A stretch of 64,000 bases of DNA, from the NCBI RefSeq assembly GCF_050250275.1, contig NZ_JBFWOY010000020.1:11155-75154 (forward strand). The letters run 5' to 3'. Position 1 is the first letter of the stretch; every line of letters starts with the position of its first letter. Origin of the DNA: Pseudonocardia sp. (lineage in GTDB: Bacteria; Actinomycetota; Actinomycetes; Mycobacteriales; Pseudonocardiaceae). The translations under genes and the position numbers were made by a program. A model generated the notes under the pieces. That model had not been told where the DNA came from and did not search any database. It worked only from the letters and a program-made list of their open reading frames with translations. Of the stretch, positions 1 to 64,000 are shown one piece after another.

Positions 1-118
1 GCCGGGTGAGCGCCGGCATCACCGAGATCGAGAACGTCACGAACAGCCCGGCCACCAGCCCGGACCCGACCACGGCGGCGACCGCGACGACGTCGAGCAC
101 ACCGTTCCCCGTAGTCAC
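1..118 (-). CDS. DUF1772-like integral membrane protein, 3' part outside window (partial)
   Basis: Minus-strand reading from GTG (116-118) gives VTTGNGVLDVVAVAAVVGSGLVAGLFVTFSISVMPALTR..., a hydrophobic N-terminus resembling DUF1772 membrane proteins. It runs off the window edge and is too short to appear in the ORF track. Confidence 0.4.
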   Translation of the reverse strand, partial: MTTGNGVLDVVAVAAVVGSGLVAGLFVTFSISVMPALTR

Positions 119-256
119 GTCCCCATCCTGCCCGAAAAGCCGGGATCCCCTGCGGTCTCAGAATGATCCATCCGCTGGCCGTGGCGTCCCCGGTGCACGA
201 AACTGTGCGATCCGAGCGCCGACGACCGGTCCGGCGCCTCTCACCCGGAGGTGACC

Positions 257-742
257 ATGCGCGCAATGCGGGTGCTGAGGCTGGTGGTGCACGCGCCGAG
301 CAGGCAGCCGGTGCTGCTGCTCGGGGAGGTGGAGGGGGACCGCTGTGTCCCGGTGTTCCTCCGCGGACCGCAGGCGGAGGTCATCGCCTTCGGTGTCCGC
401 AACGACTCGCAGCCGCCGCTGACCCAGGACATGATCGTGCCGATCGTCGAGGGGCTGGGGCGGCGGATCGAGGGCGTCGAGATCACCGAGCTGTCCAGCG
501 GCACCTTCAGTGCCGACGTGGTGTTCGACGGCGACACCCGGGTCCCGGCCCGGCCGAGCGACGCGCTGTCGCTCGCCGTCCGCGACTCGCTGCCGATCGG
601 GATGGCGGAGGCCATCCTGGACGAGGTCGGCCAGCCGATCTCGGCGCTGTTCCCCGATGGTGGCGACTCCCCGCCCGAGGAGCAGATCCAGGAGTTCCGC
701 GAGTTCATCGACGAGGTCTCGCCGGAGGACTTCAAGGACTGA
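257..742 (+). CDS. bifunctional nuclease (BFN/DUF151) family protein
   Basis: ORF 251..742. The sequence RVLRLVVHAPSRQPVLLLGE..CVPVFLRGPQAEVIAF..MIVPIVEGLG..VEITELSSGTFSADVVF and the acidic C-terminal tail are typical of the BFN family. GGAGG lies about 5 nt upstream of ATG 257; GTG 251 is the longest-ORF alternative. Confidence 0.8.
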   Translation: MRAMRVLRLVVHAPSRQPVLLLGEVEGDRCVPVFLRGPQAEVIAFGVRNDSQPPLTQDMIVPIVEGLGRRIEGVEITELSSGTFSADVVFDGDTRVPARPSDALSLAVRDSLPIGMAEAILDEVGQPISALFPDGGDSPPEEQIQEFREFIDEVSPEDFKD

Positions 743-1022
743 GCAGGGTCCTGCACCACATGTCGGTGAGGTGGGCGACGAACCGTTCGGTCGTCCAGCC
801 CCGCTCGCGCACCAGCAGCAGCCAGTACTCGACCGCGTTGGTGCTCCACACGATGTCGGCGACGGTGTCGTCGTCGAGGTCGGGCCGCAGCTCGCCGGTG
901 GCGCGCAGGTCGGCGGCTCGCTCCTGCACCTCTGCGTCCGCCGCCCGGACGGCGGCCTGCGCTACATCGATGTCTGGACCGACCGGGAGGCCTGCGCCCG
1001 CGCCTTCGACGAGCGCATCCAC
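732..1022 (-). pseudogene. TetR-family regulator remnant (C-terminal ligand domain only)
   Basis: The 96-aa ORF ends with ELRPDLDDDTVADIVWSTNAVEYWLLLVRERGWTTERFVAHLTDMWCRTLL, a typical TetR C-terminal end. There is no HTH-encoding N-terminal half, and the space upstream is occupied by another fragment and by the 3' end of the ABC gene. Confidence 0.4.
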
Positions 1023-1124
1023 CCCGCCGTCGACCGCGCCTTCGGCGGTGCCCGGCCGGGCGTCGAACCGACCGTCGACCGGCTCGACGTCATCGATGCG
1101 AGCGGCGCCCTCCTGCCCCTGTGA
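957..1124 (+). pseudogene. C-terminal fragment of a small ABM/EthD-like protein (remnant)
   Basis: The tail of ORF 510..1124 reads LRYIDVWTDREACARAFDERIHPAVDRAFGGARPGVEPTVDRLDVIDASG, which looks like a protein. The upstream 150 codons are Arg/Pro/Ser-rich shadow sequence with no credible start. It overlaps the TetR remnant on the opposite strand. Confidence 0.3.
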
Positions 1125-1151
1125 GGGCGGGGCCGGGCGCCGCTCGCCGGG

Positions 1152-3032
1152 TCAGGCCGCCGCCGGTGCCGGGTCGGGCTCGTCGGTGAACTGCGTGTGG
1201 TGCAGCTCGGCGTAGCGCCCGCCCGCGGCGAGCAGGTCGTCGTGCGTGCCGGTCTCCACGATCCGGCCGTCCTCGACGACCAGGATCCGGTCGGCAGCAC
1301 GGACCGTCGACAGCCGGTGGGCGATCACGATCGCCGTCCGCCCCTGCAGGGCCTCGCCGAGCGCCTCCTGGACCTGCGCCTCCGACGTCGAGTCCAGGTG
1401 CGCGGTCGCCTCGTCGAGCACGACCACCCGGGGCCGGGCGAGCAGCAGCCGCGCGATGGTCAACCGCTGCCGCTCGCCGCCCGAGAGCCGGTACCCACGC
1501 TCACCGACGACCGTGTCGAGCCCGTCGGGCAAGCCCGCGACCAGGCCCTCCAGCCGGGCCCGGCGCAGCGCCGCCCACACCTCGGCATCGGTCGCGGCCG
1601 GGGCGGCGAACAGCAGGTTCGCCCGGATCGTGTCGTGGAACAGGTGCCCGTCCTGCGTCACGACGCCGACGGTGGCGCGCAGCGAGTCCGCCGACAGTTC
1701 CCGCACGTCGACCCCCGCGAGCCGCACCGCGCCGGAGTCCACGTCGTACAGCCGCGGCAGCAGGGACCCGATCGTCGACTTCCCGGCCCCCGACGAGCCC
1801 ACCACCGCCAGCAGCCGGCCGGGCTCGACCCGGAACGACACGTCGTGCAGCACCTCGACCCCGCCGCGGGTGTCGAGCGTCGCCACGTCCTCGAGCGAGG
1901 CCAGCGACACCTGCGACGCGGCCGGGTAACCGAACCGCACCCGGTCGAACTCCACCGACACCGGGCCCTCCGGCACCGGGCGCGCGTCGGCGGCCTCGAC
2001 GATCAGCGGCGGCAGGTCCAGCACCTCGAACACACGCTCGAAGCTCACCAGCGCGGTCATCACCTCGACCCGGGCGCCGGCCAGCGCGGTCAACGGGGCG
2101 TAGAGCCGCGTCAGCAGCAGCGCCAGCGACACCACCGCACCCGCCTCCAGCGTCCCGGCGATCGCCAGCGTCCCGCCCAGGCCGTAGACCAGCGCCAACG
2201 CCAGCGCGGACACCACGGTCAGCGCCGTCACGAACACCCACTGCACCATCGCCGTGCGCACCCCGATGTCGCGGACCCGGCTCGCGCGGGCGGCGAAGTC
2301 GGCGGACTCGTCGGCGGGGCGGCCGAACAGCTTCACCAGCGTCGCGCCGGGGGCGGAGAACCGTTCGGTCATCTGGGCGGTCATCGCGGCGTTGTGGTCG
2401 GCGCCCTCGCGTTGCAACGACGCCAGCCGCCTGCCCATCAGTCGTGCGGGCAGGACGAACACCGGCAGCAGCACCAGGGCCAGCACCGTGACCTGCCACG
2501 AGATCTGCAGCATCACCACGAGCGTCAGCGCCAGCGTGACCACGTTGCCGACGACGCCCGACAAGGTGTCGCTGAACGCCCGTTGCGCGCCGAGCACGTC
2601 GTTGTCCAACCGGCTGACCAGCGCGCCGGTGCGGGTGCGGGTGAAGAACGCCACCGGCATCCGCTGGACATGGTCGAACACCGAGGTCCGCAGCTGCAGG
2701 ATCAGGTCCTCGCCGATCGTCGCGGACAGCCTGCGGGTGACCAGGCCGAGACCGGCCTCGGCGACGGCGATGAGCGCGATCAACGCCGCCAGTCCGCCGA
2801 CGACGCCGGCCGGTCCGCCGCCGACGATCGCGTCGACGACCCGGCCCGCCAGCACCGGCGTCGCCACCGCGAGCACCGCGCCCACGACGCTCAGAGCGGT
2901 GAACCACGCCAGCCTGCGCCGGTGGGGCCGCGCGAACGTGGCGATCCGCCGGGCCGTGACGCGCGCCGGGGCCTGCCGTGTCCCGGGGTCGGTCGAGGCG
3001 TTGCGCAGGGCCGCCCACGTGTTGATGTCCAT
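1152..3032 (-). CDS. ABC transporter, fused permease/ATP-binding protein (type I exporter, MsbA-like)
   Basis: 626 aa with an N-terminal 6-TM region. Walker A is GSSGAGKST, the signature is LSGGERQR, Walker B is VVVLDEAT and the H-loop is IAHRLS. All motifs are canonical. Confidence 0.95.
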   Translation of the reverse strand: MDINTWAALRNASTDPGTRQAPARVTARRIATFARPHRRRLAWFTALSVVGAVLAVATPVLAGRVVDAIVGGGPAGVVGGLAALIALIAVAEAGLGLVTRRLSATIGEDLILQLRTSVFDHVQRMPVAFFTRTRTGALVSRLDNDVLGAQRAFSDTLSGVVGNVVTLALTLVVMLQISWQVTVLALVLLPVFVLPARLMGRRLASLQREGADHNAAMTAQMTERFSAPGATLVKLFGRPADESADFAARASRVRDIGVRTAMVQWVFVTALTVVSALALALVYGLGGTLAIAGTLEAGAVVSLALLLTRLYAPLTALAGARVEVMTALVSFERVFEVLDLPPLIVEAADARPVPEGPVSVEFDRVRFGYPAASQVSLASLEDVATLDTRGGVEVLHDVSFRVEPGRLLAVVGSSGAGKSTIGSLLPRLYDVDSGAVRLAGVDVRELSADSLRATVGVVTQDGHLFHDTIRANLLFAAPAATDAEVWAALRRARLEGLVAGLPDGLDTVVGERGYRLSGGERQRLTIARLLLARPRVVVLDEATAHLDSTSEAQVQEALGEALQGRTAIVIAHRLSTVRAADRILVVEDGRIVETGTHDDLLAAGGRYAELHHTQFTDEPDPAPAAA

Positions 3033-3098
3033 GGACGCCGACCGTAGAAGCTGGACCTGGCTTCAGGTCAAGTTGCCCGGCGGACGGCTCGCCACCTG

Positions 3099-3875
3099 GT
3101 GCGGAGTGGCGGTCCCCACCACGAGGGATGGCGCCGCTCACAGGCCATTCGCGCGGGATTGGCCCTGGCCCAGGAGGCCACCGAGGCGCACGATCGGCGG
3201 GTGCCACGCCCGGACCTGCGCCCCCTGCCCGTCACACGATCCCCGATCCGCAGGCTCCCGCAGCTGTTCGTCGGCCTCGCGCTCTACGGCACCAGCATGG
3301 CGATGCAGGTCCACGCCGGCCTCGGCCTCAACCCGTGGGACGTCCTGCACCAGGGCCTGACCACCAGGTTCCCGCTCAGCTTCGGCGTCATCACCGCGAT
3401 CACCGGCGTCATCGTCCTGCTCATCTGGATCCCGCTGCGGCAGCGGCCCGGCGTCGGGACGATCGCGAACGTCGTCGTCATCGCGTTCGCCGTCGACATC
3501 GCCCTCGCCCTGCTCCCGCAGCCGGCCGGGCCGGCGTGGCGGATCACGATGATGGTCGGCGGCATCGTCCTCAACGGGATCGCGTCGGCCCTCTACATCG
3601 GCGCCCGCCTCGGCCCCGGCCCCCGCGACGGCCTCATGACGGGCCTGTCCGCGCGCACCGGACGGTCGATCCGGCTGGTGCGCACCGGGATCGAGGTCGT
3701 GGTGCTCGGCACGGGCTGGCTGCTGGGCGGCACCGTCGGTATCGGGACCGTCCTCTACGCGCTGGCGATCGGGCCGCTCACCCAGGCGTTCCTGCCGTTC
3801 TTCACCTACCGCACGCCGGTGGAACCGGTCCCGGGGACCCCCGACGCGAACCCGGGGACGACACTGGCGGCGTGA
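3099..3875 (+). CDS. YczE/YitT-like integral membrane protein
   Basis: IRRLPQLFVGLALYGTSMAMQVHAGLGLNPWDVLHQGL plus several further TM segments. The start is uncertain (GTG 3201 is an in-frame alternative). The stop overlaps the next gene start (GTGA at 3872-3875). Confidence 0.75.
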   Translation: MRSGGPHHEGWRRSQAIRAGLALAQEATEAHDRRVPRPDLRPLPVTRSPIRRLPQLFVGLALYGTSMAMQVHAGLGLNPWDVLHQGLTTRFPLSFGVITAITGVIVLLIWIPLRQRPGVGTIANVVVIAFAVDIALALLPQPAGPAWRITMMVGGIVLNGIASALYIGARLGPGPRDGLMTGLSARTGRSIRLVRTGIEVVVLGTGWLLGGTVGIGTVLYALAIGPLTQAFLPFFTYRTPVEPVPGTPDANPGTTLAA

Positions 3876-4222
3876 GCACCTCCGGCCTCGCCAGGGCGAT
3901 CGTCTCGGTCACCGACCTCGACACCGCGCTGCGGTTCTACCGCGACGTCCTCGGCCTGTCCGTGACGACACGGACCGGCGACGTGGCATTCCTGCCGATC
4001 CCGGGCGGCACCGAGCTGATGCTGCACGAGCGCCCGTCGCGGCCCAGCGACGCGGCAGTGGCGCTGAGCTTCGCCGTCGGCGACGTCGACGCCCTCACCG
4101 GCGCCGCGGTCAGCGCCGGCTGCGGGGTCCTCGACGCTCCTGCCGACCAGCCCTGGGGTGAGCGGCAGGCCGTCCTCACCGACCCGGACGGGCACGTCGT
4201 CTGCCTGGTGAGCCGCCGCTGA
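3872..4222 (+). CDS. VOC (glyoxalase/bleomycin-resistance/dioxygenase) family protein
   Basis: VSTSGLARAIVSVTDLDTALRFYRDVLGL...PWGERQAVLTDPDGHVVCLV is the classic VOC fold signature. A GTG start in frame with ORF 3128..4222 overlaps the upstream stop. Confidence 0.85.
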   Translation: MSTSGLARAIVSVTDLDTALRFYRDVLGLSVTTRTGDVAFLPIPGGTELMLHERPSRPSDAAVALSFAVGDVDALTGAAVSAGCGVLDAPADQPWGERQAVLTDPDGHVVCLVSRR

Positions 4223-4242
4223 CCCCGGTTGGGCCCGGAACC

Positions 4243-4292
4243 GCACGAACGGCCCTTTCGCGCAACCGAGCTGCGGGAAGGGCCGTTCGTGC
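4243..4292. terminator. perfect 15-bp inverted repeat between convergent genes (bidirectional terminator candidate)
   Basis: gcacgaacggccctt (4243-4257) and aagggccgttcgtgc (4278-4292) are exact reverse complements with a 20-nt loop. They lie between the VOC stop (4222) and the PASTA-gene stop (4303). Confidence 0.6.
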
Positions 4293-4302
4293 AATGTGGG
4301 GA

Positions 4303-4962
4303 TCAGCCGACGGCCTGCTGCGAACCCAGCGCCTCGTCGGGCCACTCGCGCTCGGCGAGCGGAGTGGGCTTCGGGCGGCGCGGCTCCCGGACGCCCGAAC
4401 CCCCACCGCGTTCGGTCCACAGCGTCACCGCGGTACCGATGGGCACCTTCGCCCCGTGGTCGGGGTTCTGGCCCGACACGACGAGCTGCCCGAGCTGCAG
4501 CACCGCGGGCGGCGGGCCGTCGGGATCGGCGGAGACGGCGAGCAGCCCGTGCTCGTCGAGGATGTTGTGGGCCTGCTCGACGGTCTTGCCGACGACGTGC
4601 GGCACCCGCACGAACCGTTGCCGCGAGGCCCGGCCGAGGACCCCCCTGCGCGTCGCCGTCTCGGGCACCGCGGCCGCCGTGGGCGGGTCGGTGTCGAGGT
4701 CGCGCCAGCGTTCCCAGGCCGACTGCCTGCTGACGCCCAGCTTCGTCGCGATCTCCGCCCACGACAGCCCGCGCCGCCGCGCGCTGCGCACGGCCTCGAG
4801 CTCGGTCTCGTCGAGCAGCCGCCGCAGCAACCCGACGTCGCCCAGGGCGACCAGCGGGTCGCGCTCCGCGTCGTCGGGGACCGGTTTCCCGTCGGGGTAC
4901 CAGAACGCGAGCCGTTCCCAGGCGCGCCTGCCGTCGCGCCACGGCCCCTTGTCCTTGCTCAT
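4303..4962 (-). CDS. HTH (sigma-70 region-4-like) plus PASTA domain protein
   Basis: RRGLSWAEIATKLGVSRQSAWERW is an HTH motif. The C-terminal VPHVVGKTVEQAHNILDEHGLLAVS...VVSGQNPDHGAKVPIGTAVTLW matches the PASTA pattern. GGGAGG lies upstream of ATG 4962 (MSKDKG). Confidence 0.75.
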   Translation of the reverse strand: MSKDKGPWRDGRRAWERLAFWYPDGKPVPDDAERDPLVALGDVGLLRRLLDETELEAVRSARRRGLSWAEIATKLGVSRQSAWERWRDLDTDPPTAAAVPETATRRGVLGRASRQRFVRVPHVVGKTVEQAHNILDEHGLLAVSADPDGPPPAVLQLGQLVVSGQNPDHGAKVPIGTAVTLWTERGGGSGVREPRRPKPTPLAEREWPDEALGSQQAVG

Positions 4963-5057
4963 GTCGCCTCCCGGTGTCAAGGCGTCCTGACGCCTGACGT
5001 CAGGCTACCCTGACGCGGCCCCGCGGCGCCCCCACGCCGTTCCCGCACGACGGGGGG

Positions 5058-5735
5058 TCAGGCCGCCTTGCGCGCCCTGGCCTGCGCGCGCCGGACGTAC
5101 CAGACGTTCCAGGCCAGCAGCAGCGCCATGGCGCCGATGAACATGAGCTCGCCCAGGCCGACCATCACGCTGACCGGCAACAGGTAGACCAGCGGGATGC
5201 GGATCAGGGCCTCCGCGAGCAGGCCCGCGCCCCACACGGTCGAGGAGACGCGGTGCCCGCGACGCACGTTCGGGTCGGTGCGGAACTCCTCGGCCAGCTC
5301 GGCGCGCCTGCGCGGGGTGAACGACTCGGCGGCGGCGAGCGTCAGCGGGCGGGGCCCGAAGGCCGTCGCCAGGAACGTGATGCCGACGGCCCCGGTGACG
5401 ATCGAGTTCTTCAGCAGGAGGAAGTGCTCGTCGCCGCTGGTCAGGGTCAGCGCGAGGCTGAGGCCGAACACGACGAGCATGACGGTGGCGAACAGGTTGA
5501 GCGAGCGGTGCCGCACCACCGAGCCGACGACGCGGGTGGCGGCGACGAGGGCGGCGACCAGCAGGGCGACGTAGTCGCCGACGCCGAACAGGTGCAGCAC
5601 GTAGTAGGTGACGACGGGCAGTGCGAGGTCGAGGCCCAGGCCGCGCAGCATGGGTCCGACGGGCATGTCGGTGCCGGCCGGCCGCTTCTCCGGCTCGGTC
5701 ACGGCGGTCTCCTCGACGATGGATGCGGGGCGCAT
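5058..5735 (-). CDS. integral membrane protein (VC0807 / septation-protein-A-like family)
   Basis: About 6 predicted hydrophobic helices and a basic C-terminus. The start is 1 nt after the stop of the upstream carotenoid oxygenase gene, which suggests an operon. Confidence 0.65.
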   Translation of the reverse strand: MRPASIVEETAVTEPEKRPAGTDMPVGPMLRGLGLDLALPVVTYYVLHLFGVGDYVALLVAALVAATRVVGSVVRHRSLNLFATVMLVVFGLSLALTLTSGDEHFLLLKNSIVTGAVGITFLATAFGPRPLTLAAAESFTPRRRAELAEEFRTDPNVRRGHRVSSTVWGAGLLAEALIRIPLVYLLPVSVMVGLGELMFIGAMALLLAWNVWYVRRAQARARKAA

Positions 5736-5736
5736 G

Positions 5737-7110
5737 TCAGTCCCCGACGGATGCGTCGTCGATCCAGGAGCCGTGGAACCCGGCGGGGACGCCGCGGGGA
5801 AGGGTCACGGTGGCGACGGGTGCGGCGGCGACGTCGGTGGCGTCGAGGACGAGCAGGTCGGACGCCGTGCCGTCGCGGGTGGTGGTGATGGTGAGCAGCC
5901 AGCCGTCGTCCTCGGCGCGCCCGGGCGCGGCGGAGGGTACGAAGACCGCCTCGCCCGCAACGGTTCCGGTGCCCAGCGCGTGCTCGGTGACGGTGCCCGC
6001 GTCGAGGTCGATCTTGACGATGCCTGCTGTCCCGCGCTCCTGGGACACGGCGTAGCGGTAACGCGCGCCGCGGCCGACGAGCGCGTCGTCGACGGTGGGG
6101 AACTCGACGGCACGGTCGTCGAGGGCGGTCTCGGTGGCCTTGCCGGTGGCGGGGTCGAGGACCCAGCGGTGGTAGCGGGCGGCGCCGGTGGCAGCGGCGT
6201 CGGCGGCGAGGCCGGACGGGTCGGAGCCGAGGTCGTCCCACATGGCGACGGTGTCGGCGGGTGAGTACCGGGCGCCGTCGACGACGATGCGACCGGAGGC
6301 GTCGGTGTGGGCGTTGCCGACGTGGAAGACGTAGCCGGGGTCGACGTCGAACCAGGTGACGACGCCGGGAGTGGTGAGCGGCATGACGCCGATGCGGGCG
6401 CCGTAGGCCTCGTCGTAGCCGTAGGGCATGCCCGTGGCGAGCCGCTCGAAGGAGAAGGTCATCGGCAGGTCGAGGAAGACGGCGTGGGAGTCGGTGATGG
6501 CGAAGTCGTGCATCATCGTCGGCCCGGGGACCTCGATCTCGGCGCTCACGCAGAGCTCGCCGGACGCGGTGAGCCGGTGGTAGGTGACGAACGGCGGCAT
6601 GACGCCGTAGCCGAAGAAGTGCAGTTCGCCGGTCGCGGGGTCGACCTTGGGGTGGGCGGTCATCGCGGTGGTGAGGCGGCCGTCGAAGTCGCAGGGGCCG
6701 ACCGTCGCGAGGTCGGGTGTGACGACCGTCGGGAAGCTGCTCTCGACGAGTGCCATGATCCGGCCGGCGTGTTCGACGACGTGGGTGTTGGCGACGCCGA
6801 CGCTGCGGTCGAACGTCCCGTCGGGGCCGACCATGGTGGCGCCCTCGAGGGCCTTGGTGCGGACCCAGCGGTTGCGGTACCACTCGGCGCGGCCGTCGCG
6901 CAGGCGGATGCCGTGGAGCATGCCGTGGCCGGTGAACCAGTGCCGGGCAGCTTCGCCGGGGCGTGGGTTGGGCCCGTTGCGGAAGTAGCGGCCGGTGAGC
7001 TCGGGCGGGAGTGTGCCCTCGACGGGCAGGTCGTGAGCCTCGATCTCGTCGGGGACGGGGGCCAGGTAGCCCTCGAGGGTGACGCTCGCTGCGGTGGTGG
7101 TGTCGGTCAT
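5737..7110 (-). CDS. carotenoid oxygenase family protein (CCD / lignostilbene dioxygenase-like)
   Basis: 457 aa. LPPELTGRYFRNGPNP, HWFTGHGMLHG, MTAHPKVDP.TGELHFFGY, MMHDFAITD and HVGNAH carry the conserved His ligand contexts of the RPE65/CCD family. GAGGAGG lies before ATG 7110. Confidence 0.9.
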   Translation of the reverse strand: MTDTTTAASVTLEGYLAPVPDEIEAHDLPVEGTLPPELTGRYFRNGPNPRPGEAARHWFTGHGMLHGIRLRDGRAEWYRNRWVRTKALEGATMVGPDGTFDRSVGVANTHVVEHAGRIMALVESSFPTVVTPDLATVGPCDFDGRLTTAMTAHPKVDPATGELHFFGYGVMPPFVTYHRLTASGELCVSAEIEVPGPTMMHDFAITDSHAVFLDLPMTFSFERLATGMPYGYDEAYGARIGVMPLTTPGVVTWFDVDPGYVFHVGNAHTDASGRIVVDGARYSPADTVAMWDDLGSDPSGLAADAAATGAARYHRWVLDPATGKATETALDDRAVEFPTVDDALVGRGARYRYAVSQERGTAGIVKIDLDAGTVTEHALGTGTVAGEAVFVPSAAPGRAEDDGWLLTITTTRDGTASDLLVLDATDVAAAPVATVTLPRGVPAGFHGSWIDDASVGD

Positions 7111-7160
7111 CGTGTCCTCCTCGGCCGTGCGCTGTCGACGAGAGTGAACCTGTCAGAAAT

Positions 7161-7210
7161 GACATGTCAAGGGTTCAGCTGAAAATTCCGACATGTCGAA
7201 TCTGACATGT
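7161..7210. promoter_or_regulatory. AT-rich divergent promoter with three GACATGT(C) boxes, candidate PadR operator
   Basis: gacatgtc occurs at 7161-7168 and 7190-7197, and gacatgt at 7204-7210. CATGT-N8-ACATG spans 7192-7209, matching the remembered PadR dyad ATGT-N8-ACAT. Confidence 0.55.
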
Positions 7211-7221
7211 ATGGTGACGTC

Positions 7222-7755
7222 ATGTCGCTGACGCACGCGCTGCTCGGACTACTGGCCGTCCAGCCGCGGTCGGGCTACGAGCTGACCAAGGCGTTCGAGA
7301 CCGACCTGGGCCGCTACGCCTGGCAGGCCGGGCACACGAGCATCTACCCCGAACTGGGCAAACTCGCCGACCGCGGGCTCGTCGAGGTCACCGCCGAGGG
7401 CGCACGCGGCAGCAAGACCTACACGGTGACCGACGCCGGCCGCGCCGAGCTGCGCACCTGGCTCATGTCCCCGCCCACACGGCAGGGCAAGGTCCGCAAC
7501 GAACAGGTGCTGCGCATGTTCATGCTGTCGGCGCTCGACCCGGCCGACGCCGTCGTGGTCCTGGAGCGCATCGCCGAGTCCACGGCCCAGCAGGCCGACG
7601 TGCTGCGCGCCATCCGCGAGGAGGCCGGGCCCGTGGAACCGGGACCGGACGGGTTCGGTCAGCTCGCCGCGGAGTACGGCCTGCGGCAGTTCGAAGCCGT
7701 CCACACCTGGGCGCAGTGGGCCATCGAGCAGCTCAGGGCCCCGGCCCGCACCTGA
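7222..7755 (+). CDS. PadR family transcriptional regulator
   Basis: MSLTHALLGLLAVQPRSGYELTKAFE...TSIYPELGKLADRGLV is the PadR winged-helix signature. ATG 7207 is the longest ORF but lies inside the putative operator. Confidence 0.9.
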   Translation: MSLTHALLGLLAVQPRSGYELTKAFETDLGRYAWQAGHTSIYPELGKLADRGLVEVTAEGARGSKTYTVTDAGRAELRTWLMSPPTRQGKVRNEQVLRMFMLSALDPADAVVVLERIAESTAQQADVLRAIREEAGPVEPGPDGFGQLAAEYGLRQFEAVHTWAQWAIEQLRAPART

Positions 7756-7819
7756 CGCACGCGGCGAGCGGGGTCGTGAGTGGCCACAGCCGCCTGGCGA
7801 CCACAGCCACCCACAGGTG

Positions 7820-9109
7820 TCAGGCGGCCTCGGGCGCGGGCACGTCGTCGTCGACCGCGGCGGCCACCGGGGCGGGGGACTCCTCGATGTCGGGCAGGGT
7901 CCACGGCCGCACCACCACGAGCAGCACCACCAGGGCCACCACCATCCCGCCCGCGACGACCGTCGTCATCGCCAGCGCATCGTTGCCCAGGGCCCCGACC
8001 AGCGGCGACACCGCGGCGCCCACACCGAACTGCACCGCGCCCAACAGGGCCGCCGCGGTCCCGGCCGCCTCGCCGTGCGCCGACAGCGCCACCGCGGGCG
8101 CATTGGGCAGCATCACGCCCGCAGCCGCCAGCACCGCCCACATCGGGATCAGCAGGCCGACGAGCCCGCCGGCGCCCGTCGCGCCCACCGCGATCAGGAC
8201 CAGGCCCGCCAGGGTCCCGACGACGGCTGCGCCCGACAGGATCTGGCGCGGCTCCCACCGGCGCAGCAGCACCGGGTTGAACTGCGTACCCGCGATCAGC
8301 CAGACCGCGCCGGCGCCGAACACCAGGCCGAACGTCTGCTGACCGAGCCCGAACTGCTCCTGGTAGACGAACGAGGCGCCCGAGACGTAGCCGAACAGCG
8401 CCGCCATCGTGAAGCCCGCGACGAGCACCAGGCCGACGAACACGCGGTCGCGCAGCAGGCCGGCGTAGGTGCGGAAGGTGGCACCGATGCGGGCGCTGCG
8501 CCGGCGCTCCACGGGCAGCGTCTCCGGCAGCACCTTCCACGCCAGCGGCAGCAGCAACGCCGCGTAGACCGCGAGCACCACGAACACGCCGCGCCAGTCG
8601 GTGAAGTTCAGGACGCCGCCGCCGATCGTCGGCGCGAGCACCGGCGCGGCGCCCATCACGAGCATCAGCCGGGACAGCAGGTTGGCCGCGTCACGGCCGA
8701 AGTAGAGGTCACGCACGATCGCCAACGCAACGACGGCACCGGCAGCGGCACCGACGCCCTGCAGCACCCGCAGCACGCCCAGGATCTCGATGTTCGGTGC
8801 GACGAGGACGAGCAACGACGCGACGAGGTGCAGCAGCGCTCCGGCGAACAACGGCCGGCGACGGCCCACCGCGTCCGACAGCGGACCGATGAACAGCTGG
8901 CCCAGGGCGAGCCCGGTGAGCGTGCCGGTGAGGGTGAGCTGGACGAGGCTCTCGGAGGCGATCAGCTCGTCACTGATCTGCGGGAGCGCCGGAAGGTACA
9001 TGTCGATGGTGAGCGGACCCAGGGCGACGAAGGCGCCGAGCAGCAGTGCGAGGCGCAACCGTCCCGGTGCGGCGGTTCGGGAGGTGTCGGTCACGGACAA
9101 CTGCAACAT
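7820..9109 (-). CDS. MFS transporter, Bcr/CflA-type drug efflux
   Basis: LGPLTIDMYLPALPQISDEL and GPLSDAVGRRRPL (MFS motif A), 12 TM-like segments. ATG 9109 is in frame within ORF 7820..10855, whose upstream part is shadow sequence. Confidence 0.9.
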   Translation of the reverse strand: MLQLSVTDTSRTAAPGRLRLALLLGAFVALGPLTIDMYLPALPQISDELIASESLVQLTLTGTLTGLALGQLFIGPLSDAVGRRRPLFAGALLHLVASLLVLVAPNIEILGVLRVLQGVGAAAGAVVALAIVRDLYFGRDAANLLSRLMLVMGAAPVLAPTIGGGVLNFTDWRGVFVVLAVYAALLLPLAWKVLPETLPVERRRSARIGATFRTYAGLLRDRVFVGLVLVAGFTMAALFGYVSGASFVYQEQFGLGQQTFGLVFGAGAVWLIAGTQFNPVLLRRWEPRQILSGAAVVGTLAGLVLIAVGATGAGGLVGLLIPMWAVLAAAGVMLPNAPAVALSAHGEAAGTAAALLGAVQFGVGAAVSPLVGALGNDALAMTTVVAGGMVVALVVLLVVVRPWTLPDIEESPAPVAAAVDDDVPAPEAA

Positions 9110-9286
9110 TCGGGAACGAGTGATGGTTCCCCGATGTCGGTCATGTGACCGGTTGCACCCTTCGGCCCTCGCCGGGCATCCCGCGGCCACGGGCACCACC
9201 CGTCGCTGCCCGGCCCCGCCGACGTCGCGACCGCCCTGGTCCTGATCGCCGGGCCGGGTGCCGCGCCGCCCTCCTAGGCTGGCGCC

Positions 9287-10918
9287 ATGGTCGACGAGGT
9301 CACGACGTCCGACGGTCTGCGGCTCGCGGTACGGGAGCACGGCGACCCCTCGAACCCGACGGTCGTCGCCGTCCACGGCTACCCCGACGACCGGCACGTG
9401 TGGGACGACGTGGTCGCCGACCTCGCGATGGACCACCACGTCGTCACCTACGACGTGCGGGGTGCCGGGGAGTCGGACGCGCCGCGGCGGCGCGACGCCT
9501 ACCGGGTCGACCGGCTCGCCGCCGACCTCGCCGCGGTGATCGACGCGGTCAGCCCCGGCGCGCCCGTGCACCTGCTCGCGCACGACTGGGGCTCGGTGCA
9601 GTCGTGGCACCTCGTCACCGACCCCGACTTCCGCGACCGGCTGCTGTCGTACACGTCGATCTCCGGGCCGTGCCTCGACCACATCGGACGCTGGTTCCGC
9701 ACCGCCTCGGCGCGAGACCGGCGCCGGCAGGCCCGCAAGTCCTGGTACATCTCGTTCTTCCGGCTCCCGGTGGTGCCCGTCCTGGCCTGGCGCAGCGGGA
9801 TCCTCGGGGCGGTGCTGGCGCGCCGGGAGCGGATCGCGCCACCGTCGACCAGGACCGCCGTCAACGGGCTGGAGCTCTACCGCGCCAACATCGGCGACCG
9901 GGTGCGCTCGCCGCAGCGCCGCGTCACGTCCGTGCCGACGCAGGTCCTCGCCCCGCGCGGCGACGCCTACGTCGGGCCGTCCCTGGCCCGCTCCGCCGAG
10001 ACCTTCGCCGAGACCCTGTGGGTGCGGGAGGTCACCGGGACGCACTGGCTGCCGCGGACGCGCCCCGACGTCGTCGCCCGGGCGGTGCGGGACATCTCGT
10101 CCTACGTCGGCGGCGGCCCGGCGCCCGCCCGCTCCCGCAAGGTCGTCGTCGTCACCGGGGCCGGCAGCGGCATCGGCCGGGAGACGGCGAAGGCGTTCGC
10201 GGCGCGCGGGGCGTTCGTCGTGGGTGCCGACATCGACCTCGCCGCCGCCTCCGCGACCGCCGCGTCCACGCAGGGCGCCGCCTACGAGGTGGACGTCGCC
10301 GACGCGGATGCCGTCGCCGCATTCGCGAAGACGGTCGCGAGCGAGCACGGCGTGCCCGACGTCGTCGTGAACAACGCCGGCATCGGCATGGCCGGACCCT
10401 TCACCGCGACCACGGAGGAGGAGTGGCGGCGGATCGTCGACGTCAACCTGTGGGGTGTCGTCCACGGTTGCCGCGCGTTCGCGCCCCTGATGCGGCAGCG
10501 CGGGGAGGGCGGTTCGATCGTCAACGTCGCGTCCGCGGCCGCGTTCCTGCCGCACCGCTCGATGAGCGCGTACGCGACGACCAAGGCCGCCGTCCTCGCG
10601 CTGTCGCAGAGCCTGCGCGCCGAGCTGGCCGACGACGACATCGGCGTCACCGCGCTCTGCCCGGGCTTCGTGCACACCGCCATCACCACATCGGCCCGGT
10701 TCGCCGGGCAGGACCCCGCGACCGAGCAGCTCAGCCGCGACGCCGCCACCCAGGCCTACCGCAGGCGCAACTACACCCCCGACCGCGTCGCGAAGAAGCT
10801 CGTGCGGGCCGTCGAGAAGGACCTGGCCCTGGCGCCCGTGACCGCAGAAGCGCACGTCGGGCTGCTGTTGTCCCGTCTTGCACCCGGCGTCGTGCGAGCG
10901 GTGGCCCGGCGCGGCTAA
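9287..10918 (+). CDS. fusion protein: alpha/beta hydrolase (N-terminal) plus SDR oxidoreductase (C-terminal)
   Basis: The N-terminal half has VVAVHGYPDD...LLAHDWGS (nucleophile elbow with Asp). The C-terminal half has VVVTGAGSGIGR (TGxxxGxG), NNAG and YATTKAA (YxxxK). Confidence 0.9.
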   Translation: MVDEVTTSDGLRLAVREHGDPSNPTVVAVHGYPDDRHVWDDVVADLAMDHHVVTYDVRGAGESDAPRRRDAYRVDRLAADLAAVIDAVSPGAPVHLLAHDWGSVQSWHLVTDPDFRDRLLSYTSISGPCLDHIGRWFRTASARDRRRQARKSWYISFFRLPVVPVLAWRSGILGAVLARRERIAPPSTRTAVNGLELYRANIGDRVRSPQRRVTSVPTQVLAPRGDAYVGPSLARSAETFAETLWVREVTGTHWLPRTRPDVVARAVRDISSYVGGGPAPARSRKVVVVTGAGSGIGRETAKAFAARGAFVVGADIDLAAASATAASTQGAAYEVDVADADAVAAFAKTVASEHGVPDVVVNNAGIGMAGPFTATTEEEWRRIVDVNLWGVVHGCRAFAPLMRQRGEGGSIVNVASAAAFLPHRSMSAYATTKAAVLALSQSLRAELADDDIGVTALCPGFVHTAITTSARFAGQDPATEQLSRDAATQAYRRRNYTPDRVAKKLVRAVEKDLALAPVTAEAHVGLLLSRLAPGVVRAVARRG

Positions 10919-10929
10919 CCTCGGTGACC

Positions 10930-12084
10930 ATGCTGGTCGAGCGCATGACGCCCTTCACCTCGACGATCTTCGCCGAGATCACCCAGCTCGCGGTCGACAC
11001 CGGTGCGATCAACCTCGGCCAGGGTTTCCCCGACACCGACGGCCCCGAGAGCCTGCTCGCCGACGCCGCCGCGAACATCATGGGCGGGGTCAACCAGTAC
11101 CCGCCGGGCCCGGGCGTCCCGGCGCTGCGCGAGGCCGTCGCCGCGCACCAGAAGCGGTTCTACGGCCTCGACGTCGACCCGGCCGACGTCCTCGTCACCG
11201 TCGGTGCGACCGAGGCGATCGCGTCCGCGGTCCTGTCGCTGTGCACGACGGGTGACGAGGTGATCGCGTTCGAGCCGTACTACGACTCCTACCCGGCGAT
11301 GACCGCGCTGTCGGGTGCGACCCTGCGCACCGTCCCGCTGCGCGCCCCCGACTTCGCGTTCGACCCCGACGAACTGCGCGCCGCGTTCTCCTCCCGTACC
11401 CGGATGGTCCTGCTCAACTCCCCGCACAACCCGACGGGCGCGGTGTTCGACCGCGAGCAGCTCCAGCTGATCGCCGACCTCGCCACCGAGCACGACGCGA
11501 TCGTCGTCTCCGACGAGGTCTACGAGCACATGACCTTCGACGTCGCGCACATCCCCATCGCCACCCTGCCCGGGATGGCCGGGCGGACGCTGACGATCTC
11601 GTCGGCGGGCAAGACGTTCTCGGTGACCGGCTGGAAGATCGGCTGGATCCACGGCCCCTCGGAGCTGGTGGCGGCCACCCGCGCGGTCAAGCAGTTCCTC
11701 AGCTACACCGCGGGCGCGCCCCTGCAGCCGGCCGTGGCCGCAGCACTCGCGCTGCCCGACGAGTTCTACACGGAGATCGCGACGTCGTTGCGCGGCAAGC
11801 GGGAGCTGCTCTCGGCGGGGCTGAAGGCGGCGGGCTTCACCGTCTACCAGCCACGCGGGACGTACTTCATCGTGGTCGACGGGCGCCCCCTCGGTTTCGA
11901 CGACGGCTACAAGCTGGCCTACGACCTGCCCGCACTGTGCGGGGTCGCGGCCGTCCCGGTGTCGGTGTTCGCGTCGTCGCCGGAGGGCGTCGAGGCGACT
12001 CGGTCGCTGGTGCGGTTCGCCTTCTGCAAGCGCGACGAGGTCCTCACCGAGGCCGTCGGACGTCTGGCGGATCTGAGGGGCTGA
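10930..12084 (+). CDS. class I/II PLP-dependent aminotransferase (KAT/DapC-like)
   Basis: FAEITQLAVDTGAINLGQGFPD, NQYPPGPGVPALREA, NSPHNPTG and SSAGKTFSVTGWKIGW (PLP lysine context). ATG 10930 is in frame within ORF 9145..12084. Confidence 0.9.
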   Translation: MLVERMTPFTSTIFAEITQLAVDTGAINLGQGFPDTDGPESLLADAAANIMGGVNQYPPGPGVPALREAVAAHQKRFYGLDVDPADVLVTVGATEAIASAVLSLCTTGDEVIAFEPYYDSYPAMTALSGATLRTVPLRAPDFAFDPDELRAAFSSRTRMVLLNSPHNPTGAVFDREQLQLIADLATEHDAIVVSDEVYEHMTFDVAHIPIATLPGMAGRTLTISSAGKTFSVTGWKIGWIHGPSELVAATRAVKQFLSYTAGAPLQPAVAAALALPDEFYTEIATSLRGKRELLSAGLKAAGFTVYQPRGTYFIVVDGRPLGFDDGYKLAYDLPALCGVAAVPVSVFASSPEGVEATRSLVRFAFCKRDEVLTEAVGRLADLRG

Positions 12085-12088
12085 CCGG

Positions 12089-13201
12089 GTGCGCATCCTG
12101 GTCGTCGCCGCACCGTTGGTCGGGCACCTGCTGCCCATGCTGCCCCTGGCGCGGACGGTCGCGGAGCTGGGCCACGAGGTGGTGATCGCCTCGGGTGGCG
12201 ACGCCGTCGCCCGCGACCTCGGCGGCCTGCCCGCCGTGGACGTCGCCCAGGACGTGTCGTTCGCCCGCTGCGCCGCCCGGACGATGCTCGCCCACCCGCG
12301 GCTGGCCCGCCGCGAGCTGGCCGGGCAGGCGGGGACCGACGTCGTCGGCCTGCTGTTCGGAGCCGTCAACGAGGCCCTCGCCGACGCGGTCGTCGCCGTC
12401 GCCGGGGCGTTCGAACCCGAGATCGTGGTTCACGAGCCGCTCGCGCCGGCGGGGGCGCTGGCCGCCGCGCGGCTCGGGGTGCCCGCCGTGCTGCAGGAGA
12501 ACTCCCTCCACGACGGGCCGTCGCTGGTCGCCGCGGTGGTTCGCAGCCCGCTGTTCCGCCGGGCGCTGCGCCGCCACGGCCTGCTCGACGAGCTGCCCCC
12601 ACCCGTCGACGTCCTCACGATCGCGCCGCCGAGCGTCGTCGGCGTCCGCGGCGGCCGGCCGATGCGCGCGGTCCCCGACGACGGCGCCGGCCTGCCCGAC
12701 TGGCTCACCGAGCCGACCGCGCGGCCCCGCATCCTGGTGAGCCGCTCGACGGTCGCCGGACCAGGTGGTGGCGACCCCATGGCCGCCGTCGTCGCCGCGG
12801 CCCCCGACGTCGACGCCGAGATCGTCCTGGTCCGGCCCGCCGACCGGCTGAACCGGAAATTGTTGCCGCCCAACGTTCGGACCGTCGGCTGGGTGCCGCT
12901 GTCGGCGGCGCTGCCCCACGCCGCAGCGGTGGTGCACCACGGTGGGGCGGGCACCGTCCTCACCGCGCTGGCGACGGGGACGCCGCAGCTCGTCGTGCCG
13001 GGCCCCGGCGACCGCCGGTTCAACGCCGACCTCGTCGCCCGTCGCGGCGCCGGCCTCGCGGTGGCGGCCCGCGCGATCACCGCGGCATCGTTGACGGCGC
13101 TGGTCGCCGACACCGGCCTGCGCGACGCCGCCTGCGAGGTGCGCACGGAGATCGCGGCGATGCCGGACCCGTCGGAAGCGCTGCGCGCGTGTGAGTGGTA
13201 A
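12089..13201 (+). CDS. GT1-family glycosyltransferase (MGT/UDP-glycosyltransferase-like)
   Basis: MRILVVAAPLVGHLLPMLPLARTVAELGHEV (N-terminal GT-B pattern) and the C-terminal HHGGAGTVLTALATGTPQLVVP donor-binding motif. It starts 4 nt after the aminotransferase stop. Confidence 0.85.
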   Translation: MRILVVAAPLVGHLLPMLPLARTVAELGHEVVIASGGDAVARDLGGLPAVDVAQDVSFARCAARTMLAHPRLARRELAGQAGTDVVGLLFGAVNEALADAVVAVAGAFEPEIVVHEPLAPAGALAAARLGVPAVLQENSLHDGPSLVAAVVRSPLFRRALRRHGLLDELPPPVDVLTIAPPSVVGVRGGRPMRAVPDDGAGLPDWLTEPTARPRILVSRSTVAGPGGGDPMAAVVAAAPDVDAEIVLVRPADRLNRKLLPPNVRTVGWVPLSAALPHAAAVVHHGGAGTVLTALATGTPQLVVPGPGDRRFNADLVARRGAGLAVAARAITAASLTALVADTGLRDAACEVRTEIAAMPDPSEALRACEW

Positions 13202-13211
13202 TAGCCGAGGA

Positions 13212-13251
13212 CCGTGAGGTTGCGCGCGTAGAACCGGGCGCAACCTCACGG
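13212..13251. repeat. GGTTGCGC-core palindromic repeat (hairpin), copy 1
   Basis: ccgtgaggttgcgc (13212-13225) and gcgcaacctcacgg (13238-13251) form a perfect 14-bp stem. A further gcaacc-a-ggttgc core lies at 13274-13286. The motif recurs at 24781-24898. Confidence 0.7.
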
Positions 13252-13346
13252 CTGTCGGAGGGGCCTCGCGACAGCAACCAGGTTGCGCATCGGGTTCCTG
13301 CGCCCGTCGCCAAGCCGTGTGCCGCCCGGCGGGGTAGGACAGGGGC

Positions 13347-14276
13347 ATGGCGACGACCGAGACATTCCGTGCCTACGGCTTCAGCGCCGTGGGCGGCCCG
13401 GAGAACCAGCTGTTCCTCGACCTGCCGATCCCCGTGCCCGGGCCGGCGGAGCTGCTGGTCGAGGTCCGAGCCGCGGGGGTCAACCCAGCCGACTGGAAGT
13501 CGCGATCCGGCGGGCCCGGGCCCGTGCCGACGGAGTTCCCCGCCGTCCTCGGACGTGAGGTGTCAGGGGTCGTGCGGGCGGTCGGGCAGGACGTCGAGGG
13601 CTTCGCGGTCGGCGACGAGGTGTTCGGCTCCACCGCGCCCGGCTCCGGCGGGTACGGGGAGTACAGCCTGCTGTGGGCGGAGTCGTCGGCCCCCAAACCC
13701 CCGCAGGTCTCCTGGACCGATGCGGCCGCGCTGCCCGTCGCCGTCTGCACCGCCTACGACGGCATCGTGTCCCTCGGCCTCGGCGAAGGGGCGACGTTGC
13801 TGGTCAACGGCATCGGCGGCGGCGTCGGGGTGGCGGCGGCGCAGCTGGCCCGCAACGGCGGGGTCGCGGTCGTCGGTACGGCGAGCGAGGGCAAGCGGGA
13901 ACTCGTCGAGTCGCTGGGGGCGACGCTCGTCGGGTACGGGCCGGGTGTGGCGGGGCGGGTGCGGGAGCTGCTGCCCGACGGCGTCGACGCGGTGTTCGAC
14001 ATGGTCGGCGGCGACGCGCTGCGGGAGGTCGCGGAGCTGGTGAAGGACCGCGCGAACCTGATCAGCATCGCCGACAAGGGCCTGGTCAAGGAGCTGGGCG
14101 GGCGTGACGTCGAGCGCCGCCGCACGACCGCCGTCTACTCCGAGGTGGCCGCGCTGGTCGCCGACGGGTCGCTGTCGCCGCACGTGACCGATGTCCGCCC
14201 CCTGGACGAGGCTGCGCAGGCGCTGGCCGCGGTCGAGTCGGGTCACGCGATGGGCAAGGTCGTCCTGCGGGTGTAG
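13347..14276 (+). CDS. NADPH:quinone oxidoreductase / zinc-type alcohol dehydrogenase superfamily (MDR)
   Basis: ELLVEVRAAGVNPADWK, GREVSGVV and LLVNGIGGGVGVAAAQLA (Rossmann fold). Confidence 0.9.
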   Translation: MATTETFRAYGFSAVGGPENQLFLDLPIPVPGPAELLVEVRAAGVNPADWKSRSGGPGPVPTEFPAVLGREVSGVVRAVGQDVEGFAVGDEVFGSTAPGSGGYGEYSLLWAESSAPKPPQVSWTDAAALPVAVCTAYDGIVSLGLGEGATLLVNGIGGGVGVAAAQLARNGGVAVVGTASEGKRELVESLGATLVGYGPGVAGRVRELLPDGVDAVFDMVGGDALREVAELVKDRANLISIADKGLVKELGGRDVERRRTTAVYSEVAALVADGSLSPHVTDVRPLDEAAQALAAVESGHAMGKVVLRV

Positions 14277-14311
14277 CGGCGCCGGTACTGTCCGCGGCGT
14301 AACCGCGGAGG

Positions 14312-15091
14312 GTGTGTGCTGTGATCGAGCTGAAGACGCCGTCGGAGATCGACGCGATCGCGGCGGCCGGCGCCGTCGTCGCCGACGTGCTGGCGGCGGT
14401 CCGCGCCCAGTCGGCGCCGGGTGTGCGGGTGAGTGATCTCGACGCGGCCGCGGGTGACCTGATCGCCGGGGCGGGGGCGACGCCGACGTTCCTGAACTAC
14501 CGCCCGCGCTTCGCCCCGACGCCCTATCCGGCCGTGACCTGCATCAGCGTGAACGACGCCGTCGTCCACGGCATCCCGGGCCCGCAGGTGCTGGCCGACG
14601 GCGATCTCGTCAGCATCGACCTGGCCGTCCATCTCGACGACTGGTGCGCCGACTCGGCGATCAGCTTCGTGGTCGGTGCGGCGGACCCGGCGGACCTGGC
14701 GCTGATCGACACCGCGGAGCGGTCGTTGCGGGCGGGGATCGATGCGGCGCTGGCCGGGGCCCGCATGGGCGACGTCGGGCACGCGATCGAGTCGGTGGCC
14801 CGCGCCGCCGGGTACGGGATGCTGGCCGACCACGGCGGCCACGGTGTCGGCAGGCGGATGCACGAGCCGCCGCACGTCCCCAACGAGGGTCGGCAGGGGC
14901 GCGGGATGCGGCTGGAGCCGGGTCTGGTGTTCGCGATCGAGCCGATGCTCATCGCGGGTGGGACCGACCGTTACCGCCACGACGACGACGGCTGGACGCT
15001 GCGCACGGCCGACGGCAGCCGCGCCGCGCACGTCGAGCACACGATCGGTGTGACCGAGGACGGCCCGAGGGTCTTGACGTCGAAGGGTTGA
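14312..15091 (+). CDS. map: type I methionine aminopeptidase
   Basis: IELKTPSEIDAI, CISVNDAVVHGIP, DLVSIDL, GHGVGRRMHEPP, FAIEPM and AHVEHT carry the metal-ligand motifs of MetAP. The start could be GTG 14321. Confidence 0.95.
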   Translation: MCAVIELKTPSEIDAIAAAGAVVADVLAAVRAQSAPGVRVSDLDAAAGDLIAGAGATPTFLNYRPRFAPTPYPAVTCISVNDAVVHGIPGPQVLADGDLVSIDLAVHLDDWCADSAISFVVGAADPADLALIDTAERSLRAGIDAALAGARMGDVGHAIESVARAAGYGMLADHGGHGVGRRMHEPPHVPNEGRQGRGMRLEPGLVFAIEPMLIAGGTDRYRHDDDGWTLRTADGSRAAHVEHTIGVTEDGPRVLTSKG

Positions 15092-15122
15092 CGAGTTCAA
15101 GACGATCGGTCATATTGATGTC

Positions 15123-15695
15123 GTGCCTCAGGTGAGTGTGAAGTCCCGGATCGTGGAGAACGCCACCCGCGTCTTCCTCGAGAAGGGCTTCCAGGGCGCC
15201 AGCATCCAGGACCTCGTCACCGCCGCCGGTGTCCCGAAGGGCTCGTTCTACAACCACTTCTCCGGCAAGGAGGAGCTGGCGGTGGAGATCACGCGCCGGT
15301 GGGTCGCCGACGCCGGGGTAGACGGCCTGTACCTACGGACGGGGTCGCCGTTGCGGCGGCTGCGGGAGCACCTGGAGTCGGTCGCCGGGCGGCGGTCCGT
15401 GCAGTACGGACCGCACGGGTGCCTGCTGGGGAACTTCAGCACGGGTGTGCCGGCGGAGTGCGAGCGGTTGCGGGCGCAGGTGGCGGCCGGGCTCGACCAG
15501 TGGACCGCGGCGGTAGCGGCGGCGCTCGCCGAGGCCCGGCAGGTGGGGGAGCTGCACGTCGACACGGAGGTGTCGGTGCTCGCCCGCTACGTCCTCGACG
15601 GGTTCGAGGGTGCGATCGCCCGGGGGAAGGTCTCGGGCGACCCGGCGGTGCTCCGGCAGTGGTTCGATGTCACGTTCAGCGCCCTGCTCGTGTGA
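15123..15695 (+). CDS. TetR family transcriptional regulator
   Basis: ATRVFLEKGFQGASIQDLVTAAGVPKGSFYNHFSGKEEL is the TetR HTH signature. Confidence 0.9.
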   Translation: MPQVSVKSRIVENATRVFLEKGFQGASIQDLVTAAGVPKGSFYNHFSGKEELAVEITRRWVADAGVDGLYLRTGSPLRRLREHLESVAGRRSVQYGPHGCLLGNFSTGVPAECERLRAQVAAGLDQWTAAVAAALAEARQVGELHVDTEVSVLARYVLDGFEGAIARGKVSGDPAVLRQWFDVTFSALLV

Positions 15696-15746
15696 GCAGT
15701 TTCGTGTGCCGCGTTTAAGATGACCAGTCATATTCAAGGAGTTCAC

Positions 15747-16475
15747 ATGCAGATCATGGGCGCGGTCGCACTGGTGACCGGGGCGAACCGCGGGATCGGC
15801 AAGGCGTTCACCGCCGAGCTGCTGGCCCGCGGCGCGAGCAAGGTCTACGCCGCGGCGCGCGACGTCGCGACCGTCGAGGTGACCGACCCGAGGATCGTGC
15901 CCGTCGCCCTCGACGTCACCGACCCCGCCAGGGTCGGGGCCCTCGCCGCGGAGCTCGGTGACGTGACGCTGCTGGTCAACAACGCGGGCGTCGCCGGGTT
16001 CGGCACGCCGCTGTCGGCGCCGCTCGACCAGGCGCGGCGCGAGATCGAGACCAACTACCTCGCCGTCGTCGGACTGACGCAGGCGTTCGCCCCGGTCCTC
16101 GCGGCCAACGGTGGCGGGGCCGTGGTGCAGATGCTCTCGGTCGTCTCATGGGCGGCGCCTCCCGCGCTGTCGACCTATGCGGCGTCGAAGTCGGCCGCCT
16201 GGGCCTGGACCAACGCGGCACGCATCGAGCTGCGGCAGCAGAAGACCGAGGTCGTGGGCGTGCACGTCGGGTTCGTCGACACCGATCTGGCCGCGGGGGT
16301 CGACAGCGAGAAGGTCGCCCCGGCCGCCGTCGCGGCAGCAGCGTTCGACGGGCTGGAAGCCGGTGAGCCGGAGGTCGCCGTCGACGACTTCAGCCGCATG
16401 GTCAAGGCAGGCCTGTCGGACGACCAGACGCTGATCTACCCCGAGCTCGAACGCCGCTTCCTCGCCGCCGGCTGA
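15747..16475 (+). CDS. SDR family oxidoreductase
   Basis: ALVTGANRGIGKAF, NNAG and YAASKSA (YxxxK). AAGGAG at 15736-15741 lies 5 nt upstream of ATG 15747; ATG 15720 is the longest-ORF alternative. Confidence 0.9.
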   Translation: MQIMGAVALVTGANRGIGKAFTAELLARGASKVYAAARDVATVEVTDPRIVPVALDVTDPARVGALAAELGDVTLLVNNAGVAGFGTPLSAPLDQARREIETNYLAVVGLTQAFAPVLAANGGGAVVQMLSVVSWAAPPALSTYAASKSAAWAWTNAARIELRQQKTEVVGVHVGFVDTDLAAGVDSEKVAPAAVAAAAFDGLEAGEPEVAVDDFSRMVKAGLSDDQTLIYPELERRFLAAG

Positions 16476-16517
16476 GCGGGACCGCCGGCTGAGCGGGACC
16501 GCCGGCCGAGCGAGACC
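16467..16517. repeat. 17-bp tandem repeat x3 spanning the SDR stop codon
   Basis: gccggctgagcgggacc occurs at 16467-16483 and 16484-16500, and gccggccgagcgagacc at 16501-16517 (2 mismatches). The TGA of the SDR gene lies in unit 1, and an identical TGA in unit 2. Confidence 0.7.
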
Positions 16518-16561
16518 GGCTGCCGGCGCGAGGCCGCCGGTCGGCGAGACCCGTGCGCCGC

Positions 16562-16600
16562 GTGCGGCCAGTCCGGCCGCACCCGCCGCGGTGGGTGCGG
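16562..16600. terminator. overlapping GC-rich hairpins between convergent genes
   Basis: gtgcggcc(16562-69)/ggccgcac(16575-82) and ccgcaccc(16577-84)/gggtgcgg(16593-600) lie between the SDR stop (16475) and the acyl-CoA oxidase stop (16635). Confidence 0.45.
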
Positions 16601-16634
16601 CCCCTGCCGGGGCCGACGTCGACCCCGCCGGGCG

Positions 16635-18524
16635 TCACGCCGTGCGCAGCAGCGGGCAGTCCAGCCAGCTCTCCGGGATCGCGAACGCGTCGACCAGGAG
16701 GCGGGCGTGCGGGCGCAGGCTCGCGCAGAGGTCGTTCACCGCGGCGGTGACGGCGCGCGACCCGGCGACCGTCAGCCGACCGTGTTCGAGGAACCAGGCC
16801 CGGTCGGCCTCGATCACCGAGAGCGCGTGCAGGTCGCGGACCTGGGCGAGCAGCTCGCGGGTCGGTGCGTCGGCCACCGAGTCGACGGCGCGGGCGACCG
16901 CGTCGTGGACGACGGCGTCGACGTGCGCGCGGGCGGCGTGCAGCAGGTGGTCCTGGGCGTCGTTGAAGATGCCGAACTGGCCCGACCCGGTGCGCAGGGC
17001 GGGGCGCAGCCGGCGGGCCAGGCTCGCGAGCAGGTGCTCCGCGCGGTCGTGCAGCAGCTCGTGCTGCGCCCCGGCCGACCGCGGATCGAGGGCCCGTACG
17101 CGGCGGGGCAGCTTGTTGAGCCCCGTCTTCTCGGCGACCGCCCCGGCGGCCACGCCCGCGGCGAACCTCGCCGTCGCGAGCGGACCCAGCTTCGCGACAC
17201 GGCTCCCGTACTCCGACAGCAGGCCCTTGGCGAGCAGCTGGAGCAGGACCGTGTTGTCGCCCTCGAACGTCGTGAAGACGTCGGAGTCGGCCTTGAGCTG
17301 TGGCAGCAGGTTCTCGGCGAGGTAGCCGGCCCCGCCGCACGCCTCCCGGCAGGCCTGGATCGTCGCGGTCGCGTGCCAGGTCGCGAGGGCCTTGAGCCCG
17401 GCCGCGCGGTACTCCAGGTCGCGCTGGGCCTTCTCGTCGGTGACGACGGCCCCGGGCGCCTGGATGCGGTGCATCTCCGCGACCAGGTCCTCCTGGGCGA
17501 AGTGCAGGGCATAGGTCGTGGCCAGGGCGGGGAGGAGCTTGCGCTGGTGGGCGCGGTAGTCGAGCAGCGCGACCTCCTCGCCGGTGGTGGGGTCGGCGAA
17601 CTGGCGGCGGGTGGCTCCGTAGCGGATCGCCAGTGCGAGTGCCTTCTGCGCCGCGCTGCCCGCGCCCCCGGCGACGCTGATCCGGCCGCGCACGAGCGTG
17701 CCGAGCATCGTGAAGAAGCGGCGGTTCTCGTTCTCGATCGAGCTGGAGTAGGTGCCGTCCTCGGCGACGTCGGCGAATCGGTTGAGCAGCACCTCGCGGG
17801 GGACGCGGACGTGGTCGAACACCAGTCGCCCGTTGTCGACGCCGTTCAGCCCGGCCTTCTCGCCGCAGTCGGAGATCGTGACCCCGGGCATCGCGGCGCC
17901 GGCGCCGTCACGGATGGGGACGAGGAATGCGTGCACGCCATGTGTGTCCCCGGCTGTGACGAGCTGGGCGAAGACGACGGCCATCTTCCCGTCGCGGGCG
18001 GCGTTGCCGATGTAGTCCTTGCGCGCGCCCGGCTCGGGGGTGTCGATGACGAACTCGCGGGTCGCCGGGTCGTAGGTCGCGGTGGTGCGCAGGTGCTGGA
18101 CGTCGGAGCCGTGGCCGGTCTCGGTCATCGCGAAGCAGCCGAGGAGCTCGCCGTCCATGATCGCGCGCAGGTACTCGTCGTGGTGGCGCGCCGTGCCGAG
18201 CACCTGCACCGCCCCGCCGAACAGGCCCCACTGCACGCCGGCCTTGACCAGCAGTGACAGGTCGCCGTAGCCGAGTGTCTGGAAGCTGACGACGGTTCCG
18301 CCGACGTCGCCCTCGCCGCCGTACTCGGGTGCGAACCCGGCGTGCGGGCGCTTCGTGGCGGCGAGCTCGTGCATGAGGTCGAGGACGCGGGCGCGGTACT
18401 CCTCGGTCGGGAGGCCGGGCTCGACGGGCCGGAACCTGCCCATCTGCTCCCGGACCTCCTCGCGCACAGGGGCCCAGCGGCCGTCGAGAAGGGTCTGGAG
18501 TGCAGTGCGACGAGGGTCTGTCAC
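16635..18524 (-). CDS. acyl-CoA oxidase (ACOX family, long acyl-CoA dehydrogenase-fold flavoenzyme)
   Basis: 629 aa from GTG 18524, in frame and overlapping the TetR stop as GTGA. CFAMTETGHGSDV, GVDNGRLVFDHVRVP, IQACREACGGAGY and a long C-terminal ACOX-type extension are present. Confidence 0.85.
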   Translation of the reverse strand: MTDPRRTALQTLLDGRWAPVREEVREQMGRFRPVEPGLPTEEYRARVLDLMHELAATKRPHAGFAPEYGGEGDVGGTVVSFQTLGYGDLSLLVKAGVQWGLFGGAVQVLGTARHHDEYLRAIMDGELLGCFAMTETGHGSDVQHLRTTATYDPATREFVIDTPEPGARKDYIGNAARDGKMAVVFAQLVTAGDTHGVHAFLVPIRDGAGAAMPGVTISDCGEKAGLNGVDNGRLVFDHVRVPREVLLNRFADVAEDGTYSSSIENENRRFFTMLGTLVRGRISVAGGAGSAAQKALALAIRYGATRRQFADPTTGEEVALLDYRAHQRKLLPALATTYALHFAQEDLVAEMHRIQAPGAVVTDEKAQRDLEYRAAGLKALATWHATATIQACREACGGAGYLAENLLPQLKADSDVFTTFEGDNTVLLQLLAKGLLSEYGSRVAKLGPLATARFAAGVAAGAVAEKTGLNKLPRRVRALDPRSAGAQHELLHDRAEHLLASLARRLRPALRTGSGQFGIFNDAQDHLLHAARAHVDAVVHDAVARAVDSVADAPTRELLAQVRDLHALSVIEADRAWFLEHGRLTVAGSRAVTAAVNDLCASLRPHARLLVDAFAIPESWLDCPLLRTA

Positions 18525-19153
18525 GGGGTCACCTCCGGGGTGCGCAGGCCGGCGAGCCCGGTCCAGGCGAGATCGGTGAGCCGGGCGGTGAGCTCGGCGC
18601 GGGTGGTGCCGTCGGGGCGGGCGAGCCAGTCGTCGGCGGCGCCGCGGACGAGGCCGACGATCGCGTGGCCCCAGGAGCGAGCGGCGCGTGCGTCGTGGAT
18701 GGACGACTCGATGACCTGGGCGACGTGGTCGCCGATCACCGTCGTCAGATCCGTCACGGGGTCCGTCGTACCGGCGTCGAGCAGCGGGCGGTGTACCACG
18801 AACCGGTACACCTCGCGGTCGTTCTCGATCAGCCACAGGTAGGCGTCGATGCCGGCGGCGACCATGGCGTGCGGGCTGCCGGTCTCGTCGCGCGCGGTGT
18901 CGACGGCGGCGCGGATGCGCGTGACGAGCGTTGCGGCGACGGCCTCGCAGACCGCGACGTAGAGGCCTGTCCGGTCCTGGAAGTGCCGGTAGACCACGGT
19001 TTTCGAGGTTCCGGCGGCGGCGGCGACGTCGTCCATGCCGACGCTCGCGCCGTGCACCCGGATCGCCTCGACGGCGGCGGTGACCAGCTCGGCGCGCCGT
19101 TGCTGCCGGTGGGAGTCCCAGCGGCTGTCGCGGCGGTCGCGGATCAGCTTCAC
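18521..19153 (-). CDS. TetR family transcriptional regulator (fatty-acid metabolism type)
   Basis: LVTAAVEAIRVHGASVGMDDVAAAAGTSKTVVYRHFQDRTGLY is the HTH. It is co-transcribed with the acyl-CoA oxidase and lies divergent from the thiolase operon. Confidence 0.9.
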   Translation of the reverse strand: MKLIRDRRDSRWDSHRQQRRAELVTAAVEAIRVHGASVGMDDVAAAAGTSKTVVYRHFQDRTGLYVAVCEAVAATLVTRIRAAVDTARDETGSPHAMVAAGIDAYLWLIENDREVYRFVVHRPLLDAGTTDPVTDLTTVIGDHVAQVIESSIHDARAARSWGHAIVGLVRGAADDWLARPDGTTRAELTARLTDLAWTGLAGLRTPEVTP

Positions 19154-19160
19154 GGGACCG

Positions 19161-19177
19161 ACAGTACCGTGTACTTT
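19161..19177. promoter_or_regulatory. palindromic operator candidate in the TetR/thiolase divergent region
   Basis: acAGTACcgtGTACTtt is a 5-3-5 perfect palindrome (6/7 when extended). It lies in the 64-bp gap between GTG 19153 (minus) and ATG 19218 (plus). Confidence 0.45.
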
Positions 19178-19217
19178 GGGTATCAGCTAGTTTCCGTTCG
19201 CACCCGAGGAGCACCAC

Positions 19218-20498
19218 ATGCCGGCCAGGCGCGCCGCCGTCATCGGCGGCAACCGCATCCCGTTCGCCCGCGCCAACAAGCGCTACGCCCGGGCGTCGAA
19301 CCTCGACATGCTCACCGCGACCCTCGACGGGCTCGTCGCCCGCTACGGCCTCTCCGGCGAGCGGCTCGGCGAGGTCGTCGCCGGTGCGGTCCTCAAGCAC
19401 TCGCGCGACTTCAACCTCACCCGCGAGGCCGTCCTCGGCAGCAGGCTCTCCCCCGCCACCCCCGCCTACGACCTCCAGCAGGCCTGCGGCACCGGCCTGG
19501 AGGCGACGATCGCCGTCGCCAACAAGATCGCCCTCGGGCAGGTCGAGTCCGGGGTCGCGGGTGGCGTCGACACCGCCTCCGACGCACCGATCGCCGTCAA
19601 CGAGGACCTGCGCAAGGTGCTCGTCGCGCTCAACTCGGCGCGCTCGCTCGGCGACCGGGTCAAGCTCCTCGGCAAGCTTCGGCCGGGACAGATCGTCCCC
19701 GAGATCCCGCGCAACGCCGAGCCGCGCACCGGCCTGTCGATGGGCGAGCACGCCGCGATCACCGCGAAGGAGTGGGGGATCGGCCGCACGGAGCAGGACG
19801 AGCTGGCCGCGGCCAGCCATCGCAACCTCGCCGCCGCGTACGAGCGCGGCTTCTTCGACGACCTCGTCACCCCCTACCTGGGCCTCACCCGCGACGACAA
19901 CCTCCGGCCCGACTCCTCGGTCGAGGCCCTCGCGAAGCTCAAGCCGGTCTTCGGCAAGGGCGACAACGCCACCATGACCGCGGGGAACTCCACCCCGCTG
20001 ACCGACGGCGCCGCCCTCGTCCTCCTCGGCTCCGACGAGTGGGCCGCCGCGCACCGGCTCCCGGTGCTGGCACACGTCGTCGACGCCGAGACCGCCGCGG
20101 TCGACTACGTCCACGGCCGCGACGGGCTGCTCACCGCCCCGGTGTTCGCCGTCCCGCGGCTGCTGGCGCGCGTCGGCATGTCGTTGCAGGACTTCGACTT
20201 CTACGAGATCCACGAGGCCTTCGCCTCCACCGTGCTCGCGACCACGAAGGCCTGGGAGGACCCGGCGTTCGCCAAGGAGCGCCTGGGTCTCGACGCCCCG
20301 CCCGGCCCGATCGACCGCTCCCGCCTCAACGTCACCGGGTCCTCGCTCGCCGCCGGGCACCCGTTCGCCGCGACCGGGGGCCGGATCGTCGCGACACTGG
20401 CGAAGCTGTTGCACGAGAAGGGCCCCGGCAGCCGTGGGCTGATCTCGATCTGCGCCGCCGGCGGTCAGGGCGTCGTCGCGATCCTGGAAGGTGCGTAA
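19218..20498 (+). CDS. acetyl-CoA C-acyltransferase (thiolase, FadA2-like)
   Basis: QACGTGLEA (active-site Cys), NATMTAGNSTPLTDGAA, YEIHEAFAS, and GHPFAATG plus CAAGGQG at the C-terminus. Confidence 0.93.
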   Translation: MPARRAAVIGGNRIPFARANKRYARASNLDMLTATLDGLVARYGLSGERLGEVVAGAVLKHSRDFNLTREAVLGSRLSPATPAYDLQQACGTGLEATIAVANKIALGQVESGVAGGVDTASDAPIAVNEDLRKVLVALNSARSLGDRVKLLGKLRPGQIVPEIPRNAEPRTGLSMGEHAAITAKEWGIGRTEQDELAAASHRNLAAAYERGFFDDLVTPYLGLTRDDNLRPDSSVEALAKLKPVFGKGDNATMTAGNSTPLTDGAALVLLGSDEWAAAHRLPVLAHVVDAETAAVDYVHGRDGLLTAPVFAVPRLLARVGMSLQDFDFYEIHEAFASTVLATTKAWEDPAFAKERLGLDAPPGPIDRSRLNVTGSSLAAGHPFAATGGRIVATLAKLLHEKGPGSRGLISICAAGGQGVVAILEGA

Positions 20499-21877
20499 TG
20501 CCGACCGACACCTTGCGGAACTGGTCCAACACCGGCCTCGCCCGCCGGCTCGGCGCCCCCCGCATCCCCGTCCTGCGCCGCTGGTCACCGGGCCGGCCGC
20601 TGCTGGACGGGCCCGCGCTCGTCACCTCCGTCGGCGGTGGGAGGTTCGCGAAGCCGATCGCGGCATTGATCACCGAGGAAGGCGCCACGGTCGTCACGGA
20701 GACGGGCGAGGACAGGCTCGCGGCCGTCGTCCTCGACCTGACCGAGATCGCCACACTCGCCGACCTCGCCGCGGCGCAGCGGATCCTGACCCCGGCGGTA
20801 CGCAAGCTCGCGCCGTCGGGTCGTCTCCTGCTGCTGGGTCCTGTGAGTGGCGACGGTCCCTACAGCGACCAGCACCGCTCACGAGGCGCCGAAGGCGCTG
20901 CCGTGGCGCAGGCGCTCGACGGGCTCGTCCGGTCCATCGGCAAGGAGCTGCGGGCGGGGGCGACGGCGAACCTGCTGGTCGTCGACCCGGACGCGGCGCC
21001 CGCGACCGTCGACTCCACGGTCCGGTTCTTCCTGTCCGCGCGGTCGGCCTACGTGGACGGGCAGGTCGTGCACCTCGGCGTGCCCGCCGGTGAGCCCGTC
21101 GACCCCACCGGGATGGACGACCCGAGCGACCCGGTGCGCCCCCTGGCCGGGCGGGTCGCCGTCGTCACCGGGGCCGCGCGCGGGATCGGCGCCGCCATCG
21201 CCGACACCCTCGCCCGCGACGGCGCGACGATCGTCGCCGTCGACATCCCCGCTGCGGGCGAAGGCCTCGCGGCCGTCGCGAACCGGACCGGCGGGACGGC
21301 GCTGCAGCTCGACATCACCGCGCCCGACGCCGCGGCGCGGCTCCTCTCCCATCTGCGGGAGCGGCACGGGCGCGTCGACCTCGTCGTCCACAACGCCGGC
21401 ATCACCCGCGACAAGCTGCTGGCCAACATGGACGACGACCGCTGGAACACGGTGCTCGCCGTCAACCTCGGCGCCCAGCTCACGATCAACGAGGCGCTGC
21501 TCGCCGCGCCCGACCTGCTCGGCGCGGACGCGCGCATCGTCTGCGTGTCGTCGCAGAGCGGGATCGCGGGGAACCGCGGCCAGACGAACTACGCCGCGTC
21601 CAAGGCCGGGATCATCGGCATGGTCCGCGCGCTCGCGCCGCGGTTCGCTGAGCACGGCGCCACCATCAACGCCGTCGCACCCGGCTTCATCGAGACCGAG
21701 ATGACCGCGACGATGCCGCTCGGCACCCGCGAGGCGGGGCGGCGGGTCAACAGCCTGCGCCAGGGCGGGCTGCCCGTCGACGTCGCCGAGACGATCGGCT
21801 GGCTGGGGCAGGCGTCGTCGGGCGCGGTGAACGGGCAGGTCGTGCGCGTGTGCGGCCAGTCGATCCTGGGGGCCTGA
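20498..21877 (+). CDS. two-domain 3-oxoacyl-(ACP/CoA) reductase, FabG4-like
   Basis: 459 aa. The N-terminal pseudo-SDR domain lacks TGxxxGxG. The C-terminal domain has VVTGAARGIGAAIA, HNAGITRD and YAASKAG. ATG overlaps the thiolase TAA by 1 nt. Confidence 0.88.
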   Translation: MPTDTLRNWSNTGLARRLGAPRIPVLRRWSPGRPLLDGPALVTSVGGGRFAKPIAALITEEGATVVTETGEDRLAAVVLDLTEIATLADLAAAQRILTPAVRKLAPSGRLLLLGPVSGDGPYSDQHRSRGAEGAAVAQALDGLVRSIGKELRAGATANLLVVDPDAAPATVDSTVRFFLSARSAYVDGQVVHLGVPAGEPVDPTGMDDPSDPVRPLAGRVAVVTGAARGIGAAIADTLARDGATIVAVDIPAAGEGLAAVANRTGGTALQLDITAPDAAARLLSHLRERHGRVDLVVHNAGITRDKLLANMDDDRWNTVLAVNLGAQLTINEALLAAPDLLGADARIVCVSSQSGIAGNRGQTNYAASKAGIIGMVRALAPRFAEHGATINAVAPGFIETEMTATMPLGTREAGRRVNSLRQGGLPVDVAETIGWLGQASSGAVNGQVVRVCGQSILGA

Positions 21878-22707
21878 TGTCGCTCGCGCCGTTGTACGCC
21901 AAGGCCGCCGTCGGGGCGGTGCTGCCCCGCCGCGGCACGGAACTGCCCGCCGGCGAGGTCGCCCGCGACGACGTCCTCGTCGACCGCGGGCACCTCGCCG
22001 ACTACGCGCGGGTCTGCGGGTTCGCGCTCTCGGACACGCTGCCGCCGACGTACCCGCACGTCCTCGGGTTCGCGCTGCAGGTCGAGCTGATGGCCCGGCG
22101 CAGCTTCCCGCTGGCGTTGCCGGGGCTGGTCCACGTACGCAACCGGATCGTCACCGCCCGGGCCGTCGACGCCGGCGAACTGCTGCGTGTCGCCGTGCAC
22201 GCGGAACGGTTCGTCGCCCATCCGAAGGGGGCGCAGGTCGACCTGGTCACGTCGATCTCCGTCGAGGGCGACGCCGTGTGGACCGGCCGGAGCACCTACC
22301 TCGCACGCGGGGCCCGGCCCCCCGCCGGTGCGATCGCGGCGACGGCCGACGAGCTGCCCGACGTGTCCGACGAGCCCGCCGCCGCGGTGTGGCACGTCGC
22401 CGCCGACACCGGGCGTCGGTACGCGGCGGTGTCCGGCGACGTCAACCCGATCCACCTGCACCCGTTGGGCGCCAAGGCCTTCGGCTTCCCGACGGCCATC
22501 GCCCACGGCATGTGGACCGCCGCCCGGTCGCTGGCGTCGCTGCAGGGCCGGACCGGCGACGCGATCGCCTACGACGTCGAGTTCCGCAAGCCACTGCGGC
22601 TGCCGTCGCGAGTCTCGCTGCGCACCAGGAGGACGGAGACCGGCTGGGACCTCGGCGTGGCAGAACGCGTCGAGCACCTGCGGGGCACCGTGCGCCGTTC
22701 GGACTAG
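21877..22707 (+). CDS. MaoC-like (R)-specific enoyl-CoA hydratase/dehydratase, HtdX-like
   Basis: Double hot-dog pattern with AAVSGDVNPIHLHPLGAKAFGFPTAIAHGM (the MaoC hydratase motif). ATG overlaps the upstream TGA. Confidence 0.85.
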   Translation: MSLAPLYAKAAVGAVLPRRGTELPAGEVARDDVLVDRGHLADYARVCGFALSDTLPPTYPHVLGFALQVELMARRSFPLALPGLVHVRNRIVTARAVDAGELLRVAVHAERFVAHPKGAQVDLVTSISVEGDAVWTGRSTYLARGARPPAGAIAATADELPDVSDEPAAAVWHVAADTGRRYAAVSGDVNPIHLHPLGAKAFGFPTAIAHGMWTAARSLASLQGRTGDAIAYDVEFRKPLRLPSRVSLRTRRTETGWDLGVAERVEHLRGTVRRSD

Positions 22708-22718
22708 AGTCCCGCGCC

Positions 22719-24194
22719 ATGGGACTGGGGCGGTCGGTCGTCGGCTGGCCCGTCCGGATGCTGCTCGGCGGCGTCGTCGCCACCGCGAACCTGACCGGCA
22801 CCGCCATCGTCGTGGCGCTGGCGGCGTGGGCGCTGCCCACCGGCGACGTCGCCGACGTCGACCGCGTCCGCGCCGTCAACCTGCTCGTCCTCGCCGGGTA
22901 CCTGCTGGTCGCGGTGCCGCTCGGGCTGCTGTGGGGCGGGCTGCTGCTGCGCACCCGCCGCGACGACGCCGCCGACCAGCGCCGCCTCGTCCTCTACGGC
23001 CCGCTGCGGCTGGCCACCGTCCAGGCGGTGCTCTGGCTCGTCGCCACCGTGCTGTTCGTGCTGGTCAACCTGCAGTACGCGTGGCGGCTCGCGCTCAGCG
23101 TCGGCGAGACGATCCTCATCGGCGGCATCACGACGACCGCCCTGTCGTACCTGCTCGCCGAGCGCATCCTGCGCCCCGCCGCCGCGCGGGTGCTCGCCGA
23201 CCGGCCGCCGCGGCAGCGGATGCGCTTCGGCGTGCTGATGCGCTCGGTGCTGTTCTGGGCGCTGGGCACGGCCGTGCCCGTCGTCGGACTGATCCTCTCG
23301 GCGGTGTCGGCGCTGGTCTTCCAGGACGTACCGGCCGGCCAGCTCGCGACGATCGTGATCGCGGTCGGGCTCGTCGCCCTCGCTGCCGGCTTCCTGACGA
23401 CCGTCGGCGCCGCCCGCGCGGTCGCGGACCCGGTGGCGGCGGTGCGCCGCGCCCTGCACCGGGTGGAGGGTGGCGACCTCGACGCCCGCGTCCCCGTCTA
23501 CGACGCCACCGAGCTGGGCATGCTGCAGGTCGGCTTCAACACGATGACCGACGGGCTGCGCGAGCGGGAACGGCTGCACGACCTGTTCGGGCGGCAGGTC
23601 GGCCGCGACGTCGCGACCCTCGCCGCGGCGGCCGGCGAGGTCGAGCTCGGCGGCGAGGTCCGGTACGTCGCGGTGCTGTTCGTCGATCTGGTCGGGTCGA
23701 CGCAGATGGCCGCGCAGCGTCCCCCGGCCGAGGTCGTCGCCCTGCTCAACCGCTTCTTCGGGGTCGTCGTCGAGGTCGTGGAGGGCTGCGGCGGGTGGAT
23801 CAACAAGTTCGAGGGCGACGCTGCGCTGGCCGTCTTCGGGGCCCCCGCCACGCTCGACGACCCCGCCGGTCAGGCCCTCTGCGCCGCCCGCACCCTCGCC
23901 GCGCGGCTGGGCCAGGAGCTGCCCGGTACGACCGCCGGGATCGGCGTCTCGGCGGGTGACGCGGTGGCGGGCAACGTCGGCGACCCGCGGCGCTACGAGT
24001 ACACGGTGATCGGCGACCCCGTGAACGAGGCCGCACGGCTGACCGAGCTGGCGAAGGCGTCCGACGGCCGGGTGCTGGCGTCGGCTGCGGCCGTCGCGTC
24101 AGCCGACCCGCGCGAGGCGGCCCGCTGGCGTCTGGGCGATGCGGTCACCCTCCGCGGCCGCACGGACCCGACCCGGCTCGCGACCCCCTCGTGA
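22719..24194 (+). CDS. membrane-anchored adenylate/guanylate cyclase with HAMP domain (class III)
   Basis: Multiple N-terminal TM helices, then a HAMP-like PVAAVRRALHRVEGGDLDARVPV, then the cyclase core VAVLFVDLVGST...GDAALAVFGAP...GIGVSAGDAVAGNVG...YTVIGDPVNEAARL. Confidence 0.92.
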   Translation: MGLGRSVVGWPVRMLLGGVVATANLTGTAIVVALAAWALPTGDVADVDRVRAVNLLVLAGYLLVAVPLGLLWGGLLLRTRRDDAADQRRLVLYGPLRLATVQAVLWLVATVLFVLVNLQYAWRLALSVGETILIGGITTTALSYLLAERILRPAAARVLADRPPRQRMRFGVLMRSVLFWALGTAVPVVGLILSAVSALVFQDVPAGQLATIVIAVGLVALAAGFLTTVGAARAVADPVAAVRRALHRVEGGDLDARVPVYDATELGMLQVGFNTMTDGLRERERLHDLFGRQVGRDVATLAAAAGEVELGGEVRYVAVLFVDLVGSTQMAAQRPPAEVVALLNRFFGVVVEVVEGCGGWINKFEGDAALAVFGAPATLDDPAGQALCAARTLAARLGQELPGTTAGIGVSAGDAVAGNVGDPRRYEYTVIGDPVNEAARLTELAKASDGRVLASAAAVASADPREAARWRLGDAVTLRGRTDPTRLATPS

Positions 24195-24391
24195 GCCGTT
24201 CACGGGCTCTGGGCCACGCAGATCCGGTCCGTCGCCCTCGACCGGAACGCTTCCGGCGTCACCGCCGGGAGCGTCAGGGCGGGGTCACGACCCATCTTCG
24301 TTGTGGTCAGGATCTGTCCACAAGCCCTCGTAGAGTTGTCCTCAACGGATTCGGAGGCACACTCCGGACCATCCGATGAGAGGACGACACC

Positions 24392-24772
24392 ATGGCCATC
24401 ACCGACTGGCGCATCGAGCTCATCCACCTCCCCGTCGCCGACGTCGAGCGCGCCAAGCACTTCTACGTCGACACCATCGGCTTCACCCTCGACCACGACC
24501 ACCAGATGGGCCCCGACCTGCGGTTCGTGCAGATCACCCCGCAGGGCTCCGCGTGCTCGTTCACGATCGGGACGGGCCTGACCGACATGGAGCCGGGCAG
24601 TCTCAAGGGCATCCAGGTCGTCGTCCCCAGCGCCGCCGACGCGCTCGAGCACCTGCGCGGCAAGGGCGTCGAAGCCTCCGACGTCGACGACCAGCCCTGG
24701 GGCCGCTTCGTCTACTTCACCGATCCCGACGGCAACGCCTGGGTGCTGCAGGAGCTGGTCGTCCCGTCCTGA
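24392..24772 (+). CDS. VOC (glyoxalase) family protein
   Basis: HLPVADVERAKHFYVDTIGF...FTDPDGNAWVLQE. Confidence 0.88.
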   Translation: MAITDWRIELIHLPVADVERAKHFYVDTIGFTLDHDHQMGPDLRFVQITPQGSACSFTIGTGLTDMEPGSLKGIQVVVPSAADALEHLRGKGVEASDVDDQPWGRFVYFTDPDGNAWVLQELVVPS

Positions 24773-24780
24773 CGCGAACC

Positions 24781-24940
24781 CGCGCGCAACCCCACTGCTG
24801 CCGACGGGCCCGCGTGCGACCGTGAGGTTGCGCCCGATCGTTCGCGCGCAACCCCACTGCTCTCTGGACGACCCGGGACGACCGTGGGGTTGCGCGCGGA
24901 TCGTCGAGCCGGGCGGGCGCGGGTCGTCGAGCCGGGCGGG
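24781..24940. repeat. tandem GGTTGCGC-core palindromic repeat units plus a 17-bp direct repeat filling an intergenic region
   Basis: Unit A is gcgcaaccccac (24784-95) paired with gtgaggttgcgc (24822-33), 1 mismatch. Unit B is cgcgcgcaaccccac (24843-57) paired with gtggggttgcgcgcg (24884-98), a perfect 15-bp stem. tcgtcgagccgggcggg is repeated at 24901-17 and 24924-40. Confidence 0.75.
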
Positions 24941-24955
24941 GGGCGCGCTGGGCCG

Positions 24956-25804
24956 TCAGGCCTGGCGGAAGCGGACCGGCTGGCCGGGGCGGACCTGCGC
25001 AGCCCGGTCCACGTCGCGGTCCCGCACCACACCGACCACCGGGTAGCCGCCGGTCAGCGGGTGGTCGGCGAGGAACAGGACCGGCTGCCCGCCCGGCGGC
25101 AGCTGGATCGCGCCACGGACCAGGCCCTCGCTGGGCAGCTCCGCGTCGTCACGACGGCGCAGCGGCTCCCCGGTCAGCCGCAGCCCCACGCGGTCGCTGC
25201 GGTCCGACGCGGTCCACGTCGTCGCGACGAGGGCGTCGGGATCGGCGAGGCGGTCGTCGCGGGGGCCGGGCACGATCCGCAGCAGGACCGGCCCGGCCTC
25301 GGGCAGCGCGACGGGCGCGACGTCGACCAGCGGGAAGCCCGCCGGCATCGGCCCGACCGGCAGCCGCACCCCGACCTGCAGGGGCGGCGGGCCGACACCG
25401 GAGAGGGTGTCGGTGCTGCGGGAGCCGAGCACCGGGTCGACGACGATCCCGCCGCGGACGGCGAGGTAGGTCCGCAGCCCCCGGTCGGGGGTGCCCAGCC
25501 CCAGCTCGGCCCCCGCGCGCAGCGGTATCACGGCGTTGTGCCCCATGGCCTTCCCGTCGAGGATCGCCGGAGCGGGTGCCCCCGTCAGGGCGACCACGAG
25601 GTCTCGCTCCGCGCGCACCCGCAGCCCGCCGAGCAGCACCTCCACCGACGCCGCGTCGGGTGGGTTGGCCACGAGCCGGTTCCCCAGCGCCCACGCCGCC
25701 CGGTCGGCGGCGCCCGAGCGGCCCACGCCGATCGAGGCGAGGCCGATGCGACCGGCGTCCTGCAGCAGCGCACGCGGGCCCGTCGCCAGCACGGTGAGGC
25801 TCAT
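24956..25804 (-). CDS. pxpC: 5-oxoprolinase subunit C (biotin-independent carboxyltransferase-like, KipA/allophanate hydrolase subunit 2)
   Basis: [20 protein letters not shown]....GV..SGAADR and the C-terminal [19 protein letters not shown] 25804 overlaps the pxpB stop (ATGA). Confidence 0.88.
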
Positions 25805-26415
25805 CGGTGGACCTGCACGAACCTGACCCGGTCGCCGGGTGCGAGCAGGGCGGGCGGGTCGCGGTCGATGTCCCACATCGGCGCGTCGGTCCGGCCGAGC
25901 AGCTGCCAGCCGCCGGGTGTGGAACGGGGGTAGACGGCCGAGAACTCGTCCGCGAGCCCGACCGCCCCCGCGGGGACACGGGTGCGCGGCTCGTCGCGAC
26001 GCGGAACCCGGAGCCGCGGGTCGCCGTCGACGAGGTAGGCGAAGCCCGGCGCGAATCCGGCGAACGCCACCCGCCACTGCGATCCGGTGTGGGCGGCGAC
26101 CACCTCACGAGGGGACAGACCGGTGCGGGCGGCGATCTCGTCGAGGTCGGGCCCGTCGTAGACGACGGGGATCTCCACGGGGCCGGCCGCGCGTGTCGCG
26201 GCGGCCTCGGCCGGGGGGAGGGCGGAGACGGTGCGGCGCAGCGCCCCGAGGTCGGCGCCGGGTCCGGTGACGACGAGGACGGTCCGCGCGGCGGGGACGA
26301 CGTCGAGCACCTCGGGCAGGGCCGCGGCGCGGACGGCCGCGGCGAGGGCGACCGCGTCGTCGAGGGTGTCGACCTCGAAGAGGACGGCGGCGTCCCCGCA
26401 GGCCAGCGCCCTCAC
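25801..26415 (-). CDS. pxpB: 5-oxoprolinase subunit B (KipI/allophanate hydrolase subunit 1)
   Basis: [34 protein letters not shown] and [15 protein letters not shown]. The start is uncertain (GTG 26415 or GTG 26481). Confidence 0.85.
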
Positions 26416-26470
26416 GACCCGCGCACCGCGGTCGGCCCGCCGGTCGCGCCCACCGGTCGCGGAGCCGGGC

Positions 26471-27250
26471 TCACGGCGCACCCGGCGAGCCCGGCAGGAA
26501 CGCCGCCACGGTGACGCCGGCACCGTCGAGGGCGGCACGCACCGCCGCGGCCATCTCGACGGCCCCGGGGGAGTCGCCGTGCACGCAGACCGACTCGCCG
26601 CGGACGGTGACGTCGGCGCCCGACACGCTGCGCACCACGCCCTCGGAGACGATCCGCAGCACCCGGCGGGCCACCTCCTGCGGGTCGTGCAGCACCGCAC
26701 CCGGCTCGGAGCGCGGCACCAGGGCAGCGTCCGGGGTGTAGCCGCGGTCGGCGAACACCTCGGGGACGGCCCGCAGCCCGGCGGCGTCGGCCGCGCGCAG
26801 CAGGGCGGAGCCGGGGAGGCCGAGGATCGGCAGGCCGGGGTCGTAGTCGCGGACGGCGGCGACGATCGCGCCCGCCTGCCCCTCGTGGTGGACCGCGGTG
26901 TTGTAGAGGGCGCCGTGCGGTTTGACGTAGCGGACGCGGGTGCCGGCGACGCGGCACATGCCGTCGAGCGCGCCGAGCTGGTAGACGACGTCGTCGGCCA
27001 GCTCGGCCGGGGCGACGTCGACGAACCGGCGCCCGAACCCGGCGAGGTCGCGGTACCCGACCTGGGCGCCGACCACGACACCGTTGCGGGCGGCGGCGGC
27101 GGTGGTGGCGCGCAACGTCGACGGGTCCCCGGCGTGGAAGCCGCAGGCGACGTTGGCCGAGGTGACGAGGCCGAGCATCGCCTCGTCGTCGCCGAGCCGC
27201 CAGCGCCCGAAGGACTCGCCGACGTCGGAGTTGAGGTCGATGGCGGTCAT
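26471..27250 (-). CDS. pxpA: 5-oxoprolinase subunit A (LamB/YcsF family)
   Basis: [15 protein letters not shown]...[13 protein letters not shown]...VKPHGALYN is the diagnostic LamB/YcsF N-terminus. Confidence 0.92.
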
Positions 27251-27305
27251 CTCCGGATCCTGGCCGACGACGCCCGCCCCCGCACCGCCGGGACCGCCCA
27301 CGGGC

Positions 27306-30095
27306 TCAGCCCGTGTTGCGCAGGCCCGCGGCGATGCCGTTGATCGTCAGCAGCAGCGCGCGGTGCAGGTCCGGGCCGGGCTCCTCGACCGACCGGCGCT
27401 GCGCCAGCAGCTGCACCTGCATGTGGTGCAACGGTTCCAGGTAGGTAGAGCGCACCGCCAGGGTGTTGCGCAACACGGGATGGCGGTGCAGCAGCGTGGT
27501 CGAGCCGATCCAGCGCAGCACCTCGCCGAGGGTGCGTTCGTGCTCGTCGCGGACGACGTCGAACAGGGGGCGGTGCTCGTCGGCGACGAGGACGTCGACG
27601 TAGCGCCCGGCGATGCGCATGTCGGTCTTGGCGAGCGTCATCTCGACGTTGCCGAGGAGGTTGGCGAAGAACGCCCAGCCGCGCATCTCGTCGAGAACGG
27701 GCCCGTACCCGGCGTCGCGGGCGGCGCGCAGACCGCTGCCCAGGCCGAACCAGCCCGGCACGACCATCCGGGTCTGCGTCCAGCCGAACACCCACGGGAT
27801 GGCGCGCAGGTCGTCGAGGCGCCGCCCGCCCTGCCCGGGCCGCTTCGACGGCCGGGACCCGACGTTGAGCCTGCCCAGCTCGTCGACGGGGGTGGCGGTC
27901 GTGAAGAACTCGGGCAGGCCCGGGGCCTCGACGAGGGCGCGGTAGGCGGCCTGGGCGGCGCCCGACACGCACTCCATGACCTCGTCCCAGCGGGTGTGCA
28001 CGTCGGCGGGCCAGCGTGCGGCCTGGTGCAGGAGCGTCGACTCGAGCATGGCGGCGAGCAGGATCTCGAGGTTGTCGTGGGCGAGCTCGGGCAGCGAGTA
28101 CTTGTCGGAGACGACCTCGCCCTGCTCGGTGAGCCGCAGCGCGGCGTCGACGGTGCCGAACGGGGAGGCGGCCACGGCCTCGCCGGCGGGTCCGCCGCCG
28201 CGCCCGACCGACCCACCGCGGCCGTGGAACAGCCGCAGCCGCACGCCGTGCGCGGCCGCGACGTCGCGCAGCCGGCGTTGGGCGCCGTGGATGCGCCACT
28301 GCGACGTCGTGATGCCGGCGCCCTTGTTGGAGTCGGAGTAGCCGAGCATGACCTCCTGCAGGTCGCCGCGCTGGGCGACGTGGCGGCGGTAGGCGGGGAC
28401 GGACAGCAGCGCGTCGAGCAGCTCGCCGGCGCGGGCCAGCTCCTCGACGGTCTCGAACAGCGGCACCACGTCGAGCGAGGACCGTCCGGCGCCGGGCGTC
28501 ACGTCGATCAGACCGGCCTCACGGGCCAGCACGGCGACGGCGAGGACGTCGTCGATGCCCTGGCACATCGAGATGACGTAGGTGTGGGCGGCGTCGGTGC
28601 CGTAGCGCTGCTGGGCCTCGCGCAGCATGTCGAAGGTCGCCATGACGCGGTCGGCCGGTTCGGGCAACGTCCCGCACCGCGGGGCGAGCGGGCGGCCGTC
28701 CGCGAGCTCGTCGGCGAGCAGCGCCGCCCGGGCGGGCCGGTCGAGCTCCGCGTAGGGGGAGCCGAGCCGGGCGTGGAGCGCGGCCAGGGCCTCGTGGTGG
28801 GCCGATGCGTGTTCGCGGACGTCGAGGGCGGCGAGGGACAGCCCGATCGCCTTGGCGGTGCGCAGCACGCGGGCGAGCCGGCCGGCGGCGATGCGCTCGC
28901 CCAGGTGGGCGCGCAACGAGCGGTCGATGACCTCCAGGTCGGCGACGTAGGCGGCGGTGTCGGCGTAGTCGCGACCGGGCACGTGCGGCCGGCCCTCGGC
29001 GATGCGTCGGGCGGTGTTGTCCAGCCGGGCCCGGATGAAGCTGGTCTTGAGCCGGTACGGCTCGAAGGCGTCGAGCCGGATGACGCGGTCGTGCACGTCG
29101 GGCATCGCCACGCGGTCGCGCTCCAGCGACGCGACGAGCTCGGCCGACACCGTGACGACCCGGGTCGAGACGCTCAGCTCGTGGACGAGCGAGTCGACCT
29201 GCGTGCCGTGGACGCGCAGCGCGCGGTCGGCGTAGAGGCGCATCACCTCCTCCGACACCTCGGGGGTGACGTTGGGGTTGCCGTCGCGGTCCCCGCCCAC
29301 CCAGGTGCCGAGCGCGATCGGGCGGGCGCCGGGCGGGACGGTGAAGCCGGCGGCGCGGGCCTGCGCCTCCAGCTCGGCGACCAGGTCGGGCACCGCCTTG
29401 CTGCCCAGCTGTTCGAGGTACCAGCCGATGGCGCGGGCCTCGTCGGCGACGGTGGGGGCGCCGGGCCGGATCTCGTCGGTCTGCCACAGGGCGTCGACCA
29501 TGGCGTGCAGCTCGTCGTCGTTCTCCCGGGCCCCGCCCGTGTCCTCGGCGAGCAGCTCGGCGATGCGCCGCAGGATGCGCAGCACCGACTGCCGCGACGA
29601 CTCGGTCGGGTGCGCGGTGAACACCGGCGCCAGCTCGGCGCGGGCCAGGACCTTCTCGACGGTGTCGTGGTCGGCCTCCTCGGCGAGCCGGCGCATGAGG
29701 GTGCGCAGGGGCCGGTCCTCGCGTGGGCGCAGGGTGCGCAGCTCGCGGGCCCGGTGCAGCTGCTCGGCGATGTTGGCCAGCTGGAAGTACTGGCAGAAGA
29801 CGCGCGCGAGGGTGACGGTCGTGGGTGCGTCGAGGCCCGAGAGCAGCCGGGCGATCTCGTCGTCGGTGGCGCCGCCGGTGGTGACCGCGGTGCGCGCGAG
29901 CGAGCGGACGGTCTCGGTGAGCGCCAGCAGATCCTCACCGGCCTGCTCGGCGACGGTACGGCCGAGCATCGTCGACAGCCTGCGGATGTCGGCGCGCAGC
30001 GCCTCGTGCTCGGCCTCCGACACGACACCGGCGACGGCCTGGGGCTCGCCGGGGGCGGCGTCGTCGACGAGGTCGACCGTGCTGTCGGCCGTCAT
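27306..30095 (-). CDS. ppc: phosphoenolpyruvate carboxylase
   Basis: 929 aa with [33 protein letters not shown] and the C-terminal [12 protein letters not shown], all hallmark PEPC motifs. Confidence 0.97.
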
Positions 30096-30214
30096 CGTGT
30101 TCTCCCTCGCGTGGTGGTTCGTTCGCGACGGCGGGAACGACAGGAGCGCACATCTTCCACCCGGGGAGGGGACGTACGCGACCGCGAAACGGAGGGTGTC
30201 GGGGGTGAACCCGG

Positions 30215-30532
30215 TCAGACGGTACCGACGGGCTGGCCGAGCGCCTCGGTGAGCAACCGGCGGACACGCTCGTCGGGCGCGGTGTAGTAGACGAACGTGC
30301 CCTCGCGACGACCCTCGACGAGCCCGGCGAGGCGGAGCTTGGCGAGGTGCTGGCTGACGGCGGCGGGCTGGGACCCGACGAGCTCGGCGAGGCAGGCCAC
30401 GTTGGTCTCACCCTGGAGCAGCGCCCACAGGATCTTGATCCGGGTGGGGTCGGCGAGCAGGCGCAACGAGTCCGCGGCCCGCCGGACGTCGTCCGGGTCG
30501 GGCATCTCGAAGCCTGCTATGCCGTCGTGCAC
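30215..30532 (-). CDS. ArsR/SmtB family transcriptional regulator
   Basis: LRLLADPTRIKILWALLQGETNVACLAELVGSQPAAVSQHLAKLRLAGLV. It has a single Cys and no ELCVCDL motif or alpha5 DxHx10H ligand set. Confidence 0.88.
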   Translation of the reverse strand: MHDGIAGFEMPDPDDVRRAADSLRLLADPTRIKILWALLQGETNVACLAELVGSQPAAVSQHLAKLRLAGLVEGRREGTFVYYTAPDERVRRLLTEALGQPVGTV

Positions 30533-30630
30533 GCCGCGAGTCTACCGGCTGTTGGTCATCTGACGAGCCGTTCGGGTGTGAACATCACCGGGCCCGGCCC
30601 CGCCCGGCCGGCGGTCGCCGGACCGGGCGG

Positions 30631-32370
30631 TCACCGACCGCTCGACCAGGCCGCCCACAGCGCGGCGTACCGCCCGCCCGCGGCCAGTAACTCCGCATGG
30701 CTGCCGAGCTCGACGACCTTGCCGCCGTCGAGGAGCAGCACGGCGTCGGCGTCGGCCGCCTGGGTGAGCCGGTGGGCTACCACGAGCGCGGTTCGTCCGC
30801 CCAGCGCCCGCTGCGCCGCGGACTCCAGGACGCGTGCGCCGGCGCTGCCCGCCTCGGCGGTGGCCTCGTCGAGGATCGCGACCGGTGGATCGGCCAGGAC
30901 GAGCCGGGCGAGAGCCAGCTGCTGGGCCTGCACGGCGGTCAACGCCGAGCCGCCCGCGCCCACCACGGTCTGCACGCCGTCGGGGAGGGCGTCGACCCAG
31001 TCGAGCGCACCGACCCGGTCCAGAGCCGCCCGCAGCTGCGCGGCACCCGCGTCCGGGTCGGCCAGGCGCAGGTCGTCGGCCAGCGGGCCGGCGAACACGT
31101 GCACCTCCTGGGTGACCAGCGCGACGGCCCCGCGGAGCGCGCCGTCGGGCGGTGGCGGGTCCAGCCGGAGCGTGCCACGGTCGGGCTGGTGCACCCCGGC
31201 GACCAGCTTGGCCAGCGTCGTCTTGCCCGCACCGCTGGCGCCGACGACGGCGAGCCGGGCGCCGGCGGCGATGTCCACGTCGACACCGGTGAGCACGTCC
31301 GGCCCGTCGCGATAGCCGAAGGCCACCGCCTCGACCTGGACGCGGGCCGGTGCCGCACCGCGCACCGGCGCCGGATGATCCTGCTCCGGCAGGTCGGCGG
31401 TCCCGACGATGCGCGCCAGACCGGCGGCCGCGGCCTGCACGGTCTGCAGCAGGAACAGCACCTCGTTCAGCGGTCCGAACAGGCCGATGAAGTAGAGCGC
31501 GGCGGCGCTGGCCGTCCCGATCGACACCGTCCCGGAGCGGACCAGCAGGAACCCGACGACCAGCACGAGGGCGAGGCCGACGAACTCGGCCAGGTTGAGC
31601 CGCCCGAAGAACCCGTTCTGCAGGCGGACCACCCGCAGCGCGAGGTCGACGACCCGCTGCGAGCGCTGCCGGACCAGCTCGGTGTGCCGCCCGGCGAGCC
31701 GGAACGCCCGCACCGTCGCCACGCCGACCGTGCTGTCCAGCAGCTGCTGCTGCTGGGCACCGCCCGCGATGCGCTGCTCGGCGTAGAGGGGGGTGGCGCG
31801 ACGCAGGTACCACCGGGCGGTGAGCGCCTGGATCGGCACCGCGGCCAGCGCGGCCAGCAGGAACCGCCAGTCCAGGACGGCCAGCCCGACGAACGTCAGT
31901 ACGATGATCAGCCCGTAGCGGGCCAACGCCGGTACGCCCTCGCGGACCGCCTCGCCGACCTGGGCGACGTCCTCGGTCACCCGGGACCCGAGGTCGCCCG
32001 CGCCGGCCGCCTCGATCCGCTCCAGCGGCAGCCCGAGTGCGCGGTCGACGAGCCGTTCCCGCAGCCGGGCCAGCACGACCTCGCCGACCTGTGCGGTCTG
32101 GGCCACCCCGAGCGCGGCGAGCAGGCCCTGCACGACGGCGACACCGACCAGCCCGACGGCCGGCCAGGTCACCGCATCGGGCCCGCCGCCGTCGACGACC
32201 AGGTCGATGATGCGACCGAGCAGTGGCGCGACCAGCAGGCCTGCGGCGGCGCCGCCGGCCAGGGCCGTCACCGCGAGGACGGCGCGGGTCCGGTGCGGGC
32301 GCAGCAGCTCGCCCAGCATCCGACGGGTGCGGGTCGGGGTGGCGACCGGCAGCAGTTCGCGGTCGGTCAC
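30631..32370 (-). CDS. ABC half-transporter (exporter fold), catalytically competent NBD with degenerate signature motif
   Basis: 579 aa from GTG 32370 (GTGA overlap with the upstream gene). Walker A is GASGAGKTT, the Q-loop is VTQE, Walker B is ILDEAT and the H-loop is VAHRL. The signature position reads LTAVQ instead of LSGGQ. Confidence 0.9.
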   Translation of the reverse strand: MTDRELLPVATPTRTRRMLGELLRPHRTRAVLAVTALAGGAAAGLLVAPLLGRIIDLVVDGGGPDAVTWPAVGLVGVAVVQGLLAALGVAQTAQVGEVVLARLRERLVDRALGLPLERIEAAGAGDLGSRVTEDVAQVGEAVREGVPALARYGLIIVLTFVGLAVLDWRFLLAALAAVPIQALTARWYLRRATPLYAEQRIAGGAQQQQLLDSTVGVATVRAFRLAGRHTELVRQRSQRVVDLALRVVRLQNGFFGRLNLAEFVGLALVLVVGFLLVRSGTVSIGTASAAALYFIGLFGPLNEVLFLLQTVQAAAAGLARIVGTADLPEQDHPAPVRGAAPARVQVEAVAFGYRDGPDVLTGVDVDIAAGARLAVVGASGAGKTTLAKLVAGVHQPDRGTLRLDPPPPDGALRGAVALVTQEVHVFAGPLADDLRLADPDAGAAQLRAALDRVGALDWVDALPDGVQTVVGAGGSALTAVQAQQLALARLVLADPPVAILDEATAEAGSAGARVLESAAQRALGGRTALVVAHRLTQAADADAVLLLDGGKVVELGSHAELLAAGGRYAALWAAWSSGR

Positions 32371-34055
32371 CCCAGCACCACGTCTCGGTAGCGGGCCCGG
32401 TCGGCCAGGAGCCGGTCGTGGCGGTCGAGCGCGGTGACGCGGCCGCCGTCCACGAGGGCCACCCGGTCGGCGACGGCCAGCAGAGCGGGGCTGCTGGTCA
32501 CCACCACGGTGGTCCGGCCGTGGCGCAGGGTGCGCAGTCCGGTGGCGATCTCGGCCTCGGTGACCGAGTCCACCGCTGTGGTCGGGTCGTGCAGCACCAG
32601 CACGGGTGGGTCCGCGGCGAGCGCCCGGGCGAGCGCCACCCGTTGGCGTTGCCCACCGGAGAGCGTCCGTCCACGTTCGGCGACGACGGTGTCGGCCCCG
32701 TCCGCGAGCGCGTCGACCACCTGGTCGGCCCGCGCGGCGGCCAGCGCCGGGGTGAGGTCGCGTTCGGCGGGGGCGGCGGCGCCGACGTTGGCGCGCACCG
32801 TGTCCGCGAACAGCTCCGCGTCGTGGGCCGCGACCAGCACCGCCTCGCGGGCGGACTCGGGTGCGTAGTCGGCCAGCGGTACCCCGTCGAGCCGTACCGA
32901 CCCGTGTTCGGGGTCCGCCTCGCGGGCGAGACAGCTCAGCAGGGCCAGTGCGTCGGCCGGGTCGGCTGCGACGATCCCGAGGAGCTCGCCCGCCCGGACG
33001 TCGAGGTCGAGCCCGGTCAGCGAGCCGTGGCGCAGGTCGGCCACGTGCAGGGCACCGTCGACCCGGGTGGGCGGCGGGGCGCTCCCGGCGCCGACCGCCG
33101 CCGGTGCGCCGAGCAGCTCGGCGATCCGCCGTGCCGACGCCCTGGCCTGCGCGAACCGTTCGTTGACCCAGCCCAGCTCCTGCAGCGGGTCGACGAGGAA
33201 CTGGGCCAGCCCGACGGCGGCCACGAGCTGCCCGGTGCTGATCTGGTCCGCGGCCGCCAGCCGGCCACCGACCAGCGCGATCACGGCGAGGAACGTGCCG
33301 TTGACGATGAGCACGGTCCCGGAGAACCAGGCCTGGCTGCGGGTGGCCCGCAGGGTGGCCGCCAGCGAGTCGGCGCTGGTCCGGGCGTAGCGGCGGACCG
33401 CGGCGGGCTCTGCCCGCAGGCCTTTGAGCACCCGGATGCCCGCGACCAGGTCGGTGGCGGTGCCCGCGGCCTGCGCGGCCCGTTCCTGCTCGGCCTCGCT
33501 GCGCCGCTCGATGGGCCGGCCGAACAGGTGGATCAGGTAGAGCACCGGTGGCGTGCCCAGCAGGATGAGCAGCCCGAGCGGCACCGAGATCCGCAGCAGT
33601 GCCACCGCGGCGACCAGCAGCGCGGCGAGGGCCGCCAGCCCGAGCGGCAGCCCGAAGTTGATCAGACCGACGCGTTTGGTGTCGGAGGTGGCGATCGAGA
33701 CGAGCTCGCCCGGCAGGCGGCCCCTCTCGGCGCCGCCGGCCGGGGCGAGCAGGCGGCGGGCGATGAGCAGCCGCAGACGCTGGTCGGCGCACACGTCCGC
33801 GATCCAGGCCTGCCGGGCGCCGAGCCGGTAGCAGACGGACAGGAAGGCGAAGTCCAGGCCGAGCACGGCCAGCCAACCGAGCAACGCCGCCGGGTCCCCG
33901 GTCCGCAGGGCGGTGTCGATCACCACCCCGACCAGCACCGGGACCAGCACCTCGCCGATCTGGTGGCCGCCGAAGCAGAGGGTGGCGAGCCCGACCCGGC
34001 CCCGGAAGGCGCCGATCGACCCGGTCAGGACCGACCGGCCGGAGGACGCGGTCAT
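32367..34055 (-). CDS. ABC half-transporter (exporter fold) with degenerate Walker A, Walker B and H-loop but canonical LSGGQ
   Basis: 562 aa from ATG 34055 (ATGA overlap with the NRPS stop). The Walker A position reads [15 protein letters not shown] with no GK[ST]. The signature is LSGGQRQR, the Walker B position is VLVLHDPT, and the H-loop position is VVTSSP. Confidence 0.9.
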
Positions 34056-37000
34056 GTGAGGCCACCTTCCGTGCGGTCGTCCTGTCCGGGGCTGCCCGGT
34101 CCGGCGACCGCGCGGACGATGCCGCGCAACGCCTCGAACCACAGCTCGGCCAGGCTCGGCACCTCACCGGCGGCGAAGACCGCCGCCGGCCATTCCCAGG
34201 AAGCGTGCAGCTCGGGCCGCCCGTCGACGTCGACCGCGAGCACGTCGAGCACCAGCGGATGCCCGGCCGGCATGGCGTCGTCCCGACCGCCCGTCAGCGG
34301 GTCCAGCCCCGCCGGCGTCTGCCAGTCGCCCCCGTCCCCGGCGCCCTCCGCGTAGCGCCCGAGGTAGTTGAACTGCAGCTCGGGCTCGGCTGCGCCGGCG
34401 AGCTGGGGGCCGGCCTGGGGGTCGAGGTGGCGCAGCACGCCGTAGCCCAGCCCGCCGTCGGCGACGGCGCAGAGCTGCTCGCCGACCCCACCGACGATCC
34501 GGCGCACCTCGTGGGGGTCGGCGGCCAGCACGGCGGACCACGCGGTGGGCCCGACCGGCAGGTACACCGGGAAGGCCGTGGTGAACCAGCCGACGGTCCG
34601 GGTGAGGTCGACGTCTCCGACGTGCTCCTCCCGGCCGTGCCCCTCCAGGGCGACCAGCGTGCCGTCGCCGGGGAGGCGCCCGGTGCGGCGGCGCCACTCG
34701 GCGGCGGCGACCGCCAACGCGGCGAGCAGGACGTCGTTGACCGTGGCACGCAGGAGGGCCGGGACGGACGACAGCAGTGGTGTCGTCCAGTCGGCCGGCA
34801 GCACCAGGGAGTGCTCCCGGATGGTCGTGGCGGTGTCGCGACCCGGGTCGAGGGGGGTGCGGGCGAACCGGCCGGCCGCCGCCTGCGCGGTGGCCCGCCA
34901 GTGCGGCAGCTCCCCGGCCCGGGCACCGGTGCGTCCGGCGTCGGCCAGCCCGCGGGCCCAGGTGCGGAACGACGTCCCGACGTCGGGCAGGGCGATCGGC
35001 TCGCCCGCGCGGTGGCGGGCCCACGCCTCGGCGAGGTCCTCGGTGAGGATCCGCCACGACACCCCGTCGACGACCAGGTGGTGCGCGACGAGCAGCAGGA
35101 TCCCCGGGGCGGCCGGTCCGGCGTCGAGCAGCACCGCCTGCGCCATGACCCCGCGGTCGGGGTCGAGGCGGGCGGCGGCCTGCAGCCGCTGCTCCTCGAC
35201 GACGGTCCCGACGTCGGTGCCGGCCGGCAGGTCGGCCACCGACAGCAGGTCGCCGGCCCGGACGGTGCCCGGCTCGGGGACCTCCAGCTCCCAGCGTGCC
35301 GTCTCGCGGTGCAGCCGGGCGCGCAGCAGGTCGTGGTGGTCGAGCAGGGCCTGCAGGACGGGCAGGAGCGCCGGGGCGTCCACCCCGGCCGGGGTCTGCA
35401 GGGTCACCGCCTGGTGGAAGGCGCCGATCGAGCCGCCCGCCGCCGCGGTCGACCCGGCGAGCCATCCCATGATCGGGGTGGCGGGCAACCGGCCCGTCCC
35501 GGCGCCGTCCACGTCCACCCGAGCCGCGGTCGCCGGACCGGAACCCAGCGCGGCCAGGGCCTCGACGGTGCGTGCCGTGCGCACGTCCCGCGGCCGCAGC
35601 ACCAACCCGTGCCGGCGGGCCTGCGACACCAGCGCGATCGAGCTGATGCTGTCGCCGCCGAGTGCGAAGAAGTCGTCGTCGATGCCGACGTCCGGCACCC
35701 CGAGCAGCCGCCCGATCAGGTTGCACAGGCTCCGCTCGGCCTCGGAGCGCGGCGCGCGGTGCTCCCGCGTCCCGGTGAGCTCCGGAGCCGGCAACGCTGC
35801 GGCGTCGAGCTTGCCGTTGACGGTCAGCGGCAGCTCGTCCAGCACGTCGAGGGTGGTGGGGACCATGTGTGGCGGTAGCTGCTCGGCGAGGTGCGTGCGC
35901 ACCGCGGCGACCAGCGCCGCCGGGTCGGCGGGCCCGGCCGCGACCAGGTAGCCGGCCAGGTGGGCGATCCGGGCCTCCCCCCGCCGGTGCACCGTCACCG
36001 CCGCCTGGGCCACCCCGGGGTGGCGTTCCAGGGTGGCGACGATCTCGCCCGGCTCCACCCGGTAGCCCCGGATCTTGACCTGGTCGTCGGTGCGGCCGAG
36101 GAAGTCGATGTTCCCGTCGGCCCGCGCGACGACGAGGTCGCCGGTGCGGTACATGCGCCCGCCCGCGGCGGCGCCGTACGGGTCGGCGACGAACCGCTCC
36201 GCCGTCGGCCCCGGGCGGTCGTGGTAGCCGCGCGCCAACCCGGCGCCGGCGATGTAGAGCTCACCGGGCGTACCGGGCGGGACGGGGCGCAGCGCGCTGT
36301 CGAGGATGTAGGCGCGGGTGTTGGTGACCGGTGTGCCGACCGTCGGTGTCACGCTGTCCTCGGTGCCGCCACCCAGGGTGTTGATCGTGTACTCGGTGGG
36401 GCCGTAGAGGTTGTAGCCGACCACCCCCTCCGCGGCGGCCAGCTGCGTCCACACCGACTCGGTGACCGCCTCCCCGCCGAGCAGGACCAGCGGCGGTCGG
36501 TGCGGGCCGTCGAGCAGGCCGCTGTCGAGCAGTGTCCGCGCGTAGGTGGGCGTCACGTTGACGACGTCGATGCGCTGCTCGGCGCAGTAGGCGACGAGCT
36601 GCTGGGCGTCGCGGCGCAGCTCCTCGTCGCACACGTGCACCTCGTGGCCCTCGACGAGCCAGAGCAGCTCCTCCCACGACATGTCGAAGGAGAACGACAC
36701 GGTGTGCGCGATCCGCAGCCGGCGGCCCCCGGCCCGGTCCAGGGTCGGGCCGAAGATCTTCGCCTGGTGGTTCACCAGCATGTTCGTCAGCCCCCGGTAC
36801 GGGGTGAGCACGCCCTTGGGGAGCCCCGTGGAGCCGGAGGTGTAGATCAGGTACGCGGGGTGCTCCAGCCGCCCCGGCGTACCGGGCGCGAACGGGCCGA
36901 GCTCGGCGGGGGTGAGCGCGGCCGGTGACTGCCGCGCGAGCTCCGCGGCGGTCTCCCCGCCGTGCAGCCCCACCACCGGTGCGCCCACCTCGGCGGGCAG

Positions 37001-40000
37001 CCGCTCCGCGCCGGGCCTGTCGGCCAGCACGCACACCGGCCGGGCGTCGGCGAGCATCACGGCCCACCGGTCGGCCGGGTGGTCGAGGTCCAGCGGCAGG
37101 TAGGCCGCGCCGGTGCGCAGCACCGCGAACAGCGCCACCACCGTGTCCAGCGACCGCGCCATCGCCAGCGCGACGGTGCGCTCCGGCCCGGCACCGCGCG
37201 CCAGCAGCAGCCTGGCCAGCCGGTTCACCCGGGCGTCGAGCTCGGAGAAGGTCAGCTGCTCGCCGTCGCACACCAGCGCCACGGTGTCGGGTCGCGCCGC
37301 GGCGCGCTGCGCGAGCAGCTCGGCGACCGTCGCCGGGGGCACCGGGTGGCCGGTGGCGGCCCAGCCCTGTTCGAGCGCGGCCCGCTCCGCCGGGGCGAGC
37401 AGCTGCAGCCGGGCCATCGGCCGGTCGGTGTCCGCGGCCAGTTCGTGCAGGACCGACAGGAACGCCTCGTACAGCCGCCGCGCCCGCTCGACCGGGACGC
37501 GTCGTTCGTCGTACTGCAGCCGCAGCGCGAGCTCCGCGCCGGGGAAGACCTGCAGGGACGCCGCGAAGTGGGTGCGCGCCTCGACCGACTCACCGGTGCC
37601 GGTGATCCGCAGCCCACCCGGCGCCCGCCCGTCCGCACCGGGCGGGAAGTTCTCGAACACGAACAGCACGTCGAACAGCTGTTCCACACCGGCCAGCGAC
37701 TGCACCTCGGCCAGCCCGAGGTACTGGTGCCCGAGCAGGTCGGCCTGCTCACGCTGGTGGGTGAGCAGCACGTCGCTGATGCAGTGCGTGGGTGACCAGC
37801 GCACCCGCACCGGCACGGTGTTGATGAACAACCCGACCTGGGAGTCGATGCCGGGGACGTCGGCGTCGCGGCCGGACACCACGGCACCGACGACGACGTC
37901 GTCGCGTCCGGTGAGGGTGCCGAGTGCGATCGCCCACGCCCCGCTGACCAGGGTGTTCAACGTCAGCCCGCGGTGGCGTGCCGCTGCCCCCAGCATGCCG
38001 GTGAGCTCCGCCGGGACCGTCCCGGTCAGCGCCGCGGGGGCGGTGGGGGCGGCATCGGCGGGCAGGGCGGCGCCGAGCAGGGTGGGCTCGGTCAACCCCG
38101 CCAGCGCCGCCCGCCAGGCCGCCCGGGTCCGGCCGGTGTCCTGACGCGACAGCCAGCCCAGGTACTCCCGGTAGGACGGCACCGGCAGTGGGTCCCGGCC
38201 GTCGCCGCGGGCCTCGATCAGGTCGAGGAGGTCGTCGAACAGGACGGGCAGCGACCAGCCGTCGGCCACCAGGTGGTGCAGGGTGACGACCACCCGGTGC
38301 GCGGCGTCCGGCTGCTCGGGCCGGTCGCCGGTGAGCAGGGCGACCCGCAGCAGCGGCGCCTCGTCGAGCGCGAAGGCGTGCCGTCGTTCCTCCCGCGCGG
38401 CGCGGGCGGTGGTGGCGTCGTCGGCCGGGTGCAGCACGCGCAGCGGGACCTCGACCGTGCGGGCCACGGCCTGGACGAGCCCGCCGTCGAGGGTCTCGTG
38501 GAACGAGGCGCGCAGCGCGGGATGGCGGGCGGTGAGCGCGGCGAGCCCGGCGCGCAGCTGCTCACCGGTCAGCGGGCCGGCCAGCTCCAGGACGTACTGC
38601 ACGATGTAGCCGTCGGGGTCGGCGTCGCTGTGCAGGTGGTAGCGGGAGTGGAAGTACATCCCCTGCTGCAGCGGCGTCAGCGGCCACACGTCGGCCAGGC
38701 CGCCGGTGACCGTCGCGGCGAGCGCGTCGACGTCGGGCTGGGCCAGGGTCACGAGCGGGAAGTCGGCGGGTGACGGGCCCCAGCCGCCGGGCGCCGGGGC
38801 GTGCTCGGCGAGGGCCGCCAGCGCGGCCGCCCAGCGCTGCGCGATCGCGGTCACGTCGGCCTCGGCGAGCACCCCGTCGGGCCAGGCGAACGTGGCTGAC
38901 AGGGACGGGCCCGCGGCACCGTCGGTCACCGCGGCGTTGATCTCCAGCGGGTAGCCTGCCGCGGTGTCCGGGTCGGCCCGTTCGCCCAGCGCCGGGCGTT
39001 CCGGGGCGAGGCCCCAGTCCTGGCCGTCGGGGTGCTCGCCGGTGCCGAACCGGCCGAGGTAGTTGAACAGGACGGACGGGGTGGCGGTACCGGCCCAGGC
39101 CTGCGCCCGGTCCGGGTGCAGGTGGCGCAGCACCGTGTAGCCGATCCCGCGGTCGCGGCGTGCTTCGATCGCGGTCCGGACCCGCTTCGCGGCCGCCGCC
39201 ATCGCGTGGCCGCCGTCGAGGAACTCCGCCCACGCCACGGGCCCCGGGTCGAGCCGGACCGGGGCGATGGTGGTGAACCAGCCCACGGTCCGGGACAGGT
39301 CGAGGGTCTCGTCGACCGCGGCGCCCTCCCGGCCGTGGCCCTCCAGGTCGACCAGCACCGCGCCCTCGTCGCGGTCGCCGCGCAGGGCCACCGCGAGCGC
39401 GGTGAGCAGGACGTCGTTGACGGTGCCGCCGAACGCGGCCGGGACCGCGCCGAGCAGCCGCCGGGTGACCGCGGCGGGCACCGCCACGGTCGACGACCGG
39501 GTGGTGCCGACCGTGTCGCGGGCCGGGTCCAGCGCCCGGTCCCCGACCGGGCACACGTTTCGCGGGTCCAGCTCGTCGCGCCAGCGGGGTAGCTCGGCCA
39601 GCCGCTCGTCGCGACCCGCCTCCCGGTGCAGCGCCTCGGTCCAGTCGCGGAACGAGGTGGGCACCGGCTCCGCGGCGAGCCGACGGCCGTCCTGGTGCTG
39701 CTGCCACAGCTGCGCCAGGTCCTCGCCGACGATGCGCCAGGACACGCCGTCGACCACGATGTGGTGGGCGACGAGCAGCAGCCGGCCGCGCCGGGTCGGC
39801 CCGGCGTCGACGAACACGGCCTGCACCATCACCCCGCGGTCGGGGTCGAGCCGGCCGACCGCCTCGTCCTCGCACGCGTCGAGCAATGCGGCGAGCGCGG
39901 CCGGGTCGTCGGGCGCGGGGACGGTCCGCAGCAGGTCCGCGGCCGCGACGGTGCCGGGCTCGGGAACGTGCAGTGCCCAGTCGTCGGCCCGGTCCAGCCG

Positions 40001-43000
40001 GGCCCTGAGCAGGTCGTGCCGGTCGAGCAGGGCCTGCAGCAGGGCGACCTGCGCGGCCGTGTCGGCGCCGACCGGGGTCTGCACGCACAGTGACTGGAAG
40101 AACCCGTTGATGCCGACCGCCTCGTCGCGCAGCCCGGCGAGGATCGGGATCGGGGGAACGCGCCCCACCCCCGACCCGGGTTCGTGCCGGGCCGCCGGGG
40201 CGGTCGCGGCGGCGAGGGCGAGCGCCTCGGGGGTGCGGCGCTCGAACACCAGCCGCGGGCTGATCGCGATGCCGAGCCGGCGGGCCTGGCCCACCAGCCC
40301 GATGGAGACGATGCTGTCGCCGCCGAGCTCGAAGAAGTCGTCGTCGACACCCACGTCGCCGACGCCCAGCAGCTCCTCGAACAGCCCGCACAGCACCCGC
40401 TCGGGGTCGGTGCGCGGGGCGCGGCGCCGACGGCTCGACGCGAACGTCGGCTCCGGCAGCGCGGTCGTGTCGAGCTTGCCGTTGACGGTCAGCGGCAGCT
40501 CGGGGACCTCGACGAGCGCGGCCGGGACCATGTGGGCGGGCAGGCGCTCGGTCAGCTCGGCCCGCACGGCGGCGACCAGCGCGTCGGCCGGGGTCCCCGG
40601 GACCGCCGGCACCAGGTAGCCGACGAGCCGTTTGCGCCCGGACGGGCGATGGGTGTGCGCGATCACCGCGGCGTGGGCCACCTGCTCCAGCGACTCCATA
40701 GCGGCGGCGATCTCCCCGGGCTCGACCCGGAACCCGCGGATCTTGACCTGGTCGTCGGTACGGCCCAGGAAGTCGACGTTCCCGTCCGGACGCAGGCGGA
40801 CCAGGTCACCGGTGCGGTACATGCGCCGCCCCGGCCCGGCGGCGAACGGGTCGGCGACGAACCGTTCCGCGGTGAGCGCGGCCCGCCGGTGGTAGCCGCG
40901 GGCCAGCCCGGCGCCGGCGATGTACAGCTCGCCGGGGCAGCCGACCGGGACCGGGCGCAAGGAGGTGTCGAGCACGTAGCCGCGGGTGTTGTGGATGGGC
41001 TTGCCGACGGTGGGGGTGGCGCTGTCGGCGGTTCCCCCGCCCAGGGTGTTGATCGTGTACTCGGTGGGGCCGTACAGGTTGTAGCCGGTGACGCCGTGGG
41101 CGTCGCGCAGCGCGGACCACACCGTGTCGGTGACGGCCTCGCCGCCCAGCAGCACCAGCGACGGCCGGTGCGGGCCGTCGAGCAGCCCCTCCTCCAGCAG
41201 CGCGTGCGCGAACGTGGGTGTCACGTTGACGACGTCGATGCGCTGGTCGCGGCAGTAGGCCACCAGCTTGTGGGCGTCGCGGCGCAGCTCCTCGTCGCAC
41301 ACGTGCACCTCGTGGCCCTCGACGAGCCAGAGCAGCTCCTCCCACGACATGTCGAAGGAGAACGACACGGTGTGCGCGATCCGCAGCCGGCGCCCGCCCG
41401 CGGCGCCCACCACGGGGTCGAAGATCTCGGCACGGTGGTTGGCCAGCATGTTGGTCAGCCCCCGGTACGGGGTGAGCACGCCCTTGGGCAGGCCGGTGGA
41501 GCCGGAGGTGTAGATCAGGTAGGCGGGGTGCTCGAGCCGGGCGGGGTCGGCGGCGGCGAAGCCGGGGCGCTCCGCGTCGCCGAGCGGGCCCGCCGGGAAC
41601 GCGGCCAGCTCGGCGACCACCGCCGGGTCGTCGAGTGCCGAGATCGGGACGTCGGCGGGCAGCAGAGCGGCGGCGTCGGCCGTGGTGAGGACGCACACCG
41701 GGTCGGCGTCGGCGACCATCACGGCGAGGCGCTGCGCCGGGTACTCCAGGTCCAGCGGGAGGTAGGCGGCGCCGGTGCGCAGCGTCGCGAACAGTGCGGC
41801 GACCATGTCCGTGCCGCGCGGCAGGGCGAGCCCGACGACGCGTTCGGGGCCCGCGCCGCGGGCCAGCAGCAGCCGGGCCAGCCGGTCGACCCGCTCGTCG
41901 AACTCGGTGAACGAGAGCTGCTGCGACCCGCAGACGAGGGCGGTGTCCGCGGCGTGCGCCGCGGCGGTCGCGGCGAGCGTCTCGGCCACCGACTCCGTGC
42001 CCAGCGGGCGGGTGGTGGCCGACCAGTCCCGCTGCAGGTGCGCCCGCTCCTGGTGCCCGAGCAGGTCGAGCCGGCCGAGTGGGCGGTCCGGGTCGGCGAC
42101 GAGCGCCGCGGCGACGTCGGCCGTGCGCCGCAGCAGCGCCGTCGCCTCGGCGGCGCTCACGGCGACGTGGTGTTCGAGGGTCAGGCCCAGCTCGTCGCCG
42201 GGGGTCGCGATCATCACCAGCGGGTAGTGGGTGGCGTCGACGTGGCGGCGGCCGACGACCCCGGCGGCGTCGAGGGCCCGCTGCGGGATGTCGGCGAAGT
42301 TCTGCAGCACGAACAGGGTGTCGAACAGCACCGGCTGCCCTGCCGCGCGTTGGATGGCACCGAGCCCGAGGAACTCGTGCTCGCTCAGGGCGAGCCGCTC
42401 GTTCTGCAGCCGGCGCAGGAACGCGCCCACGGCTTCGGCGGGGTCGGTGCGCACCCGCGTCGGCACGGTGTTCAGGAACTGGCCGACGACGTGCGCGGCC
42501 CCGGGCAGCTCCGGTGGCCGCCCGGCGACGGTGGTGCCGAAGACCACCTCGTCGCGGCCGGTGAGGCCACCCAGCACGAGCGCCCACGCCGCGTTGAGCA
42601 CGGTGTTGAGGGTGACCCCGCAGCGCCGGGCGCCCGCGCGCACCGCCTCGGACCCCCCGGCGGGCACCGTGATCGCGGTCCGGGCGGGGATGGCTGCGGG
42701 GGCGGTGGTCCCGGCGCGCAGCGCCGGAGCGACCAGGGTGGGTTCCTCGATCCCGGCGAGGGCGCCGGCCCATGCCGCGCGCGCGGCGTCGCCGTCACGT
42801 TCGGCCAGCCAGCGCAGGTACTCGGGGTAGCCGCCCGCGGGTGGCAGCGCCTGCGCGCTGCCACCGCCGTAGAGGGTGAACAGCTGGTCGAACAGGGTGC
42901 TGTGCGACCAGCCGTCCCACGCCAGCAGGTGGTAGGTGACCACCAGCCGGTCGGTGCCGTCGGGCAGGCGCAGCAGCGACATCCGGAACAGTGGCGGCGC

Positions 43001-46000
43001 GGTGAGGTCGAACCGGCGGGTGCGGTCGGCGTGCGCGATGTCCCCGGCCCGCGCCGCGGCCTCGGCGGGGGCGAGGCCGGACAGGTCGTGCTCGGTCACC
43101 GGGTCGTCGGCGGCGGCCCGCACGACCTGGTGGACGGTGCCGTCACCGTTGTCGACGAACGCGCAGCGCAGCGTCGGGTGCCGCAGCTGCAGCAGCTGCG
43201 TCGCTGCGCGCAGGCGGGCCGCGTCGACGCGATGGTCCAGTTCGAAGGTGGTCTGCCCGGTGTAGACGTCGAGCGCCCCGGAGTCGTCGAAGACGGCCTG
43301 GAAGTACAGCCCGGACTGCAGCGGGGAGAGCGGCCAGACGTCGGTGAGGTCGGCGAACCGCTCCCGTAGCGAGCCGAGCGTGGTGAGGTCGAGCGGTACC
43401 AGTTCGAGCGGCGCGACCGGCGGCCGGGCCTGCTCGGGGGTGTCCTCGACGGTGGCGACGAGGGCGAGCGCCTCGGGGGTCCGGCTGGTGAAGACCTGCC
43501 GCGGGGTGAGGACCAGACCGCGTTCCCGGGCCCGGCCGACCAGGGTGACCGAGCTGATGCTGTCGCCGCCGAGAGCGAAGAAGTCGTCGCCGGCTCCGAC
43601 GTCGGTCGCGTCGAGCAGCTCGGCGAACAAGGCGCACAGCACCCGCTCGGGCCCGGTCCGCGGAGGGCGGCTGCCGCCGCCGGTGTAGACCGGCGCCGGG
43701 AGGGCCCGGACGTCCAGCTTGCCGTTCGTGGTCAACGGCAGCTCGTCGAGGGCGACGATCGAAGCGGGGACCATGTGGGCGGGCAGGTGCAGCGCCAGGT
43801 GGCTGCGGATCTCGGCGGCGGGGGCGCCGGCGCGCGGGTCGGCGGGAACCAGGTAGGCCGCCAACCGGGCGAGGGCCGGGCCCCCGCGCGACGACGTGCT
43901 GTCGACGACCACCGCGGCCTGCGCGACCAGGGGGTGCGCCTCCAGTGCGGCGACGATCTCACCCGGCTCGATCCGGTAGCCGCGGATCTTGACCTGGTCG
44001 TCGGTGCGGCCGAGGAAGTCGATGTTCCCGTCGGGGCGCCGTCGGGCCAGGTCGCCGGTCCGGTACATGCGTCCGCCCGGTTCGGTCGCGTAGGGGTCGG
44101 CGACGAACTTCTCGGCGGTCAGGCCGGCCCGGTCGTGGTAGCCGCGGGCCAACCCGGCGCCGGCCAGGTAGAGCTCGCCGGGCGAGCCGTCGAGCACGGG
44201 GCGCAGCGCGCTGTCGAGGATGTGGACCCGGGCGTTGTGCACCGGCCGCCCGACCGTCGGGGTGGTGCTGTCGCCGACACCGCCACCGAGCGCGTTGACG
44301 CTGAACTCGGTGGGCCCGTAGAGGTTGTAGCCGTCGGTGCGCGGCGCCTCGCGCAGCGCGGTCCAGACGGAGTCGGTCGCGGCCTCGCCACCGAGCAGCA
44401 CCAGCGACGGTACGTGCCCGCCGTCGAGCAGGCCGGCGTCGAGCAGGGCGCGGGCGTAGGTCGGTGTCACGTTGAGGACGTCGAGGCGCTGCGCGCGGCA
44501 GTGCTCGACGAGGCGGTGGGCGTCGCGGCGCAGCTGCTCGTCGCACAGGTGCAGCTCGTGCCCGTCGAGCAGCCAGAACAGCTCGTCCCAGGACATGTCG
44601 AAGGAGAACGACGTGGTGTGGGCGACCCGCAGCCGGCGGCCCCCGGTACCGGCGAGGGCGCGCGGGACGATCTCGGCGCGGTACTCGGCCAGCATGTTGG
44701 TCAGGCCGCAGTGCGGGGTGAGCACACCCTTGGGGGTGCCGGTGGAGCCGGACGTGTAGATCAGGTAGGCGGGGTGGTCCAGCCGGCCGGGTGAGCCGGC
44801 CGTGAACCCTGCCAGGTCCGTCGACGACGGCGGCCCGGGTGGCAGTGCGGCCAGCTCGGCGACGATCCCGGGGCTGTCGAGCCGGATCGTCGGCACGTCG
44901 AGGGCCGGCGCGTCGAGGTCGGGGCCGTCGGCGAGCGCCACGACGCAGACCGGCCGGGCGTCGCCGACCATCGCGGCCAGCCGCGCGGGCGGCAGCTCGA
45001 GGTCCAGGGGCAGGTACGCGGCGCCGGTGCGCAGCACGGCGAACAACGTCGCCACCATGTCGGTGGAGCGGGGCAGGGCCAGGGCGACGACGCGCTCCGG
45101 GCCCGCGCCGCGCGCCAGGAGCAGCCGGGCGAGGCGGTCGACCCGCGCGTCGAGCTCGGCGAAGGTCAGCCGGTCGTCGCCGCACACGAGGGCCGTGCCG
45201 TGCGGGGTGGCCGTGGCCAGCGTCGCGAGGTGCTCGGCCACCGTGCGGTCGGGCAGGTCGCGCTCGCTGGCCGACCACGCCGCGCGCAGCGCCACCGGTT
45301 CGTCGTCGGTCACCACGTCGACCCGCCCGACGGGCTCGGCGGGTGCCGCGAGCAGCCGTCGCGTCGTCGTCGCCAGGCGGTCCAGCAGCGCCGTCGCCGT
45401 CGCCCGGTCCAGGACGTCGGGCCGGAACTGCAGGGTGAACCGCATCCGCGACTCCGGTGCGACGACCAGCGCGAGCGGGTAGTGCGTCGCGTCGGCGTAG
45501 TCGACGTAGCGGGCGCCCACCGCGTCGAGCACAGCCGGGTCCAGCTTCGGGAAGTTCTGCAGCACGAACAGGGTGTCGAACAACGGCTGCTGCCCGGCGG
45601 CGCGCTGGATCTCGGCCAGCCCGGCGTGCTCGTGGTCGAGCAGGGCCGCCCGGTCACGCTGGATCCGCTGCAGCAGGGCGCTCACGGGCTCGGCGAGGTC
45701 GAGCCGCACGCGAGCCGGCACGGTGTTCAGGAACTGGCCGATCGACCGGTCGCTGCCCGCCAGCTCGGGCGGCCGCCCGGCCACCGTGGTGCCGAAGACC
45801 ACGTCGGTCCGCCCGGTCAGCCCGCCGAGGGTGATCGCCCAGGCGGCGTTGAGGACGGTGTTGACGGTGACGCCGAGGGCGCGGGCGCCGGCGCGGACGG
45901 CGTCGTCGGCCTCCGCGGGCAGCTCCAGTTCGACGGTCGAGGGCAGGACGGGCGCGTCCACGGGGGCGGCCTGCCGGGCGCCGGCGACGAGCGTGCCGCC

Positions 46001-48505
46001 GTCCAGCCCCGCCAGCGCGTGCCGCCACGCGGCCGCGTCGGCCCGGTGGTCGCGGCCGGCCAGCCAGCGCGGGTGGTCCAGGTGCGACGGCGGGGCGGGC
46101 AGTCCCGGATCGGTGCCGTCGTGGCCGAGCAGCGCGAAGAGTTCCCGCAGGACGATGTGGTGCGACCACCCGTCCCACGCGGTGAGGTGCTGGGTGAGCA
46201 CCAGCCGGGACCGGCCACCGGGCAGGTGGGCGACGGCGATGCGGAACAGCGGCGGCGCGGCGAGGTCGAAGCGGCGGCCGCGGTGGTCCGCGGCGAGGGT
46301 GGCCAGGCGCTCCAGCGCGTGGTCGAGGGGCAGGTCGGTGAGGGTGACCTCTTCGACGGGGACGGTGGCCGTCGGCAGCACGACCTGCACGGGCTGCGGA
46401 ACGCCGTCGGCGGTCAGCCCGGCGCGCAGGAACGGGTGGCGTTTCAGCAGCGTCGCGCACGCGCGGCCGAGCAGGTCGACGTCGAGTGGGGTGGCGAACT
46501 CGAAGTCGTGCTGTGCGGTGTAGGGGTCGACGTCGCCCGAGCCCTCGTAGACCGACTGGAAGTACAGCCCGGACTGCAGCGGCGCGGCCGGGAAGACCGC
46601 GTCCGTGCCGACGCCGTAGCGGGCCGCGGCCCGGGCCGCGACCTGCGGGTCGAGCAGCGGGGCCGCACCGCCGGAATCCCGGGTCGCCCGGTCCTCCGGT
46701 TGCGCGGCGGGGAACCGGGCGGCCAGCGCTTCGGCGGTGCGCAGCTCCATCAGCTCCCGCACCCGCACCCGCAGTCCGTCCTCGTGGGCGCCGCGGATCA
46801 CCCGGACCGCGGTGATGCTGTCGCCGCCGAGTGCGAAGAAGTCGTCCTCCGGGCCCACCTCGGGCAGGTCGAGGGCCTCGGCCAGCCGCCGGCACCAGCG
46901 GCGCTCGGCGTCGTCGCGGGCCGGCCGGCCACCGCCCGCCTCGAGCTGCGGCGCGGGCAGGGCGTCGCGGTCGAGCTTGCCGTTCGGCGTCATCGGGAGC
47001 CCGCCGGCGATCGGCACCAGCACGGTGGGGACCATGTGCGCCGGCAACGAGTCGGCCAGCCGGGCCCGCACGTCGGCCGGCGGGTCCGCCGACGCGTCGA
47101 GCACCACGTACCCGACCAGCATGCGGCGGCCCGGCTGGTCCTCGCGGACGACGACCGCGGCCTGGGTGACGCCGGGCTGCGCCAGCAGCGCGGTCTCGAT
47201 CTCACCCGGCTCGATCCGGTAGCCACGCAGTTTCACCTGCTGGTCCGCGCGCCCGAGGAAGTCGAGGGTCCCGTCGGCCCGCCACCGGACCCGGTCGCCG
47301 GTGCGGTACATCCGGGAGCCGTCGACCGCGAACGGGTCGGCCACGAACCGCGACGCGGTCAGCCCGGCGCGGCCGCGGTATCCCCTGGCCAGCCCCCGTC
47401 CCGCGATGTACAGCTCACCGACCTCACCCACCCCGACCGGACGCAGCCGCTCGTCGAGCACGAAGGCGTGCGTGTTGGGGTCGGGGCGGCCGATCGGGGC
47501 GGGCCCGCTCCACCCGGGCTCGGCCGTCCACAGGGTGGAGTTCACCGTCGCCTCGGTCAGCCCGTAGGCGGTCACCACCCGCAGGGGGCCGGTCCAGCGC
47601 CGCAGCACCTCCGGCGGCACCGTCTCGGTGCCGACGACCAGCACGGCGCCGTCGGGTAACCGGCTCTCCGGCGGCAGGGCCGCCACCAGCGAGGGCGGCA
47701 GGATCATGTGGGTGATCCCGTTGGCGCACAGGTAGTCGGTGAGCTCGGGGCCCGCGACGCGGCGGTGGGCCGGCACCAGGACGACGGTCCCGCCGACGCA
47801 CAGCGACATCGTCAGGTCCCAGACCGCGACGTCGAACCCGATCGAGGCGAACTGCGCGACCCTGCTCCGGGCGTCCACCCCCAGCCGGTCCACCGCGGTC
47901 GCGACGAGGCTGCCGATGCCCTCGTGCGTGAGCAGCGCGCCCTTGGGGCGACCGGTCGAGCCCGACGTGTAGATGAGGTAGGCGGCCCGGTCCAGGTCGA
48001 TCGGGCCACCCACCTCCGCATCGTCGAGGTCGGCACCCGATCGCCCGGCGAGCTCGGCCACCGTGGCGGCGGCGTCCACGCGCACCGCCGCCGTCGCGGA
48101 CGGCAGCTCGCCCGCCAGGTCGGTCGTGGTGAGGACCAGCCCGGCGCCGGAGTCGTCCAGCAGGTAGGCGACCCGCTCGGCCGGATGGTCCAGATCGACC
48201 GGCAGGAACACGGCTCCTGCCTTGAGCACCGCGAGCACCGCGACCACCAGCTCGGGCGAGCGGGGCAGGGCGAGGCCGACGACGTCCTCGGCCCCCACCC
48301 CACGCGCCCGGAGCAGGCGGGCCATCCGGTTGGCACGGTCGTTGAGCTCGTGGTAGCTCAACGACTCGTCCTCGCAGACGACAGCGGTCGCCGTGGGCCG
48401 TTCCGCGGCGCGGTTCTCGAACAGCCGTGACCACGGCAGTTCGTCGACCTCCCGCAGGGGACTGCGGGCCCACGGCGTCAGCTCGTCGATGCTCACTGCG
48501 GTCAC
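34052..48505 (-). CDS. non-ribosomal peptide synthetase, 4 modules: A-T / C-A-T / C-A-T-E / C-A-T-E (4817 aa)
   Basis: Four [14 protein letters not shown] adenylation cores and four [18 protein letters not shown] carrier motifs. Three C domains (active-site motifs at 46169-46189, 42911-42931, 38258-38278). Two E domains (HH[IL]VVDGVSW at 39737-39766 and 35054-35083, plus EGHGRE, RTVGWFT and FNYLG). GTG 48505 is in frame and overlaps the stop of the binding-protein gene (GTGA). The 252 upstream codons of ORF 34052..49261 are shadow sequence. Confidence 0.97.
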
Positions 48506-49530
48506 GGCTTGGCGTCCAGCTTCTCCAGCTCGGGAACGACCTGGTCGAGGGCGTAGGGGATGCTCAGCACGGTGTTGAAGGTGATCGCCGCACCCGGGAA
48601 CGGGGCCTGCGTGTAGTCGAAGTAGGACACGCGGCCGTTGCGGACGACGTCGAGCCGGTTGTAGATGGGGTCGTTCTGCAGGGTGGCCAGGAGGTCGGGG
48701 TCGGAGGTCCAGGCGAGGCGGTCGACGTCGAGCAGCGTGAACTCCTCGGCGCTGACGTTCGCGAGGTTGTCCTGTACGCGCGGGGCGAGCCACGGGGGCT
48801 GCGTCGAGAAGCCGAGGTCGGCGAAGAACCGGGCCTTGGGGTCCTGCGGCGAGAAGACCCCGTAGGTGCCCGCCTCGGCCGTCGCCATCACGAGCATGGT
48901 CTTCGTGGCCCACTGCGGGTGAGCCGTGCGGACAGCGGCGAGCTTCTGCTCCACGCCTGCCACCAGGTCCTTGGCCTGCGCCTCGCGGCCGAGCGCGCGG
49001 CCGATCGTCACCGTCGTCTCCTGCCAGGGGGCACCGAAGGCGTCGTAGGCGCCCGGGTGGGCGACGGTGGGGGCGATCGCCGACAGCTTGTCGTACTCGG
49101 AGCGGTCCAGGCCCTCGTACAGGGCGAGGATCAGGTCCGGACGCAGGGCGGCGACCTTCTCGAAGCTGATCTCGCCGGCGTTCGCGACGATCTCGGGGGT
49201 CGCCCCCTTCGCGGCCGCGGTCGCCCACGGGAAGATCGCGCCCGGCTGCTCGTCGAACCATTCCGTCGTGCCGACCGGCTGGACACCGAGGGCGAGGACG
49301 GCGTCCTGGTCGCTCCAGCCGATGGTGACCACGCGCTGCGGCGAGGTGGCGATGGTGGTGGAGCCGAGGGCGTGGTCGATGGTCACCGGGAAGCCGGGAC
49401 CGGCCGGCGGGGCCGACGGGGACGAGGCGGGCGACTGCGCTGTGCCGCAGCCGGCGAGGGCCACGGCGAGCGCCGCTGCGAGCGGCAGCAGCGTCCGTCG
49501 TCGAAGTGTTCGGGGCATGCGGATACTCAC
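48502..49530 (-). CDS. siderophore/iron-complex ABC substrate-binding lipoprotein (FecB/FhuD-like, cluster A)
   Basis: Signal peptide with lipobox [25 protein letters not shown] and [12 protein letters not shown] are typical of iron-siderophore binding proteins. GAGGAG lies 7 nt upstream of GTG 49530; ATG 49518 is the alternative. Confidence 0.9.
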
Positions 49531-49586
49531 GGTTGTGCTCCTCGGAGGTCGATCAGGGACGTTCTTGGGCGCTGAAGCGCCCGGGA

Positions 49587-49814
49587 TCAGCGGGTCGGCG
49601 CGGCCGGCTCGGAGCGCTGCCGCAGGCTGCGGGGGCGCAGGTCGTCCCAGTGTTCGTCGATGTGGTCCAGGCACTCCTGGCGGCCGGCTGCGGACAGGAC
49701 CACGCGCCAGCCCTCGGGGACCGCCGCGAACGCGGGCCACAGCGAGTACTGCTCCTCGTCGTTGACCAGTACGTGGAAGGTGCCGTCCGGGTCGTCGAAC
49801 GGGTTGGTGGACAT
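49587..49814 (-). CDS. MbtH-like protein
   Basis: [39 protein letters not shown]...[20 protein letters not shown] is the canonical MbtH signature (NxExQxSxWP...GW). Confidence 0.95.
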
Positions 49815-49842
49815 CCGTGTCTCGCCTTCTGTCGTGGGTGGG

Positions 49843-51108
49843 TCAGACCAGGGCCGAGCTGCGCTCGGCGATCGACTGCACGATCTCCCCACTACGCACG
49901 GCGATGTTCGACAGCAGCGTCGACGACAGTCCATGGGTGTGTTCGGTCGCGCCCTGGACGTAGATTCCCGCGCGCAACGCCTCGTCGGTGGCCACCCGGT
50001 AGTCGCGGTTGATGCTCAGGCGGCCGGTGTCGTCGCGCAGGCAGGATCCGGTGAGGTCGCCGAGGAGGGCGCACGGGTCGGAGGGCCGGTATCCGGTCGC
50101 ATAGACCACGAGGTCGGCTCTGACGGCTTCGCGCCCACCGTCGAGCATCGACTCGAGGACCAGTTCGACGTGGTCGCGGCCGGCCACCACGTCACCGATG
50201 CGGCTGACGTTGAGGAACCGCAGCCGTTCGCGCCCGCTGATCTTCTCGTGGTAATGGCGGCGGTAGAGGGACTCGATGAGCTCGGGGTCGACGACCGAGT
50301 AGTTGGTGTTGGCGTGGTAGCCGAGAATCATCTGTTTGACTTCGGGGGGTGCTCCGAAGAAGTCGTCGACGGCGCCCGGGTCGAACACGCGGTTGGCGAA
50401 CGGTGTGTCGTCGGCGGGGCTGTAGCCGTAGCGGTTGAAGACGGCCCACACCTCAGCGGACTCGAACCTGCGGTGGAAGTGGTCCACCGCCTCGGCTGCG
50501 CTCTGCCCGGCGCCGACGACGATCACGCGACGCGGGTCGATCGGCTGGTCGGTGCGGGTGAGGAGGTCGCGCGTGTGCCAGATCCGCTCTCCCGGGACCA
50601 CCCCGTCGGGCAGGTTCGCGGTGAGCCCGGTGGCGACCACGACGTTACGGGTGCGCATCGTCGTCCCGCCCGACGTCCTGACGTCGAGGAACTCGGGTGC
50701 GTCGGGTACCGGATCGATCGAGGTCACGGTCGTGCGGTAGTCGACGTCGTCGGCGAATCGCCCGGCGACCCATTCCAGGTAGTCGTGGAACTCCAGACGT
50801 GTCGGGAACGCGCTCCCGTAGTTGATGAAGTCGATCAGCCGGCCCCGGTCGTGGAGGTAGGACAGGAAGCCGTACGGGCTGACGGGGTTGCGCAGGGTGG
50901 CGAGGTCCTTGAGGAAACTGATCTGCATCGTCGCGTCTTCGAGCAACATGCCGCGGTGCCATCCGAACGTGGGCTGCCGTTCCACGAACCGGGTACTCAA
51001 CCCCGCGCCAGGGGTGCTGCTGTTGTGTTCGGCGACGGCGACGGCGAGCGCCAGGTTCGATGGTCCGAAACCGACGCCGACCAGGTCGAACGACCCACAT
51101 CGAGACAT
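49843..51108 (-). CDS. L-ornithine/L-lysine N-monooxygenase (SidA/IucD/PvdA family)
   Basis: [16 protein letters not shown] (FAD GxGxxN variant), [23 protein letters not shown] (NADPH) and DLVVYATGY. Confidence 0.93.
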
Positions 51109-51132
51109 GCACGCGCTCCCTTTGGGTGAGGA

Positions 51133-51151
51133 CTAGGCTACCTTTGCCTAA
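51133..51151. promoter_or_regulatory. IdeR/DmdR-type iron box candidate
   Basis: ctaggctacctttgcctaa; the reverse complement TTAGGCAAAGGTAGCCTAG matches 13/19 positions of the remembered consensus TTAGGTTAGGCTAACCTAA, with both outer TTAGG/CCTAA arms preserved. It is centred in the AT-richer 66-bp gap between the divergent N-monooxygenase and SIP genes. Confidence 0.5.
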
Positions 51152-51174
51152 GGGAAGGCTTACTTCAATAGCCC

Positions 51175-51873
51175 GTGTGGGCGGACACACAGCGGAGTCG
51201 TTTCGGCCCCGCGCGGTCAGGAACGGGCGGTCTCCGTACGGTGCGGCGCGTCGAGGGTGACCGGGTGACCGTCGACGTCGTCGTCCACGAGGGTGGCGCC
51301 GCGACGGCGTGGGCGCGCCGCGGCCGGCCGGGCGACCGGCTCGCGGTGACCCACCAGAACAGCTGGTTCACCCGGCCCGACGGGGTCGGCTGGCAGGTGC
51401 TGCTCGTCGACACCACCGGCCTGCCCGCGGCGGCGCGCATCGCGGAGGAGGCGCCCGCGGGGATGCGGACGATCGTCGTCGCGGAGGTCCCGTCGACCGC
51501 GGACGAGCAGGAGCTGGCCGGGGCCGAGGTCACGTGGGTGCACAACCGCCAGGTCGTGCACGGGGGGTCGCGGCTCGAGCGCCTGGCCCGGGAGCTGGTG
51601 CTGCCCGAGGGGCCCGGGTACGTCTACGTCGCGGGTGAGGCGGCGGCGACCCGTGCCGTCCGCACGTACCTGCGTCGTGAGCTGCGGTTGCCCGCGGAGT
51701 CGTACGGGGTGATCGGCTACTGGCGCCGTGACGCGGTCGCGTGGGCGGAGCGGGTGGCGCGGTCGGACGTCGATCTCGGCGAGTTGTGGCGGCGCTCCGA
51801 GGCCGAGGCGGCCGACGGGCAGGAGGCCCTGGACCTGTACGAGGAGCGGTTGGGGGGCGTCGGCCTGCTGTGA
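51175..51873 (+). CDS. siderophore-interacting protein (ferric-siderophore reductase family), apparently lacking the N-terminal part of the FAD-binding barrel
   Basis: LRTVRRVEGDRVTVDVVVHEGGAATAWARRGRPGDRLAV resembles RxYTxR...H..GPAs.WA...pGD, and the NAD-binding half is VLLVDTTGLPAAARI...VYVAGEAAATRAVR. Only about 20 residues precede the RxYT-like motif, versus roughly 70-90 in the SIPs I remember. Confidence 0.7.
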   Translation: MWADTQRSRFGPARSGTGGLRTVRRVEGDRVTVDVVVHEGGAATAWARRGRPGDRLAVTHQNSWFTRPDGVGWQVLLVDTTGLPAAARIAEEAPAGMRTIVVAEVPSTADEQELAGAEVTWVHNRQVVHGGSRLERLARELVLPEGPGYVYVAGEAAATRAVRTYLRRELRLPAESYGVIGYWRRDAVAWAERVARSDVDLGELWRRSEAEAADGQEALDLYEERLGGVGLL

Positions 51874-51923
51874 AGAAATCTTCTGGTTGCGTATCTGCGT
51901 GAGTGCGCATATAGAGTGAGTGG

Positions 51924-53819
51924 GTGCTCCCCGAGGTCCGCTCCGCCCTGCTCGCCCTCACGGCGTTCGCCGTCGCCGTCCCCGCCCAGCTGCTCGGCGC
52001 GCCCGCAGCGGCGACCGCAGTCGCCTGGACCGTCTGCTACGTCGCCGGCGGCTGGGAACCCGCCCGGTCGGGCCTGCGGGCACTGCGCCACGGCACCCTC
52101 GACGTCGACCTGCTGATGGTCGTCGCGGCCCTCGCCGCCGCGGCGATCGGCCAGCCCCTCGACGGCGGGCTGCTCGTGGTCATCTTCGCGACGTCGGGGG
52201 CCCTCGAAGCGGTCATGACCGCCCGCACCCGGCGCGGCATCGAGGCCCTGCTCGATCTCGCCCCGGAGACCGCGGTCCGCCTCGGAGGCGACGGCTCCGA
52301 GGCGACCGTCGCCGCCCGCGAGCTGCGGGTCGGTGACGTCGTCCTCGTCCGGCCGGGCGAGCGGGTCCCCGCCGACGGCGAGGTCGTCGACGGCGCGAGC
52401 GAGATCGACACCGCGTCGCTGACCGGCGAGCCACTGCCCCGCCCTGCCGGGATCGGCACCGCCGTGCACGCCGGCACGGTCAACGGCACGGGCGCGCTGC
52501 GGGTGCGGGTCGACCGCGACCCCGGCGACTGGGTGGTCGCCGGAATCCGCGAGCGCGTCGAACGGGCCACCGGGTCGTCCTCGCGGCGCCAGCTGCTCAT
52601 CGAGCGGATCGAGCAGCCCTACTCGGTCGGCGTCGTGGTCGTCACGCCCGCCCTGATCGGGGTGCCGCTGCTGTTCGGCGCCGCGTTCGAGCCGACCCTG
52701 CTGCGCGCCATGACGTTCATGATCGTCGCGTCGCCCTGTGCGGTCGTGCTGGCGACGATGCCGCCCCTGCTCGCCGCGATCGCCGTGGCCGCCCGCCGGG
52801 GCGCGCTGCTGCGCGACGCCACCGTCGTCGAGGCCCTCGCGACGGTCGACGCCGTGGCGCTGGACAAGACCGGGACGCTGACCTCGGGCCGCCCGCGCGT
52901 CGTGGAGGTGCACGCTCTCGACGGCACCGACCCCGACGGGCTCGTCGCGCTCGCCGCCGCGGCCGAGGCCGGCAGCGAGCACGCGCTCGGACGCGCGGTC
53001 CGGGAGGAGGCGGCGCGCCGACGGCTCACCGTCCCGGTGGCGGCTGCGTTCGCGGCCGAGCCGGGGATCGGTGTGCGGGCCTCGGTCGGCGGGCAGGAGG
53101 TGACGGTCGGGCGACCGGTACCCGGCGAGCTCGTCGGCGCCGACGTCGAGGCCGGCGGCGCCACCGCGGTCGTCGTGCGGGTCGACGGCCGGGTCGCCGG
53201 GGTGCTCGGGATCGCCGACGACCTGCGCCCCGGGGCCGCCGGGGCCGTCGACGCGCTCACCGGACTGACCGGCCGGGTCCCGGTGCTGCTCACGGGCGAC
53301 GCCGACCGCCCCGCCGCCGCGGTGGCGGCGCGCCTGGGCATCCGCGAGGTCCACGCCGGGCTGCTGCCCGACGGGAAGGCCGACATCGTCGAGGCCTGGC
53401 GCCGTGACGGACGCACCGTGCTCGCGGCGGGCGACGGCGTCAACGACGCACCCCTGCTCGCCGTCGCCGACGTGGGACTCGCCGTCGGGCACGGCGCCAG
53501 CGCGCTCAGCGTCCAGGCGGGCGACGGCGTGCTGCTGCGCGACCCGATGGGCGGGCTCCCGGCACTGGTGACCCTGTCCCGCAGGGCGACGCGCGTGGCC
53601 AGGGCGAACCTCGCGTTCGCAGGCGCGGTGATCGCCGGCCTGGTCGCGTGGGACCTCGTCGGGACGCTGCCGCTGGTCCTCGGGGTCGTCGGCCACGAGC
53701 TGTCGACGGTCGTCGTGTGCCTCAACGGGCTGCGGCTGCTCGTCGGGGGCGTGCGCCGCCCCGGACGCGACGCGACGGTCGCCGGCCGGGTCGCGACCGG
53801 CAGCGAGGTCAGGCTCTGA
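51924..53819 (+). CDS. P1B-4-type heavy-metal translocating P-type ATPase (Co/Ni/Fe(II)-efflux class, CtpD/PfeT-like)
   Basis: No N-terminal CxxC HMA domain. SPC in the TM motif (MIVASPCAVVLA), DKTGTLT, GDGVNDAP, and HELSTVVVCLNGLRLL in the last TM. Confidence 0.9.
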   Translation: MLPEVRSALLALTAFAVAVPAQLLGAPAAATAVAWTVCYVAGGWEPARSGLRALRHGTLDVDLLMVVAALAAAAIGQPLDGGLLVVIFATSGALEAVMTARTRRGIEALLDLAPETAVRLGGDGSEATVAARELRVGDVVLVRPGERVPADGEVVDGASEIDTASLTGEPLPRPAGIGTAVHAGTVNGTGALRVRVDRDPGDWVVAGIRERVERATGSSSRRQLLIERIEQPYSVGVVVVTPALIGVPLLFGAAFEPTLLRAMTFMIVASPCAVVLATMPPLLAAIAVAARRGALLRDATVVEALATVDAVALDKTGTLTSGRPRVVEVHALDGTDPDGLVALAAAAEAGSEHALGRAVREEAARRRLTVPVAAAFAAEPGIGVRASVGGQEVTVGRPVPGELVGADVEAGGATAVVVRVDGRVAGVLGIADDLRPGAAGAVDALTGLTGRVPVLLTGDADRPAAAVAARLGIREVHAGLLPDGKADIVEAWRRDGRTVLAAGDGVNDAPLLAVADVGLAVGHGASALSVQAGDGVLLRDPMGGLPALVTLSRRATRVARANLAFAGAVIAGLVAWDLVGTLPLVLGVVGHELSTVVVCLNGLRLLVGGVRRPGRDATVAGRVATGSEVRL

Positions 53820-53832
53820 CGGGTACGGGGGC

Positions 53833-54417
53833 TCAGGCTGCGGGCAGCGCGGTCAGGGCGGTGACCGCCATGCCGCGCAGCAGCGCCGCGACCTCGCGGC
53901 TGCTGCCGGCCGCGCCGCTGTGCGGGGTGGAGTTCAGCAGGCCGAACGCGCCGTGAGCGGCGATCCGGGCCGCCTCCGGGGACAGCCCGGGGGTGATCTC
54001 GCGCAGCACGTCCACCCAGATCTCGACGTAGGTGCGCTGCAGCAGGCGGACCGTGCGCCGCGGCTCGGGCGGCAGGTTCGCGAGGTCGCGGTCCTGCACG
54101 ACGATCAGGTCCGGCGAGGTCAGCGCGAAGTCGAGGTGGAAGTCGACGAGAGCCTCGAGCGTGGCCAGAGCGTCGCGGCCCGCCTCGGCGCGCTCCCGGC
54201 CGCCGGCCAGCAGGTGCTCGCTGATGCCGACGAGCATCTCCGCGAGCAGCGCCTCCTTGCCGGGGAAGTGCCGGTAGAGCGCGGGCCCGCTGACGCCCAC
54301 CGCCGCGCCGAGGTCGGCGATGCTCACCCCGTGGAACCCGTGCCTGGCGAACAGACGGGCCGCGACGGTGAGGATCTGCTCGCGCCGGCCGGTGGCGGCA
54401 CCCGTCGGAACGGCCAT
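53833..54417 (-). CDS. TetR family transcriptional regulator (AccR/BkaR-like, short-chain acyl-CoA carboxylase regulator)
   Basis: The HTH is ILTVAARLFARHGFHGVSIADLGAAVGVSGPALYRHFPGKEALL. Its own upstream region and the carboxylase operon share the GTTAA-N6-CTAAC box. Confidence 0.88.
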   Translation of the reverse strand: MAVPTGAATGRREQILTVAARLFARHGFHGVSIADLGAAVGVSGPALYRHFPGKEALLAEMLVGISEHLLAGGRERAEAGRDALATLEALVDFHLDFALTSPDLIVVQDRDLANLPPEPRRTVRLLQRTYVEIWVDVLREITPGLSPEAARIAAHGAFGLLNSTPHSGAAGSSREVAALLRGMAVTALTALPAA

Positions 54418-54433
54418 CGGTGCAGCGTAGTCG

Positions 54434-54449
54434 GTTAACGTCCGCTAAC
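54434..54449. promoter_or_regulatory. GTTAA-N6-CTAAC palindromic box upstream of the TetR gene
   Basis: gttaacgtccgctaac lies 17 nt upstream of ATG 54417 (minus strand). It is the same 16-mer family as the two boxes at 57224-57257. Confidence 0.6.
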
Positions 54450-54538
54450 GCAGCCGAGTGTGGGTCAGCCCTCGGGCCGTGGCGACGGGCACCCGCCCGC
54501 GGGGCCGCCGGTGGCCGGCGACGCTGCCCGGTGAGTGC

Positions 54539-54781
54539 TCAGGCGCTCGTCAGTTCCAGCCAGCGGCGCCGGTCGAGGAGCAGGTCGACGTCGTCGCGGA
54601 AGGCCCGCACCAGGCTCGGGAACTGTGGCGTCGCCTGCCGGATCCGGCAACAGAGGGCGGCGAGGTGGCCGTCCAGCGTCACCAGGTCCGGACACGAGTA
54701 GGCCGTGCCACGCTGCCCGGTCACGATGGTGGGGTCCTGCACGTCGATCGGTGTCGACGACCAGGGTGTGGTCGGAGCCAT
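54539..54781 (-). CDS. hypothetical protein (80 aa)
   Basis: The ORF has strongly G/C-biased third codon positions and non-repetitive composition (MAPTTPWSSTPIDVQDPTIVTGQRGTAYSCPDLVTLDGHLAALCCRIRQ...). It sits in the same orientation between the EamA and TetR genes. No family recognised. Confidence 0.45.
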   Translation of the reverse strand: MAPTTPWSSTPIDVQDPTIVTGQRGTAYSCPDLVTLDGHLAALCCRIRQATPQFPSLVRAFRDDVDLLLDRRRWLELTSA

Positions 54782-54847
54782 GTGGGCCTCCTCTGTCCGA
54801 TGCGCCCGGCGGACGCGCTTCCGTTGTCTGCCCGTTCCGTGCCCCGC

Positions 54848-55750
54848 TCAACCCTCAGCAGGGCGTGCGATCGCGGCAGCGACCGGTGCGGGGGCCGGGG
54901 CGGCACGTCGCGACCGGCGCATCCCGACGGCCAGCCCGGCCCCGACGAGAGCGAGCCCGAGCCACACCCGGGGGCCGGGCACCGGTGCGCCGAGCGCGGC
55001 TCCGACCAGGGTGGCCGCGACGGGGGCGACGCCGGTCAGGAGGCTGGCGCGGCCTGCGCCCAGGTGGCCGACGGCCGAGTACCAGAGCACGAACGCGACG
55101 GCGGTGACGCCGACCGTCAGGTACGCCACGGCGAGCAGGTGTCCGGGGCGCAGCGCCGTCACCGCCGTGGGCCCCTCGGTGAGGAGGCCGCCGACGGCGA
55201 GGCCGACGGTGGCCATCCAGCACGTGTGCACGGAGACGCCCCACGGCCCGTGCCGGCCCAGGACGGGGACCGCGAGCAGCGTGAACCCGGCCTCGCAGGC
55301 GAGCACGAGCAGGGCCCACAGCAGCCCTTGCGGGTCCGTCCGGCCGCCGCCCTCGACGAGCACCGCACCGGCGGTGACCAGTACCGCGCCGCCCAGGACG
55401 ATCCGCCGGTCGCCGGTCCCGCCGAGCGCGAGCAGTACCGGGACGCTCGCGACGGCCACCCCGAGGACGGCGGGTTCGGCATGCGCCGAGCCCTGGACCA
55501 GCGCGACGTTGAACAGGACGAGCCCGCTGCCCGCGACCCCCGTGAGCCACAGCCACTCCCGGCCGCGCGGTCGCCGGACCGGCCGGCCGGTCACCCTGGC
55601 TGCGACCAGCAGGATCGCGAACGCGGCGGCGTAGCGCAGGGCCTGTGTCGTCAGCACGGGGGCGTCGCGCAGCAGCCCGGACACGGCGACGCTCCCGCCG
55701 ACGAAGCACATCCCCAACCCGCCCGTCGCGAGCGCGGTCCCCGTTCTCAT
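54848..55750 (-). CDS. EamA/DMT family transporter
   Basis: Ten hydrophobic segments arranged as two EamA-like repeats. ATG 55750 (MRTGTALATGG) is preferred over the longest ORF start at 55774. Confidence 0.85.
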   Translation of the reverse strand: MRTGTALATGGLGMCFVGGSVAVSGLLRDAPVLTTQALRYAAAFAILLVAARVTGRPVRRPRGREWLWLTGVAGSGLVLFNVALVQGSAHAEPAVLGVAVASVPVLLALGGTGDRRIVLGGAVLVTAGAVLVEGGGRTDPQGLLWALLVLACEAGFTLLAVPVLGRHGPWGVSVHTCWMATVGLAVGGLLTEGPTAVTALRPGHLLAVAYLTVGVTAVAFVLWYSAVGHLGAGRASLLTGVAPVAATLVGAALGAPVPGPRVWLGLALVGAGLAVGMRRSRRAAPAPAPVAAAIARPAEG

Positions 55751-55846
55751 GACGTCGATGGTCGGCCGCACCATGGTCTGCTCGACAGGGCCAAGACATT
55801 CCCGGGCGAGTGGTCCAAGATGCTGGAGCCGTCACGAGGGGGCGCA

Positions 55847-57238
55847 ATGGCAGCTGGATCGGACTTCCTGCAGCTCGATCCCACGGGTGTCGCGCGCGGC
55901 GGGCTCGCCGGCTGGCTCGCCGATGCACTGCGCGGCGCGGTCGCGGACGGATCGCTGGGTGTCGGCGCGCGGCTGCCGGCGTCGCGCACCCTCGCGGCGG
56001 ACCTCGGCGTGTCCCGGGGCGTGGTCGTCGAGGCCTACCGGCGGCTCGCCGACGAGGGCCTGCTGACCACCGGCGGAGCCAGGGGGACGGTCGTCGCGAC
56101 GGTGCCGCGCCGGGCCCCGGTCGACCACGCGACCAGGCCGGCCCCGCCGGCGCTCGACCTCTCGCCGGGGCTGCCCGATCTCTCCGCCTTCCCGCGCGCG
56201 GCGTGGCTGCGAGCCGAGCGCGAGGTGCTGGACATGACGTCGGCGACCGACCTCGCCTACCCCGACCCGCGCGGCCATCCGGTGCTCCGGCACCAGCTCG
56301 CCGGGTGGCTGCGGCGTACTCGCGGAGTGCACGCGGCGGCCGACGACGTGATCGTCGTCGGCGGTGTCGCGCAGGGGCTGGCCATGCTGGCCCGGGTGCT
56401 GGTCCGGCGCGGCAGACCGGAGCTGGCCGTCGAGGACCCGGGATCGCGGGGCGCCCGGGAGCAGCTGGCGTTCTGGGGGCTGCGGCCCGTCGGGGTGCCG
56501 GTCGACGGCGACGGCATGGACGTGGCCGCGCTGCGCCGCACCGGGGCGACGACGGCGCTGCTCACCCCGGCGCACCAGTTCCCGACCGGTGTCGTGCTCG
56601 CCCCGGCCCGGCGCCGCGCGCTGCTGGCGTGGGCGGCCGACGGCGGGCTCGTCGTCGAGGACGACTACGACGCCGAGTTCCGTTACGACCGCGCGCCGGT
56701 GCCCGCGCTGCAGGGCCTCGCGCCGGACCGGGTCGCGCATGCCGGGAGTGTGTCGAAGACGCTCGCGCCGGGGCTTCGGCTGGGCTGGCTGGTCGCCCCG
56801 GCCGACCTGCGTGAGGAGCTGGTCCGCGAGCGGTACATGGCCGACCTGGGTGGGCCCGCGTTGCCGCAGCTGGTGTTCGCCCGACTGCTCGAGTCGGGTG
56901 CGCTGGAGCGTCATCTGCGGCGGGTGCGGGTGCGGCAGCGGGCTCGTCGCGACGCGATGCTGGCGGCGCTGGCCGAGCAGCTGCCGGCCGCGCAGGTGCA
57001 CGGGGTCGCGGCGGGCCTGCACCTGATGGTCACGTTCGAGGGGGACGACCGGGCGCTGGCCGCGGCGGCGGCCGCGGCGGGGGTGCTCGTCCAGGCTCTG
57101 TCGAGCCACCGGATGGCTCCGGGCCCGCCAGGGCTGGTTCTCGGGTACGCCGCGCAGTCCCCGGACCGGATCCGGCGGGCAGTGGCGCTGCTCGCACGGA
57201 CGGCGCAGCATCTGGCGCCGGACGTTAACGTTCGCTAA
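55847..57238 (+). CDS. MocR/PdxR-like regulator (GntR HTH fused to a PLP aminotransferase-like domain)
   Basis: The N-terminal [31 protein letters not shown] is a GntR wHTH. The C-terminal fold-type I domain has TPAHQFPTG and a [14 protein letters not shown] lysine context. ATG 55820 is an in-frame alternative. Confidence 0.9.
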
Positions 57239-57257
57239 CCTGTTAACGATCGCTAAC
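57224..57257. promoter_or_regulatory. two tandem GTTAA-N6-CTAAC boxes immediately upstream of the carboxylase operon
   Basis: gttaacgttcgctaac (57224-57239) and gttaacgatcgctaac (57242-57257). The first overlaps the MocR stop codon. The second ends 15 nt before ATG 57273. Confidence 0.65.
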
Positions 57258-57272
57258 ATGCTTGGAGGGTCG

Positions 57273-58850
57273 ATGACGAGCCCGACCGAGGCCCCCGTGC
57301 TCGCCACGGCGGCCGATCCCGGCGCCGACACGTTCGCGCGCAACGCCTCCGCCCACCGCGACCTCGTCGCCGACCTCAACGCGACGCTCGCCACCGCCCG
57401 CCTCGGCGGGCCCGCACGCAGCCGCGAACGGCACGTCGCCCGCGGCAAGCTCCTCCCGCGCGACCGCGTCGACGCCCTGCTCGACCCGTCGTCGCCCTTC
57501 CTGGAGCTCTCCCCACTCGCCGCCCACGGCCTCTACGGCGGCGACGCCCCGGGCGCCGGGATGATCACCGGCGTCGGCCGGGTGTCGGGCCGCGAATGCG
57601 TGATCGTCGCCAACGACGCCACCGTCAAGGGCGGCACCTACTACCCGATGACGGTCAAGAAGCACCTCCGCGCACAAGAGGTGGCCCTGCACAACAAGCT
57701 CCCGTGCGTCTACCTCGTCGACTCCGGCGGCGCCTTCCTCCCGCAGCAGGACGACGTCTTCCCCGACCGCGAGCACTTCGGCCGCATCTTCTACAACCAG
57801 GCCACGATGTCGGGGCTCGGCATCCCGCAGATCGCCGCCGTCATGGGCTCCTGCACCGCGGGCGGCGCCTACGTCCCCGCGATGAGCGACGAGGCCGTCA
57901 TCGTCCGCGACCAGGGCACGATCTTCCTCGGCGGCCCGCCGCTGGTGAAGGCCGCGACCGGCGAGGTCGTCACCGCCGAGGAGCTGGGCGGGGGCGCCCT
58001 GCACTCCCGCACCTCCGGCGTCACCGACCACCTCGCCGACGACGACGCGCACGCGCTGCAGATCGTCCGCTCCATCGTCGCGACGCTAGGCCCGCGTGCT
58101 CCGCGGCCGTGGACCACGGTTCCGACGGAGGAGCCGGTCGTCGACCCCGCCGAGCTCTACGGCATGGTCCCCACCGACAGCCGCACCCCCTACGACGTCC
58201 GCGAGGTCGTCGCGCGGATCGTCGACGGTTCGCGGTTCCACGAGTTCAAGGCCGAGTACGGCACGACGCTCGTCACCGGGTTCGCCCACATCCACGGCCA
58301 CCCCGTCGGCATCATCGCCAACAACGGCATCCTGTTCAGCGAGTCCGCGGTCAAGGGCGCGCACTTCGTCGAGCTCTGCGACCAGCGCGGCATCCCGCTG
58401 GTGTTCCTGCAGAACATCTCCGGCTTCATGGTCGGCCGCGAGTACGAGGCGGGCGGCATCGCCAAGAACGGCGCCAAGATGGTCACCGCCGTGGCGTCGA
58501 CGCGGGTGCCGAAGCTGACCGTCGTCATCGGCGGCTCGTTCGGCGCCGGGAACTACGCCATGTGCGGGCGGGCCTACTCGCCGCGCTTCCTGTTCATGTG
58601 GCCCAACGCCCGCATCTCCGTCATGGGCGGGGAGCAGGCCGCGACCGTCCTCGGAACGGTCGGCAACGCCGACCCCGAGGCCATCCGCGCGCAGTACGAG
58701 GAGCAGGGCCACCCCTACTACTCCTCGGCCCGCCTGTGGGACGACGGCGTGATCGACCCCGCCGACACCCGTCGCGTCCTCGGCCTGTCCCTCTCGATCG
58801 CCGCCAACGCGCCCCTCGGGGACCCCGCGTTCGGCGTCTTCCGGATGTGA
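57273..58850 (+). CDS. methylcrotonyl-CoA carboxylase beta subunit (carboxyltransferase, AccD1-like)
   Basis: [60 protein letters not shown] and [30 protein letters not shown] track the MCC-beta sequence closely. GGAGGG lies upstream of ATG 57273. Confidence 0.92.
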
Positions 58851-58908
58851 GCGCCGTGCGCGGGTGGCCCCCCGTTCCTGCAGATGGCGTCGACCCCGAG
58901 GAGGTCCC

Positions 58909-60909
58909 GTGTTCAGCACCGTGATGGTCGCCAACCGCGGCGAGATCGCGCTGCGGGTCATCCGCACCCTGCGCCGCCTCGGCATCCGCTCGGTCGCGGT
59001 CCACTCCGACGCCGACGCGGGATCGCCGCACGTGGCGGCCGCCGACGTCGCCGTCCGGCTCGGCCCCGCCGCGGCGGCCGAGAGCTATCTGTCGATCGAG
59101 CGCGTTCTCCACGCGGCGCGGGCCACGGGTGCCGAGGCCATCCACCCCGGCTACGGCTTCCTGAGCGAGAACACCGCCTTCGCGGCGGCGTGCGAGGCCG
59201 CGGGGATCGTGTTCGTCGGCCCGCCGGCATCGGCGATCGAGGCGATGGGCGACAAGATCCGCGCCAAGCAGACCGTCGCCAAGGCGGGGGTGCCGGTCGT
59301 CCCCGGGTCCGACGGCGCCGGCCTCTCCGACGCCGACCTCGCCGCCGCCGTCGACGAGATCGGCTACCCGGTGCTGCTCAAGCCGTCCGCCGGTGGCGGC
59401 GGCAAGGGCATGGTCGAGGTCCACCACGCCGCCGATCTCGCCGAGGCCATCGTCGGTGCCCGGCGGGTGGCCAAGGGCGCGTTCGGCGACGACACGCTGC
59501 TCGTCGAACGCCTCGTCACCACGCCGCGGCACATCGAGATCCAGGTCATGGCCGACGCCCACGGCACCGTCGTGCACCTGGGCGAGCGCGAGTGCTCGCT
59601 GCAGCGCCGGCACCAGAAGATCGTCGAGGAGGCGCCGTCGGCGCTGCTCACCCCCGAGCAGCGGGACCGGATGGGCGCGGCCGCGGTCGAGGCGGCCCGG
59701 TCGGTCGGCTACACCGGGGCGGGCACCGTCGAGTTCATCGTGGGCGGCGACCGGCCCGACGAGTTCTTCTTCATGGAGATGAACACCCGGCTGCAGGTCG
59801 AGCACCCGGTCACCGAGATGGTCACCGGGCTCGACCTGGTCGAGCTGCAGCTGCGGGTCGCCGCCGGCGAGCCCCTGCCGCTCACCCAGGACGACGTGCG
59901 CCTCGACGGCCACGCGATCGAGGTCCGCGTCTACGCCGAGGATCCCGGCGCCGGGTTCCTCCCGACGGGCGGGCGCGTCCTCGCGTTCGACGCGCCCACG
60001 GGCGCCGGGCTCCGGGTCGACGCGGGCATCGAGGCGGGCGGGGTCGTCGGCTCCGACTACGACCCCATGCTTGCCAAGGTCATCGCCCACGGCGCCGACC
60101 GCGACGAGGCCCTCCGCCGTCTCGACACCGCGCTGGCGAACACCACCCTGCTCGGGTTGGGCACCAACATCGGGTTCCTGCGCGCCCTGCTCGCCGACGA
60201 CGACGTCCGCGCCGCGAACCTGGACACCGGGCTCGTCGGCCGCCGCCTCGACGACTGGGCTGCCGCCGACCTCCCCACCGACGTCCTCGGCGTCGCGACG
60301 GGGGTCGCGCTGCTGGACCTCGAACCGCGGGGCGCCGTCGTCGACCCCTTCGACATCCCCGGCGGTTGGCGCCTCGGCGACGTCGCCGCGACGACCCGCA
60401 CCCTGCTGGTCCCCGGGCACGAGCCGGTCGAGGTCACGGCCCGCGGCCGCGCCGCGGCCGCGTCCCTGACGATCGGCGACTCGCCGGAGGAGAGCACCAG
60501 CACAGCGCCTGTGGGCGGCGATGGTCGCGACAGCGACTACCGCCACTCACAGGGCGGGGTCACCCGGCGCTACCGAGCGGCGCGCGCCGCCGACGGAACG
60601 CTCTGGATCGGCCGTGACGGGTACGCCTGGGCCGTGCGGGAGCAGGGTCGGCTGGAGGCTGCGCGCGCCGACTCCGCGGCGGCGGGCGGGCCCGTCGTCA
60701 GTCCGATGCCCGGCACCGTGACGGTCGTCGACGTGGCCGAGGGCGACACCGTCGTAGCAGGTCAGCGGCTCGTCGTCGTCGAGGCCATGAAGATGGAGCA
60801 CGTCCTCACCGCACCGGCCGACGGTGTGGTCCGCGAGCTGCGCGCCCGCGCGGGCGCGACGGTTGCCAAGGACGCGGTCCTGCTGCACGTACAGACGGAG
60901 GAGGAGTAG
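58909..60909 (+). CDS. acyl-CoA carboxylase alpha subunit (biotin carboxylase plus BCCP, AccA1/MccA-like)
   Basis: [47 protein letters not shown] and the C-terminal biotinylation motif [12 protein letters not shown] 58909 is preceded by GAGGAGG. Confidence 0.94.
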
Positions 60910-62057
60910 TGGAGCTGGAACTCAGCGAGGAGCAGGAAGCCCTGCGCCAGACGGTCGAGGACTTCGCGCGCAAGGAGGTCGCCCCCGTCATCGGCGGCTT
61001 CTACGAGCGCGAGGAGTTCCCCTACGACCTCGTCGCGAAGATGGGCCGGATGGGGCTGTTCGGGCTGCCCGTCTCCGAGGAGCACGGCGGCATGGGCGGC
61101 GACTACACGGCGCTGTGCATCGCGCTGGAGGAGCTGGGACGGGTCGACTCGTCGGTCGCGATCACCCTGGAGGCCGGCGTCTCCCTGGGGCTCATGCCGA
61201 TCTACAGGTTCGGCACCGATGCGCAGAAGGCCCGCTGGCTGCCTTCGCTGGTCGCCGGGGAGCACCTCGGTGCGTTCGGGCTGACCGAGCCCGGCGGCGG
61301 CTCCGACGCGGGCGCCACCCGCACCACCGCCCGCCTCGACGGCGACGAGTGGGTCATCAACGGCTCGAAGTCGTTCATCACCAACTCCGGCACCGACATC
61401 ACCTCCGTCGTCACCGTCACCGCGATCACCGGTGAACGCGACGGCGGGAAGAAGGAGATCTCCGCGATCCTCGTCCCGTCGGGGACACCCGGGTTCTCGG
61501 TGGCGCCCAAGTACTCCAAGGTCGGCTGGAACGCCTCCGACACCCACGAGCTGTCGTTCGACGACTGCCGGGTCCCCGCCGAGAACCTGCTCGGCGAGCG
61601 TGGCCGCGGCTACGCCCAGTTCCTGTCGATCCTCGACGAGGGCCGGGTCGCCATCGCCGCGCTCGGCACCGGGCTCGCGCAGGGCTGCGTCGACGAGTCG
61701 GTCCGCTACGCCCACGAGCGCGAGGCGTTCGGCCACCCGATCGGCAGCTACCAGGCGATCCAGTTCAAGATCGCCGAGATGGAGACGCGCGCCCACACTT
61801 CGCGGCTGGCCTGGTACGCGGCGGCGGCGAAGATGCAGGCGTGCAAGCCGTTCAAGAAGGAGGCGGCGATCGCGAAGCTGGTGTCGTCGAACGCGGCGAT
61901 GGACAACGCCCGCGACGCCACGCAGGTCTTCGGCGGCTACGGCTTCATGAACGAGTTCCCCGTGGGCCGCTTCTACCGCGACGCCAAGATCCTCGAGATC
62001 GGCGAGGGCACCTCGGAGGTCCAGAAGATGCTGATCGCCCGCCAGCTCGGCCTGTAG
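60909..62057 (+). CDS. acyl-CoA dehydrogenase (isovaleryl/short-branched-chain type)
   Basis: GAFGLTEPGGGSDAG, WVINGSKSFITN, YAHEREAFG.PIGSYQAIQFKIAEM and EIGEGTSEVQ. GTG overlaps the upstream TAG. Confidence 0.93.
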   Translation: MELELSEEQEALRQTVEDFARKEVAPVIGGFYEREEFPYDLVAKMGRMGLFGLPVSEEHGGMGGDYTALCIALEELGRVDSSVAITLEAGVSLGLMPIYRFGTDAQKARWLPSLVAGEHLGAFGLTEPGGGSDAGATRTTARLDGDEWVINGSKSFITNSGTDITSVVTVTAITGERDGGKKEISAILVPSGTPGFSVAPKYSKVGWNASDTHELSFDDCRVPAENLLGERGRGYAQFLSILDEGRVAIAALGTGLAQGCVDESVRYAHEREAFGHPIGSYQAIQFKIAEMETRAHTSRLAWYAAAAKMQACKPFKKEAAIAKLVSSNAAMDNARDATQVFGGYGFMNEFPVGRFYRDAKILEIGEGTSEVQKMLIARQLGL

Positions 62058-62112
62058 CGGTCGGCCACGCCGATCGCGGTACGGTCGCGTCGAACGACCG
62101 GGAGGAGCCGCT

Positions 62113-62502
62113 GTGGCCAGCTGGGACGATCTCGTCTCCTACGTGCGGGTGCGCTACGAGATCATGCGCCAGCACGAGCAGGAGCTGTGGTTCAACCTGC
62201 CGACGACGGGCGAGCGCACGCAGCTCGTCGTCGTGCGCCAGGTGGTCGGCGACGACGGGCACACGTGGGCGCAGATCTCGTCGCCGATCTGCCGCGTCGC
62301 GGAGGTCGACCTGATGGAGCTGCTGTCGCTCGCCGGGGCGTCGGTCGTCGGCGGCGTGGTGGCGGTCGACGGGGTCGCGGTGTTCCGGCACTCGGTCCCG
62401 CTGGGCGATGCCAACCTCGCCAGTTTCGACCGCCCGTTCCGCCACGTGGCCGACGTCGCGGACGACCTCGAGGAGAAGCTCACCGGCCGCGACGAGCACT
62501 AG
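62113..62502 (+). CDS. hypothetical protein (possibly YbjN-like sensory/chaperone fold)
   Basis: 129-aa ORF with good codon bias: MASWDDLVSYVRVRYEIMRQHEQELWFNLPTTGERTQLVVVRQV... The family assignment is only a weak impression. Confidence 0.55.
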   Translation: MASWDDLVSYVRVRYEIMRQHEQELWFNLPTTGERTQLVVVRQVVGDDGHTWAQISSPICRVAEVDLMELLSLAGASVVGGVVAVDGVAVFRHSVPLGDANLASFDRPFRHVADVADDLEEKLTGRDEH

Positions 62503-62520
62503 CCGATCAGGAGATCGGCT
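62501..62520. terminator. perfect 8-bp stem / 4-nt loop hairpin shared by convergent ORFs
   Basis: agccgatc-agga-gatcggct. It starts inside the TAG of the plus-strand ORF (62500-62502) and contains the TGA (62507-62509, minus) of the 55-aa ORF. Confidence 0.5.
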
Positions 62521-62674
62521 CCAGCGCCTGGTCGACGACGACGCGCAGGCGGGCGAGGAGCTCGTCGGCCTCGGCCCAGGTGAGCACGCCCGACCGGATG
62601 CCCAACCGGATCTCCTCGGCGACCGTCCGCGAGAAGTGTGTCGCCCACTCGGACCGTGTCCACCCTGCGTTCAT
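62507..62674 (-). CDS. small hypothetical protein (55 aa), absent from the supplied ORF track
   Basis: Hand translation of the minus strand gives MNAGWTRSEWATHFSRTVAEEIRLGIRSGVLTWAEADELLARLRVVVDQALEPIS. About 50 of 55 codons end in G/C. It lies downstream of surE on the same strand. Confidence 0.4.
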   Translation of the reverse strand: MNAGWTRSEWATHFSRTVAEEIRLGIRSGVLTWAEADELLARLRVVVDQALEPIS

Positions 62675-62762
62675 CCGCAGATGGTGCCCTGCGCCACAGC
62701 GCGTGCACGATCCGGGGGACTCGGTGACGGAAAGTCACCGACGACTACGCTGAGCGAGCCAC

Positions 62763-63614
62763 TCAGTGGCGGCCCGACGCCGCCACCCCCAGCACCCCAG
62801 GCACAGCGGTGACCGTCCGCAGTTCGGTGAGGGTCGGGTGCCCCGCCGCCAGCAGTGCGATGTCACTGTCCGCGGCCGGCTCCTCGGCCACGGTGCGCAA
62901 CGACGACAACAGCATGCTGTGCGGGTCACCCTCCCGGTGCTCGACGACGACCTGCGCGTTGCCGAACCGTGCCAGCTCCGCCTCCCGCAGCTCCCGCAAC
63001 GAGCCCGGTGCGACATCGGGGACGTTCAGCGACAGCACGGTGCCGGGATCGCGTGCCAGCAGCAGGTCGAGCACCTCGGGGACGAGGGCCGTCGCCGCCT
63101 CCCAGTGCGGAGCCTCGGGCGCGACCCAGCCCGTGTCGAGTGAGACGGCGAGGCCGTACCAGCCCTGCAGGCTCGCGGTCAGCGCGGCGCCGACCGTCCC
63201 GGAGTGCAGAACGGCGCGCCCGACGTTCGCACCCAGGTTGATCCCGGAGACGACGACATCGGGCGCCGGGTCCAGCCAGCCACGGCCCGCGGCGTAGACG
63301 ATGTAGGCGGGGTGCCCCTCGACGGCGTGGGCGGTGACGTCGTCCAGACCCGGGAGGGTCCGGGGATGGACCCGGACACCGCCGTCGTCACGCACCGAGA
63401 GCACGGAGGCGGCGACGCCGCTCGAGTCGACGTGCGGGGCCGCGACGACGACCTCGAGACCCGCGTCGCGGACCACGGCGGCGAGTGCCCACAGGCCGGG
63501 GGAGTCGATGCCGTCGTCGTTGGTGATCAGGGCCCGCAGGCGCCGGGAAGAAGCCACGTCCTCCACGGTAGGCGAGCGCCCGCCCCGGCGCGGGACGGAC
63601 GAGAGCAGCCCCAC
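62763..63614 (-). CDS. surE: 5'/3'-nucleotidase SurE
   Basis: RALITNDDGIDSPGLWALA...VVVAAPHVDSSGVAAS...SGINLGANVGRAVLHSGTVGAAL. The true start is probably GTG 63557 or 63566 rather than 63614. Confidence 0.9.
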   Translation of the reverse strand: MGLLSSVPRRGGRSPTVEDVASSRRLRALITNDDGIDSPGLWALAAVVRDAGLEVVVAAPHVDSSGVAASVLSVRDDGGVRVHPRTLPGLDDVTAHAVEGHPAYIVYAAGRGWLDPAPDVVVSGINLGANVGRAVLHSGTVGAALTASLQGWYGLAVSLDTGWVAPEAPHWEAATALVPEVLDLLLARDPGTVLSLNVPDVAPGSLRELREAELARFGNAQVVVEHREGDPHSMLLSSLRTVAEEPAADSDIALLAAGHPTLTELRTVTAVPGVLGVAASGRH

Positions 63615-63648
63615 CCGCGCAACCGCCGTCGTCGCCCGCCGGTCGCCG

Positions 63649-64000
63649 TCAGTTCAGGTTGGCGAGCTGGGAGCGGGCCTTGTCGCGCAGGGCGTCGCGC
63701 TGCGCGGCGTCGAGGGGGGCGTCGGTGTCCTCGGCGGCCTTGCGCAGAATCCGGGCGGCCTCGGGCCAGCGGGCCTGGGCACCGAGCGCCTCGGCCAGGT
63801 CGGTGAGCAGGGGGACGGCGGTCTCCGCGGGCCCGGGGAACGTGAGCCGCATCCGCAGCACCCATTCGAGGTCGGCGGGCCGGCGGCGGCGGGCGTAGAC
63901 GCCGCGGAGGTTCTCCAGCATCCGGATGAGGATCTGGCGGTGCGTCACGCGCGGCAGCAGGTCGCGGTGGAACGGGACCGACCCCGCCGCGGCGCCGGTG
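63649..64000 (-). CDS. SirB1-like / transglutaminase-TPR family protein, 5' end outside window (partial)
   Basis: The frame stays open to the window edge (..FHRDLLPRVTHRQILIRMLENLRGVYARRRRPADLEWVLRMRL..), resembling the C-terminal TPR-like part of UPF0162/SirB1 proteins. Confidence 0.6.
   Translation of the reverse strand, partial: TGAAAGSVPFHRDLLPRVTHRQILIRMLENLRGVYARRRRPADLEWVLRMRLTFPGPAETAVPLLTDLAEALGAQARWPEAARILRKAAEDTDAPLDAAQRDALRDKARSQLANLN

Follow-up and report, generated by a model that had tools for sequence, protein, structure and literature searches.

How could a nonribosomal peptide synthetase (NRPS) with two epimerisation (E) domains and no release domain string hydroxyornithines into a siderophore and let it go? 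The question is raised by a locus of Pseudonocardia sp., which we analysed in a 64-kb stretch of DNA (hereafter, the window). All genes listed in a preliminary description of the locus, together with their strand order and 4-nt overlaps, were recovered at the same coordinates by direct reading and Pfam matches. The minus-strand genes come first, in order of reading.

49843 to 51108, minus strand: L-ornithine N5-monooxygenase, 421 aa (PF13434, E 1.6e-104)
49587 to 49814, minus strand: MbtH-like protein, 75 aa, A-domain helper (PF03621, E 1.9e-29)
48502 to 49530, minus strand: siderophore-binding lipoprotein (Peripla_BP_2, signal peptide, lipobox LAGC)
34052 to 48505, minus strand: tetramodular NRPS, 4817 aa, 14,454 nt (domain calls)
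32367 to 34055, minus strand: ABC half-transporter 1, TMD-NBD, exporter fold (ABC_membrane and ABC_tran)
30631 to 32370, minus strand: ABC half-transporter 2, TMD-NBD, exporter fold (ABC_membrane and ABC_tran)
51109 to 51174, no strand: promoter gap between divergent genes, 66 bp, holding a pair of adjoining iron boxes of the IdeR/DmdR type (motif scan)
51175 to 51873, plus strand: SIP (siderophore-interacting protein of the ferric-siderophore reductase family), pointing away from the operon (Pfam)
51924 to 53819, plus strand: P-type ATPase, P1B-4-like (SPC and HELST motifs, no HMA domain)

The overlaps GTGA (48502-48505), ATGA (34052-34055), and GTGA (32367-32370) couple the last four minus-strand genes (lipoprotein, NRPS, and the two ABC genes), and with the Pfam and domain calls they support a hydroxamate-siderophore NRPS cluster with translational coupling. 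The monooxygenase and MbtH genes are separated by a 28-bp gap and the MbtH and lipoprotein genes by a 56-bp gap, neither of which is an overlap. The term "island" was not upheld: the window has no mobility genes or real tRNA, although the flanks vary between species. A genomic island was considered, but the window is free of integrases and its sole ARAGORN tRNA match sits inside a gene; an Rfam scan of the window gave no match.

The L-ornithine N5-monooxygenase is expected to produce N5-hydroxyornithine, and genes for ferric-siderophore uptake and utilisation, the substrate-binding protein (SBP) lipoprotein and the SIP, are present. The PF13434 match (E 1.6e-104) lies beside the four-module NRPS, the pairing of an NRPS with an ornithine/lysine N-monooxygenase in one cluster that underlies the antiSMASH NRP-metallophore logic (PMC12971057). 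Ornithine N-hydroxylases also act in N-N bond pathways and are known false positives of metallophore prediction (PMC12971057), but we consider it scarcely credible here that the locus makes no siderophore, whether because its N-hydroxyornithine goes into a nonribosomal peptide of the piperazate or hydrazine type or because the genes are silent or in decay. The piperazate/hydrazine pathway was rejected, as no KtzT-like or MetRS-like gene occurs among the Pfam-scanned window genes, whereas the siderophore-binding lipoprotein, SIP, and iron boxes do. Against silence or decay, all cluster ORFs are intact, have a strong GC3 bias, and are conserved at 60% to 95% amino acid identity across many genomes, which argues for selection on function. 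Amino acid identity of 94% to Pseudonocardia sp. SCN 73-27 places the source in Pseudonocardia. The domain architecture of the NRPS recurs in Patulibacter minatonensis as well as in Pseudonocardia, where at least 8 genomes share it, and the same architecture accompanied by monooxygenase, MbtH, and SBP genes was found at loci L005, L008-L011, L014, and L015. The locus is a genuine orphan cluster of a well-known siderophore class with a modest architectural twist, from which we infer the product, iron regulation, and release step discussed below.

The only sizeable promoter gap, 66 bp long and AT-richer, had been said to carry an iron-box-like palindrome. We found two boxes in this gap (56% GC versus 70% to 78% in the surroundings): box 1 (51133-51151; minus-strand sequence TTAGGCAAAGGTAGCCTAG) and box 2 (51149-51167; TGAAGTAAGCCTTCCCTTA), each matching the consensus TTAGGTTAGGCTAACCTAA at 13/19 positions. 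Box 1 coincides with the one occurrence in the window of TTAGG-N9-CCTAA with at most 1 mismatch (0.01 expected by chance); seven sites in the 64 kb reach at least 12/19, three of them inside the gap, and orthologous loci carry boxes of 13-15/19 upstream of the monooxygenase gene. These motifs suggest that expression of the locus is iron-repressed. An AAGGGAG Shine-Dalgarno sequence lies 7 nt ahead of the monooxygenase ATG, and the SIP start is uncertain, with other gene callers giving 202 to 210 aa and hence a divergent region of approximately 156 bp. Scans for sigma-70 promoters and intrinsic terminators found nothing, which carries no information because the host is a 75% GC actinomycete.

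The NRPS has the domain order A-T-C-A-T-C-A-T-E-C-A-T-E (A1-T1-C1*-A2-T2-C2*-A3-T3-E1-C3-A4-T4-E2, asterisks marking a C-domain clade described below), and domain calls on its 4817 aa revealed no thioesterase (TE), reductase, or terminal C domain.

46964 to 48439, minus strand: A1, code DVWIVGAVNK, N5-acyl-N5-hydroxyornithine type (predicted from the code and colinearity with salinichelin, PMC5776446)
45278 to 46621, minus strand: C1*, HLxxWDGWS clade (motif and tree)
43706 to 45247, minus strand: A2, code DMDNLGLVNK, hydroxyornithine type (code)
42026 to 43360, minus strand: C2*, HLxxWDGWS clade (motif and tree)
40463 to 41995, minus strand: A3, code DMENLGLINK, hydroxyornithine (code)
38741 to 40171, minus strand: E1, epimerisation domain (HHxxxDGxSW, EGHGRE, and FNYLG motifs)
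37364 to 38710, minus strand: C3, ordinary C domain, grouping with post-E C domains (motif and tree)
35798 to 37333, minus strand: A4, code DMENLGLINK, hydroxyornithine (code)
34055 to 35500, minus strand: E2, last domain of the NRPS, an epimerisation domain complete in E motifs and with nothing downstream

Two E domains and no release domain are thus as first described, with full epimerase motifs in both. The codes likewise support the three hydroxyornithine modules, but the starter module, previously left unassigned, can be assigned through DVWIVGAVNK, the module 1 code of foroxymithine/salinichelin/erythrochelin-type NRPSs. This shared code points to A1 loading N5-acyl-N5-hydroxyornithine and to four ornithine-derived residues overall (acyl-hOrn type, hOrn, hOrn, hOrn), substrates being assigned from codes identical to those of known colinear systems. 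In 4-module Streptomyces NRPSs, DVWIVGAVN is the module 1 code and DVFILGAVN that of module 4, and formyltransferase genes adjoin such NRPSs at L003 and L004, the loci whose flanks were read. The Streptomyces code order fits the residues of salinichelin (Ac-haOrn, D-Arg, hOrn, hfOrn; PMC5776446) and is consistent with the four modules of fxmE, the core foroxymithine NRPS (PMC9546628). No acyl- or formyltransferase was found among the Pfam-scanned genes of the 64-kb window or beside orthologous clusters, whose flanks held only housekeeping genes, leaving the predicted A1 substrate without a visible source; the hydroxylamine may be acylated by an enzyme encoded elsewhere, or C domains may take over this step.

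C1 and C2 are members of a separate C-domain clade with the motif HLxxWDGWS (C*), monophyletic in the tree, and C3 lies outside it. Nearly all C* domains (92/93) are located directly upstream of a DM[ED]N.GLIN (hydroxyornithine) A domain, in a sample that is biased because C2 itself served as the query by which its 80 loci were gathered, and the clade may reflect common descent of C-A units instead of regiochemistry. The C* position appears to correspond to a backbone (delta-N) hydroxamate in known products, an analogy drawn from product structures rather than from sequences of the characterised enzymes. Foroxymithine and erythrochelin have a delta-N hOrn linkage at this position. In qinichelin, a C domain forms the isopeptide bond from Ser to delta-N-hOrn (10.1101/163170). 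At L012, L013, and L017, methyltransferase (MT) domains are embedded in the A domains of C*-fed modules (and in module 1 at L013 and L017), which is compatible with free alpha-amines.

If C1 and C2 were instead dual epimerisation/condensation domains, residues 1 and 2 would be D-configured and joined by ordinary peptide bonds. antiSMASH gives the dual label to the equivalent domain in scabichelin-like clusters, a genome-mining study of Phytohabitans labels as "CD" the C domain that precedes module 3, of the ornithine type, in scabichelin-like NRPSs (PMC7692728), and the N-terminal motifs of C1 and C2 resemble DCL/dual types. We nevertheless consider dual function improbable: 4/93 C* domains have a discrete E domain ahead of them (e.g., salinichelin-like L004 and L082 and erythrochelin-like L016), where dual function would be redundant, and the ornithine units of salinichelin are all L, its sole D residue being Arg, for which the synthetase has a dedicated E domain (PMC5776446).

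A rather unlikely, entirely conventional chemistry would have all three C domains form alpha-peptide bonds, a remote transferase acylate the side-chain hydroxylamines of residues 2-4 (EryM-type crosstalk), and a discrete hydrolase release the product, as CchJ does for coelichelin. EryM-type N-acetyltransferases are indeed encoded far from the BGC in Pseudonocardiaceae (bioRxiv 10.1101/2025.03.07.642089), coelichelin requires a separate thioesterase gene (PMC9854754), and the NRPS here lacks a release domain. However, the A2-A4 codes are those of free hydroxyornithine (DMENLGLINK type) and not the acyl-hOrn codes DVWIVGAVN/DVFILGAVN of the same data set, C1 and C2 belong to a clade tied to a free-hydroxyornithine acceptor, and the C* position is delta-N linked in the one text-documented case (10.1101/163170). 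Moreover, no hydrolase gene is kept beside orthologous clusters, in the flanks of which only housekeeping genes were found.

We give an even chance to an iron-repressed hydroxamate-siderophore locus in which C1 and C2 make backbone hydroxamates and the product is released by self-cyclisation. Under low iron, IdeR would leave the boxes and the operon would be transcribed, the monooxygenase supplying N5-hydroxy-L-ornithine. A1 would take N5-acyl-N5-hydroxyornithine, its acyl or formyl group coming from a transferase encoded elsewhere, and A2, A3, and A4 would load free N5-hydroxyornithine. C1 and C2 would use the carboxyl of the upstream residue to acylate the acceptor on its delta-N-hydroxy nitrogen and not on its alpha-amine, giving two backbone hydroxamates; E1 would then invert residue 3, C3, as an ordinary post-E domain, would join it to residue 4 by an alpha-peptide bond, and E2 would invert residue 4. 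Finally, the free delta-hydroxylamine of residue 4 would attack its own thioester, releasing the peptide without a TE as a cyclic hydroxamate, which the ABC heterodimer would handle, as an exporter or as an importer; the lipoprotein would bind the ferric complex and the SIP reductase free the iron. TE-less release by delta-hydroxylamine attack has been proposed for qinichelin (10.1101/163170), and scabichelin-type NRPSs terminate in A/T/E (PMC7692728). These scabichelin-type enzymes offer a precedent for a T-E end lacking a TE, and self-cyclisation of the last hydroxyornithine has been proposed for both scabichelin and qinichelin. Two points count against this pathway: E2 itself has the complete set of epimerase motifs, so nothing in it points to a part in release, and the four hydroxamates predicted are one above the need of Fe(III).

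More tentatively, at somewhat under even confidence, the HLxxWDGWS domains may form a dedicated hydroxamate-forming subtype mislabelled as dual E/C, the tandem pair in the Pseudonocardia/Patulibacter family leading to an all-ornithine siderophore with mostly backbone N-hydroxy-isopeptide ligands and a terminal cyclic hydroxamate. If true, the product would follow the desferrioxamine design in peptide form, perhaps as a tetrahydroxamate, and would need little or no separate acyltransferase.

In line with the earlier statement that no characterised synthetase matches, none with the same domain and code order was found in the literature searched (MIBiG lay outside the search), nor was any literature mention of the Stachelhaus strings DMENLGLINK, GAVNK, and NLGLINK. 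One close comparison is with salinichelin SlcE, foroxymithine FxmE, and erythrochelin ErcD/EtcD, made by codes and published descriptions rather than whole-enzyme sequences. Like the NRPS of the window, these have four modules, no TE, the code families DVWIVGAVN and DMENLGLIN, and a C* ahead of a hydroxyornithine module, and their clusters include ornithine N-monooxygenase, MbtH, SBP, and ABC genes. By contrast, they usually have a starter C and always a terminal C, the latter a feature of the family (PMC5776446), whereas the window NRPS has neither and ends in T-E; their residue 2 is Ser or Arg and module 4 is of the acyl-hOrn type, whereas residues 2-4 here are all predicted to be free hOrn; and they have a single C*, whereas the window NRPS has two in tandem and also two E domains. 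At L003 and L004, as in the slc cluster described for salinichelin (PMC5776446), formyl- or acetyltransferase genes adjoin the NRPS, but none is near the window NRPS.

Scabichelin/albachelin and qinichelin synthetases also lack a TE, the scabichelin type likewise ending in A-T-E, and their products have a C-terminal hydroxyornithine, for which release by self-cyclisation is proposed, and one C-domain-made backbone (delta-N) hydroxamate. They differ in having five or six modules, with Ser, rather than four, and in the last A code (DAWEGGLVDK or DAQEGGLVD versus DMENLGLINK in A4); qinichelin has an additional catechol, and MT domains are embedded in scabichelin-type synthetases, whereas the window NRPS has none, although its relatives L012, L013, and L017 do. 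Coelichelin CchH shares E domains, the lack of an integrated TE, and a hydroxamate peptide made from hfOrn and hOrn under DmdR regulation, but it is trimodular, is used iteratively, has the hfOrn code DINYWGGIGK where A1 has DVWIVGAVNK, incorporates Thr, and is accompanied by a formyltransferase of its own and a thioesterase encoded by a separate gene. In exochelin MS of Mycobacterium smegmatis, hydroxyornithines are also joined via delta-N, placing hydroxamates in the backbone, but the product contains five residues, beta-Ala and allo-Thr among them, and its assembly takes two NRPSs (FxbB/C) and the formyltransferase FxbA.

The one unusual trait of a cluster that is otherwise fairly ordinary is an NRPS that seems to link four ornithine-derived units and to make iron-binding groups in the backbone. 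The choice of delta-N is known from foroxymithine, erythrochelin, qinichelin, and exochelin, but to our knowledge current annotation tools do not recognise the delta-N-acylating step as a C-domain subtype; the HLxxWDGWS signature could help to predict product structures better for many hydroxamate clusters of actinobacteria. Should the model prove right, the locus, with one NRPS and one hydroxylase, would be a compact test bed for how C domains choose a side-chain N-hydroxy nitrogen over an alpha-amine, and its product would be a new, very polar poly-hydroxamate chelator; beyond this, it is one further orphan siderophore cluster.

Among the accessory genes, the lipoprotein has as best solved relatives 4mdy, 7fhm, 4pm4, and 4hmo, annotated as periplasmic, iron-transport, or iron-compound binding. 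No FecCD permease or ATPase to match this SBP lies nearby, an observation that counts against the main model, and PDB and NCBIfam searches with the ABC pair did not tell an exporter from an IrtAB/YbtPQ-like importer. A DINYWGGIG first module occurs only in the variant locus L012. The SIP and P1B-4 ATPase, earlier seen as completing an iron-homeostasis neighbourhood, are both present, but this arrangement is common only to the closest relative, L005, and not to the whole family. The ATPase has the motifs IVASPCAVV and GHELSTVV, no HMA match, and TIGR01525 above the cut-off; its P1B-4-like designation follows from the SPC and HELST motifs without an HMA domain.

GC3-guided ORF calling combined with Pfam searches within the 64-kb window recovered every gene of the siderophore cluster outlined in the preliminary description, at the following coordinates.

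30631-32370, minus strand, second ABC TMD-NBD gene (Pfam)
32367-34055, minus strand, ABC TMD-NBD gene (Pfam)
34052-48505, minus strand, NRPS, single ORF of 4817 aa
48502-49530, minus strand, Peripla_BP_2 lipoprotein, the siderophore-binding lipoprotein (SBP; Pfam; lipobox LAGC)
49587-49814, minus strand, MbtH (Pfam)
49843-51108, minus strand, Lys/Orn N-monooxygenase (PF13434, E 1.6e-104)
51175-51873, plus strand, divergent siderophore-interacting protein (SIP; Pfam)
51924-53819, plus strand, P-type ATPase

Direct reading of the sequence also bore out the three 4-nt overlaps reported previously (GTGA, ATGA, and GTGA); the monooxygenase/MbtH and MbtH/SBP junctions measure 28 bp and 56 bp, respectively. 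To the left, the cluster adjoins the genes for an ArsR/SmtB regulator (30215-30532, minus strand) and PEP carboxylase; to the right, it adjoins TetR, EamA, and leucine-catabolism genes. Genes for ArsR/SmtB metalloregulators and P1B-4-like metal ATPases are normally neighbors; in the window, the regulator gene and the P1B-4-like ATPase gene (51924-53819) are separated by the whole 21-kb siderophore cluster, an order suggestive of insertion of the cluster between them. The GC content, approximately 75% over the window, is 70-72% across the monooxygenase/MbtH/SBP part (48000-52000) versus 75-78% in the NRPS and around it. With 232 aa at maximum (202-210 aa according to other gene callers) and a match covering only 39 residues of the FAD-binding domain, the SIP is short and may represent a ferric-siderophore reductase with a reduced N terminus, or else its start codon may be mis-set.

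The divergent gap upstream of the monooxygenase gene (51109-51174; 66 bp, 56% GC) contains an iron-box palindrome, as had been noted: TTAGG-N9-CCTAA with at most 1 mismatch occurs once in 64 kb, inside this gap, with 0.01 occurrences expected from shuffles. When scored against the 19-position actinobacterial consensus TTAGGTTAGGCTAACCTAA, the gap displays 2 adjacent iron boxes, each 13/19 (51133-51151 and 51149-51167), and accommodates 3 of the 7 positions scoring at least 12/19 in the window. Boxes of 13-15/19 precede the monooxygenase gene in most orthologous loci. Iron regulation of the cluster appears well motivated by these sequence features; consensus scans for promoters and terminators gave no usable information. 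The top iron-box score of the whole window, 14/19 at 4995-5013 (TGACGTCAGGCTACCCTGA), falls between a PASTA/HTH gene (4303-4980, minus strand) and a DUF3159 membrane-protein gene (5058-5735, minus strand) and may be a chance match.

Searches with the back-translated second C domain of the NRPS (C2) yielded 79 related loci. The best C2 match, from Pseudonocardia sp. SCN 73-27, shares 94% amino acid identity, followed by 7 to 10 further Pseudonocardia genomes or MAGs (60-81%) and then Patulibacter minatonensis DSM 18081 (54%); metagenome contigs carry exact copies of the monooxygenase with the same neighbor genes. Cultured carriers of the cluster include P. yuanmonensis JCM 18055, P. terrae, Pseudonocardia sp. 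CA-107938, and P. minatonensis DSM 18081. Mapping with tblastn and HMMs revealed the architecture A-T-C-A-T-C-A-T-E-C-A-T-E together with monooxygenase, MbtH, and SBP genes in L005 (the closest relative), L008, L009, L010, L011, L014, and L015 (P. minatonensis), the last with a shuffled gene order and 49-68% amino acid identity. The ABC pair and the SIP/ATPase neighbors are not attached in every related locus, and unrelated housekeeping genes surround the cluster in other species. As judged from these comparisons, the gene set is conserved and under selection rather than a one-off. The host of L015 belongs to the class Thermoleophilia, which suggests horizontal transfer of the cluster across classes. 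In more distant Pseudonocardiales versions (L012, L013, and L017), MT domains of approximately 450 aa are embedded in 2 A domains (e.g., L013:3866-5230 and L012:8363-9733). In L012, the first module is replaced by C-A with a coelichelin-type formyl-hydroxyornithine code (DINYWGGIG) and the last by one with a scabichelin-type hydroxyornithine (hOrn) code on a separate protein.

Both E domains of the window NRPS carry the HHxxxDGxSW, EGHGRE, and FNYLG motifs and share 47% identity; TE, reductase, and terminal C domains are absent from the protein, E2 being its last domain. The A-domain codes, obtained by motif anchoring, place A2 (DMDNLGLVNK) and A3 and A4 (DMENLGLINK each) in the hydroxyornithine family. 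Thus, the 3 hydroxyornithine modules recognized initially are upheld, whereas the starter module, left unassigned at that stage, can be assigned. The A1 code, DVWIVGAVNK, also opens the commonest Streptomyces architecture of the comparison set, C-A[DVWIVGAVN]-T-C-A[Ser]-T-C*-A[DMENLGLIN]-T-C-A[DVFILGAVN]-T-C (26 loci, counting its 2 commonest forms; C* denotes a C domain of the HLxxWDGWS clade), and formyltransferase genes adjoin both loci of this type with flanks examined (n = 2). DVWIVGAVN is likewise the code of the first A domain in L004 and L082, variants that combine an E domain with a second module of Arg-like type. Two characterized products are colinear with these layouts: foroxymithine, made by the four-module FxmE (PMC9546628), and salinichelin (N1-acetyl-N5-acetyl-N5-hydroxyornithine, D-Arg, N5-hydroxyornithine, N5-formyl-N5-hydroxyornithine), the synthetase of which, SlcE, has 4 modules, carries an E domain in the second, and ends in a C domain (PMC5776446). 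Because of the code identity and this colinearity, A1 is predicted to select N5-acyl-N5-hydroxyornithine, and all 4 residues would therefore derive from ornithine.

At the HLxxWDGWS motif, C1 and C2 differ from C3 (HHLVADGWS). Across all NRPS ORFs of 80 loci, H-[LV]-x-x-W-D-G-W-S is found in 93 C domains, all but one of which (92/93) directly precede an A domain with a DM[ED]N.GLIN code, and is absent from every C domain preceding any other A code; the loci were recruited with C2, which biases the sampling, but the remaining C domains in those proteins act as an internal control. In a neighbor-joining tree of representative domains, window C1 and C2 fall into one clade with the HLxxWDGWS domains, irrespective of whether a T or a separate E domain precedes C*, and C3 clusters with ordinary post-E C domains. 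No statement on the function of this clade was found in a metallophore genome-mining paper (PMC12971057), and a different genome-mining paper lists the equivalent domain as "dual E/C" (PMC7692728). This label fits poorly, because some C* domains follow a dedicated E domain and all ornithine residues of salinichelin are L (PMC5776446). Two C* domains in tandem are a feature of the Pseudonocardia/Patulibacter family only (12 loci, counting the window).

By analogy with characterized siderophores, the simplest reading is that C* domains preceding free-hOrn modules form the bond to the delta-nitrogen. In foroxymithine and erythrochelin, the side chain of residue 3 bears the Ser-CO-N(OH) linkage, and backbone hydroxamates are also present in exochelin MS, the siderophore of Mycobacterium smegmatis. 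NMR of qinichelin places Ser-4 on the delta-N of hOrn-5, an isopeptide assigned by the authors to C domain 5, and, as for scabichelin, the delta-hydroxylamine of the terminal hOrn is proposed to attack the thioester and so free the chain from the TE-less synthetase (preprint 10.1101/163170); scabichelin-type NRPSs terminate in A/T/E (PMC7692728), a precedent for the T-E end. In the window NRPS, C1 and C2 would accordingly generate 2 backbone hydroxamates, E1 followed by C3 would yield a D-configured residue 3 joined to residue 4 by an alpha-peptide bond, E2 would invert residue 4, and cyclization of this residue would release the chain. The predicted configuration is L, L, D, D, and the [M+H]+ values calculated for the predicted product are 563.3148 (acetylated, cyclized), 549.2991 (formylated, cyclized), 581.3253 and 567.3097 (the corresponding hydrolyzed forms), and 521.3042 (unacylated), with each Fe adduct expected at +52.911. 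The MT-bearing A domains of L012, L013, and L017 reside mostly in C*-fed modules, which is compatible with free alpha-amines there. Among the misfits, the full model gives 4 hydroxamates, and no FecCD permease partner accompanies the SBP; the fold of the ABC pair is that of a generic exporter, and the pair may act in export or in import. Formyl- or acetyltransferase, PPTase, TE, and hydrolase genes were found neither among the Pfam-scanned window genes nor adjoining the orthologues, and because of the missing transferase, the A1 substrate would need an enzyme encoded outside the cluster. EryM of the erythrochelin pathway, which is remote from its cluster and has homologues confined to Pseudonocardiaceae (bioRxiv 10.1101/2025.03.07.642089), offers a precedent for such supply in trans. 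Overall, we hold it possible, at somewhat below an even chance, that C* represents a subtype of C domain dedicated to hydroxamate formation and that the product is an all-ornithine poly-hydroxamate.

Each part, and the chemistry as well, already has a counterpart among actinobacterial hydroxamate peptide siderophores. Their specific combination here comprises no starter or terminal C, 4 ornithine-type modules, tandem hOrn-acceptor C domains, 2 E domains, and a T-E end. The synthetases of salinichelin, foroxymithine, erythrochelin, scabichelin/albachelin, qinichelin, and coelichelin all differ from it, judging from their published descriptions, in agreement with the initial impression that no characterized synthetase matches. 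Genome mining of Pseudonocardia reported only other predicted siderophore clusters (PMC5183585). We file the cluster as an orphan hydroxamate-siderophore locus, a modest architectural variation on a known class.

Elsewhere in the window, 5737-13201 holds a loose group of small-molecule genes that have no connection with the siderophore (carotenoid-cleavage oxygenase (RPE65), PadR, MFS, hydrolase-SDR fusion, aminotransferase, and EryCIII-like glycosyltransferase). An 85-nt tRNA-Ala(GGC) called by ARAGORN at 15878-15962 (minus strand) lies inside a short-chain dehydrogenase gene (15720-16475, plus strand), has no Rfam match, and is almost certainly a false positive. Directly upstream of the PEP carboxylase gene (27306-30095), LamB/YcsF and 2 carboxyltransferase-subdomain genes (24956-27301, minus strand) constitute a PxpABC-type 5-oxoprolinase operon.

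Follow-up and report, generated by a model that had tools for sequence, protein, structure and literature searches.

How does a finished peptide leave an assembly line that ends in an epimerization (E) domain and has no thioesterase (TE) behind it? This question is raised by a nonribosomal peptide synthetase (NRPS) gene from Pseudonocardia (minus strand, 48505-34052), which lies in a 64-kb window, the whole stretch of DNA that we analyzed. The reading that we favor, at a probability of roughly 0.55 and on the basis of sequence, is that the gene encodes the only synthetase in an operon for a hydroxamate siderophore, and that the N5-hydroxylamine of a terminal N5-hydroxyornithine (hOrn) would release the product by cyclization without a TE.

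The synthetase and its terminal E domain

The translated NRPS product is 4817 amino acids long, and motif positions place its domains in the order A-T-C-A-T-C-A-T-E-C-A-T-E (i.e., four modules). Pfam likewise found four AMP-binding, four PP-binding and five Condensation-superfamily stretches and no other family; in particular, searching the 4817-residue protein revealed neither a PF00975 thioesterase nor a reductase. From its N terminus, the protein comprises A1 (46976-48421; code DVWIVGAVNK, or DVWILVAVNK in another alignment register), followed by C1 (45326-46648), A2 (43718-45238; code DMDNLGLVNK), C2 (42071-43393) and A3 (40475-41992; code DMENLGLINK). An internal epimerization domain, E1 (38801-40168), carries the motifs HHIVVDG and EGHGRE and scores 95.7 bits against TIGR01720. 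The last module consists of the condensation domain C3 (37373-38692; motif HHLVADGWS, best Pfam stretch at residues 3272-3711), A4 (35810-37324), for which Stachelhaus extraction gave the same code as for A3, the carrier domain T4 (35546-35731; GGDSI motif and Pfam PP-binding, with its serine at residue 4286) and E2 (34106-35503, residues ~4335-4800).

The initial annotation, made from the sequence alone, had described the last ~480 residues as a genuine E domain with a full motif set. All seven core motifs that it quoted are present in the last domain, each once and in canonical order, starting at residues 4343 (TPIMGWL), 4475, 4590, 4621 (EGHGRE), 4636, 4685 (GLGYGVL) and 4712 (FNYLGRY). When the last 502 residues were compared with the PDB, the best ten sequence matches (E 2.6e-46 to 1.9e-35) included the E domains of TycA (2xhg) and GrsA (5isw). 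Chains of PvdL, TycB and BacC also matched, over stretches that we take to be their E domains, and the sole other match, annotated as 'C-domain type II peptide synthetase', reached only 5.5e-5. E2 is 45% identical to E1 (E 5e-97) and has no significant similarity to C1-C3 by sequence comparison. In NCBIfam, E2 and E1 align to one and the same segment of PvdL (2784-3220), while C1-C3 align to the C segment after it; the TIGR01720 score of E2, at 72.6 bits, is slightly below the cut-off of 74.2. Across six orthologues, E2 is 60-89% identical (59-90% for E1), and its motifs are invariant in all seven proteins, including the catalytic His of HHLVVDG (residue 4476) and the Glu of EGHGRE. The last domain thus groups with E domains and not with C or CT domains by all three comparisons (PDB, NCBIfam and E1 versus C1-C3), confirming at the sequence level that it is a bona fide E domain. 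It is followed by a 17-residue non-conserved tail and the stop codon, whose TGA shares an ATGA (34056-34052) with the start of an ABC gene. This overlap had been noted initially, as had the lack of a TE, reductase or extra C domain after E2, and neither Pfam nor the motif map revealed any such domain.

The surrounding genes are those of a siderophore operon: an ornithine N-monooxygenase, MbtH, a binding protein, the NRPS and two ABC genes, preceded by an iron box. All six are on the minus strand. The L-ornithine/L-lysine N-monooxygenase (49843-51108; Pfam PF13434, E 1.6e-104) is followed by a 75-residue MbtH-like protein (49587-49814), recognized by its sequence and by a position matching that of the Pfam MbtH gene in a related locus (L021), and by a siderophore-binding lipoprotein (48502-49518; Peripla_BP_2 by Pfam, supported by its translation and a 344-residue homologue in L021). 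The true start of the lipoprotein is probably MPRTLRRR, with the lipobox LAGC. Its stop overlaps the GTG start of the NRPS gene at 48505 (GTGA), and the same two genes overlap by 4 nt in L021. Downstream of the NRPS gene, Pfam identified two ABC transporters, both fused permease-ATPases (32367-34056, whose ATG overlaps the NRPS stop, and 30631-32391). The IdeR/DmdR-type iron-box-like site, TAAGGGAAGGCTTACTTCA (51149-51167, plus strand), lies in the divergent promoter region and is the single match in 64 kb at ≤3 mismatches (none of 100 shuffles matched); across it lies a plus-strand gene for a siderophore-interacting (ferric reductase) protein (51175-51873; Pfam SIP and FAD_binding_9). The operon is probably iron-regulated. 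This type of cluster is conserved in seven genomes, namely that of the window and six with Pseudonocardia orthologues (L001-L006).

A proposed route of cyclorelease

A3 and A4 share the code DMENLGLINK, which we tentatively assign to N5-hydroxyornithine or ornithine; a literature search on this code returned no match. Given this code and the ornithine monooxygenase in the operon, A4 was tentatively assigned to hOrn, and A2-A4 would all load this monomer, so that the last residue is predicted to be derived from ornithine and not from lysine. The code of A1 recurs in the first module (A-MT-T) of a synthetase that follows an ornithine monooxygenase gene (L023) and in A domains of two clusters (L022 and L024) with a Lys/Orn monooxygenase or a formyltransferase.

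In the reading that we favor, the monooxygenase would make N5-hydroxyornithine, and the NRPS together with MbtH would build a tetrapeptide, X-hOrn-D-hOrn-D-hOrn. E1 and E2 would have the usual role of epimerases and invert the third and fourth residues as thioesters, and the assembly line would end at T4-E2. C3 would acylate the alpha-amine of residue 4, leaving its N5-OH free. The free N5-hydroxylamine would then attack its own thioester to form a six-membered cyclic hydroxamate (3-amino-1-hydroxy-2-piperidone) and free the carrier, so that the chain would leave without a TE. Export, uptake and iron release would then be handled by the ABC pair together with the binding lipoprotein and the reductase. 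We infer the cyclorelease itself, which may be spontaneous or E2-assisted. A point against it is that T2 and T3 carry the same monomer and do not release it, so cyclization cannot be purely spontaneous and fast. Self-release had initially been put forward as the alternative to hand-over to a further subunit. It now appears to be the best-supported reading, and it fits the literature on qinichelin, scabichelin and NbtE; the idea itself has been published for qinichelin and, by attribution, for scabichelin.

The condensation domains bear on how many hydroxamates the product would carry. Neither tblastn nor Pfam detected an N-acyl, formyl or acetyl transferase in the 64-kb window (a formyltransferase is present in two of the orthologous clusters, L003 and L004), and in the absence of an acyltransferase from the cluster a simple alpha-peptide model gives one hydroxamate only, unless a trans enzyme or backbone hydroxamates supply the others; this counts against the favored reading. 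C1 and C2 have a distinctive HxxxWDGWS active-site motif, which is common to every examined C domain that precedes an internal DMENLGLINK module. In C3 the motif is of the plain HHxxxDGWS form, and outside its orthologues this domain is most similar to C domains that serve terminal hOrn modules, in line with the favored reading. HxxxWDGWS may be a marker of C domains that form hydroxamates in the backbone. We can only tentatively suggest that all three hydroxamates are made on the assembly line, without any acyltransferase: C1 and C2 would acylate the N5-hydroxy groups of the second and third residues, and the third hydroxamate would arise by cyclorelease of residue 4, possibly catalyzed by E2. 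If true, this idea would make it possible to recognize hydroxamate-forming C domains by sequence and would add a second catalytic function to a domain of the E fold.

Other ways off the assembly line

The alternative that survives best, though we consider it improbable, is that the chain would be freed by a hydrolase whose gene lies elsewhere, either an alpha/beta-hydrolase like CchJ or a type II thioesterase, giving a linear peptide whose C terminus is the acid of D-hydroxyornithine. Were residue 4 joined through its N5-hydroxy by C3, the last C domain, no internal nucleophile would be left, making self-cyclization impossible and a trans hydrolase necessary. DMENLGLINK modules take the chain on N5 in coelichelin and erythrochelin. 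The coelichelin synthetase CchH is also TE-less and its release needs cchJ. Furthermore, tailoring genes may sit outside the hydroxamate clusters of this family: eryM lies far from the other erythrochelin genes, and the monooxygenase is missing from the kribbellichelin cluster; with the acyltransferase missing from the cluster here, reliance on trans enzymes is plausible. The code of A4 also speaks against cyclorelease, as it differs from the published code of the scabichelin-type cyclizing module, DAWEGGLVDK (PMC7692728). However, Pfam found no stand-alone hydrolase in the operon, in line with the initial annotation, and the only alpha/beta-hydrolase in 64 kb is a hydrolase-SDR fusion (9287-10918) that lies 23 kb away among unrelated genes. 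No hydrolase or TE adjoins the orthologous clusters either, in four different genomic contexts whose flanks vary between genomes, whereas cchJ and cahG lie within their clusters. Finally, C3 resembles the C domains that serve terminal cyclizing hOrn modules rather than the HxxxWDGWS-type domains that precede internal ones.

A variant of the cyclorelease model, which we regard as rather unlikely, would make E2 the off-loading catalyst as well, with its His/Glu pair activating the N5-hydroxylamine for lactam formation. This would explain why hOrn cyclizes on T4 but not on T2 or T3; E2 is the sole catalytic domain to visit T4 after chain transfer, all orthologues have kept it with its catalytic residues intact, and scabichelin-like and nocobactin systems also end in C/A/T/E. 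Yet E2 is 43% identical (305 bits) to the terminal E domain of the albachelin/scabichelin type, and ordinary internal or tailed E domains are just as close (43-47%, 300-333 bits), so that no specialized terminal-E lineage or signature is apparent. The authors of the QchJ study propose the C domain of the last module for cyclization, and the retention of the monomer on T2 and T3 can be explained by rapid capture by the C domain that follows.

Release as a diketopiperazine, in which residue 3 would be N5-linked by C2 and its free alpha-amine would attack the thioester of residue 4 to give cyclo(D-hOrn-D-hOrn), is highly unlikely. Erythrochelin and foroxymithine end in a diketopiperazine of this type, the erythrochelin source belongs to the same bacterial family, and C2 carries HxxxWDGWS like all examined C domains before internal DMENLGLINK modules. 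However, N5 acylation by such C domains is putative, the diketopiperazine step of erythrochelin relies on an additional C domain at the end of its synthetase while none is present here, and the N5-hydroxylamine of residue 4 would be the better nucleophile and would also close a six-membered ring.

The initial annotation had also considered that E2 might pass its chain, in the D configuration, to another NRPS subunit whose first domain, a C domain, takes D-donors. This would follow the logic of TycA and GrsA, and a C-terminal E domain most often signals such hand-over. In a genome scan, all eight other E-terminated NRPS proteins (L008, L010-L013 and L015-L017) were followed within ~30 nt by a gene that opens with C and A domains, and all six of them that were aligned share a conserved acidic docking tail, '..PSDxxLxxLSQDE(I/L)DxFE.EW'. 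A representative search found this tail in 41 of 56 E-terminated proteins. Hydroxyornithine-type last A domains (two with DMENLGLINK and three with DAQEGGLVDK, equivalent, in another register, to the scabichelin code DAWEGGLVDK from the literature) were confined to the 15 tail-less proteins; nine of these carry unrelated A codes and come from other lineages, so absence of the tail alone does not prove that the line ends. The window protein and L001-L006 lack the tail and have short, unconserved stretches of 2-20 residues past the E core. No other piece of an NRPS occurs in the 64-kb window, where the initial annotation had likewise noted no partner subunit, and in L001-L006 the 10 kb downstream contain neither a C-starting partner nor any other NRPS gene. 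The NRPS stop is, moreover, translationally coupled to a transporter gene, and four residues with three hydroxyornithine-type modules would already be enough for a hexadentate chelator. Taken together, these observations disfavor hand-over, the least probable route of all. For annotation pipelines, they suggest a genome-mining rule by which an E domain with the acidic C-terminal tail would signal hand-over and one without it the end of the line.

Relation to known systems

TE-less NRPS release has been proposed for several hydroxamate siderophores, and we found no biochemical dissection of it in the literature. The system in the window offers a clean model: it is compact, encoded by a single four-module gene, ends in a T-E didomain, has no tailoring genes and is conserved among orthologues. 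It could be used to ask whether cyclorelease is spontaneous or E-assisted, what shields the same monomer on internal carriers, and whether HxxxWDGWS-type condensation domains make backbone hydroxamates.

Among known systems, the initiation subunits TycA and GrsA (A-T-E) share the canonical C-terminal E domain, but in these and other split NRPSs the chain passes to a partner by way of a docking element at the C terminus and a neighboring C-starting gene, both of which are missing here. Coelichelin's CchH is likewise a TE-less hydroxamate NRPS with E domains, and the coelichelin hydroxyornithine module also has the code DMENLGLINK; it differs in that the last module of CchH has no E domain and release needs the cluster-encoded hydrolase CchJ, which has no counterpart here. 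For qinichelin, whose synthetase QchJ also lacks a TE, the published proposal is that a delta-hydroxylamino group attacks the thioester, with a 'similar scenario' ascribed to scabichelin; in contrast to the system described here, the text on QchJ mentions no terminal E domain, the last residue is L-configured and a C domain is the suggested catalyst. Nocobactin NbtE shares the terminal C-A-T-E arrangement, the absence of a TE at that position and the conversion of an N-hydroxylated diamino acid to a cyclic hydroxamate, in its case an N-hydroxy-caprolactam. The terminal module of mycobactin MbtF is comparable to that of NbtE. Both use lysine, form a seven-membered caprolactam and belong to mixed NRPS-PKS lines of several proteins, whereas an ornithine-derived monomer and a six-membered piperidone are predicted here. 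The window NRPS is thus an analogue of the MbtF/NbtE terminal module and not a member of that group.

Close parallels are the scabichelin/albachelin-type tris-hydroxamate systems (Streptomyces scabies and Amycolatopsis, and nrps-3 of Phytohabitans). These are also actinobacterial hydroxamate peptide siderophore lines with a TE-less C/A/T/E last module. As expected for this type, the cluster described here contains MbtH, an iron box and genes for ornithine N5-hydroxylation and siderophore transport. In scabichelin-like NRPSs the last A domain loads hOrn (PMC7692728). The siderophores amychelin, albachelin and albisporachelin of the Pseudonocardiaceae all end in cyclized hydroxyornithine. An albachelin-like synthetase (P0294) shares an A1-like first A code and an internal DMENLGLINK module behind an HxxxWDGWS-type C domain. 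The differences are that the last A code is DAWEGGLVDK in the scabichelin/albachelin type and DMENLGLINK here, that the window NRPS has no N-methyltransferase insertions and its cluster no formyl or acetyl transferase, and that it has three consecutive ornithine-type modules and no serine. Because its terminal E domain is not specifically related to those of the scabichelin/albachelin type, the arrangement seems to have arisen independently. The E-terminated, TE-less layout is nevertheless already known from scabichelin-type and mycobactin-type siderophores, and the synthetase described here is an expected variant of it.

The terminal domain of the NRPS and its surroundings

The NRPS gene (48505-34052, minus strand) encodes a protein of 4817 aa and lies in a window of ~75% G+C whose closest relatives are Pseudonocardia genomes (best amino acid identity 88%, over the last domain). 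The Pfam matches in this protein comprise only AMP-binding (four), PP-binding (four) and Condensation-superfamily (five) stretches, and motif positions gave the domain order A-T-C-A-T-C-A-T-E-C-A-T-E. The seven epimerization motifs quoted in the initial annotation occur once each within residues 4343-4718 and follow the canonical order. Comparison of the last 502 residues with solved structures yielded ten chains (E 2.6e-46 to 1.9e-35), among them the E domains of TycA (2xhg) and GrsA (5isw) as well as PvdL, TycB and BacC chains, the latter over stretches taken as E domains; the only remaining match was to a chain labelled C domain (5.5e-5). The terminal E domain (E2) shared 45% identity with the internal one (E1; E 5e-97) and had no significant similarity to C1-C3 of the same protein. 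On TIGR01720, E1 scored 95.7 bits and E2 72.6 bits, marginally below the cut-off of 74.2. In the NCBIfam comparison, E2 and E1 aligned to the same PvdL segment and C1-C3 to the C segment after it, so that the last domain was not classed as a condensation-type domain, and its classification as an E domain is solid. Nor does a thioesterase, reductase or extra C domain follow E2; the NRPS stop codon TGA and the ATG of a fused ABC permease-ATPase gene, the next one downstream, share the sequence ATGA. These results confirm the earlier observation that the NRPS ends in an E domain without a release domain.

On the minus strand, the gene order is an L-ornithine/L-lysine N-monooxygenase (49843-51108, minus; E 1.6e-104), an MbtH-like gene (49587-49814, minus; 75 aa), a Peripla_BP_2 lipoprotein with an LAGC lipobox (minus; real start probably MPRTLRRR, ~49518), the NRPS and two ABC genes, beyond which lie an ArsR-type regulator and PEP carboxylase. 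ORF lists miss the MbtH-like gene because a binding-protein ORF over-extended to 412 aa covers it. The GTG start of the NRPS shares GTGA with the stop of the binding-protein gene, as it does in a related Pseudonocardia contig (L021). A siderophore-interacting reductase is divergent from the monooxygenase, and the 66-bp gap between them holds an iron-box-like site of IdeR/DmdR type, TAAGGGAAGGCTTACTTCA (51149-51167, plus). The exact IdeR consensus had zero matches in the window, and a degenerate consensus matched a single site in 64 kb and none of 100 shuffles. The operon contains neither a thioesterase nor a hydrolase. Of all proteins encoded in the window, only one has a hydrolase fold, a fusion of an alpha/beta-hydrolase with a short-chain dehydrogenase (9287-10918, plus); its gene is surrounded by unrelated ones at a distance of 23 kb from the end of the NRPS and adjoins an EryCIII-like glycosyltransferase (12089-13201). 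No further NRPS fragment and no formyl or acetyl transferase was found in the 64-kb window, the rest of which encodes primary metabolism and regulators.

The terminus ...C-A-T-E-C-A-T-E is common to six orthologous Pseudonocardia loci (L001-L006), with identities of 60-89% in E2 and 59-90% in E1. All catalytic motifs of E2 are invariant across the orthologues, which stop 2-20 variable residues past the E core ELWFEALRG(I/V)V. In L004 (11422-12363) and L003 (7500-8441), a gene for a 313-aa formyltransferase separates the NRPS stop from the first ABC gene; it is absent from the window and L001, where the ATGA junction is direct. In L002 and L005, the NRPS stop is followed by unrelated genes (BrkB-like, a cupin/AraC-binding-domain protein and dihydroxy-acid dehydratase) rather than ABC genes, which indicates that some Pseudonocardia genomes carry the cluster in rearranged or split form. 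Across four different genomic contexts, no hydrolase was found beside the orthologous clusters.

Predicted substrates and the origin of the hydroxamates

The specificity codes read DVWIVGAVNK for A1, DMDNLGLVNK for A2 and DMENLGLINK for both A3 and A4. The last of these we take to be an ornithine/N5-hydroxyornithine (hOrn) code. A literature search for Stachelhaus codes (DMENLGLINK and others) gave no match, and the hOrn assignment, supported by the monooxygenase of the operon, is putative. Depending on register, the code of A1 (46976-48421, minus) is DVWIVGAVNK or DVWILVAVNK. It recurs in locus L023, in an A-MT-T first module directly after an ornithine monooxygenase; in A domains of clusters L022 and L024, which carry a Lys/Orn monooxygenase or formyltransferase; and, in similar form, in the first module of P0294, an albachelin-like protein. 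This recurrence suggests that A1 may load an ornithine derivative, in which case the product would be an all-ornithine tetrapeptide.

Two of the C domains, C1 (45326-46648, minus) and C2 (42071-43393, minus), carry HxxxWDGWS instead of HHxxxDG. This motif was present in every examined C domain directly before an internal DM(D/E)NLGL(I/V)NK module in four NRPSs, namely the window protein (C1 and C2), P0242 (their counterparts), P0294 and P0318. Where the module that follows is a terminal hydroxyornithine one, as for window C3, the C domain has the ordinary motif and lacks the Trp; C-domain similarity scores gave the same grouping. C domains have been proposed to acylate N5-OH-Orn in coelichelin and erythrochelin biosynthesis. 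For kribbellichelin, too, the literature proposes that a C domain catalyses this step. HxxxWDGWS may mark C domains whose acylation of the N5-OH side chain forms hydroxamates. If C1 and C2 acylate N5, residues 2 and 3 would become backbone hydroxamates and residue 4 the cyclic one, giving a complete hexadentate ligand with zero tailoring enzymes. That the assembly line itself makes the backbone hydroxamates is a lead, not a result. Since the cluster encodes no acyltransferase, one acting in trans is a possible source of the hydroxamates, as exemplified in the same bacterial family by eryM, which is remote from the erythrochelin cluster.

A probable docking tail after hand-over E domains

As controls, we used eight other E-ended proteins from the same genome scan, from Streptomyces (L008, L010, L013), Nonomuraea (L011, L012, L015, L016) and Longispora (L017). 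A conserved acidic tail C-terminal to the E domain, '..PSD(V/L)xLxxLSQDE(I/L)(D/T)xFE.EW', was present in all six that were aligned (L008, L010, L011, L013, L015, L017), and all eight had a gene starting with a C and then an A domain within ~30 nt downstream. Two A-MT-T proteins, P0148 and P0149, also finish with this tail, and P0149 precedes a 7566-aa NRPS (L023). The tail therefore acts like a docking element between subunits. Neither the window protein nor its orthologues in L001-L006 carry the tail, and no NRPS gene was found within 10 kb downstream of them; in the window, the NRPS stop is translationally coupled to the transporter gene.

Among the best 150 full-length proteins of an exhaustive representative search, 56 were E-ended, with the tail present in 41 and absent from 15. 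Five E-ended proteins in that search had a hydroxyornithine-type last A domain, and all five, which represent only about two independent lineages, were tail-less. DMENLGLINK occurs in two orthologue-like proteins and DAQEGGLVDK in the other three; the latter, in the register used, equals the scabichelin code DAWEGGLVDK (PMC7692728). Neither DMENLGLINK nor DAQEGGLVDK was the last code in any tailed protein (0/41). Nine more distant tail-less E-ended proteins (31-38% identity in T-E) have unrelated last A codes. Given these nine and the roughly two lineages, absence of the tail is suggestive rather than proof, and the comparison is suggestive of a tail that separates hand-over E domains from those at the end of a line. 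The nine (P0263, P0265, P0268, P0277, P0287, P0303, P0333, P0371 and P0388) span 5024-7231 aa, with DIWELTADDK and DAFWLGGTFK among their last A codes. P0111, a T-E protein of the albachelin producer Amycolatopsis alba, was rejected as a comparator; its cluster is an unrelated one of LysW type, in which a partner NRPS comes after it.

Chain release and its precedents

As TE, reductase, extra C domain, tail and partner gene are all lacking, cyclorelease by the terminal hOrn is the simplest release chemistry and the most likely one from the sequence. The last residue would attack its own thioester through its free N5-hydroxylamine, forming a six-membered cyclic hydroxamate and freeing the chain without a TE. 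The initial annotation had offered such self-release as an alternative; it is now the favoured reading, with literature precedent. A catalytic contribution of E2 to the cyclisation is less favoured than an ordinary epimerase combined with substrate-driven release. E2 shares 43% identity (305 bits) with the terminal E domain of albachelin/scabichelin-type P0294 and 43-47% (300-333 bits) with ordinary internal or tailed E domains. These scores favour the ordinary epimerase, and we rejected a separate clade of tail-less terminal E domains with a release signature, E2 being no closer to the terminal E domain of P0294. There is thus no dedicated terminal E lineage, and hydroxyornithine modules seem to have acquired a C-A-T-E ending on at least two occasions. 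P0294 (7420 aa) has the predicted order [A1-like]-Ser-[DMENLGLINK + methyltransferase]-Ser-Ser-[DAQEGGLVDK]-T-E and is tail-less. As this order fits what we take to be the composition of albachelin, P0294 is likely an albachelin-type synthetase and a useful comparator.

If C3 also acylated N5, self-cyclisation would be impossible, and a hydrolase acting in trans or diketopiperazine formation would be needed; C3 has the ordinary motif, and in coelichelin biosynthesis the hydrolase CchJ acts in trans for release. Hand-over to a partner NRPS encoded elsewhere in the genome, the other reading in the initial annotation, is disfavoured, with no tail and no partner gene in the window or near the orthologues.

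The proposed release by the terminal hOrn has close relatives. In gramicidin S synthetase, carrier-bound ornithine self-cyclises to 3-amino-2-piperidone, and mycobactin MbtF has the same layout as nocobactin NbtE, which is C-A-T-E and is followed by epimerisation and caprolactam formation. Nocobactin-type lines share the C-A-T-E terminus of the window NRPS, with lactam formation following in nocobactin. Three hydroxamate siderophores of Amycolatopsis, also in the Pseudonocardiaceae, all end in a cyclised hydroxyornithine. The qinichelin report describes hydroxylamine attack on the thioester in a TE-less NRPS and mentions a similar scenario for scabichelin; scabichelin-like clusters have a C/A/T/E end whose last A domain loads hydroxyornithine (PMC7692728). 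Self-release is already the published logic for scabichelin-type siderophores. More novel are the suggested docking-tail rule, the candidate HxxxWDGWS C-domain signature and the acyltransferase-free cluster, and the locus is a new, compact addition to a known type of siderophore line.

Follow-up and report, generated by a model that had tools for sequence, protein, structure and literature searches.

Condensation domains without the second motif histidine accompany internal hydroxyornithine modules and probably form backbone hydroxamates

Condensation (C) domains of nonribosomal peptide synthetases (NRPSs) carry the core motif HHxxxDG, and its second histidine (His2) is the residue usually called catalytic. 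In the 64-kb stretch of Pseudonocardia sp. DNA analysed here (64,000 nucleotides, hereafter the window), two of the three C domains of one NRPS have leucine at this place, which raises the question of what bond such domains make. The synthetase, defined by its open reading frame, Pfam matches and domain map, has 4817 aa and is encoded on the minus strand from 48505 to 34052, with GTG at 48505 taken as the start according to an identical metagenome-assembled genome (MAG) record. A longer open reading frame, 34052-49261, was rejected as the true extent of the gene, since its 5' part overlaps the MbtH and substrate-binding-protein genes. The domain order is A1-T-C2-A2-T-C3-A3-T-E3-C4-A4-T-E4 without a TE domain, and the domain map contains three C and two E domains and no more. 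The loading domain A1 (46892-48385) has the specificity code DVWIVGAVNK, a code also present in the loading modules of erythrochelin-like four-module NRPSs. C2 (45287-46597) contains H-L-T-A-W-D-G at 46169-46189 and precedes A2 (43628-45193), whose hydroxyornithine (hOrn)-type code DMDNLGLVNK has Asp at position 239, a variant that is kept in orthologues. C3 (42032-43339) contains H-L-L-A-W-D-G at 42911-42931 and is followed by A3 (40382-41941; DMENLGLINK, again hOrn type) and the epimerisation domain E3 (38852-40201). The canonical C4 (37367-38689), with HHLVADG at 38258-38278, comes after E3 and takes the terminal hOrn of A4 (35717-37279; DMENLGLINK) as acceptor, and the protein ends with the epimerisation-type domain E4 (34163-35527) and a 36-aa tail. 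All of these features lie on the minus strand. The A domains were assigned by their codes, E3 and E4 by motif and alignment, and C2 and C3 by alignment and their place in the tree described below.

Upstream of the NRPS gene, and likewise on the minus strand, are genes for a Peripla_BP_2 periplasmic substrate-binding protein that is likely a siderophore receptor (48502-49530), an MbtH-like protein (49587-49814) and an L-ornithine/lysine N-monooxygenase that makes N5-hydroxyornithine (49843-51108), followed on the plus strand by a siderophore-interacting (ferric reductase) protein (51172-51873). Downstream lie two ABC transporters, each a fused permease and ATPase (32367-34142 and 30631-32370, minus strand). 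We found no N-acyltransferase, formyltransferase or thioesterase in the 64-kb window. As evidence the missing acyltransferase weighs little, because such enzymes can be encoded remotely, as is the case for eryM, the erythrochelin acetyltransferase gene, which is located far from its cluster.

The original prediction held that HLxxWDG stands in for HHxxxDG in two of the three C domains, and both the minus-strand translation and the HMM alignments agree with it. When all C-like domains were aligned with C3, C4 and E3 using phmmer, HLTAWDG and HLLAWDG fell into register without gaps, and the alignment with the PvdL C domain, for which a structure has been solved, gave the same ungapped register, which places Leu in the second-His column. 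C4 retains both histidines, as do the E domains with their canonical HHIVVDG and HHLVVDG. The condensation domains match PF00668 over its full length (position 3 to 455 of 456; the protein segment scores E = 2e-116), and C2 and C3 stand in the order T-C-A. Neither C2 nor C3 is a misread E domain: they do not have HHxxxDGxSW, their context is DGWS rather than DGVSW, and they gave their best scores against C queries. The domain map also bears out that C2 and C3 follow plain A-T units (A1-T-C2 and A2-T-C3) and that only C4 comes after an E domain (E3-C4).

The loss of His2 in C2 and C3 is not decay. In comparisons with three relatives, dN/dS was 0.29-0.50 for C2 and C3, 0.33-0.36 for C4 and 0.28-0.46 for the E domains, so that purifying selection on the variant domains is at the level of the canonical one, without relaxation or erosion of the core motif. 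Both motifs are present in all four of the four orthologues found, one in Pseudonocardia yuanmonensis (57% identity) and three in metagenomes. Beyond these, about 25 Kitasatospora species and members of many genera keep the motif unchanged. The earlier impression of a substitution that was selected rather than decayed was thus well founded.

In a neighbour-joining tree, C2 and C3 belong to one clade of 36 domains nested among DCL-like domains, which carry HHxxLDGWSxPL and follow E domains. All 29 His2-less domains with a DME-type acceptor fall into this clade, the exact composition of which was recovered in only 29 of 50 bootstrap replicates, and its sister is a domain with canonical HHILWDG, a DME acceptor and a TE-sized tail. 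Clade members share Asp seven residues upstream of the motif, where most relatives have His, a hydrophobic replacement of His2 (L, V, F, M, A or T), usually Trp at the fifth motif position, R2289, and LQ for FE. The clade-specific residues of C3 (D2104, L2112, W2115, L2263, R2289, L2319 and Q2320 in the numbering of the long open reading frame) all match this signature. Within the clade, conservation of D, G, W and S in the motif reaches 100%. The fifth-position Trp is not universal, as one sequence reads HTLLTDG and two read HVLLMEG. The DCL-like character that had been read from the N-termini of C2 and C3 is borne out by this placement, by their C1-type N-terminus and by their best solved match, the post-E C domain of PvdL (PDB 9up2/9lcp; E = 6e-59), with which they share the fold at the level of Pfam and the DGWS context. 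However, the PvdL domain reads HHILIDAW and thus keeps the second His, and C2 and C3 differ from it in about a dozen clade-specific positions and in having no E domain before them. Within the clade, 15 members come after an E domain and 13 after a plain A-T. From these comparisons, C2 and C3 most likely represent a dedicated monophyletic subtype of DCL-derived C domains.

What unites the clade is the acceptor. Wherever the record of a member reaches the following domain, this is a DMENLGLINK-type, that is hOrn-type, A domain, and the DM[ED]NLGL[IV]NK code stands downstream of both C2 and C3. The association goes far beyond chance: of 524 C domains for which the A domain downstream was recognised, 30 combined a non-His2 motif with a DME/DMD acceptor, 10 a non-His2 motif with another acceptor and 4 an HH motif with DME, and the other 480 had neither feature (p = 6e-36 by Fisher's test, without correction for phylogeny). 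The co-occurrence with DME-type A domains, which the original prediction had singled out for a survey, is real and nearly exclusive, in this table as well as in two samples of modules. C and A may simply be passed on together as a domain pair, in which case there would be fewer independent events than the raw counts suggest.

The position of the module sharpens this association. In the sample seeded with C3, all 28 internal DME modules had a His2-less C domain and all 4 canonical ones were terminal. The Kitasatospora loci gave 9 internal modules, each His2-less, and canonical ones that were terminal in 10 of 10. In the metagenome sample seeded with A3, 33 of 33 internal modules were His2-less; a canonical C domain with hOrn was terminal in 13 of 14 cases, and in the remaining one the module was cut by the end of the locus. 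C2 and C3 likewise serve internal hOrn modules, namely modules 2 and 3 of four. The idea that the variant domains are those with an hOrn-type acceptor thus holds for modules 2 and 3 but not as a general statement, since the acceptor domain of the canonical C4 also has the code DMENLGLINK; the variant tracks the internal hOrn module rather than the hOrn acceptor as such.

Products of known connectivity indicate what this position may mean chemically. In qinichelin, made by QchJ in Streptomyces sp. MBT76, HMBC shows Ser4 on N5 of hOrn5 (a delta link, seen from H2-5 of hOrn5 to C-1 of Ser4) and hOrn5 joined to N-alpha of chOrn6; attack by N5 releases the chain without a TE. The authors of that work assigned the Ser4-to-N5 isopeptide (hydroxamate) bond to the module-5 C domain. 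In Kitasatospora synthetases of the qinichelin/S213L type, module 5 has H-A-L-L-W-D-G and module 6 the canonical HHIAGDE, and it is from such homologues of the same architecture that we infer the QchJ motif. As in the window, the QchJ module-5 domain has T-bound N5-hOrn as acceptor, and a canonical C domain then leads to a terminal hOrn that cyclises off a TE-less line. The two lines differ in that qinichelin has one N5 bond after a catechol-peptide, whereas the window would have two in tandem, a free amino acid start and an E-domain end.

Exochelin MS of Mycolicibacterium smegmatis, made by FxbB/FxbC, reportedly contains hydroxamate links from beta-Ala to N5-hOrn and from allo-Thr to N5-hOrn. 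In exochelin-like synthetases (hfOrn, beta-Ala, hOrn, Thr, hOrn) from Mycolicibacterium, Gordonia, Williamsia, Nonomuraea and many metagenome contigs, His2-less C domains with H-F-L-L-[WFL]-D-G occur exactly at modules 3 and 5, the positions of these links; here the donors are beta-Ala and D-allo-Thr, in contrast to the window, and a third hydroxamate comes from formyltransferase-derived hfOrn. One exochelin-like synthetase adjoins an aspartate decarboxylase gene. Erythrochelin assembly presumably involves the same group of proposed hOrn-N5-acylating C domains. The link to proven connectivities runs in each case through architectural homologues of the characterised enzymes (QchJ, FxbC, CchH and EtcD).

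Taken together, these comparisons suggest, with a probability that we put at roughly three in four, that the His2-less clade including C2 and C3 acylates the N5-hydroxyamino group of carrier-bound hOrn and so forms backbone hydroxamates, as the original prediction had proposed for C2 and C3; the architectural homologues, the internal/terminal rule and the lack of a transferase in the cluster all point the same way. The upstream acyl or aminoacyl thioester would be transferred to the side-chain N5-hydroxyamino group of T-bound hOrn instead of the alpha-amine, each such condensation giving one backbone hydroxamate and leaving the alpha-amine free. N-alkylhydroxylamines are alpha-effect nucleophiles and largely unprotonated at physiological pH. 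Such an acceptor may need no His for positioning or deprotonation, and Leu/Trp would give the reaction centre a hydrophobic surface unfavourable to the charged alpha-ammonium. N5 acylation would also block self-cyclisation of the hOrn thioester, which would account for a His2-less C domain in every internal hOrn module. On this line, X1 would be loaded and C2 would make X1-CO-N5(OH)-Orn2, C3 would make Orn2-CO-N5(OH)-Orn3, E3 would epimerise residue 3, and the canonical C4 would join the chain to the alpha-amine of hOrn4 by an ordinary amide. Release could then do without a TE if hOrn4 cyclises, its free N5-hydroxyamine attacking the thioester of the same residue to give a C-terminal cyclic hydroxamate. 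The predicted product has three hydroxamates, would allow hexadentate Fe(III) binding and would require no acyl- or formyltransferase; if A1 instead activated N5-acyl-hydroxyornithine, the product would have four hydroxamates, which would be unusual.

Alternatively, C2 and C3 could make ordinary alpha-peptide bonds, with the His-to-Leu change a lineage-specific, compensated one inherited as a C-A unit and N5 acylated in trans by a remote enzyme. We consider this unlikely. It could draw on the finding that some canonical C domains can do without the second His, on C/A co-evolution, which would reduce the clade-wide association to few independent events, and on the remote acetyltransferase of erythrochelin. 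However, the same DMENLGLINK A domains also pair with canonical C domains, and do so only in terminal modules, so that the A domain does not dictate the variant. In synthetases of the qinichelin/S213L architecture, the variant stands at the delta link proven by NMR and the canonical domain at the alpha link. An hOrn thioester acylated on its alpha-amine, with the N5-OH left free, would moreover be expected to cyclise off the line, and the window contains no transferase.

Since the comparative data are compatible with every kind of reaction at the N5-OH, C2 and C3 might also acylate the N-hydroxy oxygen, the O-acyl hydroxylamine ester being kept or rearranged from O to N to the hydroxamate. O-acyl hydroxamate esters do occur naturally, as in mirubactin. 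This route appears very improbable to us, because the qinichelin HMBC correlation fits N-acylation and iron binding requires the N-acyl hydroxamate. Equal dN/dS in C2, C3 and C4, the full-length Pfam match, the invariance of the motif across species and genera and its fully conserved D, G, W and S leave even less room for the idea that C2 and C3 are inactive, skipped or purely structural and that the product is shorter or made by other catalysts. The idea takes its force from the absence of the residue usually called catalytic and from FscG C3 of fuscachelin biosynthesis, in which changing His2 to Gln (H2697Q) in a canonical C domain leaves about 1% activity, so that loss of His2 is not trivially tolerated, a point that also counts for the main reading; yet the idea would make every internal hOrn module in both samples a dead one. 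FscG C3 (PDB 7KVW; HHxxxDE) is itself a natural core-motif variant tuned to its acceptor and illustrates that the motif is adaptable, but it keeps both His, H2697 being essential, has the Gly changed and is tied to small acceptors, not to side-chain nucleophiles.

We lean further, with less assurance than for the regiochemistry, towards regarding the His2-less clade as a class of condensation catalysts with a distinct mechanism that is independent of histidine and specialised for an alpha-effect side-chain nucleophile, and the window as encoding an undescribed tris-hydroxamate siderophore. Our literature search found no paper describing the signature of a His2-less C domain with hOrn. If this view of the clade is correct, it would provide a simple rule for genome mining: a His2-less C domain in an internal hOrn module would predict a hydroxamate in the backbone, with the alpha-amine left free, whereas hOrn after a canonical C domain would predict a terminal, alpha-linked, self-cyclising residue. 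For this Pseudonocardia locus, it would mean a siderophore whose backbone contains two hydroxamates in a row and which ends in a cyclic hydroxamate, assembled without a tailoring acyltransferase or thioesterase.

Translation of the minus strand places the core motifs of the three condensation (C) domains of the siderophore NRPS at 46169-46189 (C2), 42911-42931 (C3) and 38258-38278 (C4), in a window with a G+C content of 74%; the remaining two HHxxxDG sites of the NRPS belong to epimerisation (E) domains and not to C domains. When every C-like domain was compared with C3, C4 and E3 using phmmer, the C2, C3 and C4 motif stretches were gap-free and in register, and alignment with the solved PvdL C domain gave the same gapless register. 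The Leu of C2 and C3 thus falls in the column of the second His of the motif (His2), exactly at the catalytic residue, as the original prediction had proposed.

The mechanical ORF call gave a giant minus-strand ORF of 5069 aa (34052-49261), which we rejected as the real extent of the NRPS because it is 252 codons too long and runs, in a different frame, through the genes for MbtH and the substrate-binding protein. Positions 46843-54108 of the window are 100% identical to a contig of MAG GCA_050178875.1, whose gene calls set the true NRPS start at a GTG at 48505 and place genes for a Peripla_BP_2 binding protein (48502-49530), an MbtH protein (49587-49814) and an ornithine N-monooxygenase (49843-51108) upstream of it. 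Two fused ABC transporters lie downstream of the NRPS, and a siderophore-interacting reductase gene is divergent from the monooxygenase gene. A P-type (E1-E2) ATPase (51915-53819) and a TetR regulator (53833-54444) lie on one side of the cluster, and an ArsR regulator and PEP carboxylase (27306-30407) border the other.

Pfam and motif mapping of the NRPS gave the domain order A1-T-C2-A2-T-C3-A3-T-E3-C4-A4-T-E4 followed by a 36-residue tail, with no thioesterase (TE) at the C-terminal end, and neither an N-acyl-/formyltransferase nor a thioesterase turned up when the remaining confidently called ORFs in the 64 kb were scanned with Pfam. The E-type domain and tail end the assembly line at 34052-35527, and the orthologue from Pseudonocardia yuanmonensis (P0083) and three metagenome relatives (L042, L043 and L046) likewise finish with a terminal E-type domain; the chain is probably released by self-cyclisation of the terminal N5-hydroxyornithine (hOrn). 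A3 and A4 share the code DMENLGLINK, the hOrn code known from CchH module 3. A2 (43628-45193, DMDNLGLVNK) has Asp at code position 239, where A3 and A4 have Glu; this Asp is kept in the full-length orthologues P0083, L042 and L046, L043 reads DMDDMGLIN-, and the residue might reflect a slightly different substrate or a different module-2 context. The loading-module domain A1 (46892-48385) carries the code DVWIVGAVNK and the core YGLTE, not YGPTE. Its code recurs in the loading module of erythrochelin-like four-module NRPSs, and the related DVFILGAVNK in their last module. A1 may select N5-acyl-N5-hydroxyornithine, in which case the product would contain four hydroxamates and a remotely encoded acyltransferase would be needed.

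P0083, L042, L046 and L043 have the same module order as the window NRPS; their two variant domains read [QF]HL[TL]AWDG and YHLLAWDG, and their C4 reads [LI]HHLV[AT]DG. Against the L042, L046 and L043 loci, dN/dS was 0.29, 0.44 and 0.50 for C2, 0.36, 0.31 and 0.36 for C3, 0.36, 0.33 and 0.36 for C4, and 0.28-0.46 for the two E domains. Purifying selection on C2 and C3 matches that on the canonical domains, and the view that the substitution is selected rather than decayed holds.

A HMMER search seeded with C3 against 1.84 billion representatives yielded 150 large NRPSs, in which all C, E and A domains were parsed. Where the A domain downstream of a C domain was recognised, 30 C domains without His2 preceded an A domain with a hydroxyornithine-type code (a DME/DMD acceptor) and 10 preceded other acceptors, whereas only 4 HH domains were paired with a DME acceptor and 480 domains had neither feature (Fisher p = 6e-36, phylogenetically uncorrected); the anticipated co-occurrence of variant and DME-type A domains is therefore seen across the survey. 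Nine of the 10 other-acceptor cases belong to an H-Q class (once M-Q), and the tenth is H-M. This second, unrelated-looking class (H-Q-[ML]-x-x-D-G-W-S; P0108, P0128, P0141, P0159) is preceded by an E or E-like domain wherever its upstream neighbour is known, has acceptor codes that include DVEE[IL]G..., DLTKVGHVG and DARGLGHVNK, and may be another functional subtype. Trp at x5 was discarded as a diagnostic residue, as HHxxWDG was found with unrelated acceptors and some His2-less hOrn domains have no Trp.

A neighbour-joining (NJ) tree of 662 C domains grouped the His2-less DME-acceptor domains without exception (29/29) in one clade of 36 (bootstrap support 29/50). The other seven members are five records without a downstream A domain, P0194, in which none was recognised, and P0140, which like the truncated P0001 had been mis-scored through an alignment gap. 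Sister to the clade is a C domain that has the canonical motif HHILWDG, a DME acceptor and a tail the size of a TE. Clade and sister nest among DCL-like domains, and among domains of solved structure the post-E C domain of PvdL is the best match, both of which bear out the DCL-like character read from the N-termini of C2 and C3. Of the clade members, 15 come after an E domain and 13 after a plain A-T, so that the clade is no longer strictly tied to D-configured donors. The residues that set the clade apart, numbered for C3 along the long ORF, are D2104 and L2112 (His in the background at both positions), W2115 (Leu), L2263 within the C5 motif, R2289 (Gln) and L2319-Q2320 (Phe-Glu).

The position of the module separates the two kinds of C domain. 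In the C3-seeded sample, 28/28 internal DME modules have a His2-less C domain, and all four canonical C domains with a DME acceptor (4/4) lie in terminal modules. P0140 had looked like a canonical internal counter-example, but only because of a gap in the alignment; it actually reads H-H-L-V-L-W-D-G, which puts Leu at His2. Since this sample had been picked via the C domain, we added a second, independent one of metagenome contigs seeded with the A3 domain, in which 33/33 internal DME modules were His2-less (HL, HF, HV, plus SELILLDG and YWFGCFDG). Of the 14 canonical DME-acceptor C domains in this sample, 13 were in terminal modules, ending T-TE, T-stop or T-E-stop, and the locus of the 14th breaks off within the A domain; where a His2-less domain was scored as 'terminal', the ORF was mostly truncated by the locus end. 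The more extreme variants (L055/L059 and L078/L082) stand ahead of DMENLGLINK A domains, S-E-L-I-L-L-D-G lacking both His residues and Y-W-F-G-C-F-D-G-G-S being located in a stand-alone C-A-T protein. Where an N5-acylated hOrn module is the donor, the C domain that uses it is nearly always of the type HH[IV][AT]TDEWS (HHxxxDE; P0138, P0158, L044, L045, L072) unless an E domain intervenes; HHxxxDE also follows other modules, making this a tendency only, and such domains may have adapted to donors whose alpha-amine is free. The literature searched, which lacks most subscription journals, contained no account of a His2-less clade, of its sequence signature or of the internal/terminal rule.

Characterised siderophores give this pattern a chemical context. 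In qinichelin, an HMBC correlation from H2-5 of hOrn5 to C-1 of Ser4 establishes a delta-hydroxylamine linkage, hOrn5 is alpha-linked to the cyclised hOrn6, and the authors assigned the isopeptide bond to C domain 5 and proposed TE-less release via attack of the N5-hydroxyamine (10.1101/163170). A genome-contig scan seeded with a Kitasatospora His2-less domain, whose very specific 8-mers returned mostly Kitasatospora and neither Streptomyces sp. MBT76 nor M. smegmatis, revealed about 25 species with the S213L order ...Orn-Ser(E) / C-A(Orn)-T-C-A(hOrn)-T-C-A(hOrn)-T, in which module 5 has an invariant N-H-A-L-L-W-D-G and module 6 has F-H-H-I-A-G-D-E; in the genome loci, nine internal modules carried the variant and 10 terminal modules a canonical C domain. 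Bond chemistry and variant are here compared through homologues of like architecture. Exochelin-like synthetases (A(DINYWGGIGK)-T-E, C-A(beta-Ala-like)-T, C*-A(DME)-T-E, C-A(Thr)-T-E, C*-A(DME)-T, where C* is the variant) occur in Mycolicibacterium cosmeticum, M. anyangense, Gordonia, Williamsia, Nonomuraea and many metagenome contigs, and carry HFLLWDG or HFLL[LF]DG at both C*-A(DME) modules, exactly the two whose products in exochelin MS are reportedly N5-hydroxamate links (Sharman et al. 1995). In the complete genome of M. anyangense (AP022620.1, first 21 kb) the NRPS is found right at the beginning of the chromosome record, adjoining genes for aspartate decarboxylase (panD) and a split ornithine monooxygenase; frameshifts or sequencing errors have probably caused the fragmentation of this NRPS into many short gene calls. 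Erythrochelin-like four-module synthetases have the variant at module 3; residue 3 of erythrochelin reportedly forms a diketopiperazine with residue 4, which needs a free alpha-amine and hence a delta-linked Ser. Formation of hydroxamate/isopeptide bonds by C domains has been stated for individual pathways (10.1101/163170) and is listed generically in a 2024 review.

Collectively, the His2-less clade appears to redirect acylation from the alpha-amine to the side-chain hydroxylamine, the regiochemistry being inferred from these parallels. That C2 and C3 form ordinary alpha-amides, with a hitch-hiking substitution, is unlikely: canonical C domains are also found with the same type of A domain, yet in terminal modules only, and modules 5 and 6 of the qinichelin/S213L architecture contrast with each other. 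O-acylation by these domains seems to us more improbable still, and selection and conservation contradict the idea that C2 and C3 are dead or skipped, which we consider hardly credible.

The role usually ascribed to canonical His2 is to position or deprotonate the alpha-amine of the acceptor; mutation of this His in FscG C3 left about 1% activity, and it is dispensable in some other C domains. At physiological pH, an N-alkylhydroxylamine is mostly uncharged. It is also an alpha-effect nucleophile, and would therefore make the His unnecessary. We propose that His2-less C domains acylate the N5-hydroxyamine of hOrn, with the Leu/Trp surface disfavouring an alpha-ammonium at the reaction centre. 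An hOrn thioester with a free N5-OH would cyclise to a six-membered hydroxamate. N5 acylation would stop such premature release in internal modules, and the same cyclisation would be the release step for a terminal alpha-linked hOrn, which would explain the internal/terminal rule. The predicted product of the window NRPS is X1-CO-N5(OH)Orn2-CO-N5(OH)-D-Orn3-CO-NH-cyclo-hOrn4, with free alpha-amines and three hydroxamates (three or four, depending on the A1 substrate), and would require no acyltransferase or TE.

The usual view is that C domains all form amide bonds in a uniform way dependent on His2, the role of which is still debated. A large conserved clade that lacks this residue and appears to steer acylation towards a side-chain hydroxylamine would amount to a natural experiment on how C domains work. 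To our knowledge, current prediction tools draw hydroxyornithine residues as alpha-linked; the rule, if applied, would correct the predicted connectivity, charge (free alpha-amines) and iron-ligand number for hundreds of actinobacterial siderophore clusters and would offer an engineering handle for backbone hydroxamates. For the Pseudonocardia locus itself, the predicted outcome is a tris-hydroxamate made by a compact pathway free of tailoring steps.
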